Of a stretch of 64,000 bases of DNA, positions 1-64,000 are shown one piece after another (the first letter of the stretch is position 1; the number at the start of each line of letters is the position of its first letter). The position numbers and the translations under genes are program-made. The stretch lies in IMG/VR virus record IMGVR_UViG_3300014202_000802; one strand, 5' to 3'. The notes below the pieces were generated by a model. It was not told where the DNA came from, made no database searches, and saw only the letters and a program-made list of their open reading frames with translations. This DNA is from a virus.

Positions 1-518
1 TTAATGGCTCCTTCGCGCGCATCCGGAATAGTCTTTAAAGAAGCGATCACAATATCACCATCTTTGGGTGATGTTGGAGATTTATATCCGAACACAATAT
101 CACCGGGCAGAATTGTATCAGCCATACTTTCACCGGCAGCAGTCACACCAAATGGATTAATAAGTCCACGCATAAAATCTACAGTAAGAAAATGTTTTGG
201 TTCACTCCAATCCCCTACCGGCTGACCGCATATAGCAACTCCATACAGCGGGATTTCAATACCGGATTCATTCACAAGTTTTAACCCGGGGTTTTCGGGA
301 TCCTTACCATGTAAAAGCCAATCAATAGAAACTTTAAAATATTCAGACAAGGCAATAAGGGATTCAAGTCCCCATGTAGTTTTGCCGTTAATATTTCTGC
401 TTAAGGATGCTTCTGTTAACTTAGTCAGGTTTGCAAGTTTGTACCGGCTCAGGTTACTTGCTTGCATGAGGTTAAGTATCCGGTTTGTAACGTCAATATT
501 TGTAATTTTTTGAGCCAT
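1..518 (-). CDS. cI: CI/LexA-like repressor, XRE HTH + S24 peptidase (3' end truncated by window edge)
   Basis: Not in the ORF track; translated by hand from ATG at 518: MAQKITNIDVTNRILNLMQASNLSRYKLANLTKLTEASLSRNINGKTTWGLESLIALSEYFKVSIDWLLHG...IPLYGVAICGQP...AAGESMADTILPGDIV (HTH, then S24 'GESM' catalytic Ser motif). Divergent from the cro-like gene. Confidence 0.92.
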   Translation of the reverse strand, partial: MAQKITNIDVTNRILNLMQASNLSRYKLANLTKLTEASLSRNINGKTTWGLESLIALSEYFKVSIDWLLHGKDPENPGLKLVNESGIEIPLYGVAICGQPVGDWSEPKHFLTVDFMRGLINPFGVTAAGESMADTILPGDIVFGYKSPTSPKDGDIVIASLKTIPDAREGAI

Positions 519-541
519 TAAAAACAATAGTTTATGTAAAT

Positions 542-598
542 AATTACGTTGGATTAAGTAAGTATGCTTGACAACTTACGTTGAGTTAAGTATATTTG
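542..598 (+). promoter_or_regulatory. Lytic early promoter with two repressor operators
   Basis: TTGACA (568-573)-N17-TATATTTG (591-598). Operators AATTAC-N6-TTAAGT (542-559) and ACTTAC-N6-TTAAGT (574-591); the second fills the -35/-10 spacer. Confidence 0.8.
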
Positions 599-629
599 CT
601 ATAAACAGTATAAATATAATAAATAGTAT

Positions 630-857
630 ATGGCAATCAACCGCAAAAATAAGGTGGGTACAGAAAAGAAGATAAGCGCTACAAAACCAAAACACTTAAA
701 AGTCGCAACATGTGATTTGATAGATCTTATAAAAGCATCAATGCTTACCGAGCACAATGAAAATATTACAATTGATAAAGTAGTAAACGATGCATGTGTA
801 TTATATGCAGTAGAAAAAAAATTACCGATCAAGATACCGGAGCAGGAGGCAGCATAA
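630..857 (+). CDS. Cro-position small DNA-binding protein (possibly RHH-like)
   Basis: First gene of the divergent operon, 75 aa, basic N-terminus; called from position only. Confidence 0.5.
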   Translation: MAINRKNKVGTEKKISATKPKHLKVATCDLIDLIKASMLTEHNENITIDKVVNDACVLYAVEKKLPIKIPEQEAA

Positions 858-900
858 GATTTAAAACTTTCTAATTTTTTTTATACGGGGGATAACATCT

Positions 901-1128
901 ATGAAAAAAATAAAAGAAAGGACAAACAAAATGAAACACTTTTTCAGATTAAGCTTTGAGGAATTGATTAACCACAAAGAAAAAAAGCATCACCGTATCA
1001 GAGGGAATCACAAGTTTAAAGTAGCAGAAATAAAAAAGGCAATCAGTTTCGGGAAAGATTTACAAGCAGCTCAAAGGTTCAGGTTCAACAATAGGAAAAA
1101 AAAATTAATCTTAATAGGAATGAGATGA
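901..1128 (+). CDS. Hypothetical basic protein
   Basis: 75-aa ORF whose stop overlaps the next start; true start may be 931. Confidence 0.5.
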   Translation: MKKIKERTNKMKHFFRLSFEELINHKEKKHHRIRGNHKFKVAEIKKAISFGKDLQAAQRFRFNNRKKKLILIGMR

Positions 1129-1499
1129 TAACAACTAACCAATCCAGCACACACACATTAACAGAGCTTCGCAGGGAGTTAAAAGAGCTTGAAGCAAAAT
1201 CGTCAATGCTCACAACCAAAGATCTAACACTTATCGGTTTTGATGGATTTCAGTTCCAGATTGACGATAAGTATTACCTCCGGGACCGGATATATTTTAC
1301 ATGTTTTGGCGGCCTGTACTTCATAATGTATGATGCTCATGAGCTTGCCGAGAAAAGCCGGGTAAGGGATTATCATGAATTAACAATTACTCACCTGCTT
1401 GATGAGATAATCGCAAACCGCATTGAATGGAATTCGTTTGATAACTGGTCAGAAGATGAGTTTGAAGAATTTAAAGTAACAGCAAAAATAGATCAATAA
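1125..1499 (+). CDS. Hypothetical protein
   Basis: 124-aa ORF, translationally coupled to the previous gene. Confidence 0.65.
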   Translation: MITTNQSSTHTLTELRRELKELEAKSSMLTTKDLTLIGFDGFQFQIDDKYYLRDRIYFTCFGGLYFIMYDAHELAEKSRVRDYHELTITHLLDEIIANRIEWNSFDNWSEDEFEEFKVTAKIDQ

Positions 1500-1528
1500 A
1501 CTAATACAGAAAGGTTAACAAAGACCCC

Positions 1529-2773
1529 ATGGAACCAAAAGTAAATAACCAGGCGGAAAACAACACCGCTATAAAGAAGTGGGAAGAAAAGAACCCGCTT
1601 GAAAGGCGCAACACTCTTGAAGAAACGCTCAAGAGGAATTCAGAGCAAATGGCAATGGTACTGCCAAACCATTTCACAGTCGGTAAGCTTATAGGCACAG
1701 TGATGATGGCCATAGTAAGGAACCCGAAAATCCTTGAATGCACCCAGGTATCTATATTAGGCGCAATATGGGAAGCTGCACAGATAGGGCTCAGCCCGAA
1801 TGGCTTACTTGGCGAAGGCTCACTTGTCCCCTATAACAACAGCAAAAAAATTAACGGTCAATGGGTAAAGGTTATGGAATGCCAATTCCTGCCTGAGTAC
1901 AGAGGCTTCATTAAACTTGCTTATAAATCACCCCTTGTAAAAACAATTGAAGCAGAAGTAGTTTACGAAAAAGATGAATTCCGTTACAATAAAGGATTAC
2001 ATCCTGATCTTTACCATGTCCCGATACTCGAACCGGACCGGGGAGAAATCACATATGCGTATTGCGTTGTACATCTGCACAACGGGGGTTTTTTATTTGA
2101 TGTAATGAGCAGGAATCAGATAGATACAATCCGTTTATGCAGCCAGAACGCTAACGGACCCGCATGGAGTAAATGGTTTGCTGAAATGGCAAAGAAATCA
2201 GTAATACGCAGACAATTCAAAACGACACCGATATCAGAAGATGCAAGCAAGGCGGTATCACTGAGCGAACGTGCTGAAATATTAAATCAGCCGCAGCGCA
2301 ATGAGCTTGAACTTATTAACAAGACAGTATTCACGGAAGTCATAGAGCAGGAAATAGATCCGAGTGAAATCTATGATGCTGATTATGAAGAAACGAATCA
2401 GGACGAAGAACCGCCACCTGTAAAAACTAAGGCTGAAAGCGCAATGGATGAGGCTGTTCAGCATGTAAAGAAAAACGGCAACGGCGGTAAAAACGGCAAT
2501 GGAAACGGCAACGGTAATGGCGGCCAGGTTAAAGCGGCTGTTACTGCTGATGTACCGAAGGAAATAGCGGGCAAAAAGCCTGCAGTAGAAATGGATGATG
2601 AAGAAAAATATATCGAAACCCAAAGATGTATAAATGATATAGAACTTTTTGCAGGGCTTCTTGCGGAGCAGCGCAATAAAAAGGAAAAGGATAAAGCCGA
2701 TAAAACTGAACTTACTTTGGCTGCTTATAAGCTTCGTTACAGGCAGCTTACCGGGAAAGGATATGGTGAATAA
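1529..2773 (+). CDS. recT: RecT-family ssDNA annealing protein with long acidic/low-complexity C-terminal tail
   Basis: Motifs 'SILGAIWEAAQIGLSPN..LGEGSLVPY', 'YRGFIKLAYKS', 'EMAKKSVIRRQFKTTPIS'. Confidence 0.92.
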   Translation: MEPKVNNQAENNTAIKKWEEKNPLERRNTLEETLKRNSEQMAMVLPNHFTVGKLIGTVMMAIVRNPKILECTQVSILGAIWEAAQIGLSPNGLLGEGSLVPYNNSKKINGQWVKVMECQFLPEYRGFIKLAYKSPLVKTIEAEVVYEKDEFRYNKGLHPDLYHVPILEPDRGEITYAYCVVHLHNGGFLFDVMSRNQIDTIRLCSQNANGPAWSKWFAEMAKKSVIRRQFKTTPISEDASKAVSLSERAEILNQPQRNELELINKTVFTEVIEQEIDPSEIYDADYEETNQDEEPPPVKTKAESAMDEAVQHVKKNGNGGKNGNGNGNGNGGQVKAAVTADVPKEIAGKKPAVEMDDEEKYIETQRCINDIELFAGLLAEQRNKKEKDKADKTELTLAAYKLRYRQLTGKGYGE

Positions 2774-2774
2774 G

Positions 2775-3896
2775 ATGAACAGTAAGCTAAAATTAGTATC
2801 AACGCTTAACATGACGAAGGAACAATGGCTGAATCACCGTATGAACGGCATAGGCGGCTCTGAGATCGGGACAATCCTTGGTGTGAATCCATACCAATCA
2901 AATGTAGAGCTATTCTACAGGAAGCTTGGTGAGATACCCGAGCAGCCGGATAATATTCATATGTTCTGGGGCCGTGAGAACGAGGAAGTGATTGCTGATA
3001 AATGGCAGTATTACGACCCGAATGATAAAGATCCGGAAAATTACATATGGAATAAGACCGAAGGCAAGATCATCCGGAAGTGCCATAAGGTGAATGCATA
3101 TATCGAGAATCCGGATATACCGAATGCATTCGCATCGATCGACAGGAAGATAACCAAGGGGACCAAAGGTATTGAAGGCATCCTTGAATGCAAGGCGATA
3201 GGCACATATGCTTCAAAGATATGGAAAGAGGGAATACCGCCGCAGTATTTGTTCCAGATACAGTTTTACCTGATGGTTACTGAATTGCTTTATGGTGAGC
3301 TTGCAACACTGAAGGACGGCAAGTTTTTCGAGGTACTGCCATTTGAGAGGAACGAAGCTGTAATTGATCTTATCAAAGAGAACGTGAAGGTATTTTGGGA
3401 TCTGGTTACAAGGGCGCGTATCCTGAAGCAGGAAGGCAAGCCATACGAACATCTTGAGCCATCTGCAAACAACCAGGAAGCTTACAAAGAGTTCCTGAAG
3501 TTGAAATACAAAGCCGAGCCTAAGACAATAGCCCCGAATGCGTATTACTTCAATGTTGCGGAAAATCTACAGGTAGTAAAAGCTCACATAAAGCTGCTTG
3601 AAGAAAAGAAAACAGCGCTTGAAAACGAAATAAAGAGCCATTTCAAAGAGGCTGATGAAATGGATTTCGGCAAGACATCGGGCAAGATCACCTGGAAGGA
3701 GCAGAAGGGTAAACAAATAGTCAACACGAACTTACTGCTTGAAGAACATCCGGAGCTTTATGACAGGTATGTAGGTGAAAGTGACCCGTATAGAGTGCTC
3801 AGGATAAGTATAAAGAGTCCCAAGGTAGAAGCGGCGAAGAAATTAACTTTAAGTCAGGCTGAAAATGCAATGGAAGAAGGGTCAAAGGCGGCGTGA
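2775..3896 (+). CDS. yqaJ: YqaJ-like viral recombinase exonuclease
   Basis: 'WLNHRMNGIGGSEIGTILGVNPY', 'ASIDR', 'ILECK', 'YLFQIQFYLMVT'; adjacent to recT. Alternative start 2763. Confidence 0.92.
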   Translation: MNSKLKLVSTLNMTKEQWLNHRMNGIGGSEIGTILGVNPYQSNVELFYRKLGEIPEQPDNIHMFWGRENEEVIADKWQYYDPNDKDPENYIWNKTEGKIIRKCHKVNAYIENPDIPNAFASIDRKITKGTKGIEGILECKAIGTYASKIWKEGIPPQYLFQIQFYLMVTELLYGELATLKDGKFFEVLPFERNEAVIDLIKENVKVFWDLVTRARILKQEGKPYEHLEPSANNQEAYKEFLKLKYKAEPKTIAPNAYYFNVAENLQVVKAHIKLLEEKKTALENEIKSHFKEADEMDFGKTSGKITWKEQKGKQIVNTNLLLEEHPELYDRYVGESDPYRVLRISIKSPKVEAAKKLTLSQAENAMEEGSKAA

Positions 3897-5173
3897 TGGA
3901 AAACATTGTAATAGAACATAAGGATATATCACCGGAACATCTTGCGTACCTAAAGGAGCACCCTGAAGATGCAGCCAAGGCGATCAACATCGGTGTAATG
4001 GTGATAATGCAGGTACAGGCAAGCCGTGATATGGATTTTGTTAAGCATGAAGTTGAGAAATTAACCCTGAATCTTGAAAATTCAGTCACGGTTTTAACGG
4101 CCAATGCCGGGAAGATTATCGATGAAGTAATATCTAAAAAGATAGATGCTAATTTCAATCCTGATATTCCCGGTTCTTATCCTGTAAAGTTCGGTAGTTT
4201 TCTGAACGAAAAAACAGCAACTCTTACAGAAACCGTAAAAAATAAGACAGCGGAAATAAACGATCTTATCCGCAGGGTTGAGGAAAACACATCAGAGAAA
4301 GACGGTTCATTGCTTGGCAGGTTAAAGTTATCGGTTCAGGAAACGCAGGAATTTTTATCTAAGGAATTTGATCCGACGAACACCAATAGCTATACTTTCA
4401 AATTAAAGGAAGGTATAACTGTGTATATCGGTGAACTGGATACAAAGCTTGAAACGAAGATACGCGCGGAAATGAGTGAGGCATTAAAGCCGCTGATGGA
4501 GCAGTTCATCAGTTTGCGTGAAGTAATATCGAAAGAAGAAGGCAAGGAAGAAATATTTGAAAAGACTGCCATAAAAGGATTTGAGTTTGAAACGGTGATG
4601 ATGGAAAAGCTTGGTAACATTGCGGCATCATTCGGTGATGTAGTTGAACAGACCGGGCTTGAAAAGGAAACAACAGGCTCCATGAAGGGTGATTTCATGT
4701 ATCAATTCAACGGGAGCAAGATCGTAATTGAAGCTAAGGATAAGCAGAGCATCCGGCAGAAGGAATCACTTGACTACATGAAAGAAGCAATGAAACACAG
4801 GGTAGCGGATTTCGGGATCCTTGTAGCGGCTGATGCTGAACAGCTTCAGAAACAGATAGGTTCATGGAATATTTACGATAAGAAGGTGATAATATGTTCA
4901 TTCGCTGATCTTGAAATGTCATTAAAGGTTGCAAGGCTACTTACTCAGTTGACATCAACCCGTGAGGAAGGTTCGGTAAACGTAGGCCTTATAGATGGTA
5001 AATGCGTGAAACTTATCCAGGACATGAAGCAGCTGACCAATATGAAGCAGAAAATAACGCTTATCAGCAATTCAACGGTAGAGGGGCTTACGAATTTGCG
5101 TGGCCAGATAGATACATTCGAGGATATAATGCTTGAGAGCATCAAAGAAATTCAGATTGAAATAAAGCAGTAA
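3893..5173 (+). CDS. Coiled-coil + PD-(D/E)XK domain protein (DUF2130/RmuC-like)
   Basis: Long helical N-terminus, then 'KGFEFE', 'KGDF', 'IVIEAKDK', 'ADFGILV'. Confidence 0.65.
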   Translation: MMENIVIEHKDISPEHLAYLKEHPEDAAKAINIGVMVIMQVQASRDMDFVKHEVEKLTLNLENSVTVLTANAGKIIDEVISKKIDANFNPDIPGSYPVKFGSFLNEKTATLTETVKNKTAEINDLIRRVEENTSEKDGSLLGRLKLSVQETQEFLSKEFDPTNTNSYTFKLKEGITVYIGELDTKLETKIRAEMSEALKPLMEQFISLREVISKEEGKEEIFEKTAIKGFEFETVMMEKLGNIAASFGDVVEQTGLEKETTGSMKGDFMYQFNGSKIVIEAKDKQSIRQKESLDYMKEAMKHRVADFGILVAADAEQLQKQIGSWNIYDKKVIICSFADLEMSLKVARLLTQLTSTREEGSVNVGLIDGKCVKLIQDMKQLTNMKQKITLISNSTVEGLTNLRGQIDTFEDIMLESIKEIQIEIKQ

Positions 5174-5267
5174 TATTTTCCTGCTGAAAGCGTAATCCAT
5201 GGGGCACGTGGTGAGAGGGACAGTACCTTTCTAAGGTGAGTAGGCAGGGAATTTAATCCATAAACCA

Positions 5268-5627
5268 ATGAGTGAACCAATAATCGTAAATGGAAAATCG
5301 AAGTTTTGGCACATGGCATTTAAGGAAATGCGCAGCAGGTGTGATACACCGCTCAGTATCGAGGATGCTGCCAAGCTCACGGCGACTGAACTCACAGTAT
5401 ATACCGGCGAACACGGCCGTAAGGCGGAGAAACCTGTAATACAAACATCACTCACCCAGGTTAGCCTTGATCAGGCAATGAAAGAAGTGCAGCAGGTCCG
5501 CAAGATTGAAGACCTGAGGACGATTTGGGAAAAGCATACACACCTTCATACGAATGAAACATTTAGGCGCGAAGTAAATACAGCTAAAGCGGTAATGGAG
5601 AGGGAGCCGGAGCTTGATCTTGAGTAA
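5268..5627 (+). CDS. Hypothetical protein
   Basis: 119-aa ORF in operon. Confidence 0.6.
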   Translation: MSEPIIVNGKSKFWHMAFKEMRSRCDTPLSIEDAAKLTATELTVYTGEHGRKAEKPVIQTSLTQVSLDQAMKEVQQVRKIEDLRTIWEKHTHLHTNETFRREVNTAKAVMEREPELDLE

Positions 5628-5847
5628 TCCGATGTTAATTGCCACTTCGCTTAAAAAAGAAACGGCTGACGATGTATTTAAAGCGGTTACGGATAGGTTT
5701 AAGGGTGTGGATTTTTCTATCATGCTTGACGGGCAATCAAAGTTGTGGAAGCTCCATGCGAAAGCCCGGGCAGGATTTGCAATAGATGCAACACTTGAAA
5801 GGTTAATAAAGACCTTTACAATGAAAATAGTAAGCAGAAACAAATGA
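5614..5847 (+). CDS. Hypothetical protein
   Basis: 77-aa ORF in operon. Confidence 0.5.
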   Translation: MILSNPMLIATSLKKETADDVFKAVTDRFKGVDFSIMLDGQSKLWKLHAKARAGFAIDATLERLIKTFTMKIVSRNK

Positions 5848-6035
5848 AAAATACCTTAGACTATTACTACAAAGCGGTGGATAACTTTGAAAAAGTGAAA
5901 GCGGAATACCGGGAATTGACGGAACAGAAGAACGTAAAGGAATCGGATCTGACGAAAAAAGAGGGTGAAGTACGTGATGCATTCGCAGCGTATGATATAA
6001 TGCAGCGGACATTTTACCCGGAGCTGATGCTATGA
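5844..6035 (+). CDS. Hypothetical coiled-coil protein
   Basis: ATGA coupling on both sides. Confidence 0.55.
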   Translation: MKNTLDYYYKAVDNFEKVKAEYRELTEQKNVKESDLTKKEGEVRDAFAAYDIMQRTFYPELML

Positions 6036-6232
6036 GAGAGCGGAGTATTCACATTCATATCCGCAGGTTAATAGGCAGCTGTAATAATCCGCCGGGTTTA
6101 AGATTCATAGAGAACGAAATAAAATTTAATGCCGAGGATATAAGAATAGCGTTAAACGAGCTTATCGATGCCGGTGATGTTGAAATGATAGAAGTTGACA
6201 ACGCAATTAAATATAAATTAACGGAAGTATAG
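6032..6232 (+). CDS. Small winged-helix-like protein
   Basis: 'EDIRIALNELIDAGDVEMIEVDNAIKY' resembles a wHTH recognition helix and wing. Confidence 0.45.
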   Translation: MRERSIHIHIRRLIGSCNNPPGLRFIENEIKFNAEDIRIALNELIDAGDVEMIEVDNAIKYKLTEV

Positions 6233-6236
6233 GGAA

Positions 6237-6431
6237 ATGAGTAATATAGATTTAGGCGATGTAAAAGATATTGATATTGATTGGCAATCATTTGCAAAAA
6301 GAATTGAACGGTTTTCTATGACAACAACCTTTCAAAAGGGTGTACGGCTACAGGTGTTATTTGATCGCAAAACTGCCACTAAGTTGAAAAACCAATTGAC
6401 AAAATTATTGGATAAAAAGTCAAAGGTATGA
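6237..6431 (+). CDS. Hypothetical protein
   Basis: 64-aa ORF in operon. Confidence 0.5.
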   Translation: MSNIDLGDVKDIDIDWQSFAKRIERFSMTTTFQKGVRLQVLFDRKTATKLKNQLTKLLDKKSKV

Positions 6432-6613
6432 ATAAATTCAACATCATATTCTTAACCCCGATCGCTATAGGTATAATTATAATGCTGTTTAAAATGTACC
6501 TGCAATATCGGAAAAGGTATCGCAAGGAGCATTTAGATTCATGGCGGAAGTTTAAAAACAGATGGAGTTTAAGACCGGGCAAAGAGATTTGTAAACGGGT
6601 TTACAGGTATTAA
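6428..6613 (+). CDS. Small single-pass membrane protein
   Basis: N-terminal hydrophobic helix and basic tail. Confidence 0.5.
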   Translation: MNKFNIIFLTPIAIGIIIMLFKMYLQYRKRYRKEHLDSWRKFKNRWSLRPGKEICKRVYRY

Positions 6614-6756
6614 CCCGCCCCGAAAACGCCGAGAAAGGGCGCAGTGATTAGAATTTTTCGGATTGACTAATTCAAATTGCAGGGTTTTCTCCGTTAACCT
6701 CTTTATTGACTGGAAAACTTAACGGGGCGGGATTTTTAAAAGAAACGAACAATAAA

Positions 6757-7074
6757 ATGGGTTACTTTAGAAACTGGGCAAATTGCGAAGAATGGGCATA
6801 CAAGAACGGATACGAAGCAACCTGTGAGTTTTGCGGTGATAAAATGATTTACTCAAGCCCCAATAAAAAATATTGTTCTTGGGAAGAAAACGCTCCCTGT
6901 GCTTATGAGCGATGGAGTTCAGGCTTGTCATTACGTGGTTGGATTAATAAAGTGTGTGGTATGACTGTCAAAGAATTTATAGCAGATCAGGGAATTGATG
7001 TTTACAACAGTCTAAAAGAAGAACGCAAAAACAACAATCATATTGAATTACATCAACACGGTTATTCGTTATAA
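6757..7074 (+). CDS. Cys-rich hypothetical protein flanked by direct repeats
   Basis: ATG 6757 after A-rich leader; CxxC and further Cys residues. Confidence 0.55.
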   Translation: MGYFRNWANCEEWAYKNGYEATCEFCGDKMIYSSPNKKYCSWEENAPCAYERWSSGLSLRGWINKVCGMTVKEFIADQGIDVYNSLKEERKNNNHIELHQHGYSL

Positions 7075-7107
7075 CCGGGGCGGGATTTTAAAAGTGGATA
7101 ATATAAA

Positions 7108-7389
7108 ATGATAAAGTACGAAAAAAGACAAGCAGGCAGGCCCAAGCAGCCGCGAAAGTTAACCGGGATACAGAAAGAGATTGTGATCTTAAGCGCCCAG
7201 GGTTATTCCGCAAAAGAGATTGCCGTAAAGCAGAACAAAAGCCATCTCACCATAGGCGGACACTTCAGCTATTTGCTTAACAGATGGGGAGTTTATTCAA
7301 GGCTTTCACTACTTGTGGTGCTGATACAGAAGGGATTCATCAAGCCCGAAGAAATTGAGTTAAGGAAAAAAGCAATAATTAACAATTAA
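7108..7389 (+). CDS. LuxR-type HTH transcriptional regulator (stand-alone)
   Basis: 'LTGIQKEIVILSAQGYSAKEIAVKQNKSHLTIGGHFSYLLNRWGV'. Confidence 0.8.
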   Translation: MIKYEKRQAGRPKQPRKLTGIQKEIVILSAQGYSAKEIAVKQNKSHLTIGGHFSYLLNRWGVYSRLSLLVVLIQKGFIKPEEIELRKKAIINN

Positions 7390-7394
7390 AAACC

Positions 7395-7496
7395 ATGTTA
7401 AAACTTCAGGTACTTTTCATCATTTGTTTCATGGCAACGAGCTTTTATGTGAATATTGTAACCGAACTTGATGAATATTACACGGGGTTTACTTAA
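7395..7496 (+). CDS. 33-aa hydrophobic peptide
   Basis: Hand translation MLKLQVLFIICFMATSFYVNIVTELDEYYTGFT; below the ORF-track cutoff. Confidence 0.35.
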   Translation: MLKLQVLFIICFMATSFYVNIVTELDEYYTGFT

Positions 7497-7611
7497 GCTG
7501 CTTACTTCATTCAGTGAAATAAAAATACAGAGCTATGCCGGGTTAGCACTCAAGCCAACAATGACCGGCATAGCGAATTAAATCGGTTCAAATTCTATAG
7601 GGGAATACAAA

Positions 7612-7749
7612 ATGAAGGAAATAATATACTATCAGTGGTTAGTAGTTTTTTTGGTATTGGCGGTTGCAATCCTTACGATCGAGTATATAAGGTTACGCAG
7701 GAAATCGAAAAAAGGGAATAGTTACTCAAAATATAATGGGAACTGGTAA
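7612..7749 (+). CDS. 45-aa single-pass membrane peptide
   Basis: Hand translation MKEIIYYQWLVVFLVLAVAILTIEYIRLRRKSKKGNSYSKYNGNW; purine-rich RBS; stop abuts next GTG. Confidence 0.5.
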   Translation: MKEIIYYQWLVVFLVLAVAILTIEYIRLRRKSKKGNSYSKYNGNW

Positions 7750-8352
7750 GTGACCCAGGCTAAATTCAGACATGAGGTAATAAAGCTGAACCGCGTTAAG
7801 AACGAGGGCAGGCTTTGCTGTGAGCATTGCGGAACCGGGATAGAGTTCAGTGAAAAGGATATTGTAGCCGATCACATAGACAATAACCGGAAGAATAACG
7901 ACCCGAAAGGTAACGGTCAGGTGCTTTGCCGTAAGCATAATTTGATAAAGAATCCCCCTATGTTATTTAAAATAAAGGGAGAAGCATTAAACTGTGAGAG
8001 AGAGTGGGAGAGAGTGAGGGAGAAGCTGAAGGTTGAAACGCTTGCAATGGAAAAGAACCGCACCGGAAAGCCTGCTTTTGAAAAGTGGCTTTATAGTGAG
8101 ATGTTAAAACATAATAAACTTGGGTTAAATGATGTTATCGACAGTGGCTCTTTCGTTTCCGATATCGGGACAGATACGATAAGAACCCGGTATTTGATGC
8201 CGATGGTAAGCCGTGTAGCGTACTTGAAGATATTGAGGGAGTCCGTAACGGTGAACGATAAGGAAGTAGTGGTAGAGTATGTTGTGTGGCGTGACAGGGA
8301 GAGGTTTTTAAAAGAACGGTTTGATAAACTATTTAAGAAGTATGGTAAGTAA
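7750..8352 (+). CDS. HNH endonuclease-domain protein with C-terminal extension
   Basis: 'CCEHCG...VADHIDNNRKNND..NGQVLCRKHN' Zn-HNH motif. Confidence 0.8.
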   Translation: MTQAKFRHEVIKLNRVKNEGRLCCEHCGTGIEFSEKDIVADHIDNNRKNNDPKGNGQVLCRKHNLIKNPPMLFKIKGEALNCEREWERVREKLKVETLAMEKNRTGKPAFEKWLYSEMLKHNKLGLNDVIDSGSFVSDIGTDTIRTRYLMPMVSRVAYLKILRESVTVNDKEVVVEYVVWRDRERFLKERFDKLFKKYGK

Positions 8353-8421
8353 TATGCTTTTGACTTTGCTTTTGCAGCGAGTGAACGAAGTGAGCGAAGC
8401 TGCCTTGTTTGGGGGATTGAA

Positions 8422-8664
8422 ATGACTATCAATGAATTTGAAGCTCAGAATATTGTAATCGCTCTTGAGTTCATCGAGAAAGTATTCAATGGAAATAAAC
8501 CATGGGATTACCTTGAAAAACATGAGTTGGTTGAACTTAATCTTGATAAGTTAAGCGAAACTTGCCTAAGACAACGAAGAAGTTACATAAAATCAATTCA
8601 GCCTGTTAAGAAGAAATTTAAAGCATTGGTAAAAGAAGCCAATCAATTACTAAAAGGAGAATAA
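8422..8664 (+). CDS. Hypothetical protein
   Basis: 80-aa ORF with GGGGG RBS-like element. Confidence 0.55.
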   Translation: MTINEFEAQNIVIALEFIEKVFNGNKPWDYLEKHELVELNLDKLSETCLRQRRSYIKSIQPVKKKFKALVKEANQLLKGE

Positions 8665-8666
8665 AA

Positions 8667-9314
8667 ATGTCAGACGGATATCCGATTTACAGGTTCACAA
8701 AGATTAAGTACAAGCCGGCCACGAAGGAAGAAAACCCGGTAAACGAGTATGAATTCCATTACTACATAATAACCGGGCAGCATAAGGACGGTTCAGAGAT
8801 CAACCAGAAGCTTACTCTAGTATGCAATGATGAGCCGGTAGAGAGCTTTAAAACTACTTTGCAGGCTTTGAAGCCATACATCACCGAGCTATGTGAGCAG
8901 CCGAAGGATTACACGGCCCGGGTAACGGTAAGGGGCATCAACTGTAAATACGGCGACCATGAAACAGGCGGCAAGGTATTGGGCGTAGTTATGACCGGGG
9001 TTTACAAGTATAAGAAATCAAATGGTGTTCTGGTGTTGAATACACCGTTTAAGCAGGAGAGCTTTAGAACATCTAAAGGCGGTGACGATGGCAAGCTGCT
9101 AAGTGATGATTGCCTTGAGGTGATATACGAGCTTTTTGAAGAAGCGAAGAAATACCTGAAGGGCGAAAGGCTTGAAATAAAGATCGATTACAAAGAGCAG
9201 GAAAAAATTGATAAGGCGGAAAAGCTTGAAAATTATAAGGAAGGCAAGAAAAAGAGCAAAGATACAGGGGTTGATAATAGCGGCAAGATCATAGAAATGG
9301 GTAATGGAAAGTAA
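8667..9314 (+). CDS. Hypothetical phage protein
   Basis: 215-aa ORF in operon. Confidence 0.7.
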   Translation: MSDGYPIYRFTKIKYKPATKEENPVNEYEFHYYIITGQHKDGSEINQKLTLVCNDEPVESFKTTLQALKPYITELCEQPKDYTARVTVRGINCKYGDHETGGKVLGVVMTGVYKYKKSNGVLVLNTPFKQESFRTSKGGDDGKLLSDDCLEVIYELFEEAKKYLKGERLEIKIDYKEQEKIDKAEKLENYKEGKKKSKDTGVDNSGKIIEMGNGK

Positions 9315-9856
9315 TTGGGTGAGTTGAACGTTCATACATTATTCGGTTTTCAACCTGCCAGAACAGACGGCAAGGATAAATATTACACACCTGAGCTGCT
9401 TGCGGAATACATTGTGAATTACTTTAAGCCTTCAGGAAAGGTATTGGAGCCGTGTTCAGGTACCGGAGCTTTTTTGAAATATCTGCCTAAAGGCACTGAG
9501 TGGTGTGAGATTGATAAGGGCGGAATTTCTTTGATTATAAGGAAAAGGTAAACTGGATAGTGACTAATCCACCATTCAGTAAAATAACAGCCTTTATGAT
9601 TCATTCGATGAAGCTTTCTGAAAATGTAGTATTCCTTATTAATACCCCGGCGCTGTTTACAACGAAGCGTATGCGCGAAATCAGGTACCACGGTTTCGGG
9701 ATAAAAGAGATCCTTTTTGTAAAACAGCCTGAATCATTTGTTCAAACGGGCAGACAGCCCGGAGCCGTGCACCTGGTAAAAGGTTATAAGGAAAGCTGCT
9801 GTAAATTCACGTTTGCGGATAATGCTTACGAACCATACAGAAAGATGAAAAAATAA
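9315..9856 (+). pseudogene. N6-adenine/N4-cytosine DNA methyltransferase split by a 1-nt frameshift near 9522
   Basis: First part 'DKYYTP...VLEPCSGTGAF' (motif I). The -1 frame continues 'NFFDYKEKVNWIVTNPPF' (motif IV). One added base restores ...EIDKG(R)NFFDY... Confidence 0.8.
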
Positions 9857-9877
9857 AATGGGGAATATATTTCACTA

Positions 9878-11683
9878 ATGGGCAGGAAGAAATCATATAT
9901 AACAGTAACAGATCAGTTTTGCGGGGCAGGTGGCAGCTCACAGGGTGTAAGGATGCTTGCGAATGAAATGAATGGCGGGCTTGAAGTGAAGTTAGCTTTA
10001 AATCACTGGAAGTTGGCCATTGAAACCCATAATACAAACTTCCCGGATACGCTCCATGATTGCACGGATGTTTCAGCTGCTGACCCGAGAAGGTATTTTT
10101 CAACTGATATACTCATAACTTCCCCCGAATGCACAAATCATTCGCTTGCAAAGGGGCAAAGGCAGGTTAAAAAGCAAATGGATTTATTTGCATCGGGAGC
10201 AATCGACCCCGCAGCAGAACGGTCAAGAGCAACAATGTGGGATGTACCCAGGTTTGCGGAGTATCACAGGTACAGAATTATCATCACGGAAAACGTTGTA
10301 GATGCTTATAAATGGGTTTTATATGAGGCATGGATAAAAGCAATGACGGACCTTGGCTATAATCACAGGGCGTTGTTTTTAAATTCAATGTTTTTTCCGC
10401 CAACACCACAAAGCCGTGACCGGATGTATGTAGTTTTTTGGGATAAATCGTTAAAAGCACCTGATCTTGAATTTAAACCACCCGCTTACTGCCAACACTG
10501 CGACAAGAATATCGAAGCGATACAGGTGTGGAAAAACCCTGCTTATAAATGGGGCAGGTACAAACAGCAGTATAATTATCATTGCCCCGTTCACGGCAAT
10601 ATTGTTCAACCCTACTACTATGCCGCATTTAATGTAATTGACTGGAGCGATTTGGGAGAACGTATTGGAGACCGCGCTAAACCACTTGCAGAAAATACAC
10701 AAAAACGAATAAAATTCGGATTGGATAAATACGGTAATGACCCTTTAATTATTACTACAGGCTACACTTCCGGGATTGAATGCAGGGTTAAACCCGCAAC
10801 AAAGGAACTACCAACACAGCCCGGTGATGCAAGGCATGGTATATTGACTCCGTTTCTTGTAGACGATAAGCAAAGCACAGATGTTAAAAGCAGGGTAAGG
10901 AAAACCACAAAGCCGATAAACACAATTCATACAGACCCAAGAGTAAAATTAATAACGCCGTTTATCATTAAAACGGATTATCCCGGTGCAAATGGGAACA
11001 GTTATTCAAAATCAGTTGCACATCACCTTCAAACGCAAACAGCAAGGCACACATCTGCAATAATATCTCCATTCGTCGTTTCAACTGAGCATTCAGGGAA
11101 TAAGCCGAAAAATAATGTACGTAAATCAACTGAACCGTTAAGCACTCAAACTACAGCACAGGCAGCCGGTATAGTTACCCCGATATTAATTAAAAACTAT
11201 GGGGGAAAATGCGACCCGAAGCATACCTCCAAAAGCTCAAAAGAAAGTCTTGGGACTATTACAACCGCAGATCATCATGGTTTACTTACACCGTTCATTG
11301 TTGAAAATAAAAAGCAGTCTAAATCACGTTCAAGTCTTGAGCCTTTAAGCACAGAAACAACAAAATTATACCAGGGTATCATAACTGATGAATCATGGAA
11401 ATCATTTATTGATAACTGTAATGCTAACGCATCCCGGATAACAGATTCACTGAGAACTCAATGGACAAAAGAAGGAGCAGCTATTGTAAATTATACAAAG
11501 CCGGAATATGAAGATTGTTATTATCGTATGCTTAACCCGCATGAGATAAAGCTCGGAATGGCGTTTGACCCTTATTATATTGTTCTTGGTTCGGGACGGG
11601 ACCAGGTTAAACAATGTGGCAATGCAGTAACACCGCCTAAAATGAAATGGATAATCGGGCAATGTATTAAAGTGTTAAAATGA
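9878..11683 (+). CDS. C5-cytosine DNA methyltransferase with expanded repetitive variable region
   Basis: Motif I 'DQFCGAGG', IV 'SPECTNHS', VI 'ENV', VIII 'QSRDR', X 'KQCGNAV'. Confidence 0.92.
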   Translation: MGRKKSYITVTDQFCGAGGSSQGVRMLANEMNGGLEVKLALNHWKLAIETHNTNFPDTLHDCTDVSAADPRRYFSTDILITSPECTNHSLAKGQRQVKKQMDLFASGAIDPAAERSRATMWDVPRFAEYHRYRIIITENVVDAYKWVLYEAWIKAMTDLGYNHRALFLNSMFFPPTPQSRDRMYVVFWDKSLKAPDLEFKPPAYCQHCDKNIEAIQVWKNPAYKWGRYKQQYNYHCPVHGNIVQPYYYAAFNVIDWSDLGERIGDRAKPLAENTQKRIKFGLDKYGNDPLIITTGYTSGIECRVKPATKELPTQPGDARHGILTPFLVDDKQSTDVKSRVRKTTKPINTIHTDPRVKLITPFIIKTDYPGANGNSYSKSVAHHLQTQTARHTSAIISPFVVSTEHSGNKPKNNVRKSTEPLSTQTTAQAAGIVTPILIKNYGGKCDPKHTSKSSKESLGTITTADHHGLLTPFIVENKKQSKSRSSLEPLSTETTKLYQGIITDESWKSFIDNCNANASRITDSLRTQWTKEGAAIVNYTKPEYEDCYYRMLNPHEIKLGMAFDPYYIVLGSGRDQVKQCGNAVTPPKMKWIIGQCIKVLK

Positions 11684-11914
11684 TTCCCTAAAACGAAAAG
11701 GAATATTTACAACAGGCAAGCCGCCATAAGTGGAGTAAGGACATAATGCAAAGTTACAACATAATGAACCTGGATATCGTTCGGCGCAGGAAAAGTCAAT
11801 TACGAAAGAAAAAAAAGAAATCGAAAACACGGGTAGGTCGGAATAACACTAAAGCATTTGAAGTATCGAATAGTCAATTAAAATAAGGGAATAGAGAAAT
11901 TTAAATCAAAATTT

Positions 11915-12355
11915 ATGTCACGACCGATTAAAGCAATTTCACTTTGGGAGCCGTGGGCTACCCTTGTAGCAATGAATCAGAAACAGTATGAAACCCGTTC
12001 ATGGCCGTGGAATTACAGGGGTGAAATACTGATATGCGCATCAAAAGCCGGGATAAAGAAATCACTCTTGAGTTCACTGCTGAAGGAAAAGGCTTTCAGG
12101 ACCGTGTTAGGTGAGAATCCTGAATTGAATTTCGGTAAGGCGGTTGCAATAGCCACAATAACCGGCTGCATTCCAACGTATGATATGAAGTTTGATGATA
12201 CCAATACAAAATACGAGAAGGATTTCGGGGATTATTCATACGGCAGGTTTGCTATCAAGCTTGAAGATATAAAGCGTATTAAGAATCCATTCCCGGTAAT
12301 AGGCAGGCAGGGTTTCTTTTTTGTTGAGCTGCCGGAAGATGTAGAGTTTGTGTGA
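11915..12355 (+). CDS. ASCH domain protein
   Basis: 'KAISLWEPWATLV...KQYETRSW...YRGEILICAS', C-terminal 'GRQGFF'. Confidence 0.9.
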   Translation: MSRPIKAISLWEPWATLVAMNQKQYETRSWPWNYRGEILICASKAGIKKSLLSSLLKEKAFRTVLGENPELNFGKAVAIATITGCIPTYDMKFDDTNTKYEKDFGDYSYGRFAIKLEDIKRIKNPFPVIGRQGFFFVELPEDVEFV

Positions 12356-12873
12356 TGAGTGTGATGAATATGATAAGCGTTATAAGAGAATTTCCAAAAT
12401 CATCAGAGATAGCTTATGAAAAAATTTATATAAATGGTGAACGGGAAGTAATAACGAAAAAAGAACATGCAGCAGATTTGAAAGCGTACCGTATAGAAAA
12501 ACAGGAACGAAATATATGGTGGAAAAGAGAATACAATAAACCGCCTGAATGGAGAGCTTGCATGGTATTCTGTTTTCATAACAAACATGTATTCCCGTTT
12601 GGCGGATATTACTGTATGATAAGAACTTTAAAAAAAGAGTGGTATATAAATTGTTATAAGGGTGAAAAATACAAACAACTAGGCTTAAAACTCATAGAGT
12701 TATTTTCATTCGGGCTTTTGCCAATAGATGAAAATTTTGAAATATGGATGGAAAAATTCATTAAGAAGTTTAGGACATCGTTTAAGCCGAGACGAGAAGG
12801 GATCACCCTTGCCTGGTGTAAGATTGATGACAAGGGTGATTTATTAGACGTATCATTAACAAAAGGAAAATAG
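12352..12873 (+). CDS. Hypothetical protein
   Basis: 173-aa ORF in operon. Confidence 0.6.
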   Translation: MMSVMNMISVIREFPKSSEIAYEKIYINGEREVITKKEHAADLKAYRIEKQERNIWWKREYNKPPEWRACMVFCFHNKHVFPFGGYYCMIRTLKKEWYINCYKGEKYKQLGLKLIELFSFGLLPIDENFEIWMEKFIKKFRTSFKPRREGITLAWCKIDDKGDLLDVSLTKGK

Positions 12874-12875
12874 AA

Positions 12876-14639
12876 ATGAAAACAAACATAGGGATTGACA
12901 TCGATCTTGCGAAGCTGTTAGAAACAAGGATGCTTGTTCAGGCGGGAAGCGGAGGCGGGAAATCGGGGTTAATACGCCGGTTACTTGAAGTTACCAACGG
13001 CAAGGTTCAGCAGCTTGTGCTTGATATCGAAGGAGAGTTTGCAACGCTCAGGGAGCGGTTTGACTTTGCCCTGGTTGCTGATGGGGCGGATATACCGCTT
13101 AATTTGCGGTATGCAGAATCGATCGCACACAAATTACTGGAAACGAATCTTTCTGCAATTATAGATCTGTATGAGTTGAAGCCCCACGAGCGGATATTGT
13201 TTGTAAAGCGGTTCCTTGATGCCTTAATAAACTCACCAAAGGAGTTATGGCACAGCTGTATGGTTGTGATCGATGAAGCGCATTTGTTTTGTCCTGAAGG
13301 CGCACGGTCAGAATCCGCAGCAAGCGTTATAGATCTTTGCACCCGTGGCCGGAAGCGTGGATTTGCGGCAGTGCTTGCAACACAGCGTTTATCGAAGCTG
13401 AATAAAGATGCTGCAGCCGAATGCATGAATAAACTCATAGGCAGGACAGGGCTTGATATCGACAGGAAAAGGGCAGGTGAAGAACTTGGATTCACATCAA
13501 AGGAATCCGTTTTAAACTTACGAAAACTTAAGGAACGTGAGTTTTACGGTTTCGGGCCTGCAATAAGCGATGAAGTTGAGAAGATGTATGTAACTGATTG
13601 TGTAACATCATTCCCGAAGCGTGGCGGTATTGTGATGAATCCCCCGACACCAAAGGCAATCAAAAAGATACTTGATAATTTACCGAGTATAGCCGAAGAA
13701 GCCGAAAAGGAAATAAAATCACTTCAGGACTTCAAAGCCGAGAACATAAAGCTAAAGGGTGATATAACCAGGCTGAACAAGGAACTTGCAGCTGCTAAGG
13801 ACGAAAAAGAGATCGATGAAGACGAAATCAACAGAAGGGTTGATGCTGCAAAGCTTGAAATATACAAGCAGTATAAGAAAATCCTTTTTGATAAGGTTGC
13901 TGAAATAAACCGGATAGATGTTCAGTTAAGCGATATCAAGAAAATTACGGACAAATATGTAGAAGCGAATTTGGCAATTGATGAGATAATTATTCCCGAG
14001 AATATTCTGAAAGCCGGGAGTGTTACGAAACCTGTACAGAATCACTCAAATAGCGTTACAAATGTTACAAAAAGCGTATCGAATGTTACAAAGAACGTGC
14101 AAATGAACACGGAAAGCGTACCGGATGGTGAATTTAAGCCGAATCAAGCACAGCAGCGGATATTGAATGCGCTTGCCTGGTATAAATCGATGGGTAATAA
14201 CTCACCTTCATCAACACAGGTAGGTGCGGTTGCGCTGATTGATCCTTCGGGCGGATACTTTTCGAACATGGTAGGCCCGCTCTCGACTTACGGACTGATA
14301 ACCCGGGGTTCCGGAGTATTGAGTTTAACCATAAAAGGCGAACAGTTTGCAGAGCCGACAGAAGCAGCTGATTCACTTGACGGGTATCATGAAGTTTTAC
14401 GGCAAAGGGTTCGAAAGATGAAATCAGCTGCCGGGAAAACTATTGAGATACTGAATGCGATAATAGCGGCAGGCGGTGAGCCGATAAAAACACAGGAAAT
14501 AGGCGAAGCTGTTGGTATCGATCACACAGGCGGATATTTCAGCAATATGATAGGTCCGCTGAGCACCGCAGGATTAATTAAACGGGGTAATGGTTTGGTT
14601 ACACCGACAAATATATTATTTCCGGAGGGATTGAGTTGA
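12876..14639 (+). CDS. HerA/FtsK-like (DUF87/DUF853-type) ATPase with coiled coil and duplicated C-terminal wHTH-like repeat
   Basis: Walker A 'QAGSGGGKS', 'LDIEGEF', Walker B 'VVIDEAH', 'RGRKRG', 'ATQRLS'. Confidence 0.85.
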   Translation: MKTNIGIDIDLAKLLETRMLVQAGSGGGKSGLIRRLLEVTNGKVQQLVLDIEGEFATLRERFDFALVADGADIPLNLRYAESIAHKLLETNLSAIIDLYELKPHERILFVKRFLDALINSPKELWHSCMVVIDEAHLFCPEGARSESAASVIDLCTRGRKRGFAAVLATQRLSKLNKDAAAECMNKLIGRTGLDIDRKRAGEELGFTSKESVLNLRKLKEREFYGFGPAISDEVEKMYVTDCVTSFPKRGGIVMNPPTPKAIKKILDNLPSIAEEAEKEIKSLQDFKAENIKLKGDITRLNKELAAAKDEKEIDEDEINRRVDAAKLEIYKQYKKILFDKVAEINRIDVQLSDIKKITDKYVEANLAIDEIIIPENILKAGSVTKPVQNHSNSVTNVTKSVSNVTKNVQMNTESVPDGEFKPNQAQQRILNALAWYKSMGNNSPSSTQVGAVALIDPSGGYFSNMVGPLSTYGLITRGSGVLSLTIKGEQFAEPTEAADSLDGYHEVLRQRVRKMKSAAGKTIEILNAIIAAGGEPIKTQEIGEAVGIDHTGGYFSNMIGPLSTAGLIKRGNGLVTPTNILFPEGLS

Positions 14640-15100
14640 ATAACAGGCCCATAGCGATCATAATAACTTTGCCGGTTAAGTTTCTGATGGATTTGGCAGT
14701 AAGTGTAAAGCCCTGGGTATGGCGTAAAAAAGCCTTAATCTTAATAGGCTTTAAGGAATGCATCCGGCAGATTGAAGAATTGAACGAATATAATAAAGCG
14801 GATCCTGATAGTGATGAACCGATGCACTGGTGTCACTCAATGGGAAATAAACCGGCAAATACTGAAGGCTTGGTTTATGCTTATATAAATATCCTAAGTA
14901 AAATCCGTTACCGGGCAAAGATAGTTGAGTTCCAGAGTGCTCCAAAAGGGAAGGTATTAATACATGAATTCAATGACGGCCGTAAACGTGAGGGCAAGCA
15001 CTGGCTTTACCTGCATGAGTTTGAAAAATTAGATCCTGAAATTAAGATGGGCGGTTTTCAGGGTTTTAGGTATTGGAATCCGGGGAAATATGAAATATAA
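14636..15100 (+). CDS. Possible ASCH/PUA-fold protein
   Basis: C-terminal 'KMGGFQGFRYW' parallels the ASCH 'GRQGFF' terminus; beta-rich core. Confidence 0.45.
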   Translation: MNNRPIAIIITLPVKFLMDLAVSVKPWVWRKKALILIGFKECIRQIEELNEYNKADPDSDEPMHWCHSMGNKPANTEGLVYAYINILSKIRYRAKIVEFQSAPKGKVLIHEFNDGRKREGKHWLYLHEFEKLDPEIKMGGFQGFRYWNPGKYEI

Positions 15101-15695
15101 AACAGAGAATGAAATGGTTAAGGATTTAATGCCTGCAATTCTGGGGGCTTTGGTTCCGCGCAATGTAAAGTGCTTCGCCGAAGTTCCAAGATATTCAGGT
15201 AATGACCACACTGATATTATGCTTATTGACTTCACACAAAAGTCAGTGTTTGCAATTGAGTTTAAGCTCAATGGCCCTAAGAGCCTGAATCAGCAGGTAG
15301 AATATAACCGTAATAGGTTTCAGTGTATTGGTATAATTAACGCAATACCCAAAGATAAGGATAAGCATTATTTTTTATACCCATTTACAGGCGGTGATAT
15401 GCAGCTTGACCGCATTTGTAATACTTTAAGAAACAGGAGATGGAGTAATATTAACGAAAACAATATTGCCGGATTATATTATTGGGGTTACCTGAATGAT
15501 GAAACATGTTTTGATGCAGGTCATAAAAGCTGTTCGAGATTATCAATGTTCCAGCTTTATAAAAAAGCGGTCTTTAATCTTCTGGAAACATATAAATGGC
15601 AAATGGACTTCTATTTGGTTTATAAAACTTTAGGCTTCTATTCGGTTTCGACAGCAAAAAAATATTACAGAGAAGTAATAAAAGAAAGAGAATAA
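15090..15695 (+). CDS. PD-(D/E)XK-like nuclease-fold protein
   Basis: 'EV....HTDIMLID....VFAIEFKL.....LNQQ' matches the E..D..ExK..Q layout. Confidence 0.6.
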   Translation: MKYKTENEMVKDLMPAILGALVPRNVKCFAEVPRYSGNDHTDIMLIDFTQKSVFAIEFKLNGPKSLNQQVEYNRNRFQCIGIINAIPKDKDKHYFLYPFTGGDMQLDRICNTLRNRRWSNINENNIAGLYYWGYLNDETCFDAGHKSCSRLSMFQLYKKAVFNLLETYKWQMDFYLVYKTLGFYSVSTAKKYYREVIKERE

Positions 15696-16618
15696 TGGCA
15701 CAATCGAAAATACAGTGGACTGAAAAAACGTGGAATCCCACGGTAGGCTGCAATAAGGTATCACAGGGGTGTAAGCTTTGCTATGCTGAAATAATGCATA
15801 AGCGGCAGATGAGTATGAATCCGAATAAATACAGCCGTCCTTTCCTTGATGGTGCATTTCCTTATGAACCGGCATTAGAAATACCGCTGCACTGGAGGAA
15901 GCCTGCAATGATATTCGTGAACAGCATGAGTGATCTGTTTCATGAGAATGTACCATTTGAGTTTATAGAAAAAGTTTTTGCTGTGATGCAGAAATGCGAA
16001 CAGCACACTTTCCAGATACTCACTAAGCGACCAGAGAGAGCAATTGAATTTTTTAATGATTATCTGCATTGGAATGATAAATTAAGCTGCAAAGCATTTG
16101 GAGATAGAAAATCATCATTCAGTATATCAACAGGTCATACTGATTTTATACAAAACATTTGGTTAGGCACATCTGTTGAAGACCAGGCAACTGCGGATGA
16201 ACGTATTCCGTTATTGCTGCAGATCCCCGCGGTTGTAAGGTGGTTGAGCTGTGAGCCGTTGCTTGGTGAGATTGATTTGAAAAAAATGTATAAAGTTAAT
16301 AATACTTATCATTTCAAAGGTATTCATTGGGTTGTATGTGGCGGTGAGAGCGGTCACGGTGCACGTCCGATGCATCCGGATTGGGCGCGAAAGATCAGGG
16401 ATGATTGCAATGCTGCAGGAGTACCGTTTTTCTTTAAACAGTGGGGGGAATGGGGAGAAACAAAAGGTTTATCTATACCCGAATATGAAAAAGTATTAAA
16501 TAATAATAAAAAACTTCATGTGTGGAGTAAATACGGAATGGTAAAACTTGGCAAGAAGCATTCAGGGCGGTTACTTGATGGGCGTGAATGGAACGAATAT
16601 CCGGAGGTAAGTAAATAA
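15695..16618 (+). CDS. DUF5131 (phage Gp37/Gp68) radical-SAM-like protein
   Basis: 'SKIQWTEKTWNPTVGCNKVSQGCKLCYA' (CxxxxxxCxxC), 'IFVNSMSDLFH', 'QILTKRP', 'WVVCGGESG', 'PFFFKQWG'. Confidence 0.92.
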   Translation: MAQSKIQWTEKTWNPTVGCNKVSQGCKLCYAEIMHKRQMSMNPNKYSRPFLDGAFPYEPALEIPLHWRKPAMIFVNSMSDLFHENVPFEFIEKVFAVMQKCEQHTFQILTKRPERAIEFFNDYLHWNDKLSCKAFGDRKSSFSISTGHTDFIQNIWLGTSVEDQATADERIPLLLQIPAVVRWLSCEPLLGEIDLKKMYKVNNTYHFKGIHWVVCGGESGHGARPMHPDWARKIRDDCNAAGVPFFFKQWGEWGETKGLSIPEYEKVLNNNKKLHVWSKYGMVKLGKKHSGRLLDGREWNEYPEVSK

Positions 16619-16831
16619 ATGGGAGCCTTACTTCAACATGATCCGGATAAATGCTATTCATGCGGTTCGGAAAAGATTTATAAGTTTGATGGTAAAGGAG
16701 CGTTATGCAAAAAATGCGCTCTTGGATATGATGATATTTGTCAGCCACGGAAAGTAGAGCCGGAGCCGGGCAGGAATCAGCCTTGCCCGTGTAATTCAGG
16801 TAAAAAATATAAAAAATGCTGCGGAGGATAA
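16619..16831 (+). CDS. Small Zn-ribbon + SEC-C motif protein
   Basis: '[19 protein letters not shown]' at C-terminus; CxxC...CxxC at N-terminus. Confidence 0.85.
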
Positions 16832-16836
16832 ATATT

Positions 16837-17259
16837 ATGATAACAACTGAAAGAGAATTAATCGGAATGATGCGGGTTAAAAAGGCTATGATACTGGATA
16901 TATTTGATTGCAGGACATCAAGATCAACCCGGGAACTGGTAGATTTTGAGCGTAATGATACTTATGATAATGTGAGCTTTCTTCTTATTGGCAGGCTTAT
17001 AAAGCAGGGTAAGCTGAAAAGCAAAGATACAAGTATGTGTCTGGACTTAGTAGAAACAACGATCTACCTGCCGGAACATGAAGATGAATTATTTCCGGTA
17101 CGAATATTCCCTAATAATCCTTACACAAGAAATGAATTAAGGAAGCAGGATAAAAGGAATGCAATTTTAACAGCACAGCTTGAAATTGCATTAGCCCAAC
17201 GCATTTACAAGGATGATATCGGTGAAATGGCATTTCATTTTTGCACGGGGAATGACTGA
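16837..17259 (+). CDS. Hypothetical protein (possibly wHTH)
   Basis: ORF in operon. Confidence 0.55.
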   Translation: MITTERELIGMMRVKKAMILDIFDCRTSRSTRELVDFERNDTYDNVSFLLIGRLIKQGKLKSKDTSMCLDLVETTIYLPEHEDELFPVRIFPNNPYTRNELRKQDKRNAILTAQLEIALAQRIYKDDIGEMAFHFCTGND

Positions 17260-17575
17260 AATGATAGAAATAATAAATACAGTGTTCGGTTTGTGTGTTG
17301 TGGTTCTTTCCTGGCTGGGAGAAGTGACGGGATTGGGCTATAAGGGTGTGAATGTTGTGATATTCTGTATCATCTGGCCCGGGTGGAGTGTGTGGATGGT
17401 GATAAAGGCGGTAAAAAGTAAAAGGTTACAGGTTAAAAGTGAAATGCAAAGAAAAAAAAGCCGAGAATTGGATGTAGCGAGTGTTATTGCTGTGCAAGTA
17501 ATTATCAATGAACTGCATCAACAAATAGCGGATTTAAAGCAGAAATCAGAGATAACCAGTTGTGGAAAAAACTAA
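17252..17575 (+). CDS. Two-helix membrane protein
   Basis: Hydrophobic N-terminal half, coiled C-terminus. Confidence 0.55.
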   Translation: MTEMIEIINTVFGLCVVVLSWLGEVTGLGYKGVNVVIFCIIWPGWSVWMVIKAVKSKRLQVKSEMQRKKSRELDVASVIAVQVIINELHQQIADLKQKSEITSCGKN

Positions 17576-17618
17576 AAAATTAAGCAAAAATCACCTGAAT
17601 TTTACAGAGGATAGATAA

Positions 17619-17978
17619 ATGAATGAAACAGAAAAAACCGGAAAGCCGGAACCGGCATTAAAGAGGCAGTTAAGCGTTGAGGAATCACGTAAGCTTGCAT
17701 TTGCTATTGAGCAAGTAAAAGTATTTTTACCTATGATCGATGTAGAATACGCAAAATTAGCAGTGAAGAGTATGTATGAACAGGCAAGCAGGCAGTACAC
17801 ACTTGCGGTACTGAATCCGCGGTATGACCCAGCCCGCTCAACTTTAATCGGGATGCAGGCAAGGGGATTGGATTTCCTTATTAAGTTTATTGAAAGCATG
17901 ACCGAATGCGCTAAAATGAAGGATAGTATAAAAGCAAAAGAAGTACATTACGAAGATATTGAAAAAATGTTTTTATGA
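17619..17978 (+). CDS. Hypothetical protein
   Basis: 119-aa ORF with RBS 'AGAGGA'. Confidence 0.6.
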   Translation: MNETEKTGKPEPALKRQLSVEESRKLAFAIEQVKVFLPMIDVEYAKLAVKSMYEQASRQYTLAVLNPRYDPARSTLIGMQARGLDFLIKFIESMTECAKMKDSIKAKEVHYEDIEKMFL

Positions 17979-17990
17979 CCGTACAAACAA

Positions 17991-18791
17991 ATGATTAAGC
18001 GTATAACCAGGGCAAATATCATCAAGAAGTACTGGGCATCTGAGGCGGGTGATATCTTCTGTGAGACGAAGGAGCGTACGGGCCGGCTGATGAAATCACC
18101 TGACGGCGGTTACAGGGTGATGATGGAGTACATCCTGCAGAAGAAGATGCATTTTGTGCCGTCGCCGAAGCACAGGCACAGGTACATCAGGTTACGGACT
18201 GTATCGGGTGCGCGTGAAATGGTGCCTGTTCATTTAATAATTATTGAAACTTTTAAGGGAATACGGGGGAAAGGTTACATGCCTGAGTTCAAGGACGGTG
18301 ATCACAACAATTGCAAAGCGGATAATTTGCGCTGGCGGGCTGTTGAATCGGGCTTTTATGATATTCTGACGGATGAGGAATATGTATTATGGGCCGCAAA
18401 GCTGGATTCAATGCCATGCCACCACTGGGAAGGCTTCAATAAACGGGCGCTGGATAAGTTTGAGAAGGCGGCGCTGGGATCGGATAAAGATGAACGTATG
18501 GAATTCTTCCGGAAGTTGTTTGCCATAGATACACCGCCGGTAGGAGAGGGCAGTGTTTTCAGGTTTGATACACTGACTGACCGGCAGAACGAGGTATTAA
18601 GTTTTATTAAAGAGTTTATGGAGCTGAAGGGTTTTGCCCCGACTTATGAGGAAATTGCGGTGAAGTTAAACATCAACCGTATGACTGCGAAGGATCATGT
18701 AGAGCGACTGGTAAAAAAGGGATGTTTAGAATCAGCGCCGGGCACACATAGAGGGCTTACCTTCTTAAATGCAAGGGATACACAAAAATAA
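17991..18791 (+). CDS. Degenerate HNH_3 domain fused to C-terminal LexA-type winged-helix DNA-binding domain
   Basis: 'VHLIIIETF...PEFKDGDHNNCKADNLRW' (first HNH His replaced by Phe); 'LTDRQNEVLSFIKEF..KGFAPTYEEIA......TAKDHVERLVKKG.L.....HRGL'. Confidence 0.85.
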   Translation: MIKRITRANIIKKYWASEAGDIFCETKERTGRLMKSPDGGYRVMMEYILQKKMHFVPSPKHRHRYIRLRTVSGAREMVPVHLIIIETFKGIRGKGYMPEFKDGDHNNCKADNLRWRAVESGFYDILTDEEYVLWAAKLDSMPCHHWEGFNKRALDKFEKAALGSDKDERMEFFRKLFAIDTPPVGEGSVFRFDTLTDRQNEVLSFIKEFMELKGFAPTYEEIAVKLNINRMTAKDHVERLVKKGCLESAPGTHRGLTFLNARDTQK

Positions 18792-18816
18792 AGTGCAAAA
18801 AAACAAATTAAATTTG
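18773..18816 (+). promoter_or_regulatory. Putative late promoter PL1 (GGGATACAC-N25-TAAATTTG)
   Basis: Motif 18775-18783, box 18809-18816; identical spacing at three other sites. Confidence 0.7.
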
Positions 18817-18820
18817 AATT

Positions 18821-19279
18821 ATGGATATTGAGATCACAGAAACCAGTAAGAAGTATAAAATCGATTATTATGATTTCACAAAAGAGATAGGCGGCGTATT
18901 GCTGGGCTACAGGCTTGGCGGCACAAATTGGCAATTGGATCCTGAATACGGGGTCATACAGCTGCCGAATCCATCAACTGACGGTACGATATATGTTTCA
19001 CCCAATGCTTTGAAGCTGCCGTTCCAATTGTTGCGCCGTATTCCTCTGGGTACCTTGATAAAAAAGGTAGGTTCAGGCATGGAGCTTCTTGGTGAGTGGC
19101 ATTCAGACCTGGGTAATATCCGCGGATTGAGTGTAAAGGATCAGGAGGCTATTAACAAACGTATTGAACAGCGGGGGTTTTGGCTTGTAGGAGTAGTAAC
19201 CCGTAAGAATAAAGCAAAGTTAAGGATGGATCTGAATATGTTCCGTGAGAAGTTTGAACGGAGGAAATATAAAAAATGA
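18821..19279 (+). CDS. Hypothetical protein
   Basis: 152-aa ORF starting 4 nt after PL1. Confidence 0.65.
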   Translation: MDIEITETSKKYKIDYYDFTKEIGGVLLGYRLGGTNWQLDPEYGVIQLPNPSTDGTIYVSPNALKLPFQLLRRIPLGTLIKKVGSGMELLGEWHSDLGNIRGLSVKDQEAINKRIEQRGFWLVGVVTRKNKAKLRMDLNMFREKFERRKYKK

Positions 19280-19521
19280 TATCGTACATTATTACACATG
19301 ACAAGAACTTAACAGCGAGAAAATATCTAAAAGACTTAAGGCCACCTATCCGTTATCGCTTAAAGTTGAGAATCTGCAGGTCGTTTTGTGAATATGCTAA
19401 TTTTTATGGCGCGGTCATTACTGAATTGAGGAACGGATTTAAGCCATTGATATTTACATACGATCACGAAAAAAAGAAGTTACAGAGAAGAAGATTATTA
19501 AAAAAATATTTTAAACCATAA
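19276..19521 (+). CDS. Hypothetical basic protein
   Basis: ATGA coupling. Confidence 0.5.
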   Translation: MISYIITHDKNLTARKYLKDLRPPIRYRLKLRICRSFCEYANFYGAVITELRNGFKPLIFTYDHEKKKLQRRRLLKKYFKP

Positions 19522-19527
19522 AACAAA

Positions 19528-19887
19528 ATGGCACATTACGAAAACAAACTTGAAGCTGATGCTGAAAAGGCAAAGCAGAACCTATCGGAAGCATTCAACC
19601 AGGAGGAATCACGGCATTTAGGCAGCGTGAAGATCGATATTTTTATGAAGCCCGACAGGACTACCATGTGCAGCCTTGAAGCGACTGCCGGGGTGAACGA
19701 GAACCCGATGCTGTATATGACTTCTGCTGAGTATTTAATGTATCTTTTCGCAAAGTTCACTCCCGATTACGAAAAAGGGTTACAGGTATTGATGGACGGA
19801 GCGCGTACTTATAAGGCGGTGGAGGTAGAGAAACCGGAAGCAGAAAAGCCAAAACCGAAATCAAAAATAATTTTATTGGGGAATTAA
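19528..19887 (+). CDS. Hypothetical protein
   Basis: 119-aa ORF in operon. Confidence 0.6.
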   Translation: MAHYENKLEADAEKAKQNLSEAFNQEESRHLGSVKIDIFMKPDRTTMCSLEATAGVNENPMLYMTSAEYLMYLFAKFTPDYEKGLQVLMDGARTYKAVEVEKPEAEKPKPKSKIILLGN

Positions 19888-19891
19888 TAAA

Positions 19892-20131
19892 ATGCAGGCT
19901 ATTAACATAATAGTTCAGGTCGCGGATGTAGGTTACGCGGGTGAAGAGCGAACAGAAACAGTAGAGTTCGAAGAAAAAGGTTGTATTTCCGGTTACGATA
20001 TGGATAACGGGCTTGAAGATGTTGCCGTGACTATGACCAAAGATTTGCTGAAAAAATTAGCCTTCAGGGAAAAACAAATAAGCAGAGAAATGCCGTATAA
20101 CATTAAACTTGTGGAGAAATCCAATGACTAA
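19892..20131 (+). CDS. Hypothetical protein
   Basis: 79-aa ORF in operon. Confidence 0.55.
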   Translation: MQAINIIVQVADVGYAGEERTETVEFEEKGCISGYDMDNGLEDVAVTMTKDLLKKLAFREKQISREMPYNIKLVEKSND

Positions 20132-20609
20132 AGAAAAAAAATATCGTTTATTAAAAGATTTACCACAAATTAAAGCAGGGGCTATATTTGAATTAGAGAA
20201 AACCGTAACTGAAGAGGTGTATATTCCAGGGGATTGCTGTATATGGATGATAGGGAATGAAGAAAGGCGGGCGTATAATCCTAAATTCAATGCTGAAGAA
20301 ATGCCTTATCTTGTGAGAGAAGGATGGTTTGAGGAAGTTGAAGAAAAAGACTTTAATTCAAATAAACAAATCAGAATGTTTTGCGAAGATTACAGAAAAA
20401 TAGCCTGTAATCAAACGGTGATTCATATTCAACCGGAGCTATTAGATTCGATTGTTAACACAATTCAGGAGCGTACGAGGGCTAATGAGAGATCCATGCT
20501 GTACACAGAAAATAATATGAAAGACTTTGCAGAATATTGCCGTAATCAAGGTTTCGTTACAAGAGACCTGCCAAAAATGCTTCTCAATTGGAGGGAAAGC
20601 CATGCCTGA
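20124..20609 (+). CDS. Hypothetical protein
   Basis: ORF; ATG 20124 follows GGAGA. Confidence 0.6.
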   Translation: MTKEKKYRLLKDLPQIKAGAIFELEKTVTEEVYIPGDCCIWMIGNEERRAYNPKFNAEEMPYLVREGWFEEVEEKDFNSNKQIRMFCEDYRKIACNQTVIHIQPELLDSIVNTIQERTRANERSMLYTENNMKDFAEYCRNQGFVTRDLPKMLLNWRESHA

Positions 20610-20970
20610 ATTCAATGAAAAAGCAGTACAGAAGATGTACGGCTGGGAAAACAAAACAACCCAGGAGCTTTATAATACCGAAGAACATGAAGTTTCAACT
20701 CTTGACATCAAGCCGATGGGTAACAGGATACTCATAAGAGAAGATGAGAAGAAAGATACAACTGCAGGCGGTATTATTATTCCTGATACCGTGAGAGCTG
20801 ATGAGCACAAAGGAACGGTATTGGCTGTAGGCCCGAAGTGTGTGGACTTAAAAGCCGGTATGCGTGTATATTTTAATAAAGCGGCACGGTATCCGTTGGT
20901 TTATAACGGTGAAACTGTTTTACTGATGAAAGAGGGCGATGTTTATTCGGTGATCGGGGAGGAAGATTAA
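20602..20970 (+). CDS. groES: Phage-encoded GroES (Cpn10) co-chaperonin with N-terminal extension
   Basis: 'IKPMGNRILIRE....TTAGGIIIPD......GTVLAVGP....LKAGMRVYF...' with intact mobile loop. Confidence 0.9.
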   Translation: MPEFNEKAVQKMYGWENKTTQELYNTEEHEVSTLDIKPMGNRILIREDEKKDTTAGGIIIPDTVRADEHKGTVLAVGPKCVDLKAGMRVYFNKAARYPLVYNGETVLLMKEGDVYSVIGEED

Positions 20971-21282
20971 AAATGGAATATGAACAAAAATATTTACCGA
21001 AAGCACGCACATTTAAAAAAGGATACAAAAAGAATCTTAATCCTTTAAAGTTTATGTTAAAAGTGATTGTCACAGCGCTTGCGTTGATAATTTTAAGAGT
21101 GCTGACTATATGACAATTTACCAAAAGAAATTAAGAAAAAGATTATCGAAGCGGCAGCGCAGGGGCGGGTTGATGGCTTTTGTTAAAAGGCATAAAGGCG
21201 GTCCGGTTAAGTATGATAATGATCCTTGGGATAAAAAATATATCGAGGAATTTTTTCCAGAATTAAAAATAACTAAGGTGCT

Positions 21283-21930
21283 TTGACGATAGATAAAGCG
21301 AAAATATTACAGCAGGTGGTGGACGGCAAGAAGACTGTGAAGAAAAAGAAGAAGTCCAAAAAGAAAAAGCCGCAGCCATTAAACATACAGCAGCGGAAAT
21401 TCATAGCTGAGTATGTGAAGCTGGCCGCATCAGGTAAACCTAACGGTAAGCAGGCGGCAATTAATGCCGGTTACAGTGAAAAAACTGCTGAAACGCAGGC
21501 ATCCCGGTTGTTAAGTTATGAAAAGGTAAGCGCGGAAATAGATAAAGCTATCGTGAAGGTTGAGAAGCAGCTGATGATCGAGTCAGAGGATCTTGCGCGT
21601 GAGATGTATAATCATGTTTATTTCGATATTTCGGACATAATGGAGATAACAGCGAAGGGTGATCTTTTATTCAAAGGCAAATCATTGAAGGATATTCCCG
21701 AGGATCTGCGCAGGTGTATTCAGCAGATTGAACCATTGAAGGACTTGGGCTATAAGATAAAGTTTGTTGACCGGCAGGCTGCCTTGAAAATGCTTGCGAA
21801 CTGGCGCAATATGTTCATAAGGAAAAAAGAAGTAAGCGTGAACATGAATGTTCGCTCGATCCAGGAGCTTGTAATGCGTGTAGCAAAGGAATCGCCGGTT
21901 AGCAAAGAAGTATTGGTACGGATGGAATGA
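21283..21930 (+). CDS. terS: Terminase small subunit
   Basis: 'QQRKFIAEY...NGKQAAINAGYSEKTAETQASRLLSYEKV'; directly upstream of terL. Confidence 0.9.
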   Translation: MTIDKAKILQQVVDGKKTVKKKKKSKKKKPQPLNIQQRKFIAEYVKLAASGKPNGKQAAINAGYSEKTAETQASRLLSYEKVSAEIDKAIVKVEKQLMIESEDLAREMYNHVYFDISDIMEITAKGDLLFKGKSLKDIPEDLRRCIQQIEPLKDLGYKIKFVDRQAALKMLANWRNMFIRKKEVSVNMNVRSIQELVMRVAKESPVSKEVLVRME

Positions 21931-23528
21931 TGACTGACACCAATGATTTAGTACAGCAATTCAGGATGCCTTCATTTGAGGAATTGCGGTTTACGGCCGA
22001 ATCACTGCGTAATCCGTTATACTTTATCGAAGAGGTACTGGGTATTAATACCCTTACAGACGATCAGAAAAGGATAGTTAAAAGCGTATGGATGCATAAA
22101 TACACTGCGGTTCAGGCTTCATACGATGTAGGGAAAACATTCATAGCGGCTTGTATTTCGCTTGCGTATCTTGTTCCAAATCCCGGTACAACGATCATAA
22201 CAACAGCGCCGACAAAAGACCAGGTTGAAAATCTGTTATGGAAAGAGATATCACAGCTTGTAGCCAATTCTAAAATGCCCATTTATGATGAAAGATTAGG
22301 CGGCAGGCTTAACCAGACTGAATTTACACTGGGTGAAAAGTGGTTTGCAGTTGGTATTTCCGTGCAGGTGGGGAAGGAAGAACAGTCCGCGGTAAAGATC
22401 TCGGGTTATCATAATCCGCAAATTCTGGATATAATCGATGAAGCAAGCGGTGTACATTCAGCTATATGGAAAGCAATGAAGGGGCATATGGCCTCGGATA
22501 ACAGCCGTATGCTTGCGATCAGTAACCCGCGTACAAATAATTGCGAGTTCAAGGTGTTCTGTGATGATGTTAAAACAAATACGATCCATATAAATGCGCT
22601 GCAGCATCCGAATATTGTAAACAAACGCAATGTTATCCCGGGCGCAATTTCACTTGACTGGGTTCAGGAGATGGTTGATAAGCACTGCGATGAAGTAAAA
22701 ATGCATAACGAAGAGGACCGTACATTTGAATGGGACGGCAAAATATATAAACCCGACAATGAAGCTATATGGGAATTATGCGGCCACTTCCCGAAGCTGA
22801 CTGATGAGTTAATGTTCGGTATGCTTTTACAGAAAATACACGGTTTTGATGCAATGCCCGATACTCCGATGCGCTCACTTGGCGCGATCGATTATGGTAA
22901 CTGGGCTATGGCGTATGTTGGCAAGCAGGATAACCGCGGCAGGATATGGACTGATAAGGAATGGTGCGATAATGATGCTAATAAATCACTGACCGATAAA
23001 GCGATAAGTTTCCGGAACTGGTGCAAGGCAAATAATGTACGGGATATGGTATTTGTGGGTGACAGCGATATGTTTGCAATGCCGGCCAAGGCGTATAATG
23101 AAAAGAACCGTAAAAACAGGGTTATTGATACATTCAGGAAAGAGTGCGAGGGGCTTAACCTGACATTTGTACCGGTGATAAAAGGCAAAACCGAAAAGGT
23201 TGATTACAGAATATACTGCAATACAGTTTTAAGGAACGGTTTCAGTTATAAGAAAAACGATGAAGGTTTATGGATCAGAGAACCTAAGCTCAGGGTTTCG
23301 AAGGACTGTACATGGTTCTGGAAATCAGTGCCAAAGTTAAAGCGTTCATTGCTGATTGAGGGCGATTTCGATCAGGACGGTACAGATTCAGACGGCAGGG
23401 TGATACCCGATCACCCGGTAGATGCGTATAAAATCTGTGTAACTTCATTCAGTGAACCGATAGACCAGCTGATGAAACGCGCTGCGCTTGATGAGATGCG
23501 TAAAATGGCAGTGGAGATGATGGGATGA
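21927..23528 (+). CDS. terL: Terminase large subunit
   Basis: Variant Walker A 'ASYDVGKT', 'TTAPTKDQV', Walker B 'IIDEASGV', 'ISNP', nuclease 'AIDYG' and 'DHPVDA'. Confidence 0.88.
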   Translation: MMTDTNDLVQQFRMPSFEELRFTAESLRNPLYFIEEVLGINTLTDDQKRIVKSVWMHKYTAVQASYDVGKTFIAACISLAYLVPNPGTTIITTAPTKDQVENLLWKEISQLVANSKMPIYDERLGGRLNQTEFTLGEKWFAVGISVQVGKEEQSAVKISGYHNPQILDIIDEASGVHSAIWKAMKGHMASDNSRMLAISNPRTNNCEFKVFCDDVKTNTIHINALQHPNIVNKRNVIPGAISLDWVQEMVDKHCDEVKMHNEEDRTFEWDGKIYKPDNEAIWELCGHFPKLTDELMFGMLLQKIHGFDAMPDTPMRSLGAIDYGNWAMAYVGKQDNRGRIWTDKEWCDNDANKSLTDKAISFRNWCKANNVRDMVFVGDSDMFAMPAKAYNEKNRKNRVIDTFRKECEGLNLTFVPVIKGKTEKVDYRIYCNTVLRNGFSYKKNDEGLWIREPKLRVSKDCTWFWKSVPKLKRSLLIEGDFDQDGTDSDGRVIPDHPVDAYKICVTSFSEPIDQLMKRAALDEMRKMAVEMMG

Positions 23529-23677
23529 TAACATACAAAGAAATAAAAGATTTAATCACTTACAACTGGGTAGCGGATTTTACATCATTTTACTGTTACC
23601 ACGGAGACAGGTTAGAAAATCTAACCTGTCAAACAATTTGGAATCTTTATTTAGGAAGCAGGCATAGATTAAATTGA
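23525..23677 (+). CDS. 50-aa hypothetical protein containing a perfect 10-bp hairpin
   Basis: Hand translation MITYKEIKDLITYNWVADFTSFYCYHGDRLENLTCQTIWNLYLGSRHRLN; coupled at both ends. Confidence 0.4.
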   Translation: MITYKEIKDLITYNWVADFTSFYCYHGDRLENLTCQTIWNLYLGSRHRLN

Positions 23678-23925
23678 CTTTATCGGATGAAGAACGAAAT
23701 CAACAGTTAAAGATTATACAAGAGATTGCCGAAAAACTTGGCAGTCATTTTGATTCAATCCAGATCGTAGCAACCTTTGATATGGGTAATTCAGGCACAA
23801 GTATTTTTAATTGGGGAAAAGGTAACTGGTTTGCAAGATACGGGTCAGTAAAGGCATGGATACAGAATGAGGAAAATGCAGGGGTTTTTACGGATAAAGA
23901 TGCTGATAACGAAGAAGAGGAATAA
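23674..23925 (+). CDS. Hypothetical protein
   Basis: 83-aa ORF. Confidence 0.55.
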   Translation: MTLSDEERNQQLKIIQEIAEKLGSHFDSIQIVATFDMGNSGTSIFNWGKGNWFARYGSVKAWIQNEENAGVFTDKDADNEEEE

Positions 23926-23953
23926 CATTTCAGAAATCAGAAGGAGTAAGAAA

Positions 23954-24202
23954 ATGAAACACGAAGAAAGAGTAATAAACCCGGGAATGGCGGTATTACT
24001 GATGGCATACTACGCTTTACCGGATTTAAAACATCACGGCAATTCGGCGGAATTCAGTAAACTGGTTGATTTAGGGTTGATACAAGTTGACACAGCACCC
24101 GGCAAGTTAACAGAAAAAGGCGAGGCATATATTGAAATGATGCTTGCTACTCCGATACCGGTTGAGAAACGTATATATGTTCGTCCGGAGGAAAAGCTTT
24201 AG
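23954..24202 (+). CDS. Hypothetical protein (wHTH-like)
   Basis: ATG 23954 after AAGGAG. Confidence 0.55.
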   Translation: MKHEERVINPGMAVLLMAYYALPDLKHHGNSAEFSKLVDLGLIQVDTAPGKLTEKGEAYIEMMLATPIPVEKRIYVRPEEKL

Positions 24203-24244
24203 GGGATACACAAAACCCGTATGAACACCGGTTAGCTATTTTTG
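24200..24244 (+). promoter_or_regulatory. Putative late promoter PL2 (GGGGATACAC-N25-TATTTTTG) before portal
   Basis: Motif ends 24211; box 24237-24244; portal ATG 4 nt later. Confidence 0.7.
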
Positions 24245-24248
24245 TACA

Positions 24249-26435
24249 ATGGCTAATTATGTGCATAAAATCGATATTGACTGCCGTTACATAACTGAAA
24301 AGAATGTACGGGATAATAATATCCAGGAGTGGTTAAAGGAGCGTTATGAAGACTGGATAATGAAGGGCGAAATGCTGATGCAGGATTCTGCGATGCATGA
24401 TATCTGGCGGACAAATGCATATTATTACGAAGGCTTTCAGGTCCCGATCGGTTTCACTAACTCACCCATACTTGAATTTATCAATAAAAACGAAGCAAAT
24501 GATGACGGCACGGTAGTTGACGGGCAGGTTATACCCGCGGTTGTTGATACAAGGCGTTTCCGTGTAAAGAAGAATAAATTCGGCAAGCTGTTCTATGTTG
24601 AGAATAAGATCACTGAGATTATCGACGGTCATATATCCGAATACACTTCAGGAGAAAAGGTTATCCAGGTTAAAAATGATGATGACCCGACCAACGACAG
24701 GATGGAAACTGCTACGCAGCACTGGCTTACAGCTATGCAAAAGCGGCTGCAATTCTGGAGTGATTACTTTATTCCAATGGCCGAGAAGAAGGAAAAGTAT
24801 GGTTTATCATGGCTGAATACATGGTATGACCCGTATGTGAATATCGCTAAATACGGTGAGATCGGTATGGAAGTTATTAATCCCTGGGATATGCTGATAT
24901 GGGCGGAAGCCGGGGATAAGTATTTCCTTAATACAACACCGTTCATAATCCACAAAAAGCATTTGCCGATAGAAGAGGCGCGGGAACTGCTTGAACAGTT
25001 TGATATAAAGCCTGAAGATGTGATAGCAGATCAGGATTATTATTACCGCGGCAGGACCGTAAATCGTGAGAACAAGATCATACAGGAAGAATACGTAACC
25101 CTTTATTACATTGAATACCGCAAAAAGTATGTAGATGCAGTGCCGTTGAGTGAGTTTGAGATAACCGAAGGCGGCAAAGATATGCTGAAAGAACAGCGGA
25201 CTTATTACTTTGAATCACTTTACAACAGGAGCTTAGGCACGGTTTATCATAAGATCAACCAGTACGCTGATCCAAGGATGTACAACAAATGGCAGTTTAA
25301 ACGTACTCCATGCTGCGACAAGCCGAGTGAACTGAGGGCGTTCCCTATAAGCAAGGTTGAGAAACTGATCAATGTGCAGGATATAATCAATGTTCTTTCA
25401 TCGCTTATCATCAATAATGCGCGTTTTTCCGATATGGTACGGGGATTTGTGCTTAAGCAGCTGAAGGACGATTACCCCGCGGAGTTCAAAGATTGGGTTG
25501 AAACAGGCGGTTTGATGCCGATAGACAACATCGAAGATATTAACAAAGCGGTTAAGTTCTTTGACTGGCCGGGGACATCACCTGAAATAGCGGGATTCCT
25601 TGATATCGCCAAGACGACTATGAAGAACCAGGGTATCCGCCATGAAGTATTGACAGGTGAATTACCTGAAGGTCCGATGGGCGGTAAGAGGGAAGTATCC
25701 GGCAAAGCTATACAGCGCTTACAGGCTGCAAATGCTGTGAGGCTTACTCCCGATGCCACAAATGTTGAATGGACAGTAACGCAGGTTACGAATCTGCTTT
25801 ATAAAATGGCTGCTGTTGAGTTTACCCATGAGGCATGGGCGGCTATTGAGAATGCAAGGAAAGGCGACCCGCAGTACATCCCTATAAATGCCACAATGAG
25901 CATAAAGGAATACGATGCAATGCTCTTCAAGATGTACCCGGATTTAGATCCACTGAGCGCAAACAAGCGGTTCCAGGAGCATAATATGGTTAAGGTTGAT
26001 TATGCGCTGAAGGATCAGGAAACAGGCCGGATACTTGAAGAAGAAGAGGTAATGGGCCAGTATTCCGAGGTACGTGTGAATCATTTAAAAGACCGTTCAG
26101 GCGAGATATTCCTTTTTAATATTACGGTTACGATAGATTTTGACTTCGAAAAGAATAAGATGGAAGAGAAGCAGATCATAGCGCAGTTGTTTGCGGCCGG
26201 TAAGTTCCCGCTGGATATGTTCCTTGAAACCCAAGGCGGTACGTTACAGGCGCAGAAGGATGAGATCGTGAGAAAATTACGCGAGGAGCAGAATTCAAAG
26301 TATGCACTTGCACTGGCGGCCGAGGTTGAGAAACGCGGTCCGGAGTTCGCACAGCTTGTAATGACAATGGCGGCTGAGCATGATAAGTCACAGCAAATGA
26401 AAGAAAAACAAACAAAAGGAGCGGAGGCAGCGTAA
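24249..26435 (+). CDS. Portal protein (P22-like podovirus type)
   Basis: 728 aa, between terL and scaffold, helical C-terminal barrel-like tail; size and position fit. Confidence 0.8.
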   Translation: MANYVHKIDIDCRYITEKNVRDNNIQEWLKERYEDWIMKGEMLMQDSAMHDIWRTNAYYYEGFQVPIGFTNSPILEFINKNEANDDGTVVDGQVIPAVVDTRRFRVKKNKFGKLFYVENKITEIIDGHISEYTSGEKVIQVKNDDDPTNDRMETATQHWLTAMQKRLQFWSDYFIPMAEKKEKYGLSWLNTWYDPYVNIAKYGEIGMEVINPWDMLIWAEAGDKYFLNTTPFIIHKKHLPIEEARELLEQFDIKPEDVIADQDYYYRGRTVNRENKIIQEEYVTLYYIEYRKKYVDAVPLSEFEITEGGKDMLKEQRTYYFESLYNRSLGTVYHKINQYADPRMYNKWQFKRTPCCDKPSELRAFPISKVEKLINVQDIINVLSSLIINNARFSDMVRGFVLKQLKDDYPAEFKDWVETGGLMPIDNIEDINKAVKFFDWPGTSPEIAGFLDIAKTTMKNQGIRHEVLTGELPEGPMGGKREVSGKAIQRLQAANAVRLTPDATNVEWTVTQVTNLLYKMAAVEFTHEAWAAIENARKGDPQYIPINATMSIKEYDAMLFKMYPDLDPLSANKRFQEHNMVKVDYALKDQETGRILEEEEVMGQYSEVRVNHLKDRSGEIFLFNITVTIDFDFEKNKMEEKQIIAQLFAAGKFPLDMFLETQGGTLQAQKDEIVRKLREEQNSKYALALAAEVEKRGPEFAQLVMTMAAEHDKSQQMKEKQTKGAEAA

Positions 26436-26713
26436 TGCCTAACTATCACCATAAACCCGAAGAAATCAAATGTAAGAATTGTGCATCTATCGAATTTAAA
26501 TCAGTAGATGTGGGAAAGATTCAATGTGAATATTGCGGTACATCTTACTTATTTTCGGGACCAACAAGAATGTTGATAAAACAATCCTTAGCGGATCGCT
26601 ACGATGCAAGTGTTTTAAGTAAATTCCTGACAGAAGGCGGGATGTTACCCGTAGAAAGCATGGACGACATACAGATATTCTTGCCGGGGTTAGTTGAAGT
26701 TCCCGCACAATAG
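26435..26713 (+). CDS. Small Zn-ribbon protein
   Basis: 'CKNCAS...QCEYCGT'. Confidence 0.6.
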   Translation: MPNYHHKPEEIKCKNCASIEFKSVDVGKIQCEYCGTSYLFSGPTRMLIKQSLADRYDASVLSKFLTEGGMLPVESMDDIQIFLPGLVEVPAQ

Positions 26714-26756
26714 GGGGATACACTTTCAGCAGTTTTTAAGGTGCAGTTTATATTTG
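26711..26756 (+). promoter_or_regulatory. Putative late promoter PL3 (GGGGATACAC-N25-TATATTTG) before scaffold/capsid
   Basis: Motif ends 26723; box 26749-26756. Confidence 0.7.
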
Positions 26757-26782
26757 TTGTAAATAAACAAAAAAAATTAAAA

Positions 26783-36734: not shown

Positions 36735-37301
36735 TTATTTTTTATATTTTTTAACGATTTCAATGATAATGGCTAATAAAATACCAACAAAGGAGTAAAT
36801 AACAATAAAATTAATAAGATTTACGTATGTGCCAAATATAAAGATTAAGATACCATAACCGAAAATGACAGCAAAGAAAATGAAAATAATAAATATAATA
36901 AAAAGAATACCGAAAAAAACGATGGTTAAATCACGCAATATGGGTAAAATCCAGTCAATTATTTTTTTGCGTTTAGATTTTAGATATTCAAAAATTCTCA
37001 GAACAATACCGGATATTATAATGATGCCATAAATAATTAAACCATTCGTGAATAAAGACGAGCTACCGGAAAAAGATTCAATAATGGAATAAAAAAATAA
37101 AAACCAAAAAATGCCAAATGCAAGTAAGGTAAAATATAAAAACATAGGCAAAATTACATCAACAATCGTGTCGGCAAAGTCATGCAATATTCTTAGTAGT
37201 GATTTTCTTTTGTGATTTAGTAAGCCAAGAAGTGCAAGACAAGCAGATGCAATCAAAGCGTAAACTAAAGCATTAATGATTGCTGAAGAAGAAAACTTCA
37301 C
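36735..37301 (-). CDS. Moron: five-helix membrane protein
   Basis: Very hydrophobic, AT-rich, antisense to the structural operon. Confidence 0.7.
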   Translation of the reverse strand: MKFSSSAIINALVYALIASACLALLGLLNHKRKSLLRILHDFADTIVDVILPMFLYFTLLAFGIFWFLFFYSIIESFSGSSSLFTNGLIIYGIIIISGIVLRIFEYLKSKRKKIIDWILPILRDLTIVFFGILFIIFIIFIFFAVIFGYGILIFIFGTYVNLINFIVIYSFVGILLAIIIEIVKKYKK

Positions 37302-37308
37302 TGTTCTT

Positions 37309-37734
37309 TTAATTTATGAAAAATCGTCTCATTTCAGAGCGGTATTGCGGGTAAGTCTGGTTAGCAAAATCCATTGGTAAGATAAGCCAATAAACAGATA
37401 ATGGCGTAGGGTCTGTTACAATCCATGTATTAACAACGGTGTCATTCAGTATGTTAGTAGGGGATGCGTAAATATTGATATTTGAATCAAGTTTTTCGTA
37501 ATAACCCCATCTAAAAGCAAGGGAACGAGACCAGGTAAAACGAATAGTATCACCGACATAAAAATGAGCATCATTAGCGGGAGAATAGAGTTTGATAACG
37601 GAATCCTGAAAAGTTGGAGGGTCATTTTGACCGGGGTTATTCGGGCTTACAGGATCATCAGAACAACCAAGTAAAAAGTAAAAAGGCAAAAGTAAAAAAA
37701 GTGCGAATACAAAGAGTTTTATAGAGTTTTTCAT
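37309..37734 (-). CDS. Moron: lipoprotein
   Basis: Signal with lipobox 'LLG-C', then 'SDDPVSPNN'. Confidence 0.75.
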   Translation of the reverse strand: MKNSIKLFVFALFLLLPFYFLLGCSDDPVSPNNPGQNDPPTFQDSVIKLYSPANDAHFYVGDTIRFTWSRSLAFRWGYYEKLDSNINIYASPTNILNDTVVNTWIVTDPTPLSVYWLILPMDFANQTYPQYRSEMRRFFIN

Positions 37735-37803
37735 GATTTTGGTTTTTAGTATGGATTAATATAATAAAATCATTTAACAAATGTCAATAAGCAGTAATAC
37801 CTA

Positions 37804-40800
37804 ATGTTTGACCACAGGGAAATAAAGATCGATAATTCACTCACTGGTTATATAAATGAACGTGAGTTTAACCGTACAAAGCCGCCATCTGAGGCGGTAG
37901 TGGGTGTATTGAACAGGCGTTTTCTGCCGGAAGGATCAGAGATCAGGCCGCCTTATATGCTTTGGGAAGATCTTTCATCGGTTTTACCCACGGGTTATAC
38001 GGTCTTAAGGTTTTGCGAAAAAGTATTTATTGATCATGAAGGCACTGCCCAGGTTGTTATGATAGCTGCCTGTAAGAATACAGGGGCAAAAACATCGAGG
38101 TTACGCTTTTATGTGAATCATTACTACCTGCCTGAATTAAACTACAGGAACTGCTGGAAAGCGGGAACTACCACAAGGGGCTGGATAAGCGGCTGGGTTA
38201 ATCTGAATGAACGGTATAACGGCAAAGCCGGGACATCACAGGAAGAAAAAATTCTGAATCTTGAATATAAAGAGGCTGGTTTCCTTCCTCCACCCGTACC
38301 TTCCTCGTCGGACAGGTATCATCTTCGTTCAACTTCATCAATCCTCAACAAGCATCAGGATTATTTTAAGGGCTGGTATTTTGTTGATGAGAACGGCGAT
38401 ATAATGGGTTTAATAACCGGCAGTGTATTTTACCAGAGCAAGGCATATTTTAAGCTGGCTAAATCAACAGGCGCAGCAATAAGCGAAACCGGCGGAACAT
38501 GGGGTATAGCGCGGTTTGCTGTAACAGAGACGGAGCTTGATAACTGGCAGAGTGTTGAAGATGTACGGTTTTTCACTTACGGAGTAAATTCGGTTAAGAT
38601 ATTTTCAAAGCTCGCAGGCGGCGGATCAATGAGAACGCTTAATCTGAATTTTGTTAAGGACAGGAAATTTATAAATCCGTACACATTCGGGTCATTAAGT
38701 TTTAACAATACCCATAATGCGTGGATAACATCAAAAGAAGGCGATGCGCAGGGCGACGGCGCGGTTACGCAGATAAAGATAAAAGTAGTTGAAGCATTAT
38801 ATACATCTTTGCCATCAAGTAAGTTAATTCTTTCATGGAAAAACAATTTAATGGCTGATTACCAGCAAATAGTTGATACCGGAGTAAAATTAGGCAACAC
38901 TTACTTTGGTGAGCGCAGAGAAATAGGCAGCGGGTTAATACTGAACTTCAATTGCAGGCTTACAGGTGATGCATCGAGGAATGTATTTACGGGTGATGAA
39001 TGCACGATAAACGTTGTGGACAGCGAAAGGCAAGTAAAATATAATGGTTTTGATTTCAGTTATGATTCACCGGAGATACTGAATAAAAAACTGTATTCAC
39101 TTTTAAGAACGGATATCAACGATCAAACAACCCAAGATGAAGAATTAAAATTTATAGGATTCAATGAACTTGGCCGTGAGCTTGGCATAAGATACCGGGT
39201 ACAGGGCTATAAGGTTTTAACAGGCGCGACGGGTGAGTATAAAGAAAAGTATTATTCATTTGCAGTTGAGCTTGACGGCAGGCAGGCATATTTCGTAAAA
39301 AATATTTATACAAAGGTCAGAAACATTCCGAGTAACGGTGTTTGGATCGGGCAGATGACTGCCGATCTTGTTTTGGAGCCGTGGTTTTCGCCGCGGTTAA
39401 CGGCGCACTTACTGTTTTTTAAAGAGGGCGCTGATGAAGAATACATAGAACCGCAGTTACCGGACACTGAAATGCCTACGGGCAACTTACTCCAGGGTGA
39501 TGCGAAGGGTTATTTACAGGTTGATAAATTCGGTTCGGAAACAGGGGAGGCGGGCGACATAAAATGCAGGGTTATTACAGCAAGATTTGGTGATGACAGG
39601 CATTTTCCTGAAAAGTACGCAACCGGCATGACTTTACTTGATTACCTTCATAATTATTACTGGAAGACCGTAACCATAGGCGGCGAGAATGCCGTACCTG
39701 CAGGGCAGAATACAGTGATAATTCGTTTAAACGATAAAGACATAGCCAAAGACCTTGACAGCGGCGGCAGCTTCGCGGGAAAATTCTCAATTTGCGTATC
39801 ACAGGTGCAGCAGGGGAATCAGAATACACCAAGCGTGATGTGCTCAGAGCGTGTGCAGCAGCTTACATTGGGCCAAGAAGTGATCGGCGGCGCGGGAGCA
39901 ATAGGGACACAGTTCATTTTATTTACAAGAAACGAAACCCGCTGGGAAGAAATAACCGACGAAAACAGCCTTACGCTTCGTAACATAGGCACTTACCATG
40001 ATGACGGGATAGTCAACGCTGATGCCGTAGTGACGGCTATTGAGCCTGAGGAAGCACAGGGCGGACCGCCGACATCGCCATATACAAGCAAGTTTTCAGG
40101 GGTGTTCTGCGCGGGCTACAGGAGCTTTTATGCTTTTTACGGTAATAAGCGGGTTGACCTGCTGATAATATCGGAGGAGCAATCAAGATGGCGGCGCGAA
40201 TACCAGGCAATGAACGATGCGGTTAAAGAGGCTTCAAGGGTTGGGTATAACAGCAATAACAAAGAAGTGTTCTGGTACCTGAATGGTAAGATATATGTGT
40301 GGAGCGTTCAGTTCGGGCACTGGACTATTTATGAATTTGGTGATGCCGTGACTAATTTTGTGCAGTCATTAACAGGTGAGCTTTATTTCAATGCCGGAAA
40401 TAAAATATATAAAACTGAGCCTGTTGGCACAGAAGAATGGAAGGATAAAGGAACGGTAGTTATTCCATGGAGTGAACAGATACTTATTACAAACGGCGAC
40501 TTATCGATAAAGAAGATAGTTGACGGCTTCGATCTGAATTACGAAGCTGAACCCGGGGATACATTGGAGGCGCAGGAAACATCAGCACTGATAGAGGTAG
40601 GAATGGACGGCAGCAACAACGACCTGTTTAATAAATCAGTTGCTTTGCTTACGGCAACGGAGCCGGATAAAGACAGTGAACGGCGCGGGATAGACTTAAG
40701 GACACGGTGCGGATTTTATAAGTTCAGGATCTCATCATCGGCATTTAAGAAGTTCAACCTGAAGCAGAATAAGCAGCGTTTTGTGGTAGTACAGGAAGGC

Positions 40801-40818
40801 GAATTAAATAAACAATAA
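37804..40818 (+). CDS. Tail nozzle/hub protein (T7 gp12 / P22 gp10-like)
   Basis: 1004 aa, beta-rich, propeller-like C-terminal half ('SRVGYNSNNKEVFWYLNGKIYVWS'); precedes the ejection genes. Confidence 0.65.
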   Translation: MFDHREIKIDNSLTGYINEREFNRTKPPSEAVVGVLNRRFLPEGSEIRPPYMLWEDLSSVLPTGYTVLRFCEKVFIDHEGTAQVVMIAACKNTGAKTSRLRFYVNHYYLPELNYRNCWKAGTTTRGWISGWVNLNERYNGKAGTSQEEKILNLEYKEAGFLPPPVPSSSDRYHLRSTSSILNKHQDYFKGWYFVDENGDIMGLITGSVFYQSKAYFKLAKSTGAAISETGGTWGIARFAVTETELDNWQSVEDVRFFTYGVNSVKIFSKLAGGGSMRTLNLNFVKDRKFINPYTFGSLSFNNTHNAWITSKEGDAQGDGAVTQIKIKVVEALYTSLPSSKLILSWKNNLMADYQQIVDTGVKLGNTYFGERREIGSGLILNFNCRLTGDASRNVFTGDECTINVVDSERQVKYNGFDFSYDSPEILNKKLYSLLRTDINDQTTQDEELKFIGFNELGRELGIRYRVQGYKVLTGATGEYKEKYYSFAVELDGRQAYFVKNIYTKVRNIPSNGVWIGQMTADLVLEPWFSPRLTAHLLFFKEGADEEYIEPQLPDTEMPTGNLLQGDAKGYLQVDKFGSETGEAGDIKCRVITARFGDDRHFPEKYATGMTLLDYLHNYYWKTVTIGGENAVPAGQNTVIIRLNDKDIAKDLDSGGSFAGKFSICVSQVQQGNQNTPSVMCSERVQQLTLGQEVIGGAGAIGTQFILFTRNETRWEEITDENSLTLRNIGTYHDDGIVNADAVVTAIEPEEAQGGPPTSPYTSKFSGVFCAGYRSFYAFYGNKRVDLLIISEEQSRWRREYQAMNDAVKEASRVGYNSNNKEVFWYLNGKIYVWSVQFGHWTIYEFGDAVTNFVQSLTGELYFNAGNKIYKTEPVGTEEWKDKGTVVIPWSEQILITNGDLSIKKIVDGFDLNYEAEPGDTLEAQETSALIEVGMDGSNNDLFNKSVALLTATEPDKDSERRGIDLRTRCGFYKFRISSSAFKKFNLKQNKQRFVVVQEGELNKQ

Positions 40819-41756
40819 TGTCAAAACCGATCATACCATATTTTCAGGACGATATTGAGAAGCTTGCACGGCTGCGTAAGAGGCCGGGTGCGGGTGGTGA
40901 CAATGGAACAGAGAACGGGTTACTCCAAAAACCAAAGGGTTTAATGGATAAGCTGGAGAATAACGAGGCAGGGATCAACGATATATTACCTGATTTCGTA
41001 CCTCAGACTATTGGCAGGTGGTTTACTAATGCCAAGATACCATCGGGTTACGAAAATGCTGTAAAGCCGGAAAATTTTGTGCAATCGGGGTTAAATCTGC
41101 TGCAGGGCAAAGATGAACGTTTATGGGAAGATGATATACCTGTTAATCCGGTTGACGGAATGCCGCCGGGTAATATATTTAAACCAAAAGATGAGTATGA
41201 TATAAGAGATTATTTTAATGGCAGGGCTTTCGGGCTTGATGATAAGCGGAGCGGGCGGGGTAAGACTTTGCCGGAACTGGGTGTAACTGACCTGGGGAAT
41301 AATAATTATGAACTAAACAGGGATACAGAGACGGGTAAAACTTTTTATAAGAAGTTCGATCCGCAGGCTGAGAAGTGGGCTTTTGAACAGGTATTTAAAA
41401 AGCAGTTTAATAAAGGCGCTCCCATTGAAGATAATGAGACCATTCCCAATAGCCGTTTTACCATGCCGTTTCCTGTAATGGGCAATGTAAGCAAGCAGAA
41501 TGTAAATTTTGCGGGTGAAGGTGAAGATGAAGGCGGTTATTATAATATGGTTAGGCTTAATGATATTTGGGATTATAAACTGAACCCGGGCGAAAAGATA
41601 GACTCACCGACAAATTTAGGCAGGAACATGCTTGACCAGGTAATGAACCCGGTTAACGTTACGGGGACATCGAAGGTATATATACCGAATATTAAAAAAC
41701 AACCGCGGCGCAAGAAAGTTAGCGGCGGTCATATAATGGATGCGGACATAATATAA
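40818..41756 (+). CDS. Hypothetical virion-module protein
   Basis: 312-aa ORF coupled to the nozzle gene. Confidence 0.6.
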   Translation: MSKPIIPYFQDDIEKLARLRKRPGAGGDNGTENGLLQKPKGLMDKLENNEAGINDILPDFVPQTIGRWFTNAKIPSGYENAVKPENFVQSGLNLLQGKDERLWEDDIPVNPVDGMPPGNIFKPKDEYDIRDYFNGRAFGLDDKRSGRGKTLPELGVTDLGNNNYELNRDTETGKTFYKKFDPQAEKWAFEQVFKKQFNKGAPIEDNETIPNSRFTMPFPVMGNVSKQNVNFAGEGEDEGGYYNMVRLNDIWDYKLNPGEKIDSPTNLGRNMLDQVMNPVNVTGTSKVYIPNIKKQPRRKKVSGGHIMDADII

Positions 41757-41762
41757 TGGAGA

Positions 41763-41975
41763 TCAGATATTTTTATACGGAGATTGGATTTTGCGGGCAG
41801 GGTAAGCATCATAAGTGTACATGGTTTTTTCAGGGTACTCTGAGCCATTGTAAACATACTCAGGGTTATAAATGCCGGCAGGTTTTGCCGTAGTGTTAAA
41901 ATAAAGCAGCGCTAAATTGAAAAGCAGGAAAGCGATAGTTACGGGTATAATGAAATGTTTCTTTAAGAAGTTCAT
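41763..41975 (-). CDS. Moron: small single-pass membrane protein
   Basis: N-terminal TM helix; own TTGACT-type promoter at about 42000-42028. Confidence 0.55.
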   Translation of the reverse strand: MNFLKKHFIIPVTIAFLLFNLALLYFNTTAKPAGIYNPEYVYNGSEYPEKTMYTYDAYPARKIQSPYKNI

Positions 41976-42047
41976 AATAAATTATGATTTAATTATATAA
42001 AGTTACTGTATAAATACAAAAAAGTCAATAAGCATAAATACTCAAAA

Positions 42048-42800
42048 ATGAAAAAGTTCCTAAATATACTCAAATTCGTAATATTTTATCCGTGGTTTCC
42101 ACTGGATCAATTGAATATTGGTCCCTTAGCCATCGCCGGTATAGGTGCGGGCATAGGCGCTCTTGGTAATATGCTGGGTGAGAGCGAAGAAGAGAAGCGC
42201 AATCAAATGCTGAAAAAGAAGATGGAAGCGCTCAATGCCATGCGTGAACGTTTTAAACAGCAGGCGGCCGAGGACAGGAAATCAAGCAGCCGAATGTATT
42301 CAGGAATGATAGGTGAGCGCAGGGGTAATTTGAATCAGAAACTCGCACAGTACGGGATGAATCCTTCGGGGAGTGTGTATTCAAACGAAAAGGATCTGAT
42401 CGATGCTAATTTGCAGGAACGTGAGAATATTGATAAGCAGCAGAAGGAAATGGAATCGCAGATATCATACCAGATAGATAATATTAATTCAGAAATGGTT
42501 GACGAACCTTCAATGTTTGAGAAGGGTTTAAGCGGCGGGATATCGGGATTCAAACAGGGATTAAATCTTTCAAGTGTTTTACCCGGGGTGAATTCACCGG
42601 GCGGTTCTGCAACAAAGCCTATAACAAAACCTGTTACAAGCGGTATCAATACAGGGAATATTAACCAGGGAGTTACTAATCCGGACATGATAGATCCGAC
42701 GATACTTCCTGATGTTGGCGGTGAGGACGGCACGGGGCAAATGGGCAACCTGACCCCGCAGCAATTGCGGAAACTTTTAAAAATGCGTTTATACGGATAG
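42048..42800 (+). CDS. Ejection/pilot protein 1 (P22 gp7-like) with hydrophobic leader
   Basis: 'PLAIAGIGAGIGALGNMLG' glycine zipper, coiled coil, low-complexity tail. Confidence 0.65.
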   Translation: MKKFLNILKFVIFYPWFPLDQLNIGPLAIAGIGAGIGALGNMLGESEEEKRNQMLKKKMEALNAMRERFKQQAAEDRKSSSRMYSGMIGERRGNLNQKLAQYGMNPSGSVYSNEKDLIDANLQERENIDKQQKEMESQISYQIDNINSEMVDEPSMFEKGLSGGISGFKQGLNLSSVLPGVNSPGGSATKPITKPVTSGINTGNINQGVTNPDMIDPTILPDVGGEDGTGQMGNLTPQQLRKLLKMRLYG

Positions 42801-42809
42801 GGGGATAAA

Positions 42810-44273
42810 TTGCCGGGTTGGTTTGATAATTTTGTTGATAAAAAATCGGGTGATCTTGAGGACATATATAAAGGCCTTGACGATCTGCGGGTGGACGCTG
42901 AGTATGAAGACGCGTTAAATGAAATAAAGGGAATAACCGAACACCGCAAAACTGTTCAGCGTTATTATGACCTTGATAACAAATTAAGGGGTGTACGCGG
43001 CAAAGTACCACAATACAGGGAAGAAGATGAAACGCTGCTGAATCCCGATCATTTGGATTTTGACCCGAACCTTGAAGAGAGCCAGAGGAATCCGGCTGTT
43101 CAGCAATACCTGAAATACGCGGAAACCTTTAAGAACACGTATAAAGATAAGAACCCGATAGGTTTTGAAGATTACCTGAATCAGTATCCGGACCTAAAGC
43201 AGACACTCAGGCCGGAACATTATACAACCCGGAAGAAGCAGGTACCTTTAACGGACGAAGAGTATGAAAATACAATGTACCAGCAAGCGGGGTTTACTGA
43301 TGAGGATAAAGCGCTTTATACGGAATTAAAAAAACAGGGCTTGGGGATACCGGAGCATAACGAAAAACTCAACAGGTTACTTTTAAAGTATGCGCCGTAT
43401 TTAACAAGCTCAGGCAAGAAGAGCGATAAATATTTACGTATGCTGCAGCAGGAAGCGGAGCTGGGTGCAATACCGTTACCGGAAAAAACAAAGTACAGCG
43501 TTCATGTTGACCCGACATCGGGTAAGATAGTTTACTATGATCCAACAAATCCGGGTAATGAGATCGTTAACGAATTCAGCGAAGGCAAAGATAAGAACAA
43601 GGGATTTTACGATAAAATAGGTTTCAGGATAGTTGAAAAAGACGGTAAGTATGTTTACCAGATCCCGACACCGGGCGGATGGGAAGACAGCGATCTGACC
43701 GCAACAGAACAGCAATACCAGGCATATTTAACGCAGGTTGAAGAAAAAGGCCTGAGCACAGAGGAAAAATTAGGGATACGGAACCAGTTCAAATCACCAG
43801 GCAGAAGGACAGGGCGCAAACTTGGCAGCAGTAATGTAAATTTCGGGAATTTCAAGCCGGGGGATTTCAGCAAGGTTGATAAAAAATATATCGACAAGCT
43901 GGGAGTGGGCGACCTGAATGAGCTTTCAAAAAACTCACAATATTTAAGCAAGGAAGCGCAGAGCTATCTTGATAAAAAATTATCGAATGTTGGTGATAGT
44001 GAAGAACAATACGAAGGGAACAGCGATTATAAACAGCTTGATGATGACAGGAAACTACTTTACCGCGAGCTGGAAAAGTTTTACAATGATTTTGACGGCG
44101 CATTGGGGCGAATGCAGGGCGGCAACCAGACCGCAAAGGAAGATGCGCTGATGATACTTGATGATGCTTATGAATACCTTGGAAAATTAAAGGGACAGAT
44201 CAGCGACGATGCTTTGAATGAGGCGGTGGCAAATGTAAATGAATTCATTAAGACTATCAAATGGCCGTATTAG
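42810..44273 (+). CDS. Ejection protein 2
   Basis: 487 aa, helical and charged, between two ejection-type genes. Confidence 0.55.
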   Translation: MPGWFDNFVDKKSGDLEDIYKGLDDLRVDAEYEDALNEIKGITEHRKTVQRYYDLDNKLRGVRGKVPQYREEDETLLNPDHLDFDPNLEESQRNPAVQQYLKYAETFKNTYKDKNPIGFEDYLNQYPDLKQTLRPEHYTTRKKQVPLTDEEYENTMYQQAGFTDEDKALYTELKKQGLGIPEHNEKLNRLLLKYAPYLTSSGKKSDKYLRMLQQEAELGAIPLPEKTKYSVHVDPTSGKIVYYDPTNPGNEIVNEFSEGKDKNKGFYDKIGFRIVEKDGKYVYQIPTPGGWEDSDLTATEQQYQAYLTQVEEKGLSTEEKLGIRNQFKSPGRRTGRKLGSSNVNFGNFKPGDFSKVDKKYIDKLGVGDLNELSKNSQYLSKEAQSYLDKKLSNVGDSEEQYEGNSDYKQLDDDRKLLYRELEKFYNDFDGALGRMQGGNQTAKEDALMILDDAYEYLGKLKGQISDDALNEAVANVNEFIKTIKWPY

Positions 44274-47200
44274 ATAAATACAAATCACTTACAAGGGAAT
44301 CACTTCTCAAAGATAAAGACGATAAGAAACGCCAGAAGGTGCGTGAACGGCTTTTACAGGATAAGATAAAAGCTGTTGAGGATTTCAATAAAATACATTT
44401 GGAATTCATATTGCCGAATGTATTTAAAGTCGGTGAAGGCATTGAAGCATTAAAAGAAAAAGAGCGTAAAGACCTTACAACAGAACCTACCAAAAAAGTG
44501 GAATCACTTGCTAAAACAGGTGAGCTTCCGGGAGTAGTTTTAAAGAACCGTTTCCAGGAAACAGCCGACAGGCTTGCGGGTGAGGAGATGCTTGAGCGCG
44601 AGAAAGAAACCGCGACACAGCAATTCCGCCAGCGCAGTACGATCGGTAAATTATTCGACAGGGATAAGGAGACTTCCGGAACCGGTGATGGAATGGATTA
44701 CAGGTATGGATTCCAGAATCAGCCTTCAGGTGATTACCCGGGTGTGAATCTTGTGACAAAAGAGGATATCGAGAAGCAGAAATCAGGCGAGGAGCAGATT
44801 TCCGCTATTATGAATAAGAATATTGCTGAAAAACTTAAAAAGAATGTCAATGATTACTTCGGGAAATTCGGCATAAAAAAAGAGGATATTGAATCAACCG
44901 CAAAAAAACACAAAGTAACTTATGATATAGCGGGACAGATAGCTTATGAAGAATCGAAGAAAAAAGAGATACCCGGCATAGGCGAAATATTTCAGGATAT
45001 CACATCAGGCAAAGTTAAAGACGGGTTCAATAAGTTCAGCAATGCATTTAATGTAATGACGAAGGATTTCAATAGTTCTCTTGCAATGTTCGGTTCAAGT
45101 ATAATACAGGGTATAACTTATGCAGGTGATAAAGATAATCCCATTTCATGGATAAATCCGCTTGGCAAGGTAACGCAATATTTAACTGATCTTGGTATGG
45201 AAAAGATCGGGCTGGATGTTGAAGGCAATAATATTGAAACGAAAAAATATCTTGCTGAGGTACGCGATAAGGTAAATAAATGGGCATCTGATATCGGTTC
45301 ACAGGAAGAGTACCAGGAATACATATCACGCCCATACATGCAGGGCGCGGGCAGTATGGTGGGTTTTATCCTGACAACGGCGCTTTCAAGGGGTTTGAAT
45401 CTTACCCACGGAAGCGCTGCGAGTATATTCGGCGCATTGAGTACGGCCGGCAGCATGGCTTATGATACCGAAAAACAAACAGGCGATATTGATAAGGCGT
45501 ATCTGTCATTCCTTGCGGGATTGCCGCTTGGTGCTACGGAGCGTTTTGGTATAGGTAAGCTTTTCGGTGATATTGATGCAATGACCGGCGGATCGATTAA
45601 AACGATATTCAAAATAGCGGGCAGGGAAGCGCTTGAAGAGTTCATCCAGGAGGGCGGCCAGACTTTTGGCGAGGCGACTTTCCAGAATTACATAACCGGC
45701 TCAAAGCGTGATGCGTTAAGGGAAGCAATGGAAAATGCGTTAATAGCGGCGCCATTGGCATTTTTATTCGCAGGCGGTACGGGTGTTGGTATGCGCACGG
45801 GCGTGAAGGTATTTAATTCAATAAAGGACAGGATCAAAAAAGAGAAGCCTAAAACAGATGCTCCTGTATATACCCCGGCAACCGAGAAGATAATCAGCGC
45901 GGTCAAGGAAAAACTTAAAACCGAAAAGCCAAAAGTAACGAAAAAGCCTGAAACGGTTGAAAAAGTTGAGATCGAGGGTGTTGATGAAGCGATTTCAGAT
46001 CTGGGACTAACAAAGGTAAAAGATGAGAACAAAGGTTCTCAAAAAACAGTGGAGGTTACCAAAGAAGATGTTGATAAACTTAAAACATCACTGGTAAACA
46101 TAGCGACTACCGGCGAAGGTGTATCACTTGAAGGAATTACAAAAGCACGGGAGCTTGCCGATAAAAGCAAGGATCTATTTACTACAGAGCAGAGTAAGGA
46201 AATCGCTGAATTTATTGATGGCCTGAATAAAAAGTTAAAAGAGAAGCCGAAAACTTTAACTGAGCAGCAGGCAGAAAATCAGGAATTTTTAACAAAGAAT
46301 AAAGAAAAAGCAGGGAAGACTATTGATGAGATATATCCCGAAGAAACGGGTATATCCGCCAAGGATCTGACTGATGATGAATTAAAATCCGAACACAGGG
46401 ATTACGAAAATAGACTGGATAAACTTGACGAGAAACAAGGAAAGATGCCTGATAAAGAATTCGAAAGGTATCTTGACCTGCAGGGCGAAATGATAACCCG
46501 CGGCTTTGTAAAAACAAAAGAAACTGAAAAACCTAAAACGTTAATCACACAGGCGGAGCAGGATGAAATTGACCAGATAGAGGCATTTCCTGAAAACACC
46601 GCTGAAGGTTTAAACAAAAAGATAGCATTTGCAGAAAAGATGCTCGATCCTGACCGCATTAAGAATCTAAGGCAGCTTGACCCGAAAGATGCTGATAAAG
46701 TTGTTAAAAACTGGACGGGTAAATTAGATCAGTATAAGCGGAAACTTGAATCATTGAAGCCGGAAAATACGGAAAAAGTTACCGACAAAACGGGGGTAAA
46801 ATCCACAGAAGGATTTGTCGAGGTTGAGCTTACTGCTATAACAAAAGACCTGAAGAATTACCAGGGCAGGCAGGGCGAGGAATATTCAGACCAGACATTT
46901 AATCGTATAGTAAACGAACATAAAGAAGGTAAATTGATCCGTTCTGCTATTCCACCGATACAGGTATTTGTACGCGAAAACGGTAAAATGGAATTGTTAG
47001 CCGGTCACTCAAGACTTGCTGCATGGCAGGAGCTGGCTAAAAGCAATAAAGATTTTAAAACCATACCGACACAGTTCCTTCGTGAATCAGAGGGTGTAAC
47101 ATTTGAACAAGCTCAGAAGATAGCGCAGGAATCAAACCAAGGCGCGGTACAGAAGGACACTGACAACGCGGTTTATTTCCGTAAGCTCAGGGGAAAGCTG

Positions 47201-50200
47201 AAACCTGCTGAACTCAGGAAACAGGCTGAAAATCTTTACGGTAAAAACGCGGCTTATGTAACTGAATTATCATATTTAAGTCCAAAGGGCAAGACTTTTA
47301 CAATGCTTGTTTCACTAAATAAGAGTGAGGATAAGGCGCAGCAAAACAGGGTATCGGATATTGCGAGCTGGGTAGGTAATATCCGCAGGCTGTTTGAAAC
47401 GGAAATATCAGACAAACATGAAAACGAGATGTTCGACTGGCTGATGCGCGAGAATAATTACAAAGGCATAAAAAATAAAACTGATTTCAGGGATAAGGTC
47501 AAAACCATAGTTGAGCGTTATGATTTTAACAGGAATGAACCTTTAAATTTGCCGGAAGATCAGCTGTTAAGCAATGCCGAAAAGGAATACAGGCGTAAGG
47601 TTGCATCACTTGAAACTGAAATTAAAGAAGCTAAGGCCCGGGAAAAAGAAGAGAACCGTAACCTTGTTAAGCGCAAAGTTGATAAAAAGGATATCACCAA
47701 TGACGATATAAACCGGATGATACAGCCTATGCGCGATAGTATTATTCAGCTTGAGGAAGAACTCATTGAGCTGAAAAAGCAGGAAGGCAAATATAAAGAA
47801 GCGGGTGAGGGTGAAATTGGACTCTTCGGGCCTGCAACGCCTCCAAAAAAAGAGGGATTTGCTGAAGGTCAGAGCAAGATCAACCAGGTTAAAGATGAAA
47901 TCGATGACATTGAAGCGGAGATAATAAAAAAACTTGGAAAGCTGAAAACGGGATATGACCCGGAATTGGCATTGCTTACCGGAAAATTAGTTACTAAATA
48001 TGTGCAGTTAGGATTTTATAAGTTAGAGGCGCTTACGCGGGAATTCATCAGGAAGGGGATGGAAAAACTTCTTCCGTATCTGCGTGAGGCTTATGTGAAA
48101 TTAAGAACCGATGATAGTTTATCACCGGCAATTATAAATTCATTAGACGATGAACAAACAACCAACAGATTCGACCCCGAAAGATTCAACAGCAGCCTCA
48201 GTGAAGCTGAAAGAGAATCAATACAGGGGGGATCTCCCGTTCCTAGAACAGATCGAGGAGAAAGCGGAGCAGGACGACCAGCTTTACGATATGCTAACCA
48301 ACGAAATTTACCCGATGCTGGACAAAGAGTTCCTGTAGGCAAATATGAAGTTGATGAGCATCAGCGTTACGGGATAAACTTAGCTTTAGACAGGTTCCTT
48401 GATAACCTGGGCAGGGGATTTGGATTATTTGATGGTACAGGTGTTGGCAAGACCAGGCAGGAGCTTGTAATAGCCAAGGAAATCAAGAAGGCTAAACCCG
48501 ATCTCCCGGTACTGATAATAACTGATTCAAACAGGGTAGTGAAGAAAAATTTCACTCCCGAAGCACGGCAATTAAACATTGCCCTTACAGACTTTGAAAT
48601 AGGCACATACAGCGATTTACGCGCAGGCAAGATAGGCAAAGCCCCGAAGTACGGGCTTGTTGTTTATGATGAAGCGCATAACCTGAAAAACGCAGGCACG
48701 GGTAAAACCGAGGCAGCGCGTGATATTAAGGCGGATCATATTTTATTCGGCACGGCAACACCGATGGACAGAATCGTGAGCGCGCTTTACTTTCTACATG
48801 AGTTGAGTGATGTTGATATGAAGCTGCTTGCTGAAAAAATTGGTGTGAATATAAGCTATCAGCAGGATATGTTCGGCAAGGCTGAAATCCCGATCATTGA
48901 GCCCAAAGAAGGTGTATCCGAGAAGCAGGTAATAGCCAATGTTATAGGCCTGCGCAACAAAGCTATAGAGAACGGCGCTATGATAAGGCGCGAGTATCCG
49001 TTCTTCGGTAAGGTTGAAAGAATGGAAGTGCAGATGACTTCTGAAGATATTGAACGCCAGGACACTATAAGCGAGTACTGGCAAAACAGGATAAAGAAGG
49101 TCTGGAAACGCGGCGACCTTACAAAAGCCGAGAAGATACAAAAAGCCATGAACATTGGCGGTATAAGGAAAGCTGAACTTGAAGCGCTTACCGAAAGCGG
49201 CAAAGCCAAGGCAGTGTTTGCGAAAATAGAAAAAGACCTTGCTGAAGGCAGAAGTGTTATAGTCGCAACCGATCTTGTAGAAAGCACGACCATAAACAGC
49301 ATAGGGCTTGATGTAATGAGCGCGCTGGATCAAATAAAGGAAATGCTTGATGAAGCCGGGGTAAAATACGGCGAGTTATACGGCGGCGAAGCAAAACGAA
49401 ACCTTAAAGGTATAAATGATTTCAACGATGGTTCCGTAAAAGTTTTACTGATGACACAAAAGACCGGCGGAGTTGGTATAAATCTTGATGATACCAAAGG
49501 TGATGCGCCGAGAAGTATGTATATTTTAAGTCCGAGCCATAGCGGCGATGTATTCCAGCAAGTATTGGGCAGGATAAGCAGAAGAAATACACTGACCGAA
49601 AGTATGGTTCATCTGGTATTTATGCCGCAGGCGGTACGCGACCAGGCGCGAAGGAATATAGTTGAACGCAAATTGCGGACACTTCATGCTATCCAAGAAG
49701 GCGAGGATATGGATGAACAGACTGTTGAGACAACACGGCAGGATGTACGGTTTCAGAAAAGCGGAAAACCCATACAAATAAGATTTCAATTAGATTTTGG
49801 CGCTAACAGGATCACAATTCTCAAAGCGTTAAAATCCGAAGAAGCGCGGTTAAAGGAGATGCTGGTAACTACTCCGTTTGAACTTGGTGACAGCAGATAT
49901 TCCAGGTTACAGAAAAAAGTTGGTGAAACACAGGCGGAAATAAAACGTCTTGAACAGGAAATAGCCGGAATGAAACCCATAGAGAACGAGTTGGGTGATG
50001 ACCAGTTATCGATGTTCCAGCATGAAGGTTACACCCGCGCTACAAAAGATTACCTTTACGCTTTATCGAAAAAACTTAATGAAGCATTCCCCGGGATAGA
50101 AGTTGTGATGCAGAGCACGGAGGAAATGCTTGAAACTCTGAAGGGTATAGGTTATTATTTTACAACTGAATCAGTACCGTTTGGGTTTAAAGGTCCGGAT

Positions 50201-53200
50201 AACCGCGTATATATCAACGAGGACAGGGCGGGATTAGATACCCCGATACATGAATTCGGTCATATCTGGTTAAGGTGGGCTGAATTATTTAAGCCGGTTC
50301 TTTACAGCGAAGGACTGAGGCTTGCCGCTAAGGATGAAGCATTAATAAAAGAGATCAAGCTGAAATATCCCGAATATGAAGATGGTTCAGTTGAGCAGAT
50401 GGAAGAAGTCCTTGCTACTGCTATTGGCAGGAACGGCATCGGTATGTATGAGGGAATGGCTGAGCGCGAGAAGCTGACAGAAGGCTTTGTGGACTGGTTA
50501 AAGCGGTTATGGAATAAAATCAAAGAAGCGATCGGTGCGGTGCAGGGTATGACTTTGCGCGGGTTCACAGAGAATGCGGCTAAGGATATGCTTTCCGGCA
50601 GGGAGATAACTGATGCAACGAGCCTTGAACTTGAAACCATGTGGCAGTCACGGAATCTGGGTTTACAGAAGTTTCAAAAAGGTGAAACAAAGCAAACGGA
50701 GTTAATTACAAGGATTGAAGATGCACTGAATCGCTGGGATAATGGCGAGTTCACTGATCAAGATGTGATTGAAGAAACTGCTACAGCGCTGGATATTGAG
50801 GTATCTGACGGTATTGAGGGAGTTGCTGAGCTTGAAAGTGAGATCAGGGAATATCAGTCTGAATTACGCGAAGATTTTGAAGAAGATGGCGGCAGGGGCG
50901 ATTCCGGTACTACCGCTGAGAAGCTTGTTACAAAAATACAGGAATTTGTAAGTAAGGATGGTAAAAATAAAAACGAAGTAGTTAAAAAAAATAATCTGAT
51001 CTTTGAGGATGGGAAAAGAATTGATTTAGAGGATATAATACCTGATGATGCAATGGATATTTTCAACCAAAGATTTTGGGGATTATCCGGTGTTAAAGTG
51101 CCCAAGAAAATGTATGGAAAAACTAAATTTAAAGACTTTGTTGATTTCATTGAAAGCTATGGAATTGGTGATGATGTATTTTTAGAATCAACAATTGCCT
51201 TGCGGAAATTAGGTTATCGTGAATTAGGCGATATGTTATTAACCGCTAAAGGTATGAAACTTAAAGAAACTAAGGCACTTCCTGAAGGGAAATTTACAAA
51301 TGATATACGGTTCCATAAATCCGCGATACCCGAAACAAGCCTTTATGTCAGGAAAAACGGAACGTTGAGCAATAAAGTATTTGATGCGAACACTGCAAAA
51401 CTCATAAGAGTGGGCGCGAGTGTCATTCAGGATAATGGATTAACCGACAGTAAAAAGGAAATAATCGAAGAATTCGGCAAGCTGATAAACGGGTTATTCA
51501 CCAATGCGCGGAAACCTTTTGCATTGAACAATGAGCAGATGGTTAAGCTCTACGATGCCTCAATGAAATTTCTAAACGAAAAGATCACCGAAAGGCAGCA
51601 GAAACAAAAAGCAGCTGAACGTTCTGATTCAAAAATAAGGGCATTACTTGGTGAAGATGATAATTTCAAAGACAGAACGGTTTATGATGCCACAATGAAT
51701 ATCGGCGGCAAGATACTTGACCTTGTAACGCTCAGAGGGGCAGATAATTTTTTTAAAAAGTTTATAGGTGATACAATATGGGAAGAAGAGAAAAAACTTT
51801 TTATGAGTATCCCGTGGATGAAGCGAGCATTCGATCAGTTTGGTTTTGTGCCGGACAGTGAGCAGTTCCGTGCATTATGGCGCGAGATGTCAAGGGGCGC
51901 GAGCCATTACAGCCAGATAGCTAAAGAGATGGCTGATTCACTTTACTTCAGGGATTTAAAGCGTAAACATCCGTATTTATTCATCGAGCAGCAGTTACTT
52001 GCAAGGATGATAAAGGGCGAAACCCCGGTAAACGGTAAGATCACGATTCAGCCCACAGTAAAGAACGGACTGCAGGCCCCGCTTGTGCTGGATATGACCG
52101 AGCTGAAGGAACGCGCTGAGCGTGTTCGAAAACTTCAGGATGAGATGAAAAAACTTGGAGAGCTTTACGAGGTTCTGCCGGTTGAAACCTACAACACAAA
52201 ATTACCGCGTAAACGTATTGCATGGCTACTGAACTTCAAGGCGGATCTTGAAAAGATGCTTGAAAAAGGCGAGGGCAAAATAAAATGGCAGGACAGCAAG
52301 GGGAATAGTACTGATCTTGTTTTCAAGTCACCGGAGGCCATACAGGAACGCATAGAGAGCACTGACAAACAGGTTAAGAATTCATTCAAACGAGGCGGCG
52401 AGGGATATTTCAAAAGGGTTTATTTAACCAAAGAGCAGGAACGTTTAACCAAAAAATACGGAATCACAAAACCGACAAGGCTCGACCTGACGGCGGCTAT
52501 TCACAGGGAAGATATCGATCTTGCGGACAGGGTTAAGATGGGCGAGATACTGACGGCGGCTTATCCCGTGGCTAAATCAATTTTACTTACAGGCAAGGAT
52601 ATATCGATAGGCGGATTTTTTGAAGGGATCGCGGAGAATCCGGCTTGGGCGAGTGATGTTACGGCCGAGGGCTGGATAAAAGCAGGTGACAATAAGAAGC
52701 TGGGTAAACTTGCTAATATGTGGGTACATCCCGAGGTATGGGATATTGTGAACGAAACGGTTGAAATAAACAGCACTGATTATGCGGATAAGTTTATGCG
52801 GCAATTAACAGGTATGTGGAAGCAGACTAAGGTTGTGATGAATCCACCGACAGTTATGCGTAACTTTTACACAAACAGTATTATGCTTGATTACAGCGGG
52901 GTAAACCCGGTTCATCAAATGCGGCTGTTACCGCAGGCGCTTGATGAAATAAGAGGCAAGGGTAAGTATTCCCGTGAAATGGATTACATCAGGGGGTCAA
53001 CATTTGTGACGGCTGAAATGGAGAAGTTTCTGGATGAGTTCAAAGTCTATGACAGCAAGCAGCAGGCACAGGACCGGTGGAAGAGTTTACCGACGGGTGA
53101 AAAGTTCCTGAAGGTGATGAGTAAAGCCACTCTTGCGGGCACCAAGGTTGGAATGAAGGCTGCGGACTTTTATAAATTCGCCGAGGTATTATTCAAAACC

Positions 53201-54829
53201 GTAAAGTTCCTGCACGGCAAAGAAAAGGGCATGACCAATACAGAGGCTATTGATGAAGCGCAGAAATGGCTTTATGATTACGAGGATATCCCGAAATGGG
53301 TACGGAGTATGCGGCAGAGCTGGTGGGGTATGCCGTTTGCAACATGGAGTTACAAGACCATGCCGCGTGTGATCGAAGCAGCGGTAACAAGGCCACTGAC
53401 TTTCGCGAAGTATTATTTTATAATCAAAGGGGTGATGGAGTACGCGCTTTCGCAGCTGAGCATATCGCCGGAGGAATGGGAAGAGATATACGCTAATTTA
53501 CCTGATAGAATGAGGCAGGGACAGTGGCTGCTTCTTCCGTACAGGGATGATAACGGCAATTTACAGACGCTTGACCTGACTTATATAATGCCTTTCAGCG
53601 ATCTTTATAAAATGGGTTTAACCGCTGTTACTCTTGCGACAACAGGCGAAACCGCAACAGGTGATGATGTTCTGACTTCACTTGCTACACTGATGGGTAA
53701 TCCCGTATTCACCATGAGCGCCGAGATAGGCGCAAATATAAGCCGGTACACCAAGCGGCCTATCTGGAAAGAAACGGACACACCCGGGGTAAGGATGCAG
53801 AAAACCTTTGATTACATGTATAAATTATGGCTGCCAAGCTGGTATCCTGAAGTACCGGGCATGACACGGGGCGGGTATGTTTACGATAAATTAAGATCCG
53901 CAATAACCAAGCGGCCGGATTATTACGGCAGGGTATCGGATATAATGCCTGCGCTCTTCAGTACAGCGGGTTTGAAAATAACCCCGGTTGATGTTGGCAA
54001 GAACATAGATGATAAAATTAAGCGTAACACTGCAAATATCCTTGAGCTGCAGAAGGATAAGCAGATGGTTCTGAGGGACCAGTCAATAACCCGTGAGGAA
54101 CGTGTAAGGAAAACTGACGAGATCGACAACCGGATAAGGTTATTAACGGAAGAAAACACGGAACATGAAACCCGCCAGGAGCCAAAAACAATGGCAGAGC
54201 AGCTTATGGATAAGTATATCAGGGGGCTTGAACGGCAGAAATCAGAGGAAGAGGATGACGATAAAAAGCAGAAATTGCAGAAAGAGATCAATAATCTGAA
54301 AATTGACCTTGACCTGCTGCGTGATTACAGGTACAGCGAGAATCAGCCCGGGTTTGATGAAGTGAAGCAGGATGTATTCAGAACCAAGGTGAACTATACC
54401 AAGCTGTTTGACGGGCTTAACAGGCAGTTAAAAGAGGCTATCCGTGAAAAGGACGATATAAAAACAGGGGAACTGAAGAAATTTATCGAGGATCTTTCCG
54501 GTGAGCAAGATGCTCCGAAACAGGGGCGTGATATGGCCGTGGAAAAGATAAAGCGCTGGGACGGGGAAATGGGCTTTTTGCGAAGCGTTGAGGACTTGAA
54601 TGATAAATACCGCGAATACGGGCTGAAACAGCCTAATGGCAAAGATTACAGGTATAAACTTTCAGATACGGAGCAGAAAAATTTAAAGATCGATAATGTT
54701 CGCTGGCGCAGGCTGCTCAGGGACCGCAAGAACGATCTGCGTGAACAGCGCCGGAAGGGTAAAATTGATCACAGTATGATGCTTGAGCAGATGGAATCGA
54801 TCGATAAACTCTTAGGGGATACACAGTAA
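44261..54829 (+). CDS. Giant polyvalent ejection protein (3522 aa): Gly/Ala-rich helices, ParB-like domain, Strawberry-notch-type SF2 helicase, HExxH zincin-like domain, helical C-terminus
   Basis: 'PPIQV...LLAGHSR' (about 47000); Walker A 'DGTGVGKT' (48431); 'YDEAH'; 'TATP'; 'QVLGRISR'; 'PIHEFGH' (50249). Confidence 0.85.
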   Translation: MAVLDKYKSLTRESLLKDKDDKKRQKVRERLLQDKIKAVEDFNKIHLEFILPNVFKVGEGIEALKEKERKDLTTEPTKKVESLAKTGELPGVVLKNRFQETADRLAGEEMLEREKETATQQFRQRSTIGKLFDRDKETSGTGDGMDYRYGFQNQPSGDYPGVNLVTKEDIEKQKSGEEQISAIMNKNIAEKLKKNVNDYFGKFGIKKEDIESTAKKHKVTYDIAGQIAYEESKKKEIPGIGEIFQDITSGKVKDGFNKFSNAFNVMTKDFNSSLAMFGSSIIQGITYAGDKDNPISWINPLGKVTQYLTDLGMEKIGLDVEGNNIETKKYLAEVRDKVNKWASDIGSQEEYQEYISRPYMQGAGSMVGFILTTALSRGLNLTHGSAASIFGALSTAGSMAYDTEKQTGDIDKAYLSFLAGLPLGATERFGIGKLFGDIDAMTGGSIKTIFKIAGREALEEFIQEGGQTFGEATFQNYITGSKRDALREAMENALIAAPLAFLFAGGTGVGMRTGVKVFNSIKDRIKKEKPKTDAPVYTPATEKIISAVKEKLKTEKPKVTKKPETVEKVEIEGVDEAISDLGLTKVKDENKGSQKTVEVTKEDVDKLKTSLVNIATTGEGVSLEGITKARELADKSKDLFTTEQSKEIAEFIDGLNKKLKEKPKTLTEQQAENQEFLTKNKEKAGKTIDEIYPEETGISAKDLTDDELKSEHRDYENRLDKLDEKQGKMPDKEFERYLDLQGEMITRGFVKTKETEKPKTLITQAEQDEIDQIEAFPENTAEGLNKKIAFAEKMLDPDRIKNLRQLDPKDADKVVKNWTGKLDQYKRKLESLKPENTEKVTDKTGVKSTEGFVEVELTAITKDLKNYQGRQGEEYSDQTFNRIVNEHKEGKLIRSAIPPIQVFVRENGKMELLAGHSRLAAWQELAKSNKDFKTIPTQFLRESEGVTFEQAQKIAQESNQGAVQKDTDNAVYFRKLRGKLKPAELRKQAENLYGKNAAYVTELSYLSPKGKTFTMLVSLNKSEDKAQQNRVSDIASWVGNIRRLFETEISDKHENEMFDWLMRENNYKGIKNKTDFRDKVKTIVERYDFNRNEPLNLPEDQLLSNAEKEYRRKVASLETEIKEAKAREKEENRNLVKRKVDKKDITNDDINRMIQPMRDSIIQLEEELIELKKQEGKYKEAGEGEIGLFGPATPPKKEGFAEGQSKINQVKDEIDDIEAEIIKKLGKLKTGYDPELALLTGKLVTKYVQLGFYKLEALTREFIRKGMEKLLPYLREAYVKLRTDDSLSPAIINSLDDEQTTNRFDPERFNSSLSEAERESIQGGSPVPRTDRGESGAGRPALRYANQRNLPDAGQRVPVGKYEVDEHQRYGINLALDRFLDNLGRGFGLFDGTGVGKTRQELVIAKEIKKAKPDLPVLIITDSNRVVKKNFTPEARQLNIALTDFEIGTYSDLRAGKIGKAPKYGLVVYDEAHNLKNAGTGKTEAARDIKADHILFGTATPMDRIVSALYFLHELSDVDMKLLAEKIGVNISYQQDMFGKAEIPIIEPKEGVSEKQVIANVIGLRNKAIENGAMIRREYPFFGKVERMEVQMTSEDIERQDTISEYWQNRIKKVWKRGDLTKAEKIQKAMNIGGIRKAELEALTESGKAKAVFAKIEKDLAEGRSVIVATDLVESTTINSIGLDVMSALDQIKEMLDEAGVKYGELYGGEAKRNLKGINDFNDGSVKVLLMTQKTGGVGINLDDTKGDAPRSMYILSPSHSGDVFQQVLGRISRRNTLTESMVHLVFMPQAVRDQARRNIVERKLRTLHAIQEGEDMDEQTVETTRQDVRFQKSGKPIQIRFQLDFGANRITILKALKSEEARLKEMLVTTPFELGDSRYSRLQKKVGETQAEIKRLEQEIAGMKPIENELGDDQLSMFQHEGYTRATKDYLYALSKKLNEAFPGIEVVMQSTEEMLETLKGIGYYFTTESVPFGFKGPDNRVYINEDRAGLDTPIHEFGHIWLRWAELFKPVLYSEGLRLAAKDEALIKEIKLKYPEYEDGSVEQMEEVLATAIGRNGIGMYEGMAEREKLTEGFVDWLKRLWNKIKEAIGAVQGMTLRGFTENAAKDMLSGREITDATSLELETMWQSRNLGLQKFQKGETKQTELITRIEDALNRWDNGEFTDQDVIEETATALDIEVSDGIEGVAELESEIREYQSELREDFEEDGGRGDSGTTAEKLVTKIQEFVSKDGKNKNEVVKKNNLIFEDGKRIDLEDIIPDDAMDIFNQRFWGLSGVKVPKKMYGKTKFKDFVDFIESYGIGDDVFLESTIALRKLGYRELGDMLLTAKGMKLKETKALPEGKFTNDIRFHKSAIPETSLYVRKNGTLSNKVFDANTAKLIRVGASVIQDNGLTDSKKEIIEEFGKLINGLFTNARKPFALNNEQMVKLYDASMKFLNEKITERQQKQKAAERSDSKIRALLGEDDNFKDRTVYDATMNIGGKILDLVTLRGADNFFKKFIGDTIWEEEKKLFMSIPWMKRAFDQFGFVPDSEQFRALWREMSRGASHYSQIAKEMADSLYFRDLKRKHPYLFIEQQLLARMIKGETPVNGKITIQPTVKNGLQAPLVLDMTELKERAERVRKLQDEMKKLGELYEVLPVETYNTKLPRKRIAWLLNFKADLEKMLEKGEGKIKWQDSKGNSTDLVFKSPEAIQERIESTDKQVKNSFKRGGEGYFKRVYLTKEQERLTKKYGITKPTRLDLTAAIHREDIDLADRVKMGEILTAAYPVAKSILLTGKDISIGGFFEGIAENPAWASDVTAEGWIKAGDNKKLGKLANMWVHPEVWDIVNETVEINSTDYADKFMRQLTGMWKQTKVVMNPPTVMRNFYTNSIMLDYSGVNPVHQMRLLPQALDEIRGKGKYSREMDYIRGSTFVTAEMEKFLDEFKVYDSKQQAQDRWKSLPTGEKFLKVMSKATLAGTKVGMKAADFYKFAEVLFKTVKFLHGKEKGMTNTEAIDEAQKWLYDYEDIPKWVRSMRQSWWGMPFATWSYKTMPRVIEAAVTRPLTFAKYYFIIKGVMEYALSQLSISPEEWEEIYANLPDRMRQGQWLLLPYRDDNGNLQTLDLTYIMPFSDLYKMGLTAVTLATTGETATGDDVLTSLATLMGNPVFTMSAEIGANISRYTKRPIWKETDTPGVRMQKTFDYMYKLWLPSWYPEVPGMTRGGYVYDKLRSAITKRPDYYGRVSDIMPALFSTAGLKITPVDVGKNIDDKIKRNTANILELQKDKQMVLRDQSITREERVRKTDEIDNRIRLLTEENTEHETRQEPKTMAEQLMDKYIRGLERQKSEEEDDDKKQKLQKEINNLKIDLDLLRDYRYSENQPGFDEVKQDVFRTKVNYTKLFDGLNRQLKEAIREKDDIKTGELKKFIEDLSGEQDAPKQGRDMAVEKIKRWDGEMGFLRSVEDLNDKYREYGLKQPNGKDYRYKLSDTEQKNLKIDNVRWRRLLRDRKNDLREQRRKGKIDHSMMLEQMESIDKLLGDTQ

Positions 54830-54857
54830 AGAGGTTGTTTTTTATAAATTATATTTG
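54813..54857 (+). promoter_or_regulatory. Putative late promoter PL4 (GGGGATACAC-N25-TATATTTG)
   Basis: Motif ends 54824; box 54850-54857. Confidence 0.7.
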
Positions 54858-54864
54858 AATAACA

Positions 54865-55158
54865 ATGGAAAGCCAAATTTTAAAACAAGTTGCAAAAAAC
54901 ACAGGGAAACTTGTGAAACTGATGAAGCCGCCGCTCAAAGTCAAATACGATGAGCCTTCAATGCGGAAAACTTACGGCAATCTTAATCTTGAGGACAAGG
55001 AAATCCCGAAGGGTTTCGAACCTGAGCTTAATGATGAAATTGAAATTACTGTAAAAGTTCGGGTATCGGAACTTTCGGCATCGGAATATAACGACAGGAA
55101 AAAATGCATCAGAATGGAAATTTTAGAAGTATCAGATTGGGAAGGGAATGAATCATGA
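54865..55158 (+). CDS. Small beta-rich hypothetical protein
   Basis: 97 aa; first gene after PL4. Confidence 0.6.
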   Translation: MESQILKQVAKNTGKLVKLMKPPLKVKYDEPSMRKTYGNLNLEDKEIPKGFEPELNDEIEITVKVRVSELSASEYNDRKKCIRMEILEVSDWEGNES

Positions 55159-55349
55159 AAATCGATTACGGCAGAATGGTAAACCTTAACAAGATGCGCA
55201 AACCGCACAGGCCCAACAATGTAAAGGGCAGTGTTGAGGCTAATAGTCCACATAACACAGGCAAAAAAAAGAGCAAGGGTAAGTTTGAGCGGTGCGTAAT
55301 GCCTTTGAAGCATCCACAGGATGCTTCGCATAAATCAGGAATTTCTTAA
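55155..55349 (+). CDS. Small basic hypothetical protein
   Basis: ATGA coupling. Confidence 0.5.
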   Translation: MKIDYGRMVNLNKMRKPHRPNNVKGSVEANSPHNTGKKKSKGKFERCVMPLKHPQDASHKSGIS

Positions 55350-55365
55350 TTATAATAACATAAAA

Positions 55366-55875
55366 ATGAAATTATACCAAATATTTATAATTATTGTCAT
55401 AGCACTGGCAGCTTTGACTGAGCCGGGGGTGAATAAAAATCATTTATCCGCGGATACGATCAGTATGACCACGTCGAGTGGCGGCGAATCATTTATGGAG
55501 ATGGACACACTGGAATCAGGGACCGGTGACGATTCTCTTTTCCACATAAAGAATCTGAAGAAATATTGGGATGAAATAGGGTGGTCATTTACCCAACTGG
55601 ATACCAACGGGCTTCAGGCGGGCGGTTCACCGAACCAAATTGTCATAGAAACCAAGGATCCGAAAAGCGGGCGCTGGAGCATAGTAGGGTTGATCTCTAT
55701 AACGTATCCGACAGCGGACAGCATAAAGCAGACGGTAACTCTGTTGAGTGACGGTACCACAATGGAATTCGGGCAGTTCAAAACAGGCGATGATGACCTG
55801 CGGGCGCGGATAGTTAATACAGGTTACAATAATACACGCAGGATACTTGTAACCTGCAAGGGGTTAAAGCGTTGA
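55366..55875 (+). CDS. Beta-rich protein with signal-peptide-like N-terminus
   Basis: 'MKLYQIFIIIVIALAAL'. Confidence 0.65.
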   Translation: MKLYQIFIIIVIALAALTEPGVNKNHLSADTISMTTSSGGESFMEMDTLESGTGDDSLFHIKNLKKYWDEIGWSFTQLDTNGLQAGGSPNQIVIETKDPKSGRWSIVGLISITYPTADSIKQTVTLLSDGTTMEFGQFKTGDDDLRARIVNTGYNNTRRILVTCKGLKR

Positions 55876-57926
55876 TCAGAACAATTTTTCAGCGGGTGAT
55901 CCTGTTAATTATCCTAACCGCGGTAAGTTACGGGCAGATTGACGGGCAGAAGTGGAAAAAATGGAATTTAACCTACGGGCAGGGTAACGGTGAGATAAGC
56001 CTGGTTACTCTGAGCAATCCAAGCAGATGGACTGATACAACCGAGATACCATTAACTCCATACACTGACGGGTATGCTTATTTTCACGGAAACGGGAAAA
56101 TGCTGCATACAAGCGTTGTACCTTTCTTTAATACTTACTGGAATTTTACGGATTCATTCAGAATAGTAATTGAGGTAGCGCACAGTAATAAATTAGCTGA
56201 ATATGTTGTGGGAAACTGGAATCCTGTACTTCCGCAATGGATGATAGTATATCATTCAAACCATGCAAACGCTTATAGTTTTCAAATGGCGGGTAAAACA
56301 GAAACATTAGTGATGCCATCTGTAAATGCGGATACGAGTTTCAGGCTTCTTGAAATACGATGGTCGAAGCAGGATAGTATTCTTCGTGTTTGGAATGATG
56401 GGGATTCAGCGTATGCTTATACGGGCTGGGTATTTACATCAAGCTCAACAAGTTTTTCATATGGAACGCTTTGTATAGGTAATCGGGCAGAACAAAATAA
56501 CACAGGGCAATACGTAATTCATCTTGCAAATACCGATGCATATACTTTTAAAGGGCGGATCAAAAGTTTTTTATTTTCCAAAAATGATACCATTGCATCT
56601 TATAATCTTTCCCCGGGTAACTCACAAAATATTGTTCCTGATATGTACATCGGCGGCGATCAGATATATCCTTATTATCCGAGTGAATCAGCCGATCGAT
56701 TTGTGGGTGCGGGGGATTTGGGGCAACCAGGAATGCTATTGTTAAACAATGGCGCAGGGCATGGTATTGATACAATGGATGCCGTATTCACTTATGGTGA
56801 TTTTAAGGATAACTACAGAGATTGTTTTGTGGATTATGGAAGTATATCTGGTTTTGATGCTGGGGTTTGGGCGGAGCCTTACGGCGGGCAGTTTACAATT
56901 TTAAATAATGAATTATATGCTTGTGGTGATTTTTCTTCAGCAAATAGTTTAAGCCCTCTTGAAAGCAATCACGATTCCGCAAAAGGAGTTGTCAAGTGGA
57001 CAGGTACAGAATGGGAGCAGGTTGGTCATGGTTTTGATGGTGATGGCGGTTTTGCGGGCATCCAGTACCTTTTCAGCTATGGCGATACGCTTATAGCAGC
57101 CGGTTATCAAACAACGGCTATAGGTGTGGGGGCTGTGGGGTATGTTGCTCAATTCAAAGGTACAAATTGGGAAGCAATGGGGACCGGATTTAATAATGTA
57201 GGTTTCTGCGGAGCCGAGGCTTATGGCAAGGCTTGGGTTGGCGGATTTTTTACACAGGCCGATGGAAAATCAATACGAAGGATCGCGGTTTGGGATGGTG
57301 TTAAATGGGATTCATTAAAAGGCGGACTGAACGCTAACCTAACCGATATTACACCTTATGTATGGAACGGGGAGCAGGGGTTGCTCCTTGGCGGTTACTT
57401 TACTGAGGCAAGGCAGGGGGGGGTAACTCTTGAGTGTGACGGACTTGTTTTTTGGAGCGTGGATTCAAGCAAGTATAAAATATTTGCCGGGCTGCAATGT
57501 ACATCCGGCAAAGCAGTATATAAAATATTAGAACATGATGGATGGCTTTATTTCGTTGGTGATTTTGACCAGTTGGGTGATGCGACAAGTAAAGGTATTG
57601 CCCGTTGGAAAAATGGCGAGATCGAGAATGTTGGTTCAGGGATTTATGGCTATTACGCAACTGCAATAACAAGCGCGGTAATATTAGATGATATTTTATA
57701 TGTTGGCGGAATGTTCAGCCGGTTCAATAATATGTTAAGTCCGATGTTCGCTGCTGTTAATTTAACTACAGGTGAAGTGATCGATGTAGGTTACGGGCTT
57801 GATATGCGAGTTGAGGATTTGAAAGTATTTAATAACGAGGTGATGATTATAGGTGACGGTTTTCATGCTAACGGTCAGCGGCACTTTATTGTGACAGCCT
57901 ATGACCCGGCTTTAAATATTCCGTAA
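55872..57926 (+). CDS. Secreted-type LamG-like + beta-propeller protein (candidate receptor-binding or surface protein)
   Basis: Signal '...LTAVSYG|Q'; LamG-like 'TLCIGN...FKGRIKSFLF'; repeated propeller blades 'LY.GG.F...G.....IA.WDG..W..LG.G'. Confidence 0.7.
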   Translation: MIRTIFQRVILLIILTAVSYGQIDGQKWKKWNLTYGQGNGEISLVTLSNPSRWTDTTEIPLTPYTDGYAYFHGNGKMLHTSVVPFFNTYWNFTDSFRIVIEVAHSNKLAEYVVGNWNPVLPQWMIVYHSNHANAYSFQMAGKTETLVMPSVNADTSFRLLEIRWSKQDSILRVWNDGDSAYAYTGWVFTSSSTSFSYGTLCIGNRAEQNNTGQYVIHLANTDAYTFKGRIKSFLFSKNDTIASYNLSPGNSQNIVPDMYIGGDQIYPYYPSESADRFVGAGDLGQPGMLLLNNGAGHGIDTMDAVFTYGDFKDNYRDCFVDYGSISGFDAGVWAEPYGGQFTILNNELYACGDFSSANSLSPLESNHDSAKGVVKWTGTEWEQVGHGFDGDGGFAGIQYLFSYGDTLIAAGYQTTAIGVGAVGYVAQFKGTNWEAMGTGFNNVGFCGAEAYGKAWVGGFFTQADGKSIRRIAVWDGVKWDSLKGGLNANLTDITPYVWNGEQGLLLGGYFTEARQGGVTLECDGLVFWSVDSSKYKIFAGLQCTSGKAVYKILEHDGWLYFVGDFDQLGDATSKGIARWKNGEIENVGSGIYGYYATAITSAVILDDILYVGGMFSRFNNMLSPMFAAVNLTTGEVIDVGYGLDMRVEDLKVFNNEVMIIGDGFHANGQRHFIVTAYDPALNIP

Positions 57927-57946
57927 ATTTAATTAATACTATATCA

Positions 57947-58324
57947 ATGAAAACAACAATAATTTTAGCCATGATTTACTTAATATCGGTTTCAGGCTGT
58001 GATGCAAAAGGCAGGCTTGAACACCGTCCCACAGCTCCGGAGATTGAATCACCGGTGGCCGGAAGTTTCGATAATTACGAAACACTTATAAGCTGTAATC
58101 ATGTGAACTATCCCTATGTAGTGCTTGGGTACGATGAGTATCTGTATGAGATAGTGATTATTGAAGGTGCGCCGGTGCTTAGTGTAATTGAGAACAGTTT
58201 GTATGGCATTACCTGGGTACCGGGAGAAGGATATCAGATTAAATATACCGATCCCCAGGAAGAACGGGCATACGCTATAGTGATCGATGGCAACGGGAAT
58301 TTGAGTTTAGAACCTGTTGAGTAA
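57947..58324 (+). CDS. Lipoprotein
   Basis: 'MKTTIILAMIYLISVSG-C' lipobox. Confidence 0.65.
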   Translation: MKTTIILAMIYLISVSGCDAKGRLEHRPTAPEIESPVAGSFDNYETLISCNHVNYPYVVLGYDEYLYEIVIIEGAPVLSVIENSLYGITWVPGEGYQIKYTDPQEERAYAIVIDGNGNLSLEPVE

Positions 58325-58602
58325 TGGATATTTATTCAGTTATAAAGGATTTTGGGTTTCCGATAGCAGTGGCTATTGCGCTTGCCTGGTTTATATTAAA
58401 TCAGCAGAAGCGTAACGACAAGAAAGAAATTGAACGGGAGATATTACACCAAAAAGAGATGGATAAAAAGGACGCATTGCTTGCGAAGAAGGATGAGAAG
58501 ATCGAGAAGATAGCGGATACAAGTATTAATTTTATAAATGTAACGGGGAACGCCTTAACAGAGCTGACCGAATTAATTAAAAAAAACAAATCACAGCAAT
58601 GA
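58324..58602 (+). CDS. Holin-like single-pass membrane protein
   Basis: 'GFPIAVAIALAWFI' followed by coiled coil. Confidence 0.55.
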   Translation: MDIYSVIKDFGFPIAVAIALAWFILNQQKRNDKKEIEREILHQKEMDKKDALLAKKDEKIEKIADTSINFINVTGNALTELTELIKKNKSQQ

Positions 58603-58910
58603 CAGAGATAATAGTTAACGGTATTTCATTTGCGGTATTTTTGTGGATCACGTACTGCCTGATAATGATAGGCAGCCGGTTTTACCGGATGGTAAACGGG
58701 CGTATGAGAGTTCTGATGTATTGGAAGAATTATACACTTGCCTGGGCTACGTTCTGTTATTTGCTTATGACGGTGTTATACTTATTTGATGTGATCGAAA
58801 TACCACTGGTGATGAGGGTGTTCAGCTGTATTGCGATGCTGCCATTCATATATGTTACACATAAGTTTTGGAAACACATCAAGCGAAATCAGATAAACAT
58901 AAACGAATAA
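58599..58910 (+). CDS. Three-helix membrane protein
   Basis: Hydrophobicity pattern. Confidence 0.6.
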   Translation: MTEIIVNGISFAVFLWITYCLIMIGSRFYRMVNGRMRVLMYWKNYTLAWATFCYLLMTVLYLFDVIEIPLVMRVFSCIAMLPFIYVTHKFWKHIKRNQININE

Positions 58911-58914
58911 CATC

Positions 58915-59397
58915 ATGAATATAAATTTTATAGCACTGTTTGTAATATTGGATGTGCTTTCGTTTACGCGCAGGGATAACCCGGGTATATTCTGGAAGCT
59001 GCTTTTTAGCTATTGGATAGGCACCAACGGCAGGAAGATGTATTACATTTACAGGCCGCTGCAGGGAGTGCTGTTTGGGCTTGGCTTGTGGTTATGTTTG
59101 CCGGAGTTTCAGCCGTTTGTGTTTGAGTGGAGTTATTTTACAGGATTGATGTATTCACTGGTCCCTGCAATAGCTTACCTGTTATCGTTTTCGCTTTATG
59201 TAACTGACCTGTGGTATTATGTATTGAACCTTGAGTTTGAGTCGTTGCTCGGTTTTGAGCGCAGGAAAGAGGAAACATTTTGGCTTGAGCACCCTTATCA
59301 GATCGGTCATTATACCTGGAAGGAATTCAGTTTAAAGCAGTTCATGTGGTTTTCGGTATTGGGTACGGTTTTGTTAATAATTTCAAATTTAATATAA
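58915..59397 (+). CDS. Multi-pass membrane protein
   Basis: Hydrophobicity pattern. Confidence 0.6.
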   Translation: MNINFIALFVILDVLSFTRRDNPGIFWKLLFSYWIGTNGRKMYYIYRPLQGVLFGLGLWLCLPEFQPFVFEWSYFTGLMYSLVPAIAYLLSFSLYVTDLWYYVLNLEFESLLGFERRKEETFWLEHPYQIGHYTWKEFSLKQFMWFSVLGTVLLIISNLI

Positions 59398-59401
59398 TTA
59401 T

Positions 59402-59806
59402 ATGGACACAATTCAAAGATTTGCCAATGAAGGGACTACGTTCCTGATATTTATTCTCTCATACAATGAGATCCTTTTTATAGGATGGTTACTTGGCATA
59501 GCTGAGGCAAAGCTTGTTAAGAAAGTACCTATCGATTGGGGCTTTGCGGTGTTCAACTTTCTGCTTATTGTTTCGTTCTGGTTTATCACAGAACGGTTTG
59601 TGCGGCTTGATGTAGCGAAGAATGCATGGGGTGACCTTGGTTATTCGGTATCATTTTTGGTATTGGGATACGGCGCATACAAGGCATTTTTAGCTATAAT
59701 GAAGTACGGCATCCCGGGAATGTTGAAAGCGATCAGGGGCTTTGTAGCGATGTTCATGAAATTACCGCCTGAAAAGAGTTCTCCAGACGATAAAACAGAT
59801 GGATAA
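59402..59806 (+). CDS. Three-helix membrane protein (holin candidate)
   Basis: Hydrophobicity pattern with charged tail. Confidence 0.55.
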   Translation: MDTIQRFANEGTTFLIFILSYNEILFIGWLLGIAEAKLVKKVPIDWGFAVFNFLLIVSFWFITERFVRLDVAKNAWGDLGYSVSFLVLGYGAYKAFLAIMKYGIPGMLKAIRGFVAMFMKLPPEKSSPDDKTDG

Positions 59807-60116
59807 AGTATTTTATATTATAATCGGATTTCTTCTCATAGCTCTATTGGGTTATAATTCGTATGAATACTGGAACAGGGAGCGTGAGGAGATCCGTTTA
59901 AGTGAGCTTGAACTCAAAAAGGCAGCAGAGAATGACAGTCTGAAGCGTGCTAATGATTCACTTAAGCAGGAAAACATCAAGCTCAAAGAAACAGCCGTAA
60001 CGATCGAAACTGAGAAGAAAACCAATTACGGTACTTACAAAGAAAAAAGCAGGGCAGATACAGAGAAACCGGCAAGCGAACAGGGCAAAGTTCTGAAGGA
60101 GCTGATAGCGAAATGA
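59799..60116 (+). CDS. i-spanin-like protein (N-terminal TM + coiled coil)
   Basis: TM helix followed by helical periplasmic segment. Confidence 0.5.
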   Translation: MDKVFYIIIGFLLIALLGYNSYEYWNREREEIRLSELELKKAAENDSLKRANDSLKQENIKLKETAVTIETEKKTNYGTYKEKSRADTEKPASEQGKVLKELIAK

Positions 60117-60478
60117 TAGTATTGCTAATTTTATTAAATATTTGTCATTGGTTAGCTGATTATAGCCACTTATCAACAAATAAAATGCTGGCGGCTAAAA
60201 AGACAGGCAAGCCATTAATGCCGATATTCCAACATGCTTACATGCACGCTACGCTTATGACATGTGTACTTTTATTTTATACTGATGCAAGAACAGCAGT
60301 ATTACTGTGGTCATTCCAATTGGTTACGCATTTCACGATAGATGTTTTGAAAGGTAAATGTAATGTTTGGTTTCCGAGTGTGGCTAACCCGGCCGATAAA
60401 GCACATTGGTATATATTCGGATTTGACCAATTGCTGCATCAAATAGTTATAATTATAATGGTATCCATAGTAACATGA
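60113..60478 (+). CDS. DUF3307-like membrane protein
   Basis: 'CHWLADY', 'THFTID..K', 'GFDQLLHQ'. Confidence 0.75.
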   Translation: MIVLLILLNICHWLADYSHLSTNKMLAAKKTGKPLMPIFQHAYMHATLMTCVLLFYTDARTAVLLWSFQLVTHFTIDVLKGKCNVWFPSVANPADKAHWYIFGFDQLLHQIVIIIMVSIVT

Positions 60479-60828
60479 AAACAATACTCATTACCATATT
60501 GCTGATATCGGCAAACACTTTCAGCCAGGTTACACTTGACAGCGCTGAAGTATCGCGGCTGATCGATAAACTTCACAGGCTTGAATATCTCGAAAAGAAT
60601 GACAGTCTGAATAATGAGCTGCTTAATGTAAAGGACACGATAATAATTAATCTTGAAACAGAGGTGAGTAATTATAGCCGGATGAATTTCAATCTTGAGG
60701 AAACAAATTTTTACCTAAAGAAACAGCTTGCAGAGGTTTCAGAGGGCGGGTTGAAATGGTATCATTATGCAGGCGGTTCAACACTCATTTTGATAATAGG
60801 AATTTTAACAGGATTATTGATTAAATAA
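60475..60828 (+). CDS. Spanin-like protein (signal peptide, coiled coil, C-terminal TM)
   Basis: 'MKTILITILLISANTFS|Q'; C-terminal hydrophobic helix; no lipobox Cys. Confidence 0.5.
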   Translation: MKTILITILLISANTFSQVTLDSAEVSRLIDKLHRLEYLEKNDSLNNELLNVKDTIIINLETEVSNYSRMNFNLEETNFYLKKQLAEVSEGGLKWYHYAGGSTLILIIGILTGLLIK

Positions 60829-61037
60829 TGTTACACAAAGATAAAAAAGCGGTCGTAATAGAGTGTGATAAATGTCACGCAACATCTGCTGCACTTAAAG
60901 AAAATTACAATGAGGTATTTTTTGGTGAAGGCTGGACAATGCAAAAAGGCAAAAAATATACTCATTTGTGTTTTAAATGTAAAACAAGCAAAGCTAAAAA
61001 AGCAAATATTTTCGTAAGGAATAAATTCCCGATATAA
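60828..61037 (+). CDS. Small Zn-finger protein
   Basis: 'ECDKC...HLCFKC'. Confidence 0.55.
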   Translation: MLHKDKKAVVIECDKCHATSAALKENYNEVFFGEGWTMQKGKKYTHLCFKCKTSKAKKANIFVRNKFPI

Positions 61038-61315
61038 TGGCAAAGGTTACTGAAATATCAAATGAAAAAGGAACATATATATTCGATTGCCCCGGGTGTA
61101 AATGTAGTCATGCATATTATACTTCCGGGCCAGTTAAGTGGGGTTTTAACGGTGATGTGAATAATCCAACGTTCACCCCATCATTAAAAAATACTTATCC
61201 TGATGGAAAAGTTTGCCATTTATTCGTAAAAAACGGGAAGATTGAATATTGCGGTGATTGCTTTCATGAATTAAAAGGTCAAACAGTTGAAATGGAAGAA
61301 ATCGAAATTAAATAA
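61037..61315 (+). CDS. DUF6527-like Cys/His protein
   Basis: 'FDCPGCKCSH....W.FNGDVNNPTFTPSL...CHLFVKNG.IEYCGDCFHEL.GQTV'. Confidence 0.7.
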   Translation: MAKVTEISNEKGTYIFDCPGCKCSHAYYTSGPVKWGFNGDVNNPTFTPSLKNTYPDGKVCHLFVKNGKIEYCGDCFHELKGQTVEMEEIEIK

Positions 61316-61438
61316 AACTATCCCGCTCCGGTACTTCGGTACATAACCACAGTTCTCTCCTTGGTTAGTTAATTGAAATACCTCATGCTTCAACTCCAAA
61401 TGCCGGGGCGGGGATTAAAAAAGAAGGAAATTTTCATT

Positions 61439-62215
61439 ATGTATTTAAAACGTGGTATGATAGGTTCAAAAGCTGTAGCATGGGCTGCTTTTTTAGCAAC
61501 ACAGGGATATAATTGCGGTTATCCGCCAGAGATATTCGGGCCTAAGATGTTTCAGGCTACAAAAGATTTTCAGACAAAGCATGGTTTAACTTCTGATGGG
61601 GTTGTATGGGAAGCAACAACCGGCAAAGCAGTGGAGCTTGGTTTTGAAATGCCTGCTAACAAGGCAGTACCGGAAACTGATGGTGTAACAATGGAGCAGC
61701 TTGCTTACATCATGAAAACGGCGAAAAGAGCAACGATCGAAAAGCACCTGCCATTTGTTAATTCCTGTATGAAGAAGTTTGATATCAATACACCGCTTAG
61801 GAAGCAGCATTTCTTAGCACAGGTAGGACATGAATCAATGAGCCTTAAATATATGCATGAGATAGCTTCAGGTGCAGCGTATGAAGGCAGGGGTGATCTT
61901 GGTAATACACAGCCGGGTGATGGTAAAAAGTTCAGAGGACACGGCCCGATACAGCTTACCGGCAGGGCAAATCATACCGCTTATTTTAAATACATAGGCA
62001 GGCCCGAACTGGTCAATAACCCAGAAATACTTGAGAGCGATATGGAATTAGCCTGGGGAGCTTCAGGATGGTACTGGACACCATTCAGAAAGATAAACCG
62101 ATTTGCTGATAAGGATGATGTTAAAATGGTTACAAAGCTTGTTAACGGCGGGTTGAATGGATTTTCAGACAGGCAGCAATATTTAATGAGAGCAAAAGAA
62201 GTTATAACAGAATAA
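61439..62215 (+). CDS. Endolysin: peptidoglycan-binding domain + GH19 glycoside hydrolase
   Basis: 'FGPKMFQATKDFQTKHGLTSDGVV' (PG_binding_1); 'HFLAQVGHES'; 'FRGHGPIQLTGRANH'; 'LVNGGLNGFSDR'. Confidence 0.93.
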   Translation: MYLKRGMIGSKAVAWAAFLATQGYNCGYPPEIFGPKMFQATKDFQTKHGLTSDGVVWEATTGKAVELGFEMPANKAVPETDGVTMEQLAYIMKTAKRATIEKHLPFVNSCMKKFDINTPLRKQHFLAQVGHESMSLKYMHEIASGAAYEGRGDLGNTQPGDGKKFRGHGPIQLTGRANHTAYFKYIGRPELVNNPEILESDMELAWGASGWYWTPFRKINRFADKDDVKMVTKLVNGGLNGFSDRQQYLMRAKEVITE

Positions 62216-62267
62216 GATCCTTCCGCCTCATCCGTGAGGCAACTTTCATACTAACTGCAACGCCGGG

Positions 62268-62296
62268 GCCGGGACTAATCATCCCGGCTTTTTTTT
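62268..62296 (+). terminator. Rho-independent terminator after endolysin
   Basis: GCCGGGA-CTAATCA-TCCCGGC followed by T8. Confidence 0.85.
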
Positions 62297-62460
62297 ATAC
62301 GGAAAATACGGTATCAAATAATTTCATTGTATAACGGTATTGTAATTGGGTTTAGTGTTCTGTTATCTTTGACTTCTCTCCCCTGCGACCTCGAAAAATA
62401 TGATACACTTAAGTATTCGGTAATTATTATATTTAAGAAACCTTTAGGAGAAATACACTT

Positions 62461-62604
62461 ATGAATGATAAAGTACATTTATTGTTGGCGCAGGCATTGA
62501 TAATGATAAGCATCATCATGGATATTACCATGGATGAGAAAACAATGACCCTTGCAGAAGAAGCAGAGGAAAAAATAAAACAGGTTAAAGAGCTGATCGG
62601 TTAA
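62461..62604 (+). CDS. 47-aa protein with own RBS
   Basis: AGGAG RBS; MNDKVHLLLAQALIMISIIMDITMDEKTMTLAEEAEEKIKQVKELIG. Confidence 0.5.
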   Translation: MNDKVHLLLAQALIMISIIMDITMDEKTMTLAEEAEEKIKQVKELIG

Positions 62605-62822
62605 TTCCTATCAGTCAGTCTGCCGTATTTTTTGGTAAGATCGGGTTTTTTCATTACACCACGTTTAGAGAAATCAAGAGGTTTTTTTGTACCGTTTGTT
62701 TTTAGCTTTAAATATAGAGTTTGAGCAATGGGTTTTTGTGCAGCAAAACCACTATCTTTTAAGGTTTTCATTGATGATAAATTTAATTTTTGGAATACAC
62801 CAATATATGAAACAATTGTCAT
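62601..62822 (-). CDS. Small basic ORF downstream of integrase
   Basis: 73 aa, starts 9 nt after the int stop; may be spurious. Confidence 0.35.
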   Translation of the reverse strand: MTIVSYIGVFQKLNLSSMKTLKDSGFAAQKPIAQTLYLKLKTNGTKKPLDFSKRGVMKKPDLTKKYGRLTDRN

Positions 62823-62831
62823 TTAACAGTA

Positions 62832-63833
62832 TCAATAGGTGATACTTTTTACAGCATCTTTGAGCTGCTCAATTTTAGTGTGAGTATATTTTTTAGTCAT
62901 AACAGGTGATTTATGCCTTGCCAGATCTTGAGCGATGTGGAAAGGCAGGTTATTAGCCCATTTAGTTATTGCGGTATGCCTGGTTGAATGAAAGCGCAGT
63001 TCAGGATTAAGACCAAGCCGTTTAACGGTTCTATGGAAAGTTCTGGATAAATAATGAGCGTTCAATTCCCTGCCCCATATAAACCCCGCATGGCTTTTTA
63101 TCTTTGATTGCCGGAGTTCAGTCAGGATATTTAATACTTCTTCATTAAAATAGGCAAATTCAGTTTCCTTCGTAATCTTATTACTCAGTTTAATCCTTGA
63201 ATTCTGATAATCGATCTGATCCCATTTAAGGCTGCATACTTCACCCCGGCGCATACCTGTATTAAAGGCTATTATCACAGCGTAATAGTAATGTTTGTTT
63301 TCTTTCATTTTCTCAAATTCAGAAAGGAAGCATAAGCGTTCTTCATCGGTGAATTCCTTTACAGGTGAAACGACCTTTAATTTTTTGATATCTTTGGCGG
63401 GGTTACTTGGCAGCCATGCCTTTTCAATGGCTAAGTTAAATATCTTTTTAATAATGGCTATTTCGATGTTTAAAGAATAGAATGAATAAAGCTGCCCGGA
63501 TATAGGGTTGAGAGTGGCCCTACGTTCTGAGATGAAGTTCATTAGGTCAACCCGTGTAATATCATTGATTCTGAGGTTCCCCAGGTGCTCTATGAGCCTT
63601 GTTAGCAGGAGCTTGTAGGCTGAATGGGTAGATTTTGAAGTATTAAGCCGTGCATAGTTGAGCGCGAATTCTGCAAGCCTATCCAGACGGATGGTTTTGA
63701 AGTTACCTTTGAAGGTCCGGAAGAACTCATTCGCATCAGCCTTATTTTTGGTTTTAGTAGTAACATTACGGCGCTTACCTGATTCGGTCATACCGATGTA
63801 CCAGATACCGTTTTTTCTTTTGTAAAGAAACAT
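62832..63833 (-). CDS. int: Tyrosine integrase
   Basis: 'TGMRRGEV' (R), 'FHSTRHT' (HxxR), 'RHKSPVMTKKY' (H...Y); AGGAGG RBS. Confidence 0.96.
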   Translation of the reverse strand: MFLYKRKNGIWYIGMTESGKRRNVTTKTKNKADANEFFRTFKGNFKTIRLDRLAEFALNYARLNTSKSTHSAYKLLLTRLIEHLGNLRINDITRVDLMNFISERRATLNPISGQLYSFYSLNIEIAIIKKIFNLAIEKAWLPSNPAKDIKKLKVVSPVKEFTDEERLCFLSEFEKMKENKHYYYAVIIAFNTGMRRGEVCSLKWDQIDYQNSRIKLSNKITKETEFAYFNEEVLNILTELRQSKIKSHAGFIWGRELNAHYLSRTFHRTVKRLGLNPELRFHSTRHTAITKWANNLPFHIAQDLARHKSPVMTKKYTHTKIEQLKDAVKSITY

Positions 63834-63872
63834 ATAAACCTCCTATAATAGAGTTAGTGATACATTATTGAT

Positions 63873-63921
63873 TACTTACCTGCAGGTATATTAAAAATAT
63901 GATACTTGCTTAGACGTAACT
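63873..63921 (-). promoter_or_regulatory. Two repressor-type operators upstream of integrase
   Basis: ACTTAC-N6-GTATAT (63874-63891) and ACTTGC-N6-GTAACT (63904-63921); each has 2 mismatches to ACTTAC-N6-GTAAGT. Confidence 0.6.
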
Positions 63922-63931
63922 ATGAAAAGTT

Positions 63932-63969
63932 AAAAAAATCCTCATATTTAAAATATTAAAATGAGGATT
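63932..63969 (-). terminator. Terminator downstream of tRNA 3' end
   Basis: AATCCTCAT...ATGAGGATT 9-bp stem followed by a T-run on the minus strand. Confidence 0.7.
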
Positions 63970-63982
63970 AAACTCTCTATTT

Positions 63983-64000
63983 GCTCCGAAGGTAGGACTT
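63983..64000 (-). tRNA. 3' end of tRNA-Asn (T-arm + acceptor strand); probable att core
   Basis: Minus strand AAGT-CCTAC-CTTCGGA-G-C. The acceptor 3' strand ending GGA with discriminator G is typical of tRNA-Asn. CCA not encoded; truncated by the window edge. Confidence 0.7.

Follow-up and report, generated by a model that had tools for sequence, protein, structure and literature searches.

A repeated upstream box at a fixed distance from the host -7 element at four predicted late promoters of a Bacteroidota prophage, with counterparts in its divergent relatives

The timing of late-gene expression in phages of the Bacteroidota, the dominant gut phylum, is almost unknown. The DNA analysed here raises the question of how one such phage might switch on all of its late modules together. 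The 64-kb window, meaning the whole stretch of DNA that was analysed, is almost wholly one prophage with nearly all of its genes on the + strand; an S24-type repressor lies at its left end, and an integrase and an endolysin at its right end. The phage is temperate and its host belongs to the Bacteroidota. An earlier note on this DNA had pointed to a word that recurs ahead of the late modules, each time at the same distance from the -7 box of the host, and had read the four sites as a late-promoter regulon that combines this host box with a phage-specific upstream site.

Four sites and the units that they precede

The word GGGATACAC is present four times in the 64-kb window, where 0.22 copies were expected, and none of 100 shuffles reached four. 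A scan of both strands returned these four copies only, all of them on the + strand and all followed, exactly 25 nt later, by TAnnTTTG, which confirms what the earlier note had reported. Thus, the full pattern GGGATACAC-N25-TAnnTTTG occupies the same four places, with an expectation of 0.00. Since TAnnTTTG alone is common (85 copies in the window, compared to 67 expected), the signal resides in the upstream box and in the rigid spacing. The elements are as follows:

18775..18783, + strand, upstream box 1 (GGGATACAC), overlapping the final codons of gene 17991-18791
18809..18816, + strand, -7 box 1 (TAAATTTG); the ATG at 18821 lies about 4 nt past the G; predicted leaderless, with the A of the ATG as the start
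24203..24211, + strand, upstream box 2 (GGGATACAC), abutting the stop codon of gene 23867-24202
24237..24244, + strand, -7 box 2 (TATTTTTG); the portal ATG at 24249 lies about 4 nt on; predicted leaderless
26715..26723, + strand, upstream box 3 (GGGATACAC), just past the stop codon of gene 26435-26713
26749..26756, + strand, -7 box 3 (TATATTTG); about 22 A-rich nt follow, then the ATG at 26783
54816..54824, + strand, upstream box 4 (GGGATACAC), overlapping the final codons of the gene for a 3522-aa protein (ends at 54829)
54850..54857, + strand, -7 box 4 (TATATTTG); the ATG at 54865 lies 7 nt on; predicted leader of about 3 nt

Each site occupies the gap between a stop codon and the next start codon (29, 46, 70 and 35 nt for sites 1 to 4, respectively), on the coding strand. 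Pairwise identity among the four sites was 95% in the box and 88% in the -7 box, compared to 31% for the spacer and 23-30% for the flanking DNA, which bears out the statement in the earlier note that the spacer is not conserved. The upstream box is asymmetric and 9-10 bp long, (G)GGGATACAC, and all four -7 boxes fit the stricter form TAHHTTTG, with no G at either variable position. Moreover, when all the -7 boxes on both strands were searched for the 9-mer, allowing as many as three mismatches and spacers between 20 and 30 nt, no further credible site was found. Copies of GGGATACAC with one mismatch number 11 on the + strand; all of them lie within ORFs and none has a -7 box.

The sites precede four predicted late units, and this gene context supports the core reading of the elements as a late-promoter regulon:

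18821..24202, + strand, predicted late unit 1: a Prok-JAB-like gene, small genes, a GroES-like gene, the small and large terminase subunits and two small genes
24249..26713, + strand, predicted late unit 2: the portal gene (its homologues carry PF16510) and a 92-aa gene
26783..54829, + strand, predicted late unit 3: a scaffold-like gene, the SU10/crAss-type major capsid gene, virion genes and the 3522-aa protein
28320-29681, + strand, SU10/crAss-type major capsid gene (atlas feature score 0.98, TM about 0.7)
54865..62215, + strand, predicted late unit 4: small genes, a 684-aa propeller-like protein and the endolysin (61373-62215)

A sequence search of the capsid protein against the PDB gave nothing meaningful, and its AlphaFold model (pLDDT 42) was too poor for a fold search. 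Note that two genes on the minus strand, at 36735-37734, interrupt unit 3.

In Flavobacterium johnsoniae the -7 element spans T-12 to G-5 and transcripts start 4-5 nt downstream of it (PMC6847099). If the G of the -7 box is taken as -5 here too, GGGATACAC would lie at about -46 to -38, with its centre at about -42. Sites 1 and 2 are predicted to give leaderless transcripts, because the ATG begins 5 nt after the G of the -7 box. Such starts would be unusual, since most Bacteroidota mRNAs have leaders; in F. johnsoniae, 87% of the mRNAs have leaders longer than 10 nt (PMC6847099). A generic scan for E. coli-type promoters and terminators is uninformative for Bacteroidota.

At none of the four late sites is the -7 box preceded, at about 19-21 nt, by a -33 TTTG or TTG; two other promoters of the window, at 591 and 34811, have the canonical TTG/TTTG-N20. 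The proposal in the earlier note that the box replaces the -33/-35 element stands as far as the missing -33 TTTG is concerned, but not as regards position, because the box sits upstream of the -33 position. Since the -33 element is weak across Bacteroidota promoters (PMC6847099), its absence alone does not prove that these promoters depend on an activator, and they could be constitutive.

Relatives with boxes of their own

Close relatives of the window were not found by direct searches. Megablast of positions 18000-30000 against the phage collection gave no match. The pattern GGGATACAC-N25-TAnnTTTG was found in IMG/VR as 62 singletons, with no contig carrying two sites, and in GTDB genomes as at least 120 singletons, with no contig carrying two among the matches listed; we therefore treated these singletons as chance matches. 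A word-index search returned one portal homologue. Gene 17991-18791, used as a lone query, matched only itself, and searches for related loci with the portal of the window, with either of two other protein queries, or with a terminase alignment against genomes, found nothing. An exhaustive profile-free search seeded with the portal yielded about 40 relatives with 30-39% identity, and the DNA around several of them was fetched.

The syntenic relatives, whose portals are 29-39% identical, have at matching places a repeated box of their own, which precedes a -7 box by about 24-26 nt. Thus, of the conservation that the earlier note had anticipated, the architecture at syntenic places was found but the exact word GGGATACAC was not, since each phage has its own box. 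In the closest relative (L183, portal 39% identical), AAAAACTAACGACAAA-N22-TAnnTTTG stands before the portal gene and again after it, ahead of the next gene. L196 carries TTACCGCCCCCGA-N24/25-TAAnTTTG three times, and L194 carries ATC(A/T)TTCCAAA-N26-TATnTTTG three times. In these two phages the sites precede the JAB-like gene, the portal and the scaffold-like gene, in the gene order of the window; the count of three refers to the fetched loci, in which the positions corresponding to sites 1 to 3 are covered. Finally, L192 has a 19-nt box at N18, twice. The boxes of all four phages are present at those sites only, and on the coding strand only. A database scan with the L183 box gave no viral matches and five genomic singletons without phage homology, which is chance level.

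As an unbiased test, 8-mers common at the same offset upstream of the -7 boxes were compared with 1000 sets of random positions. The sharing observed was reached by 0/1000 of these null sets for the window, L194, L196 and L198, and by 3/1000 for L183. No common 8-mer was found in L184, L185, L186 or L216. L186 has a single strict -7 box in its gaps; in L216, canonical -33/-7 promoters are present. Few -7 boxes exist in L184 and L185, the former of which also contains Shine-Dalgarno-like sequences; therefore, these two phages probably infect hosts in other phyla. ARAGORN did not support a tRNA that L216 had seemed to contain on inspection.

L198 was found solely through its homologue of gene 17991-18791. 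Its box occurs directly after this homologue, before the portal and before the scaffold-like gene. These positions matched a prediction made beforehand. L198 is a closer relative of L194 (portal 78% identical), with the same box at the same three places, which allows orthologous promoters to be aligned. Across the three pairs the box was identical at 33/33 positions and the -7 box at 92%, compared to 49% for the spacer and 36-46% for the flanks. That the box is kept while the spacer diverges indicates selection on two separate elements and on the distance between them, and not a duplicated cassette. Between the two phages the early genes are mosaic and the late genes conserved.

The complete four-site layout was also present in G001, an IMG/VR genome of 68,731 bp with terminal repeats (loci L199 and L207-L210). 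Synteny between G001 and the window extends from the JAB-like gene as far as the giant protein, and the terminases and portals of the two are 51% and 29% identical, respectively. It has exactly four GGTTCCAAA-N25-TAnnTT(T/A)(G/A) sites, with the core TTCCAAA, at the four syntenic positions of the window: before the JAB-like gene, at the terminase/portal junction, before the scaffold-like gene and 26 nt past the stop codon of the gene for the 4537-aa giant protein. Four of the eight coding-strand copies of TTCCAAA have a -7-type box at N25 (binomial P about 7e-10), compared to none of the seven copies on the other strand. Since G001 and the window share this layout, the four-site arrangement is ancestral in the lineage. 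It is above all this architecture, kept at syntenic positions in relatives, that supports the core reading given in the earlier note.

A candidate factor and a proposed mechanism

If a phage protein reads the box, the last gene before the first site is the best placed to encode it:

17991..18791, + strand, candidate specificity factor or late activator; its end lies within box 1

Its product begins with a NUMOD4/HNH_3-like part, continues with a conserved helical domain (about 60 aa) and ends in a LexA-type winged helix. The Pfam and PHROG matches were confined to LexA_DNA_bind, which covers the winged helix (Pfam E 1e-15), to HNH_3 below threshold (Pfam score 22.6, under the cut-off of 24.8), and to HNH or repressor PHROGs. 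Against HNH_3/NUMOD4 clusters the atlas feature score was 0.92, with a TM of 0.47-0.49. The AlphaFold model (pLDDT 50, and below 50 in the NUMOD4/HNH_3-like part) was too poor for a fold search. One column of the protein alignment has His in L194, Phe in the copy of the window and Tyr in L196; this column appears to be that of the first catalytic His, by whose loss two of the three aligned members are apparently inactive.

Homologues of about 190 aa are encoded directly upstream of the first box in L194, L196, L198 and G001, the last of them remote (hhalign E 5e-5, BLASTP 1e-7). Together with the window, these are all the five phages for which the region of the first box is covered. These homologues do not have the winged helix, which among the five phages is present in the copy of the window only. 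A 75-aa ORF of L196, considered as a split-off winged helix, showed no similarity. The invariant residues of the family lie mainly in the helical domain, and the family profile matches only loci with the promoter architecture; the family is absent from L184 and L185, which do not have this architecture. Moreover, this family and the JAB-like gene are the sole pre-late genes common to all five phages, and the neighbouring early genes are mosaic. The candidate gene is fixed at one syntenic position in the five phages, whose portals are only 29-41% identical, and is not sporadic and mobile as homing endonucleases are. Co-variation between box and protein is ambiguous as evidence: G001 and L194 share the TTCCAAA core, yet their candidate proteins align only in the C-terminal helical domain. 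A Pfam search of the early proteins of the window found no member of the sigma, MotA, AsiA or Mor/C families. From its place and its relatives, the product of gene 17991-18791 is the most likely box-reading factor, a role that we assign to it tentatively and with less than even confidence.

Taken as a whole, the four elements are probably late promoters, used by the host sigma-A polymerase through the -7 box together with a phage factor at about -46 to -38. According to this model, host RNA polymerase with its primary sigma factor (sigma-ABfr) would read the -7 box TA(A/T)(A/T)TTTG, and a phage-encoded, sequence-specific factor, made late in the early/middle operon, would bind the upstream box. 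The bound factor would recruit or stabilise the polymerase, giving the upstream contact that is missing. As a result, four units would be switched on together: the pre-terminase and terminase genes, the portal, the stretch from the capsid to the giant protein, and the distal block with lysis. For units 1 and 2, the first nucleotide of the transcript would be the A of the ATG. We infer these transcription starts, the late timing, activation as against another form of control, and the identity of the factor. Because each related phage has its own box, factor and box would form a private pair in each of them; and a host factor is improbable as its reader, given that phages with a common layout have different boxes.

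A wider generalisation can be drawn, which we consider possible but doubtful. It holds that a podovirus-like lineage of Bacteroidota phages, with a P22-type portal, an SU10/crAss-type capsid and a giant internal protein, and with both temperate and virulent members, might control its late genes by pairs of activator and box that are private to each phage. Its activators would form a new family, descended from a homing-endonuclease fold of the NUMOD4/HNH_3 type whose catalysis was lost, and would bind an asymmetric box at about -42 to activate promoters that are -33-less and partly leaderless.

Alternative explanations and known systems

Four other explanations were weighed. The first is that the box is read by a phage sigma-like or sigma-appropriating factor that replaces or remodels region 4 of sigma, comparable to MotA/AsiA of T4, and not by a classical activator placed next to a holoenzyme that stays intact. 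It would fit with the fact that no spacer contains a -33 element and that the boxes are private to each phage, as well as with a box that is asymmetric and directional, like the elements read by sigma or by MotA. Moreover, the C-terminal domain of the 17991-18791 product gives a sub-threshold match to Sigma70_r4. However, this match is weaker than that to LexA, and it lies in the domain that the relatives are missing. A distance of 25 nt to the -7 box is too far for contact by region 4, for which the usual spacer is 16-21 nt, and the position is unlike that of the MotA box, centred at -30. The Pfam search of the early proteins gave no sigma, MotA or AsiA family either. We regard a factor of this type as unlikely.

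A second explanation takes the promoters as constitutive and of the host type, with the box as an operator, for example for a repressor of the late genes in the lysogen, or as a site bound for purposes other than transcription. A Bacteroidota promoter can be defined by its -7 box alone, the -33 element being weak genome-wide (PMC6847099), and a temperate phage, as the S24-type repressor and the integrase show this one to be, must silence its late genes. The location at -46 to -38 is nevertheless a poor one for an operator, because repression usually overlaps the core promoter or the start site. No GGGATACAC exists outside the four late sites, so any operator near the repressor gene must have a different sequence, and a spacing fixed within a nucleotide across divergent phages suggests face-specific contact with the polymerase. 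Control of this type is quite improbable here.

Promoter stem-loop modules are known from T4-type phages, and the four sites could in the same manner be duplicated promoter cassettes spread by recombination, in which the box would be a hitch-hiking or UP-like part with no dedicated factor. There are four perfect copies and no degenerate forms, and the sites are placed at module junctions where mosaic exchange occurs, as in the early genes of L194 and L198. Duplication would have copied the spacer as well, but the spacers are 31% identical within the phage and 49% identical between the L194 and L198 orthologues, and boxes such as CCGCCCCCGA do not resemble the A/T-rich UP elements. We consider this origin very unlikely. 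Finally, it is hardly credible that the box works at the RNA level and guides the processing, antitermination or translation of read-through transcripts: the box does lie at the 3' end of the upstream gene, where read-through mRNA would contain it, and the start codons are very near the -7 box, but the four regions have no shared or significant structure (z -0.8 to +0.8, different folds), the box has no complementarity to the downstream sequence, and an RNA signal would not be expected to keep a constant distance from a promoter element in DNA.

Read as late promoters served by the host polymerase and a phage factor, the four elements point to a phage-encoded late-gene switch that has not yet been described for Bacteroidota phages. 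Neither this word nor late promoters of Bacteroides prophages came up in a literature search, and the only related description in the literature searched was the extended promoter motif of phage phi14:2. What the window adds is a concrete late regulon, with four sites here and counterparts at corresponding places in five or more relatives, together with predicted transcription starts. Two of these would be leaderless, an unusual condition in this phylum. The analysis also names a candidate regulator family that had no annotated function. A private box in each phage implies co-evolving factor-site pairs. If this is true, such pairs would supply mutually orthogonal, inducible activator-promoter parts for Bacteroides and its relatives, and the boxes would serve as markers for annotating late modules in unannotated contigs of gut phages.

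Late promoters that depend on an activator are textbook knowledge, as in Mu (C), P2 (Ogr), T4 (MotA) and the Ltr/RinA phages. P2 and P4 have four late operons, each with a conserved site for the Ogr/Delta activator; this site is a dyad, TGT-N12-ACA, near -55, and the activator, a zinc-finger protein, contacts the alpha subunit. The window resembles them in having four late units with a conserved site upstream of each, and differs in that its box is asymmetric and lies at about -42. In the middle promoters of T4 a MotA box centred at -30 is used together with AsiA, a strategy known as sigma appropriation. As there, a phage box stands in place of the missing upstream element and the host sigma would read the downstream element; unlike there, the box of the window is centred at about -42, and the early proteins of the window gave no Pfam match to MotA or AsiA.

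Mu is the closest in geometry. [quoted passage not shown] Likewise, the window has several late promoters with the downstream sigma element and without the upstream one, and the centre of its box, at about -42, is comparable. The Mu site, however, is an imperfect dyad of 16 bp, to which a dimeric helix-turn-helix protein from the Mor/C family binds, whereas the boxes described here have 9-13 bp and are asymmetric, which sets them apart from the dyad sites of CRP and P2 Ogr as well as from that of Mu C. In addition, the downstream element here is the -7 box of the Bacteroidota, and Pfam detected no Mor/C-like protein.

In the siphoviruses of Gram-positive hosts, the gene of the Ltr activator (RinA, ArpU, LtrC, DUF1492) ends the early cluster and adjoins the packaging genes, and the activator binds DNA upstream of terS with a specificity that varies between phages (PMC3753634; PMC3152322). 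The candidate gene has a similar location, since it ends at the first box in the window, L194, L196, L198 and G001. The Ltr phages have one late promoter, before terS, that drives the genes from packaging through lysis, in contrast to the four dispersed sites of the window, and their activators are small basic proteins of the RinA, ArpU, LtrC and DUF1492 families, to which the NUMOD4/HNH_3-like candidate, from phages of another host phylum, is unrelated.

The crAss-like phage phi14:2 and its relatives in genus VI have a tripartite motif upstream of middle and late genes, including the portal; it contains blocks that resemble both sigma elements, and the E. coli holoenzyme alone transcribes from it in vitro (10.1101/2020.03.07.982082). 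Both cases concern Bacteroidota phages in which an extended, phage-typical motif would be used by the host polymerase. The phi14:2 motif is genus-wide, whereas in the window and its relatives the box differs from phage to phage and there is no upstream sigma element. Compared to the canonical sigma-ABfr promoter (-33 TTTG and -7 TAnnTTTG; PMC6847099), the late sites of the window match the -7 box perfectly, including its TAHHTTTG form, and instead of a -33 TTTG at 19-21 nt they carry a conserved, non-host box further upstream.

Start codons at the predicted late promoters

At the predicted late promoters of sites 1 and 2 (window 18816-18823 and 24244-24251), the ATG start lies exactly 5 nt downstream of the G of the -7 box. 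Given this distance, the late mRNAs are predicted to be leaderless at both sites. The same 5-nt distance between box and ATG is found at site 1 of G001, the complete IMG/VR relative carrying the four sites, and the portal frame of this genome has a GTG 4 nt downstream of the box. In Bacteroidota, a minority of mRNAs are leaderless (PMC6847099).

The late unit that follows site 1 includes these two genes:
18821-19279, Prok-JAB-like protein, first gene of the unit
20527-20970, GroES-like (Cpn10) protein

The Prok-JAB-like protein is kept in every relative, including L184 and L185, two loci that lack the repeated-box architecture and whose hosts appear to belong to other phyla. A homologue of the GroES-like protein is present in G001.

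Organisation of the predicted late unit after site 3

The long late unit that starts after site 3 is broken up by genes of opposite orientation:
36735-37734, minus strand, two genes

The one at 37309-37734 (minus strand) has a homologue at the equivalent place in L194 and L196, loci from relatives with a repeated box of their own. No plus-strand -7 box was found in the window ahead of the 1004-aa gene following this pair, and therefore its expression would need read-through from site 3.

The major capsid protein encoded in this unit (28320-29681) is of the SU10/crAss type, yet the portal belongs to the P22 family. Note that the scaffold-like, capsid and most tail genes of the window were not recognised by Pfam and PHROGs.

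The late region also contains a sequence with the canonical promoter form, TTTG-N20-TATATTTG (34778-34825). An ATG lies 4 nt downstream of it, in a frame that differs from that of ORF 34756-35271, and opens a frame of only 40 codons.

Insertions in the relatives

The large terminase has 881 aa in G001 (locus L199, 7273-9918) vs 533 aa in the window. At its end, the extra segment carries a motif similar to an intein C-terminal splice junction. This segment is possibly an intein or an inserted endonuclease.

In L192, another locus with its own repeated box, the portal is separated from the scaffold-like gene by an insertion of two large genes of the N6_Mtase/Eco57I type (1035 and 843 aa; 3764-9521). 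Downstream of these two inserted genes sits the second promoter with the box. In L184, an IS605 OrfB/TnpB-type gene (8861-9934) is inserted immediately 5' of the portal.
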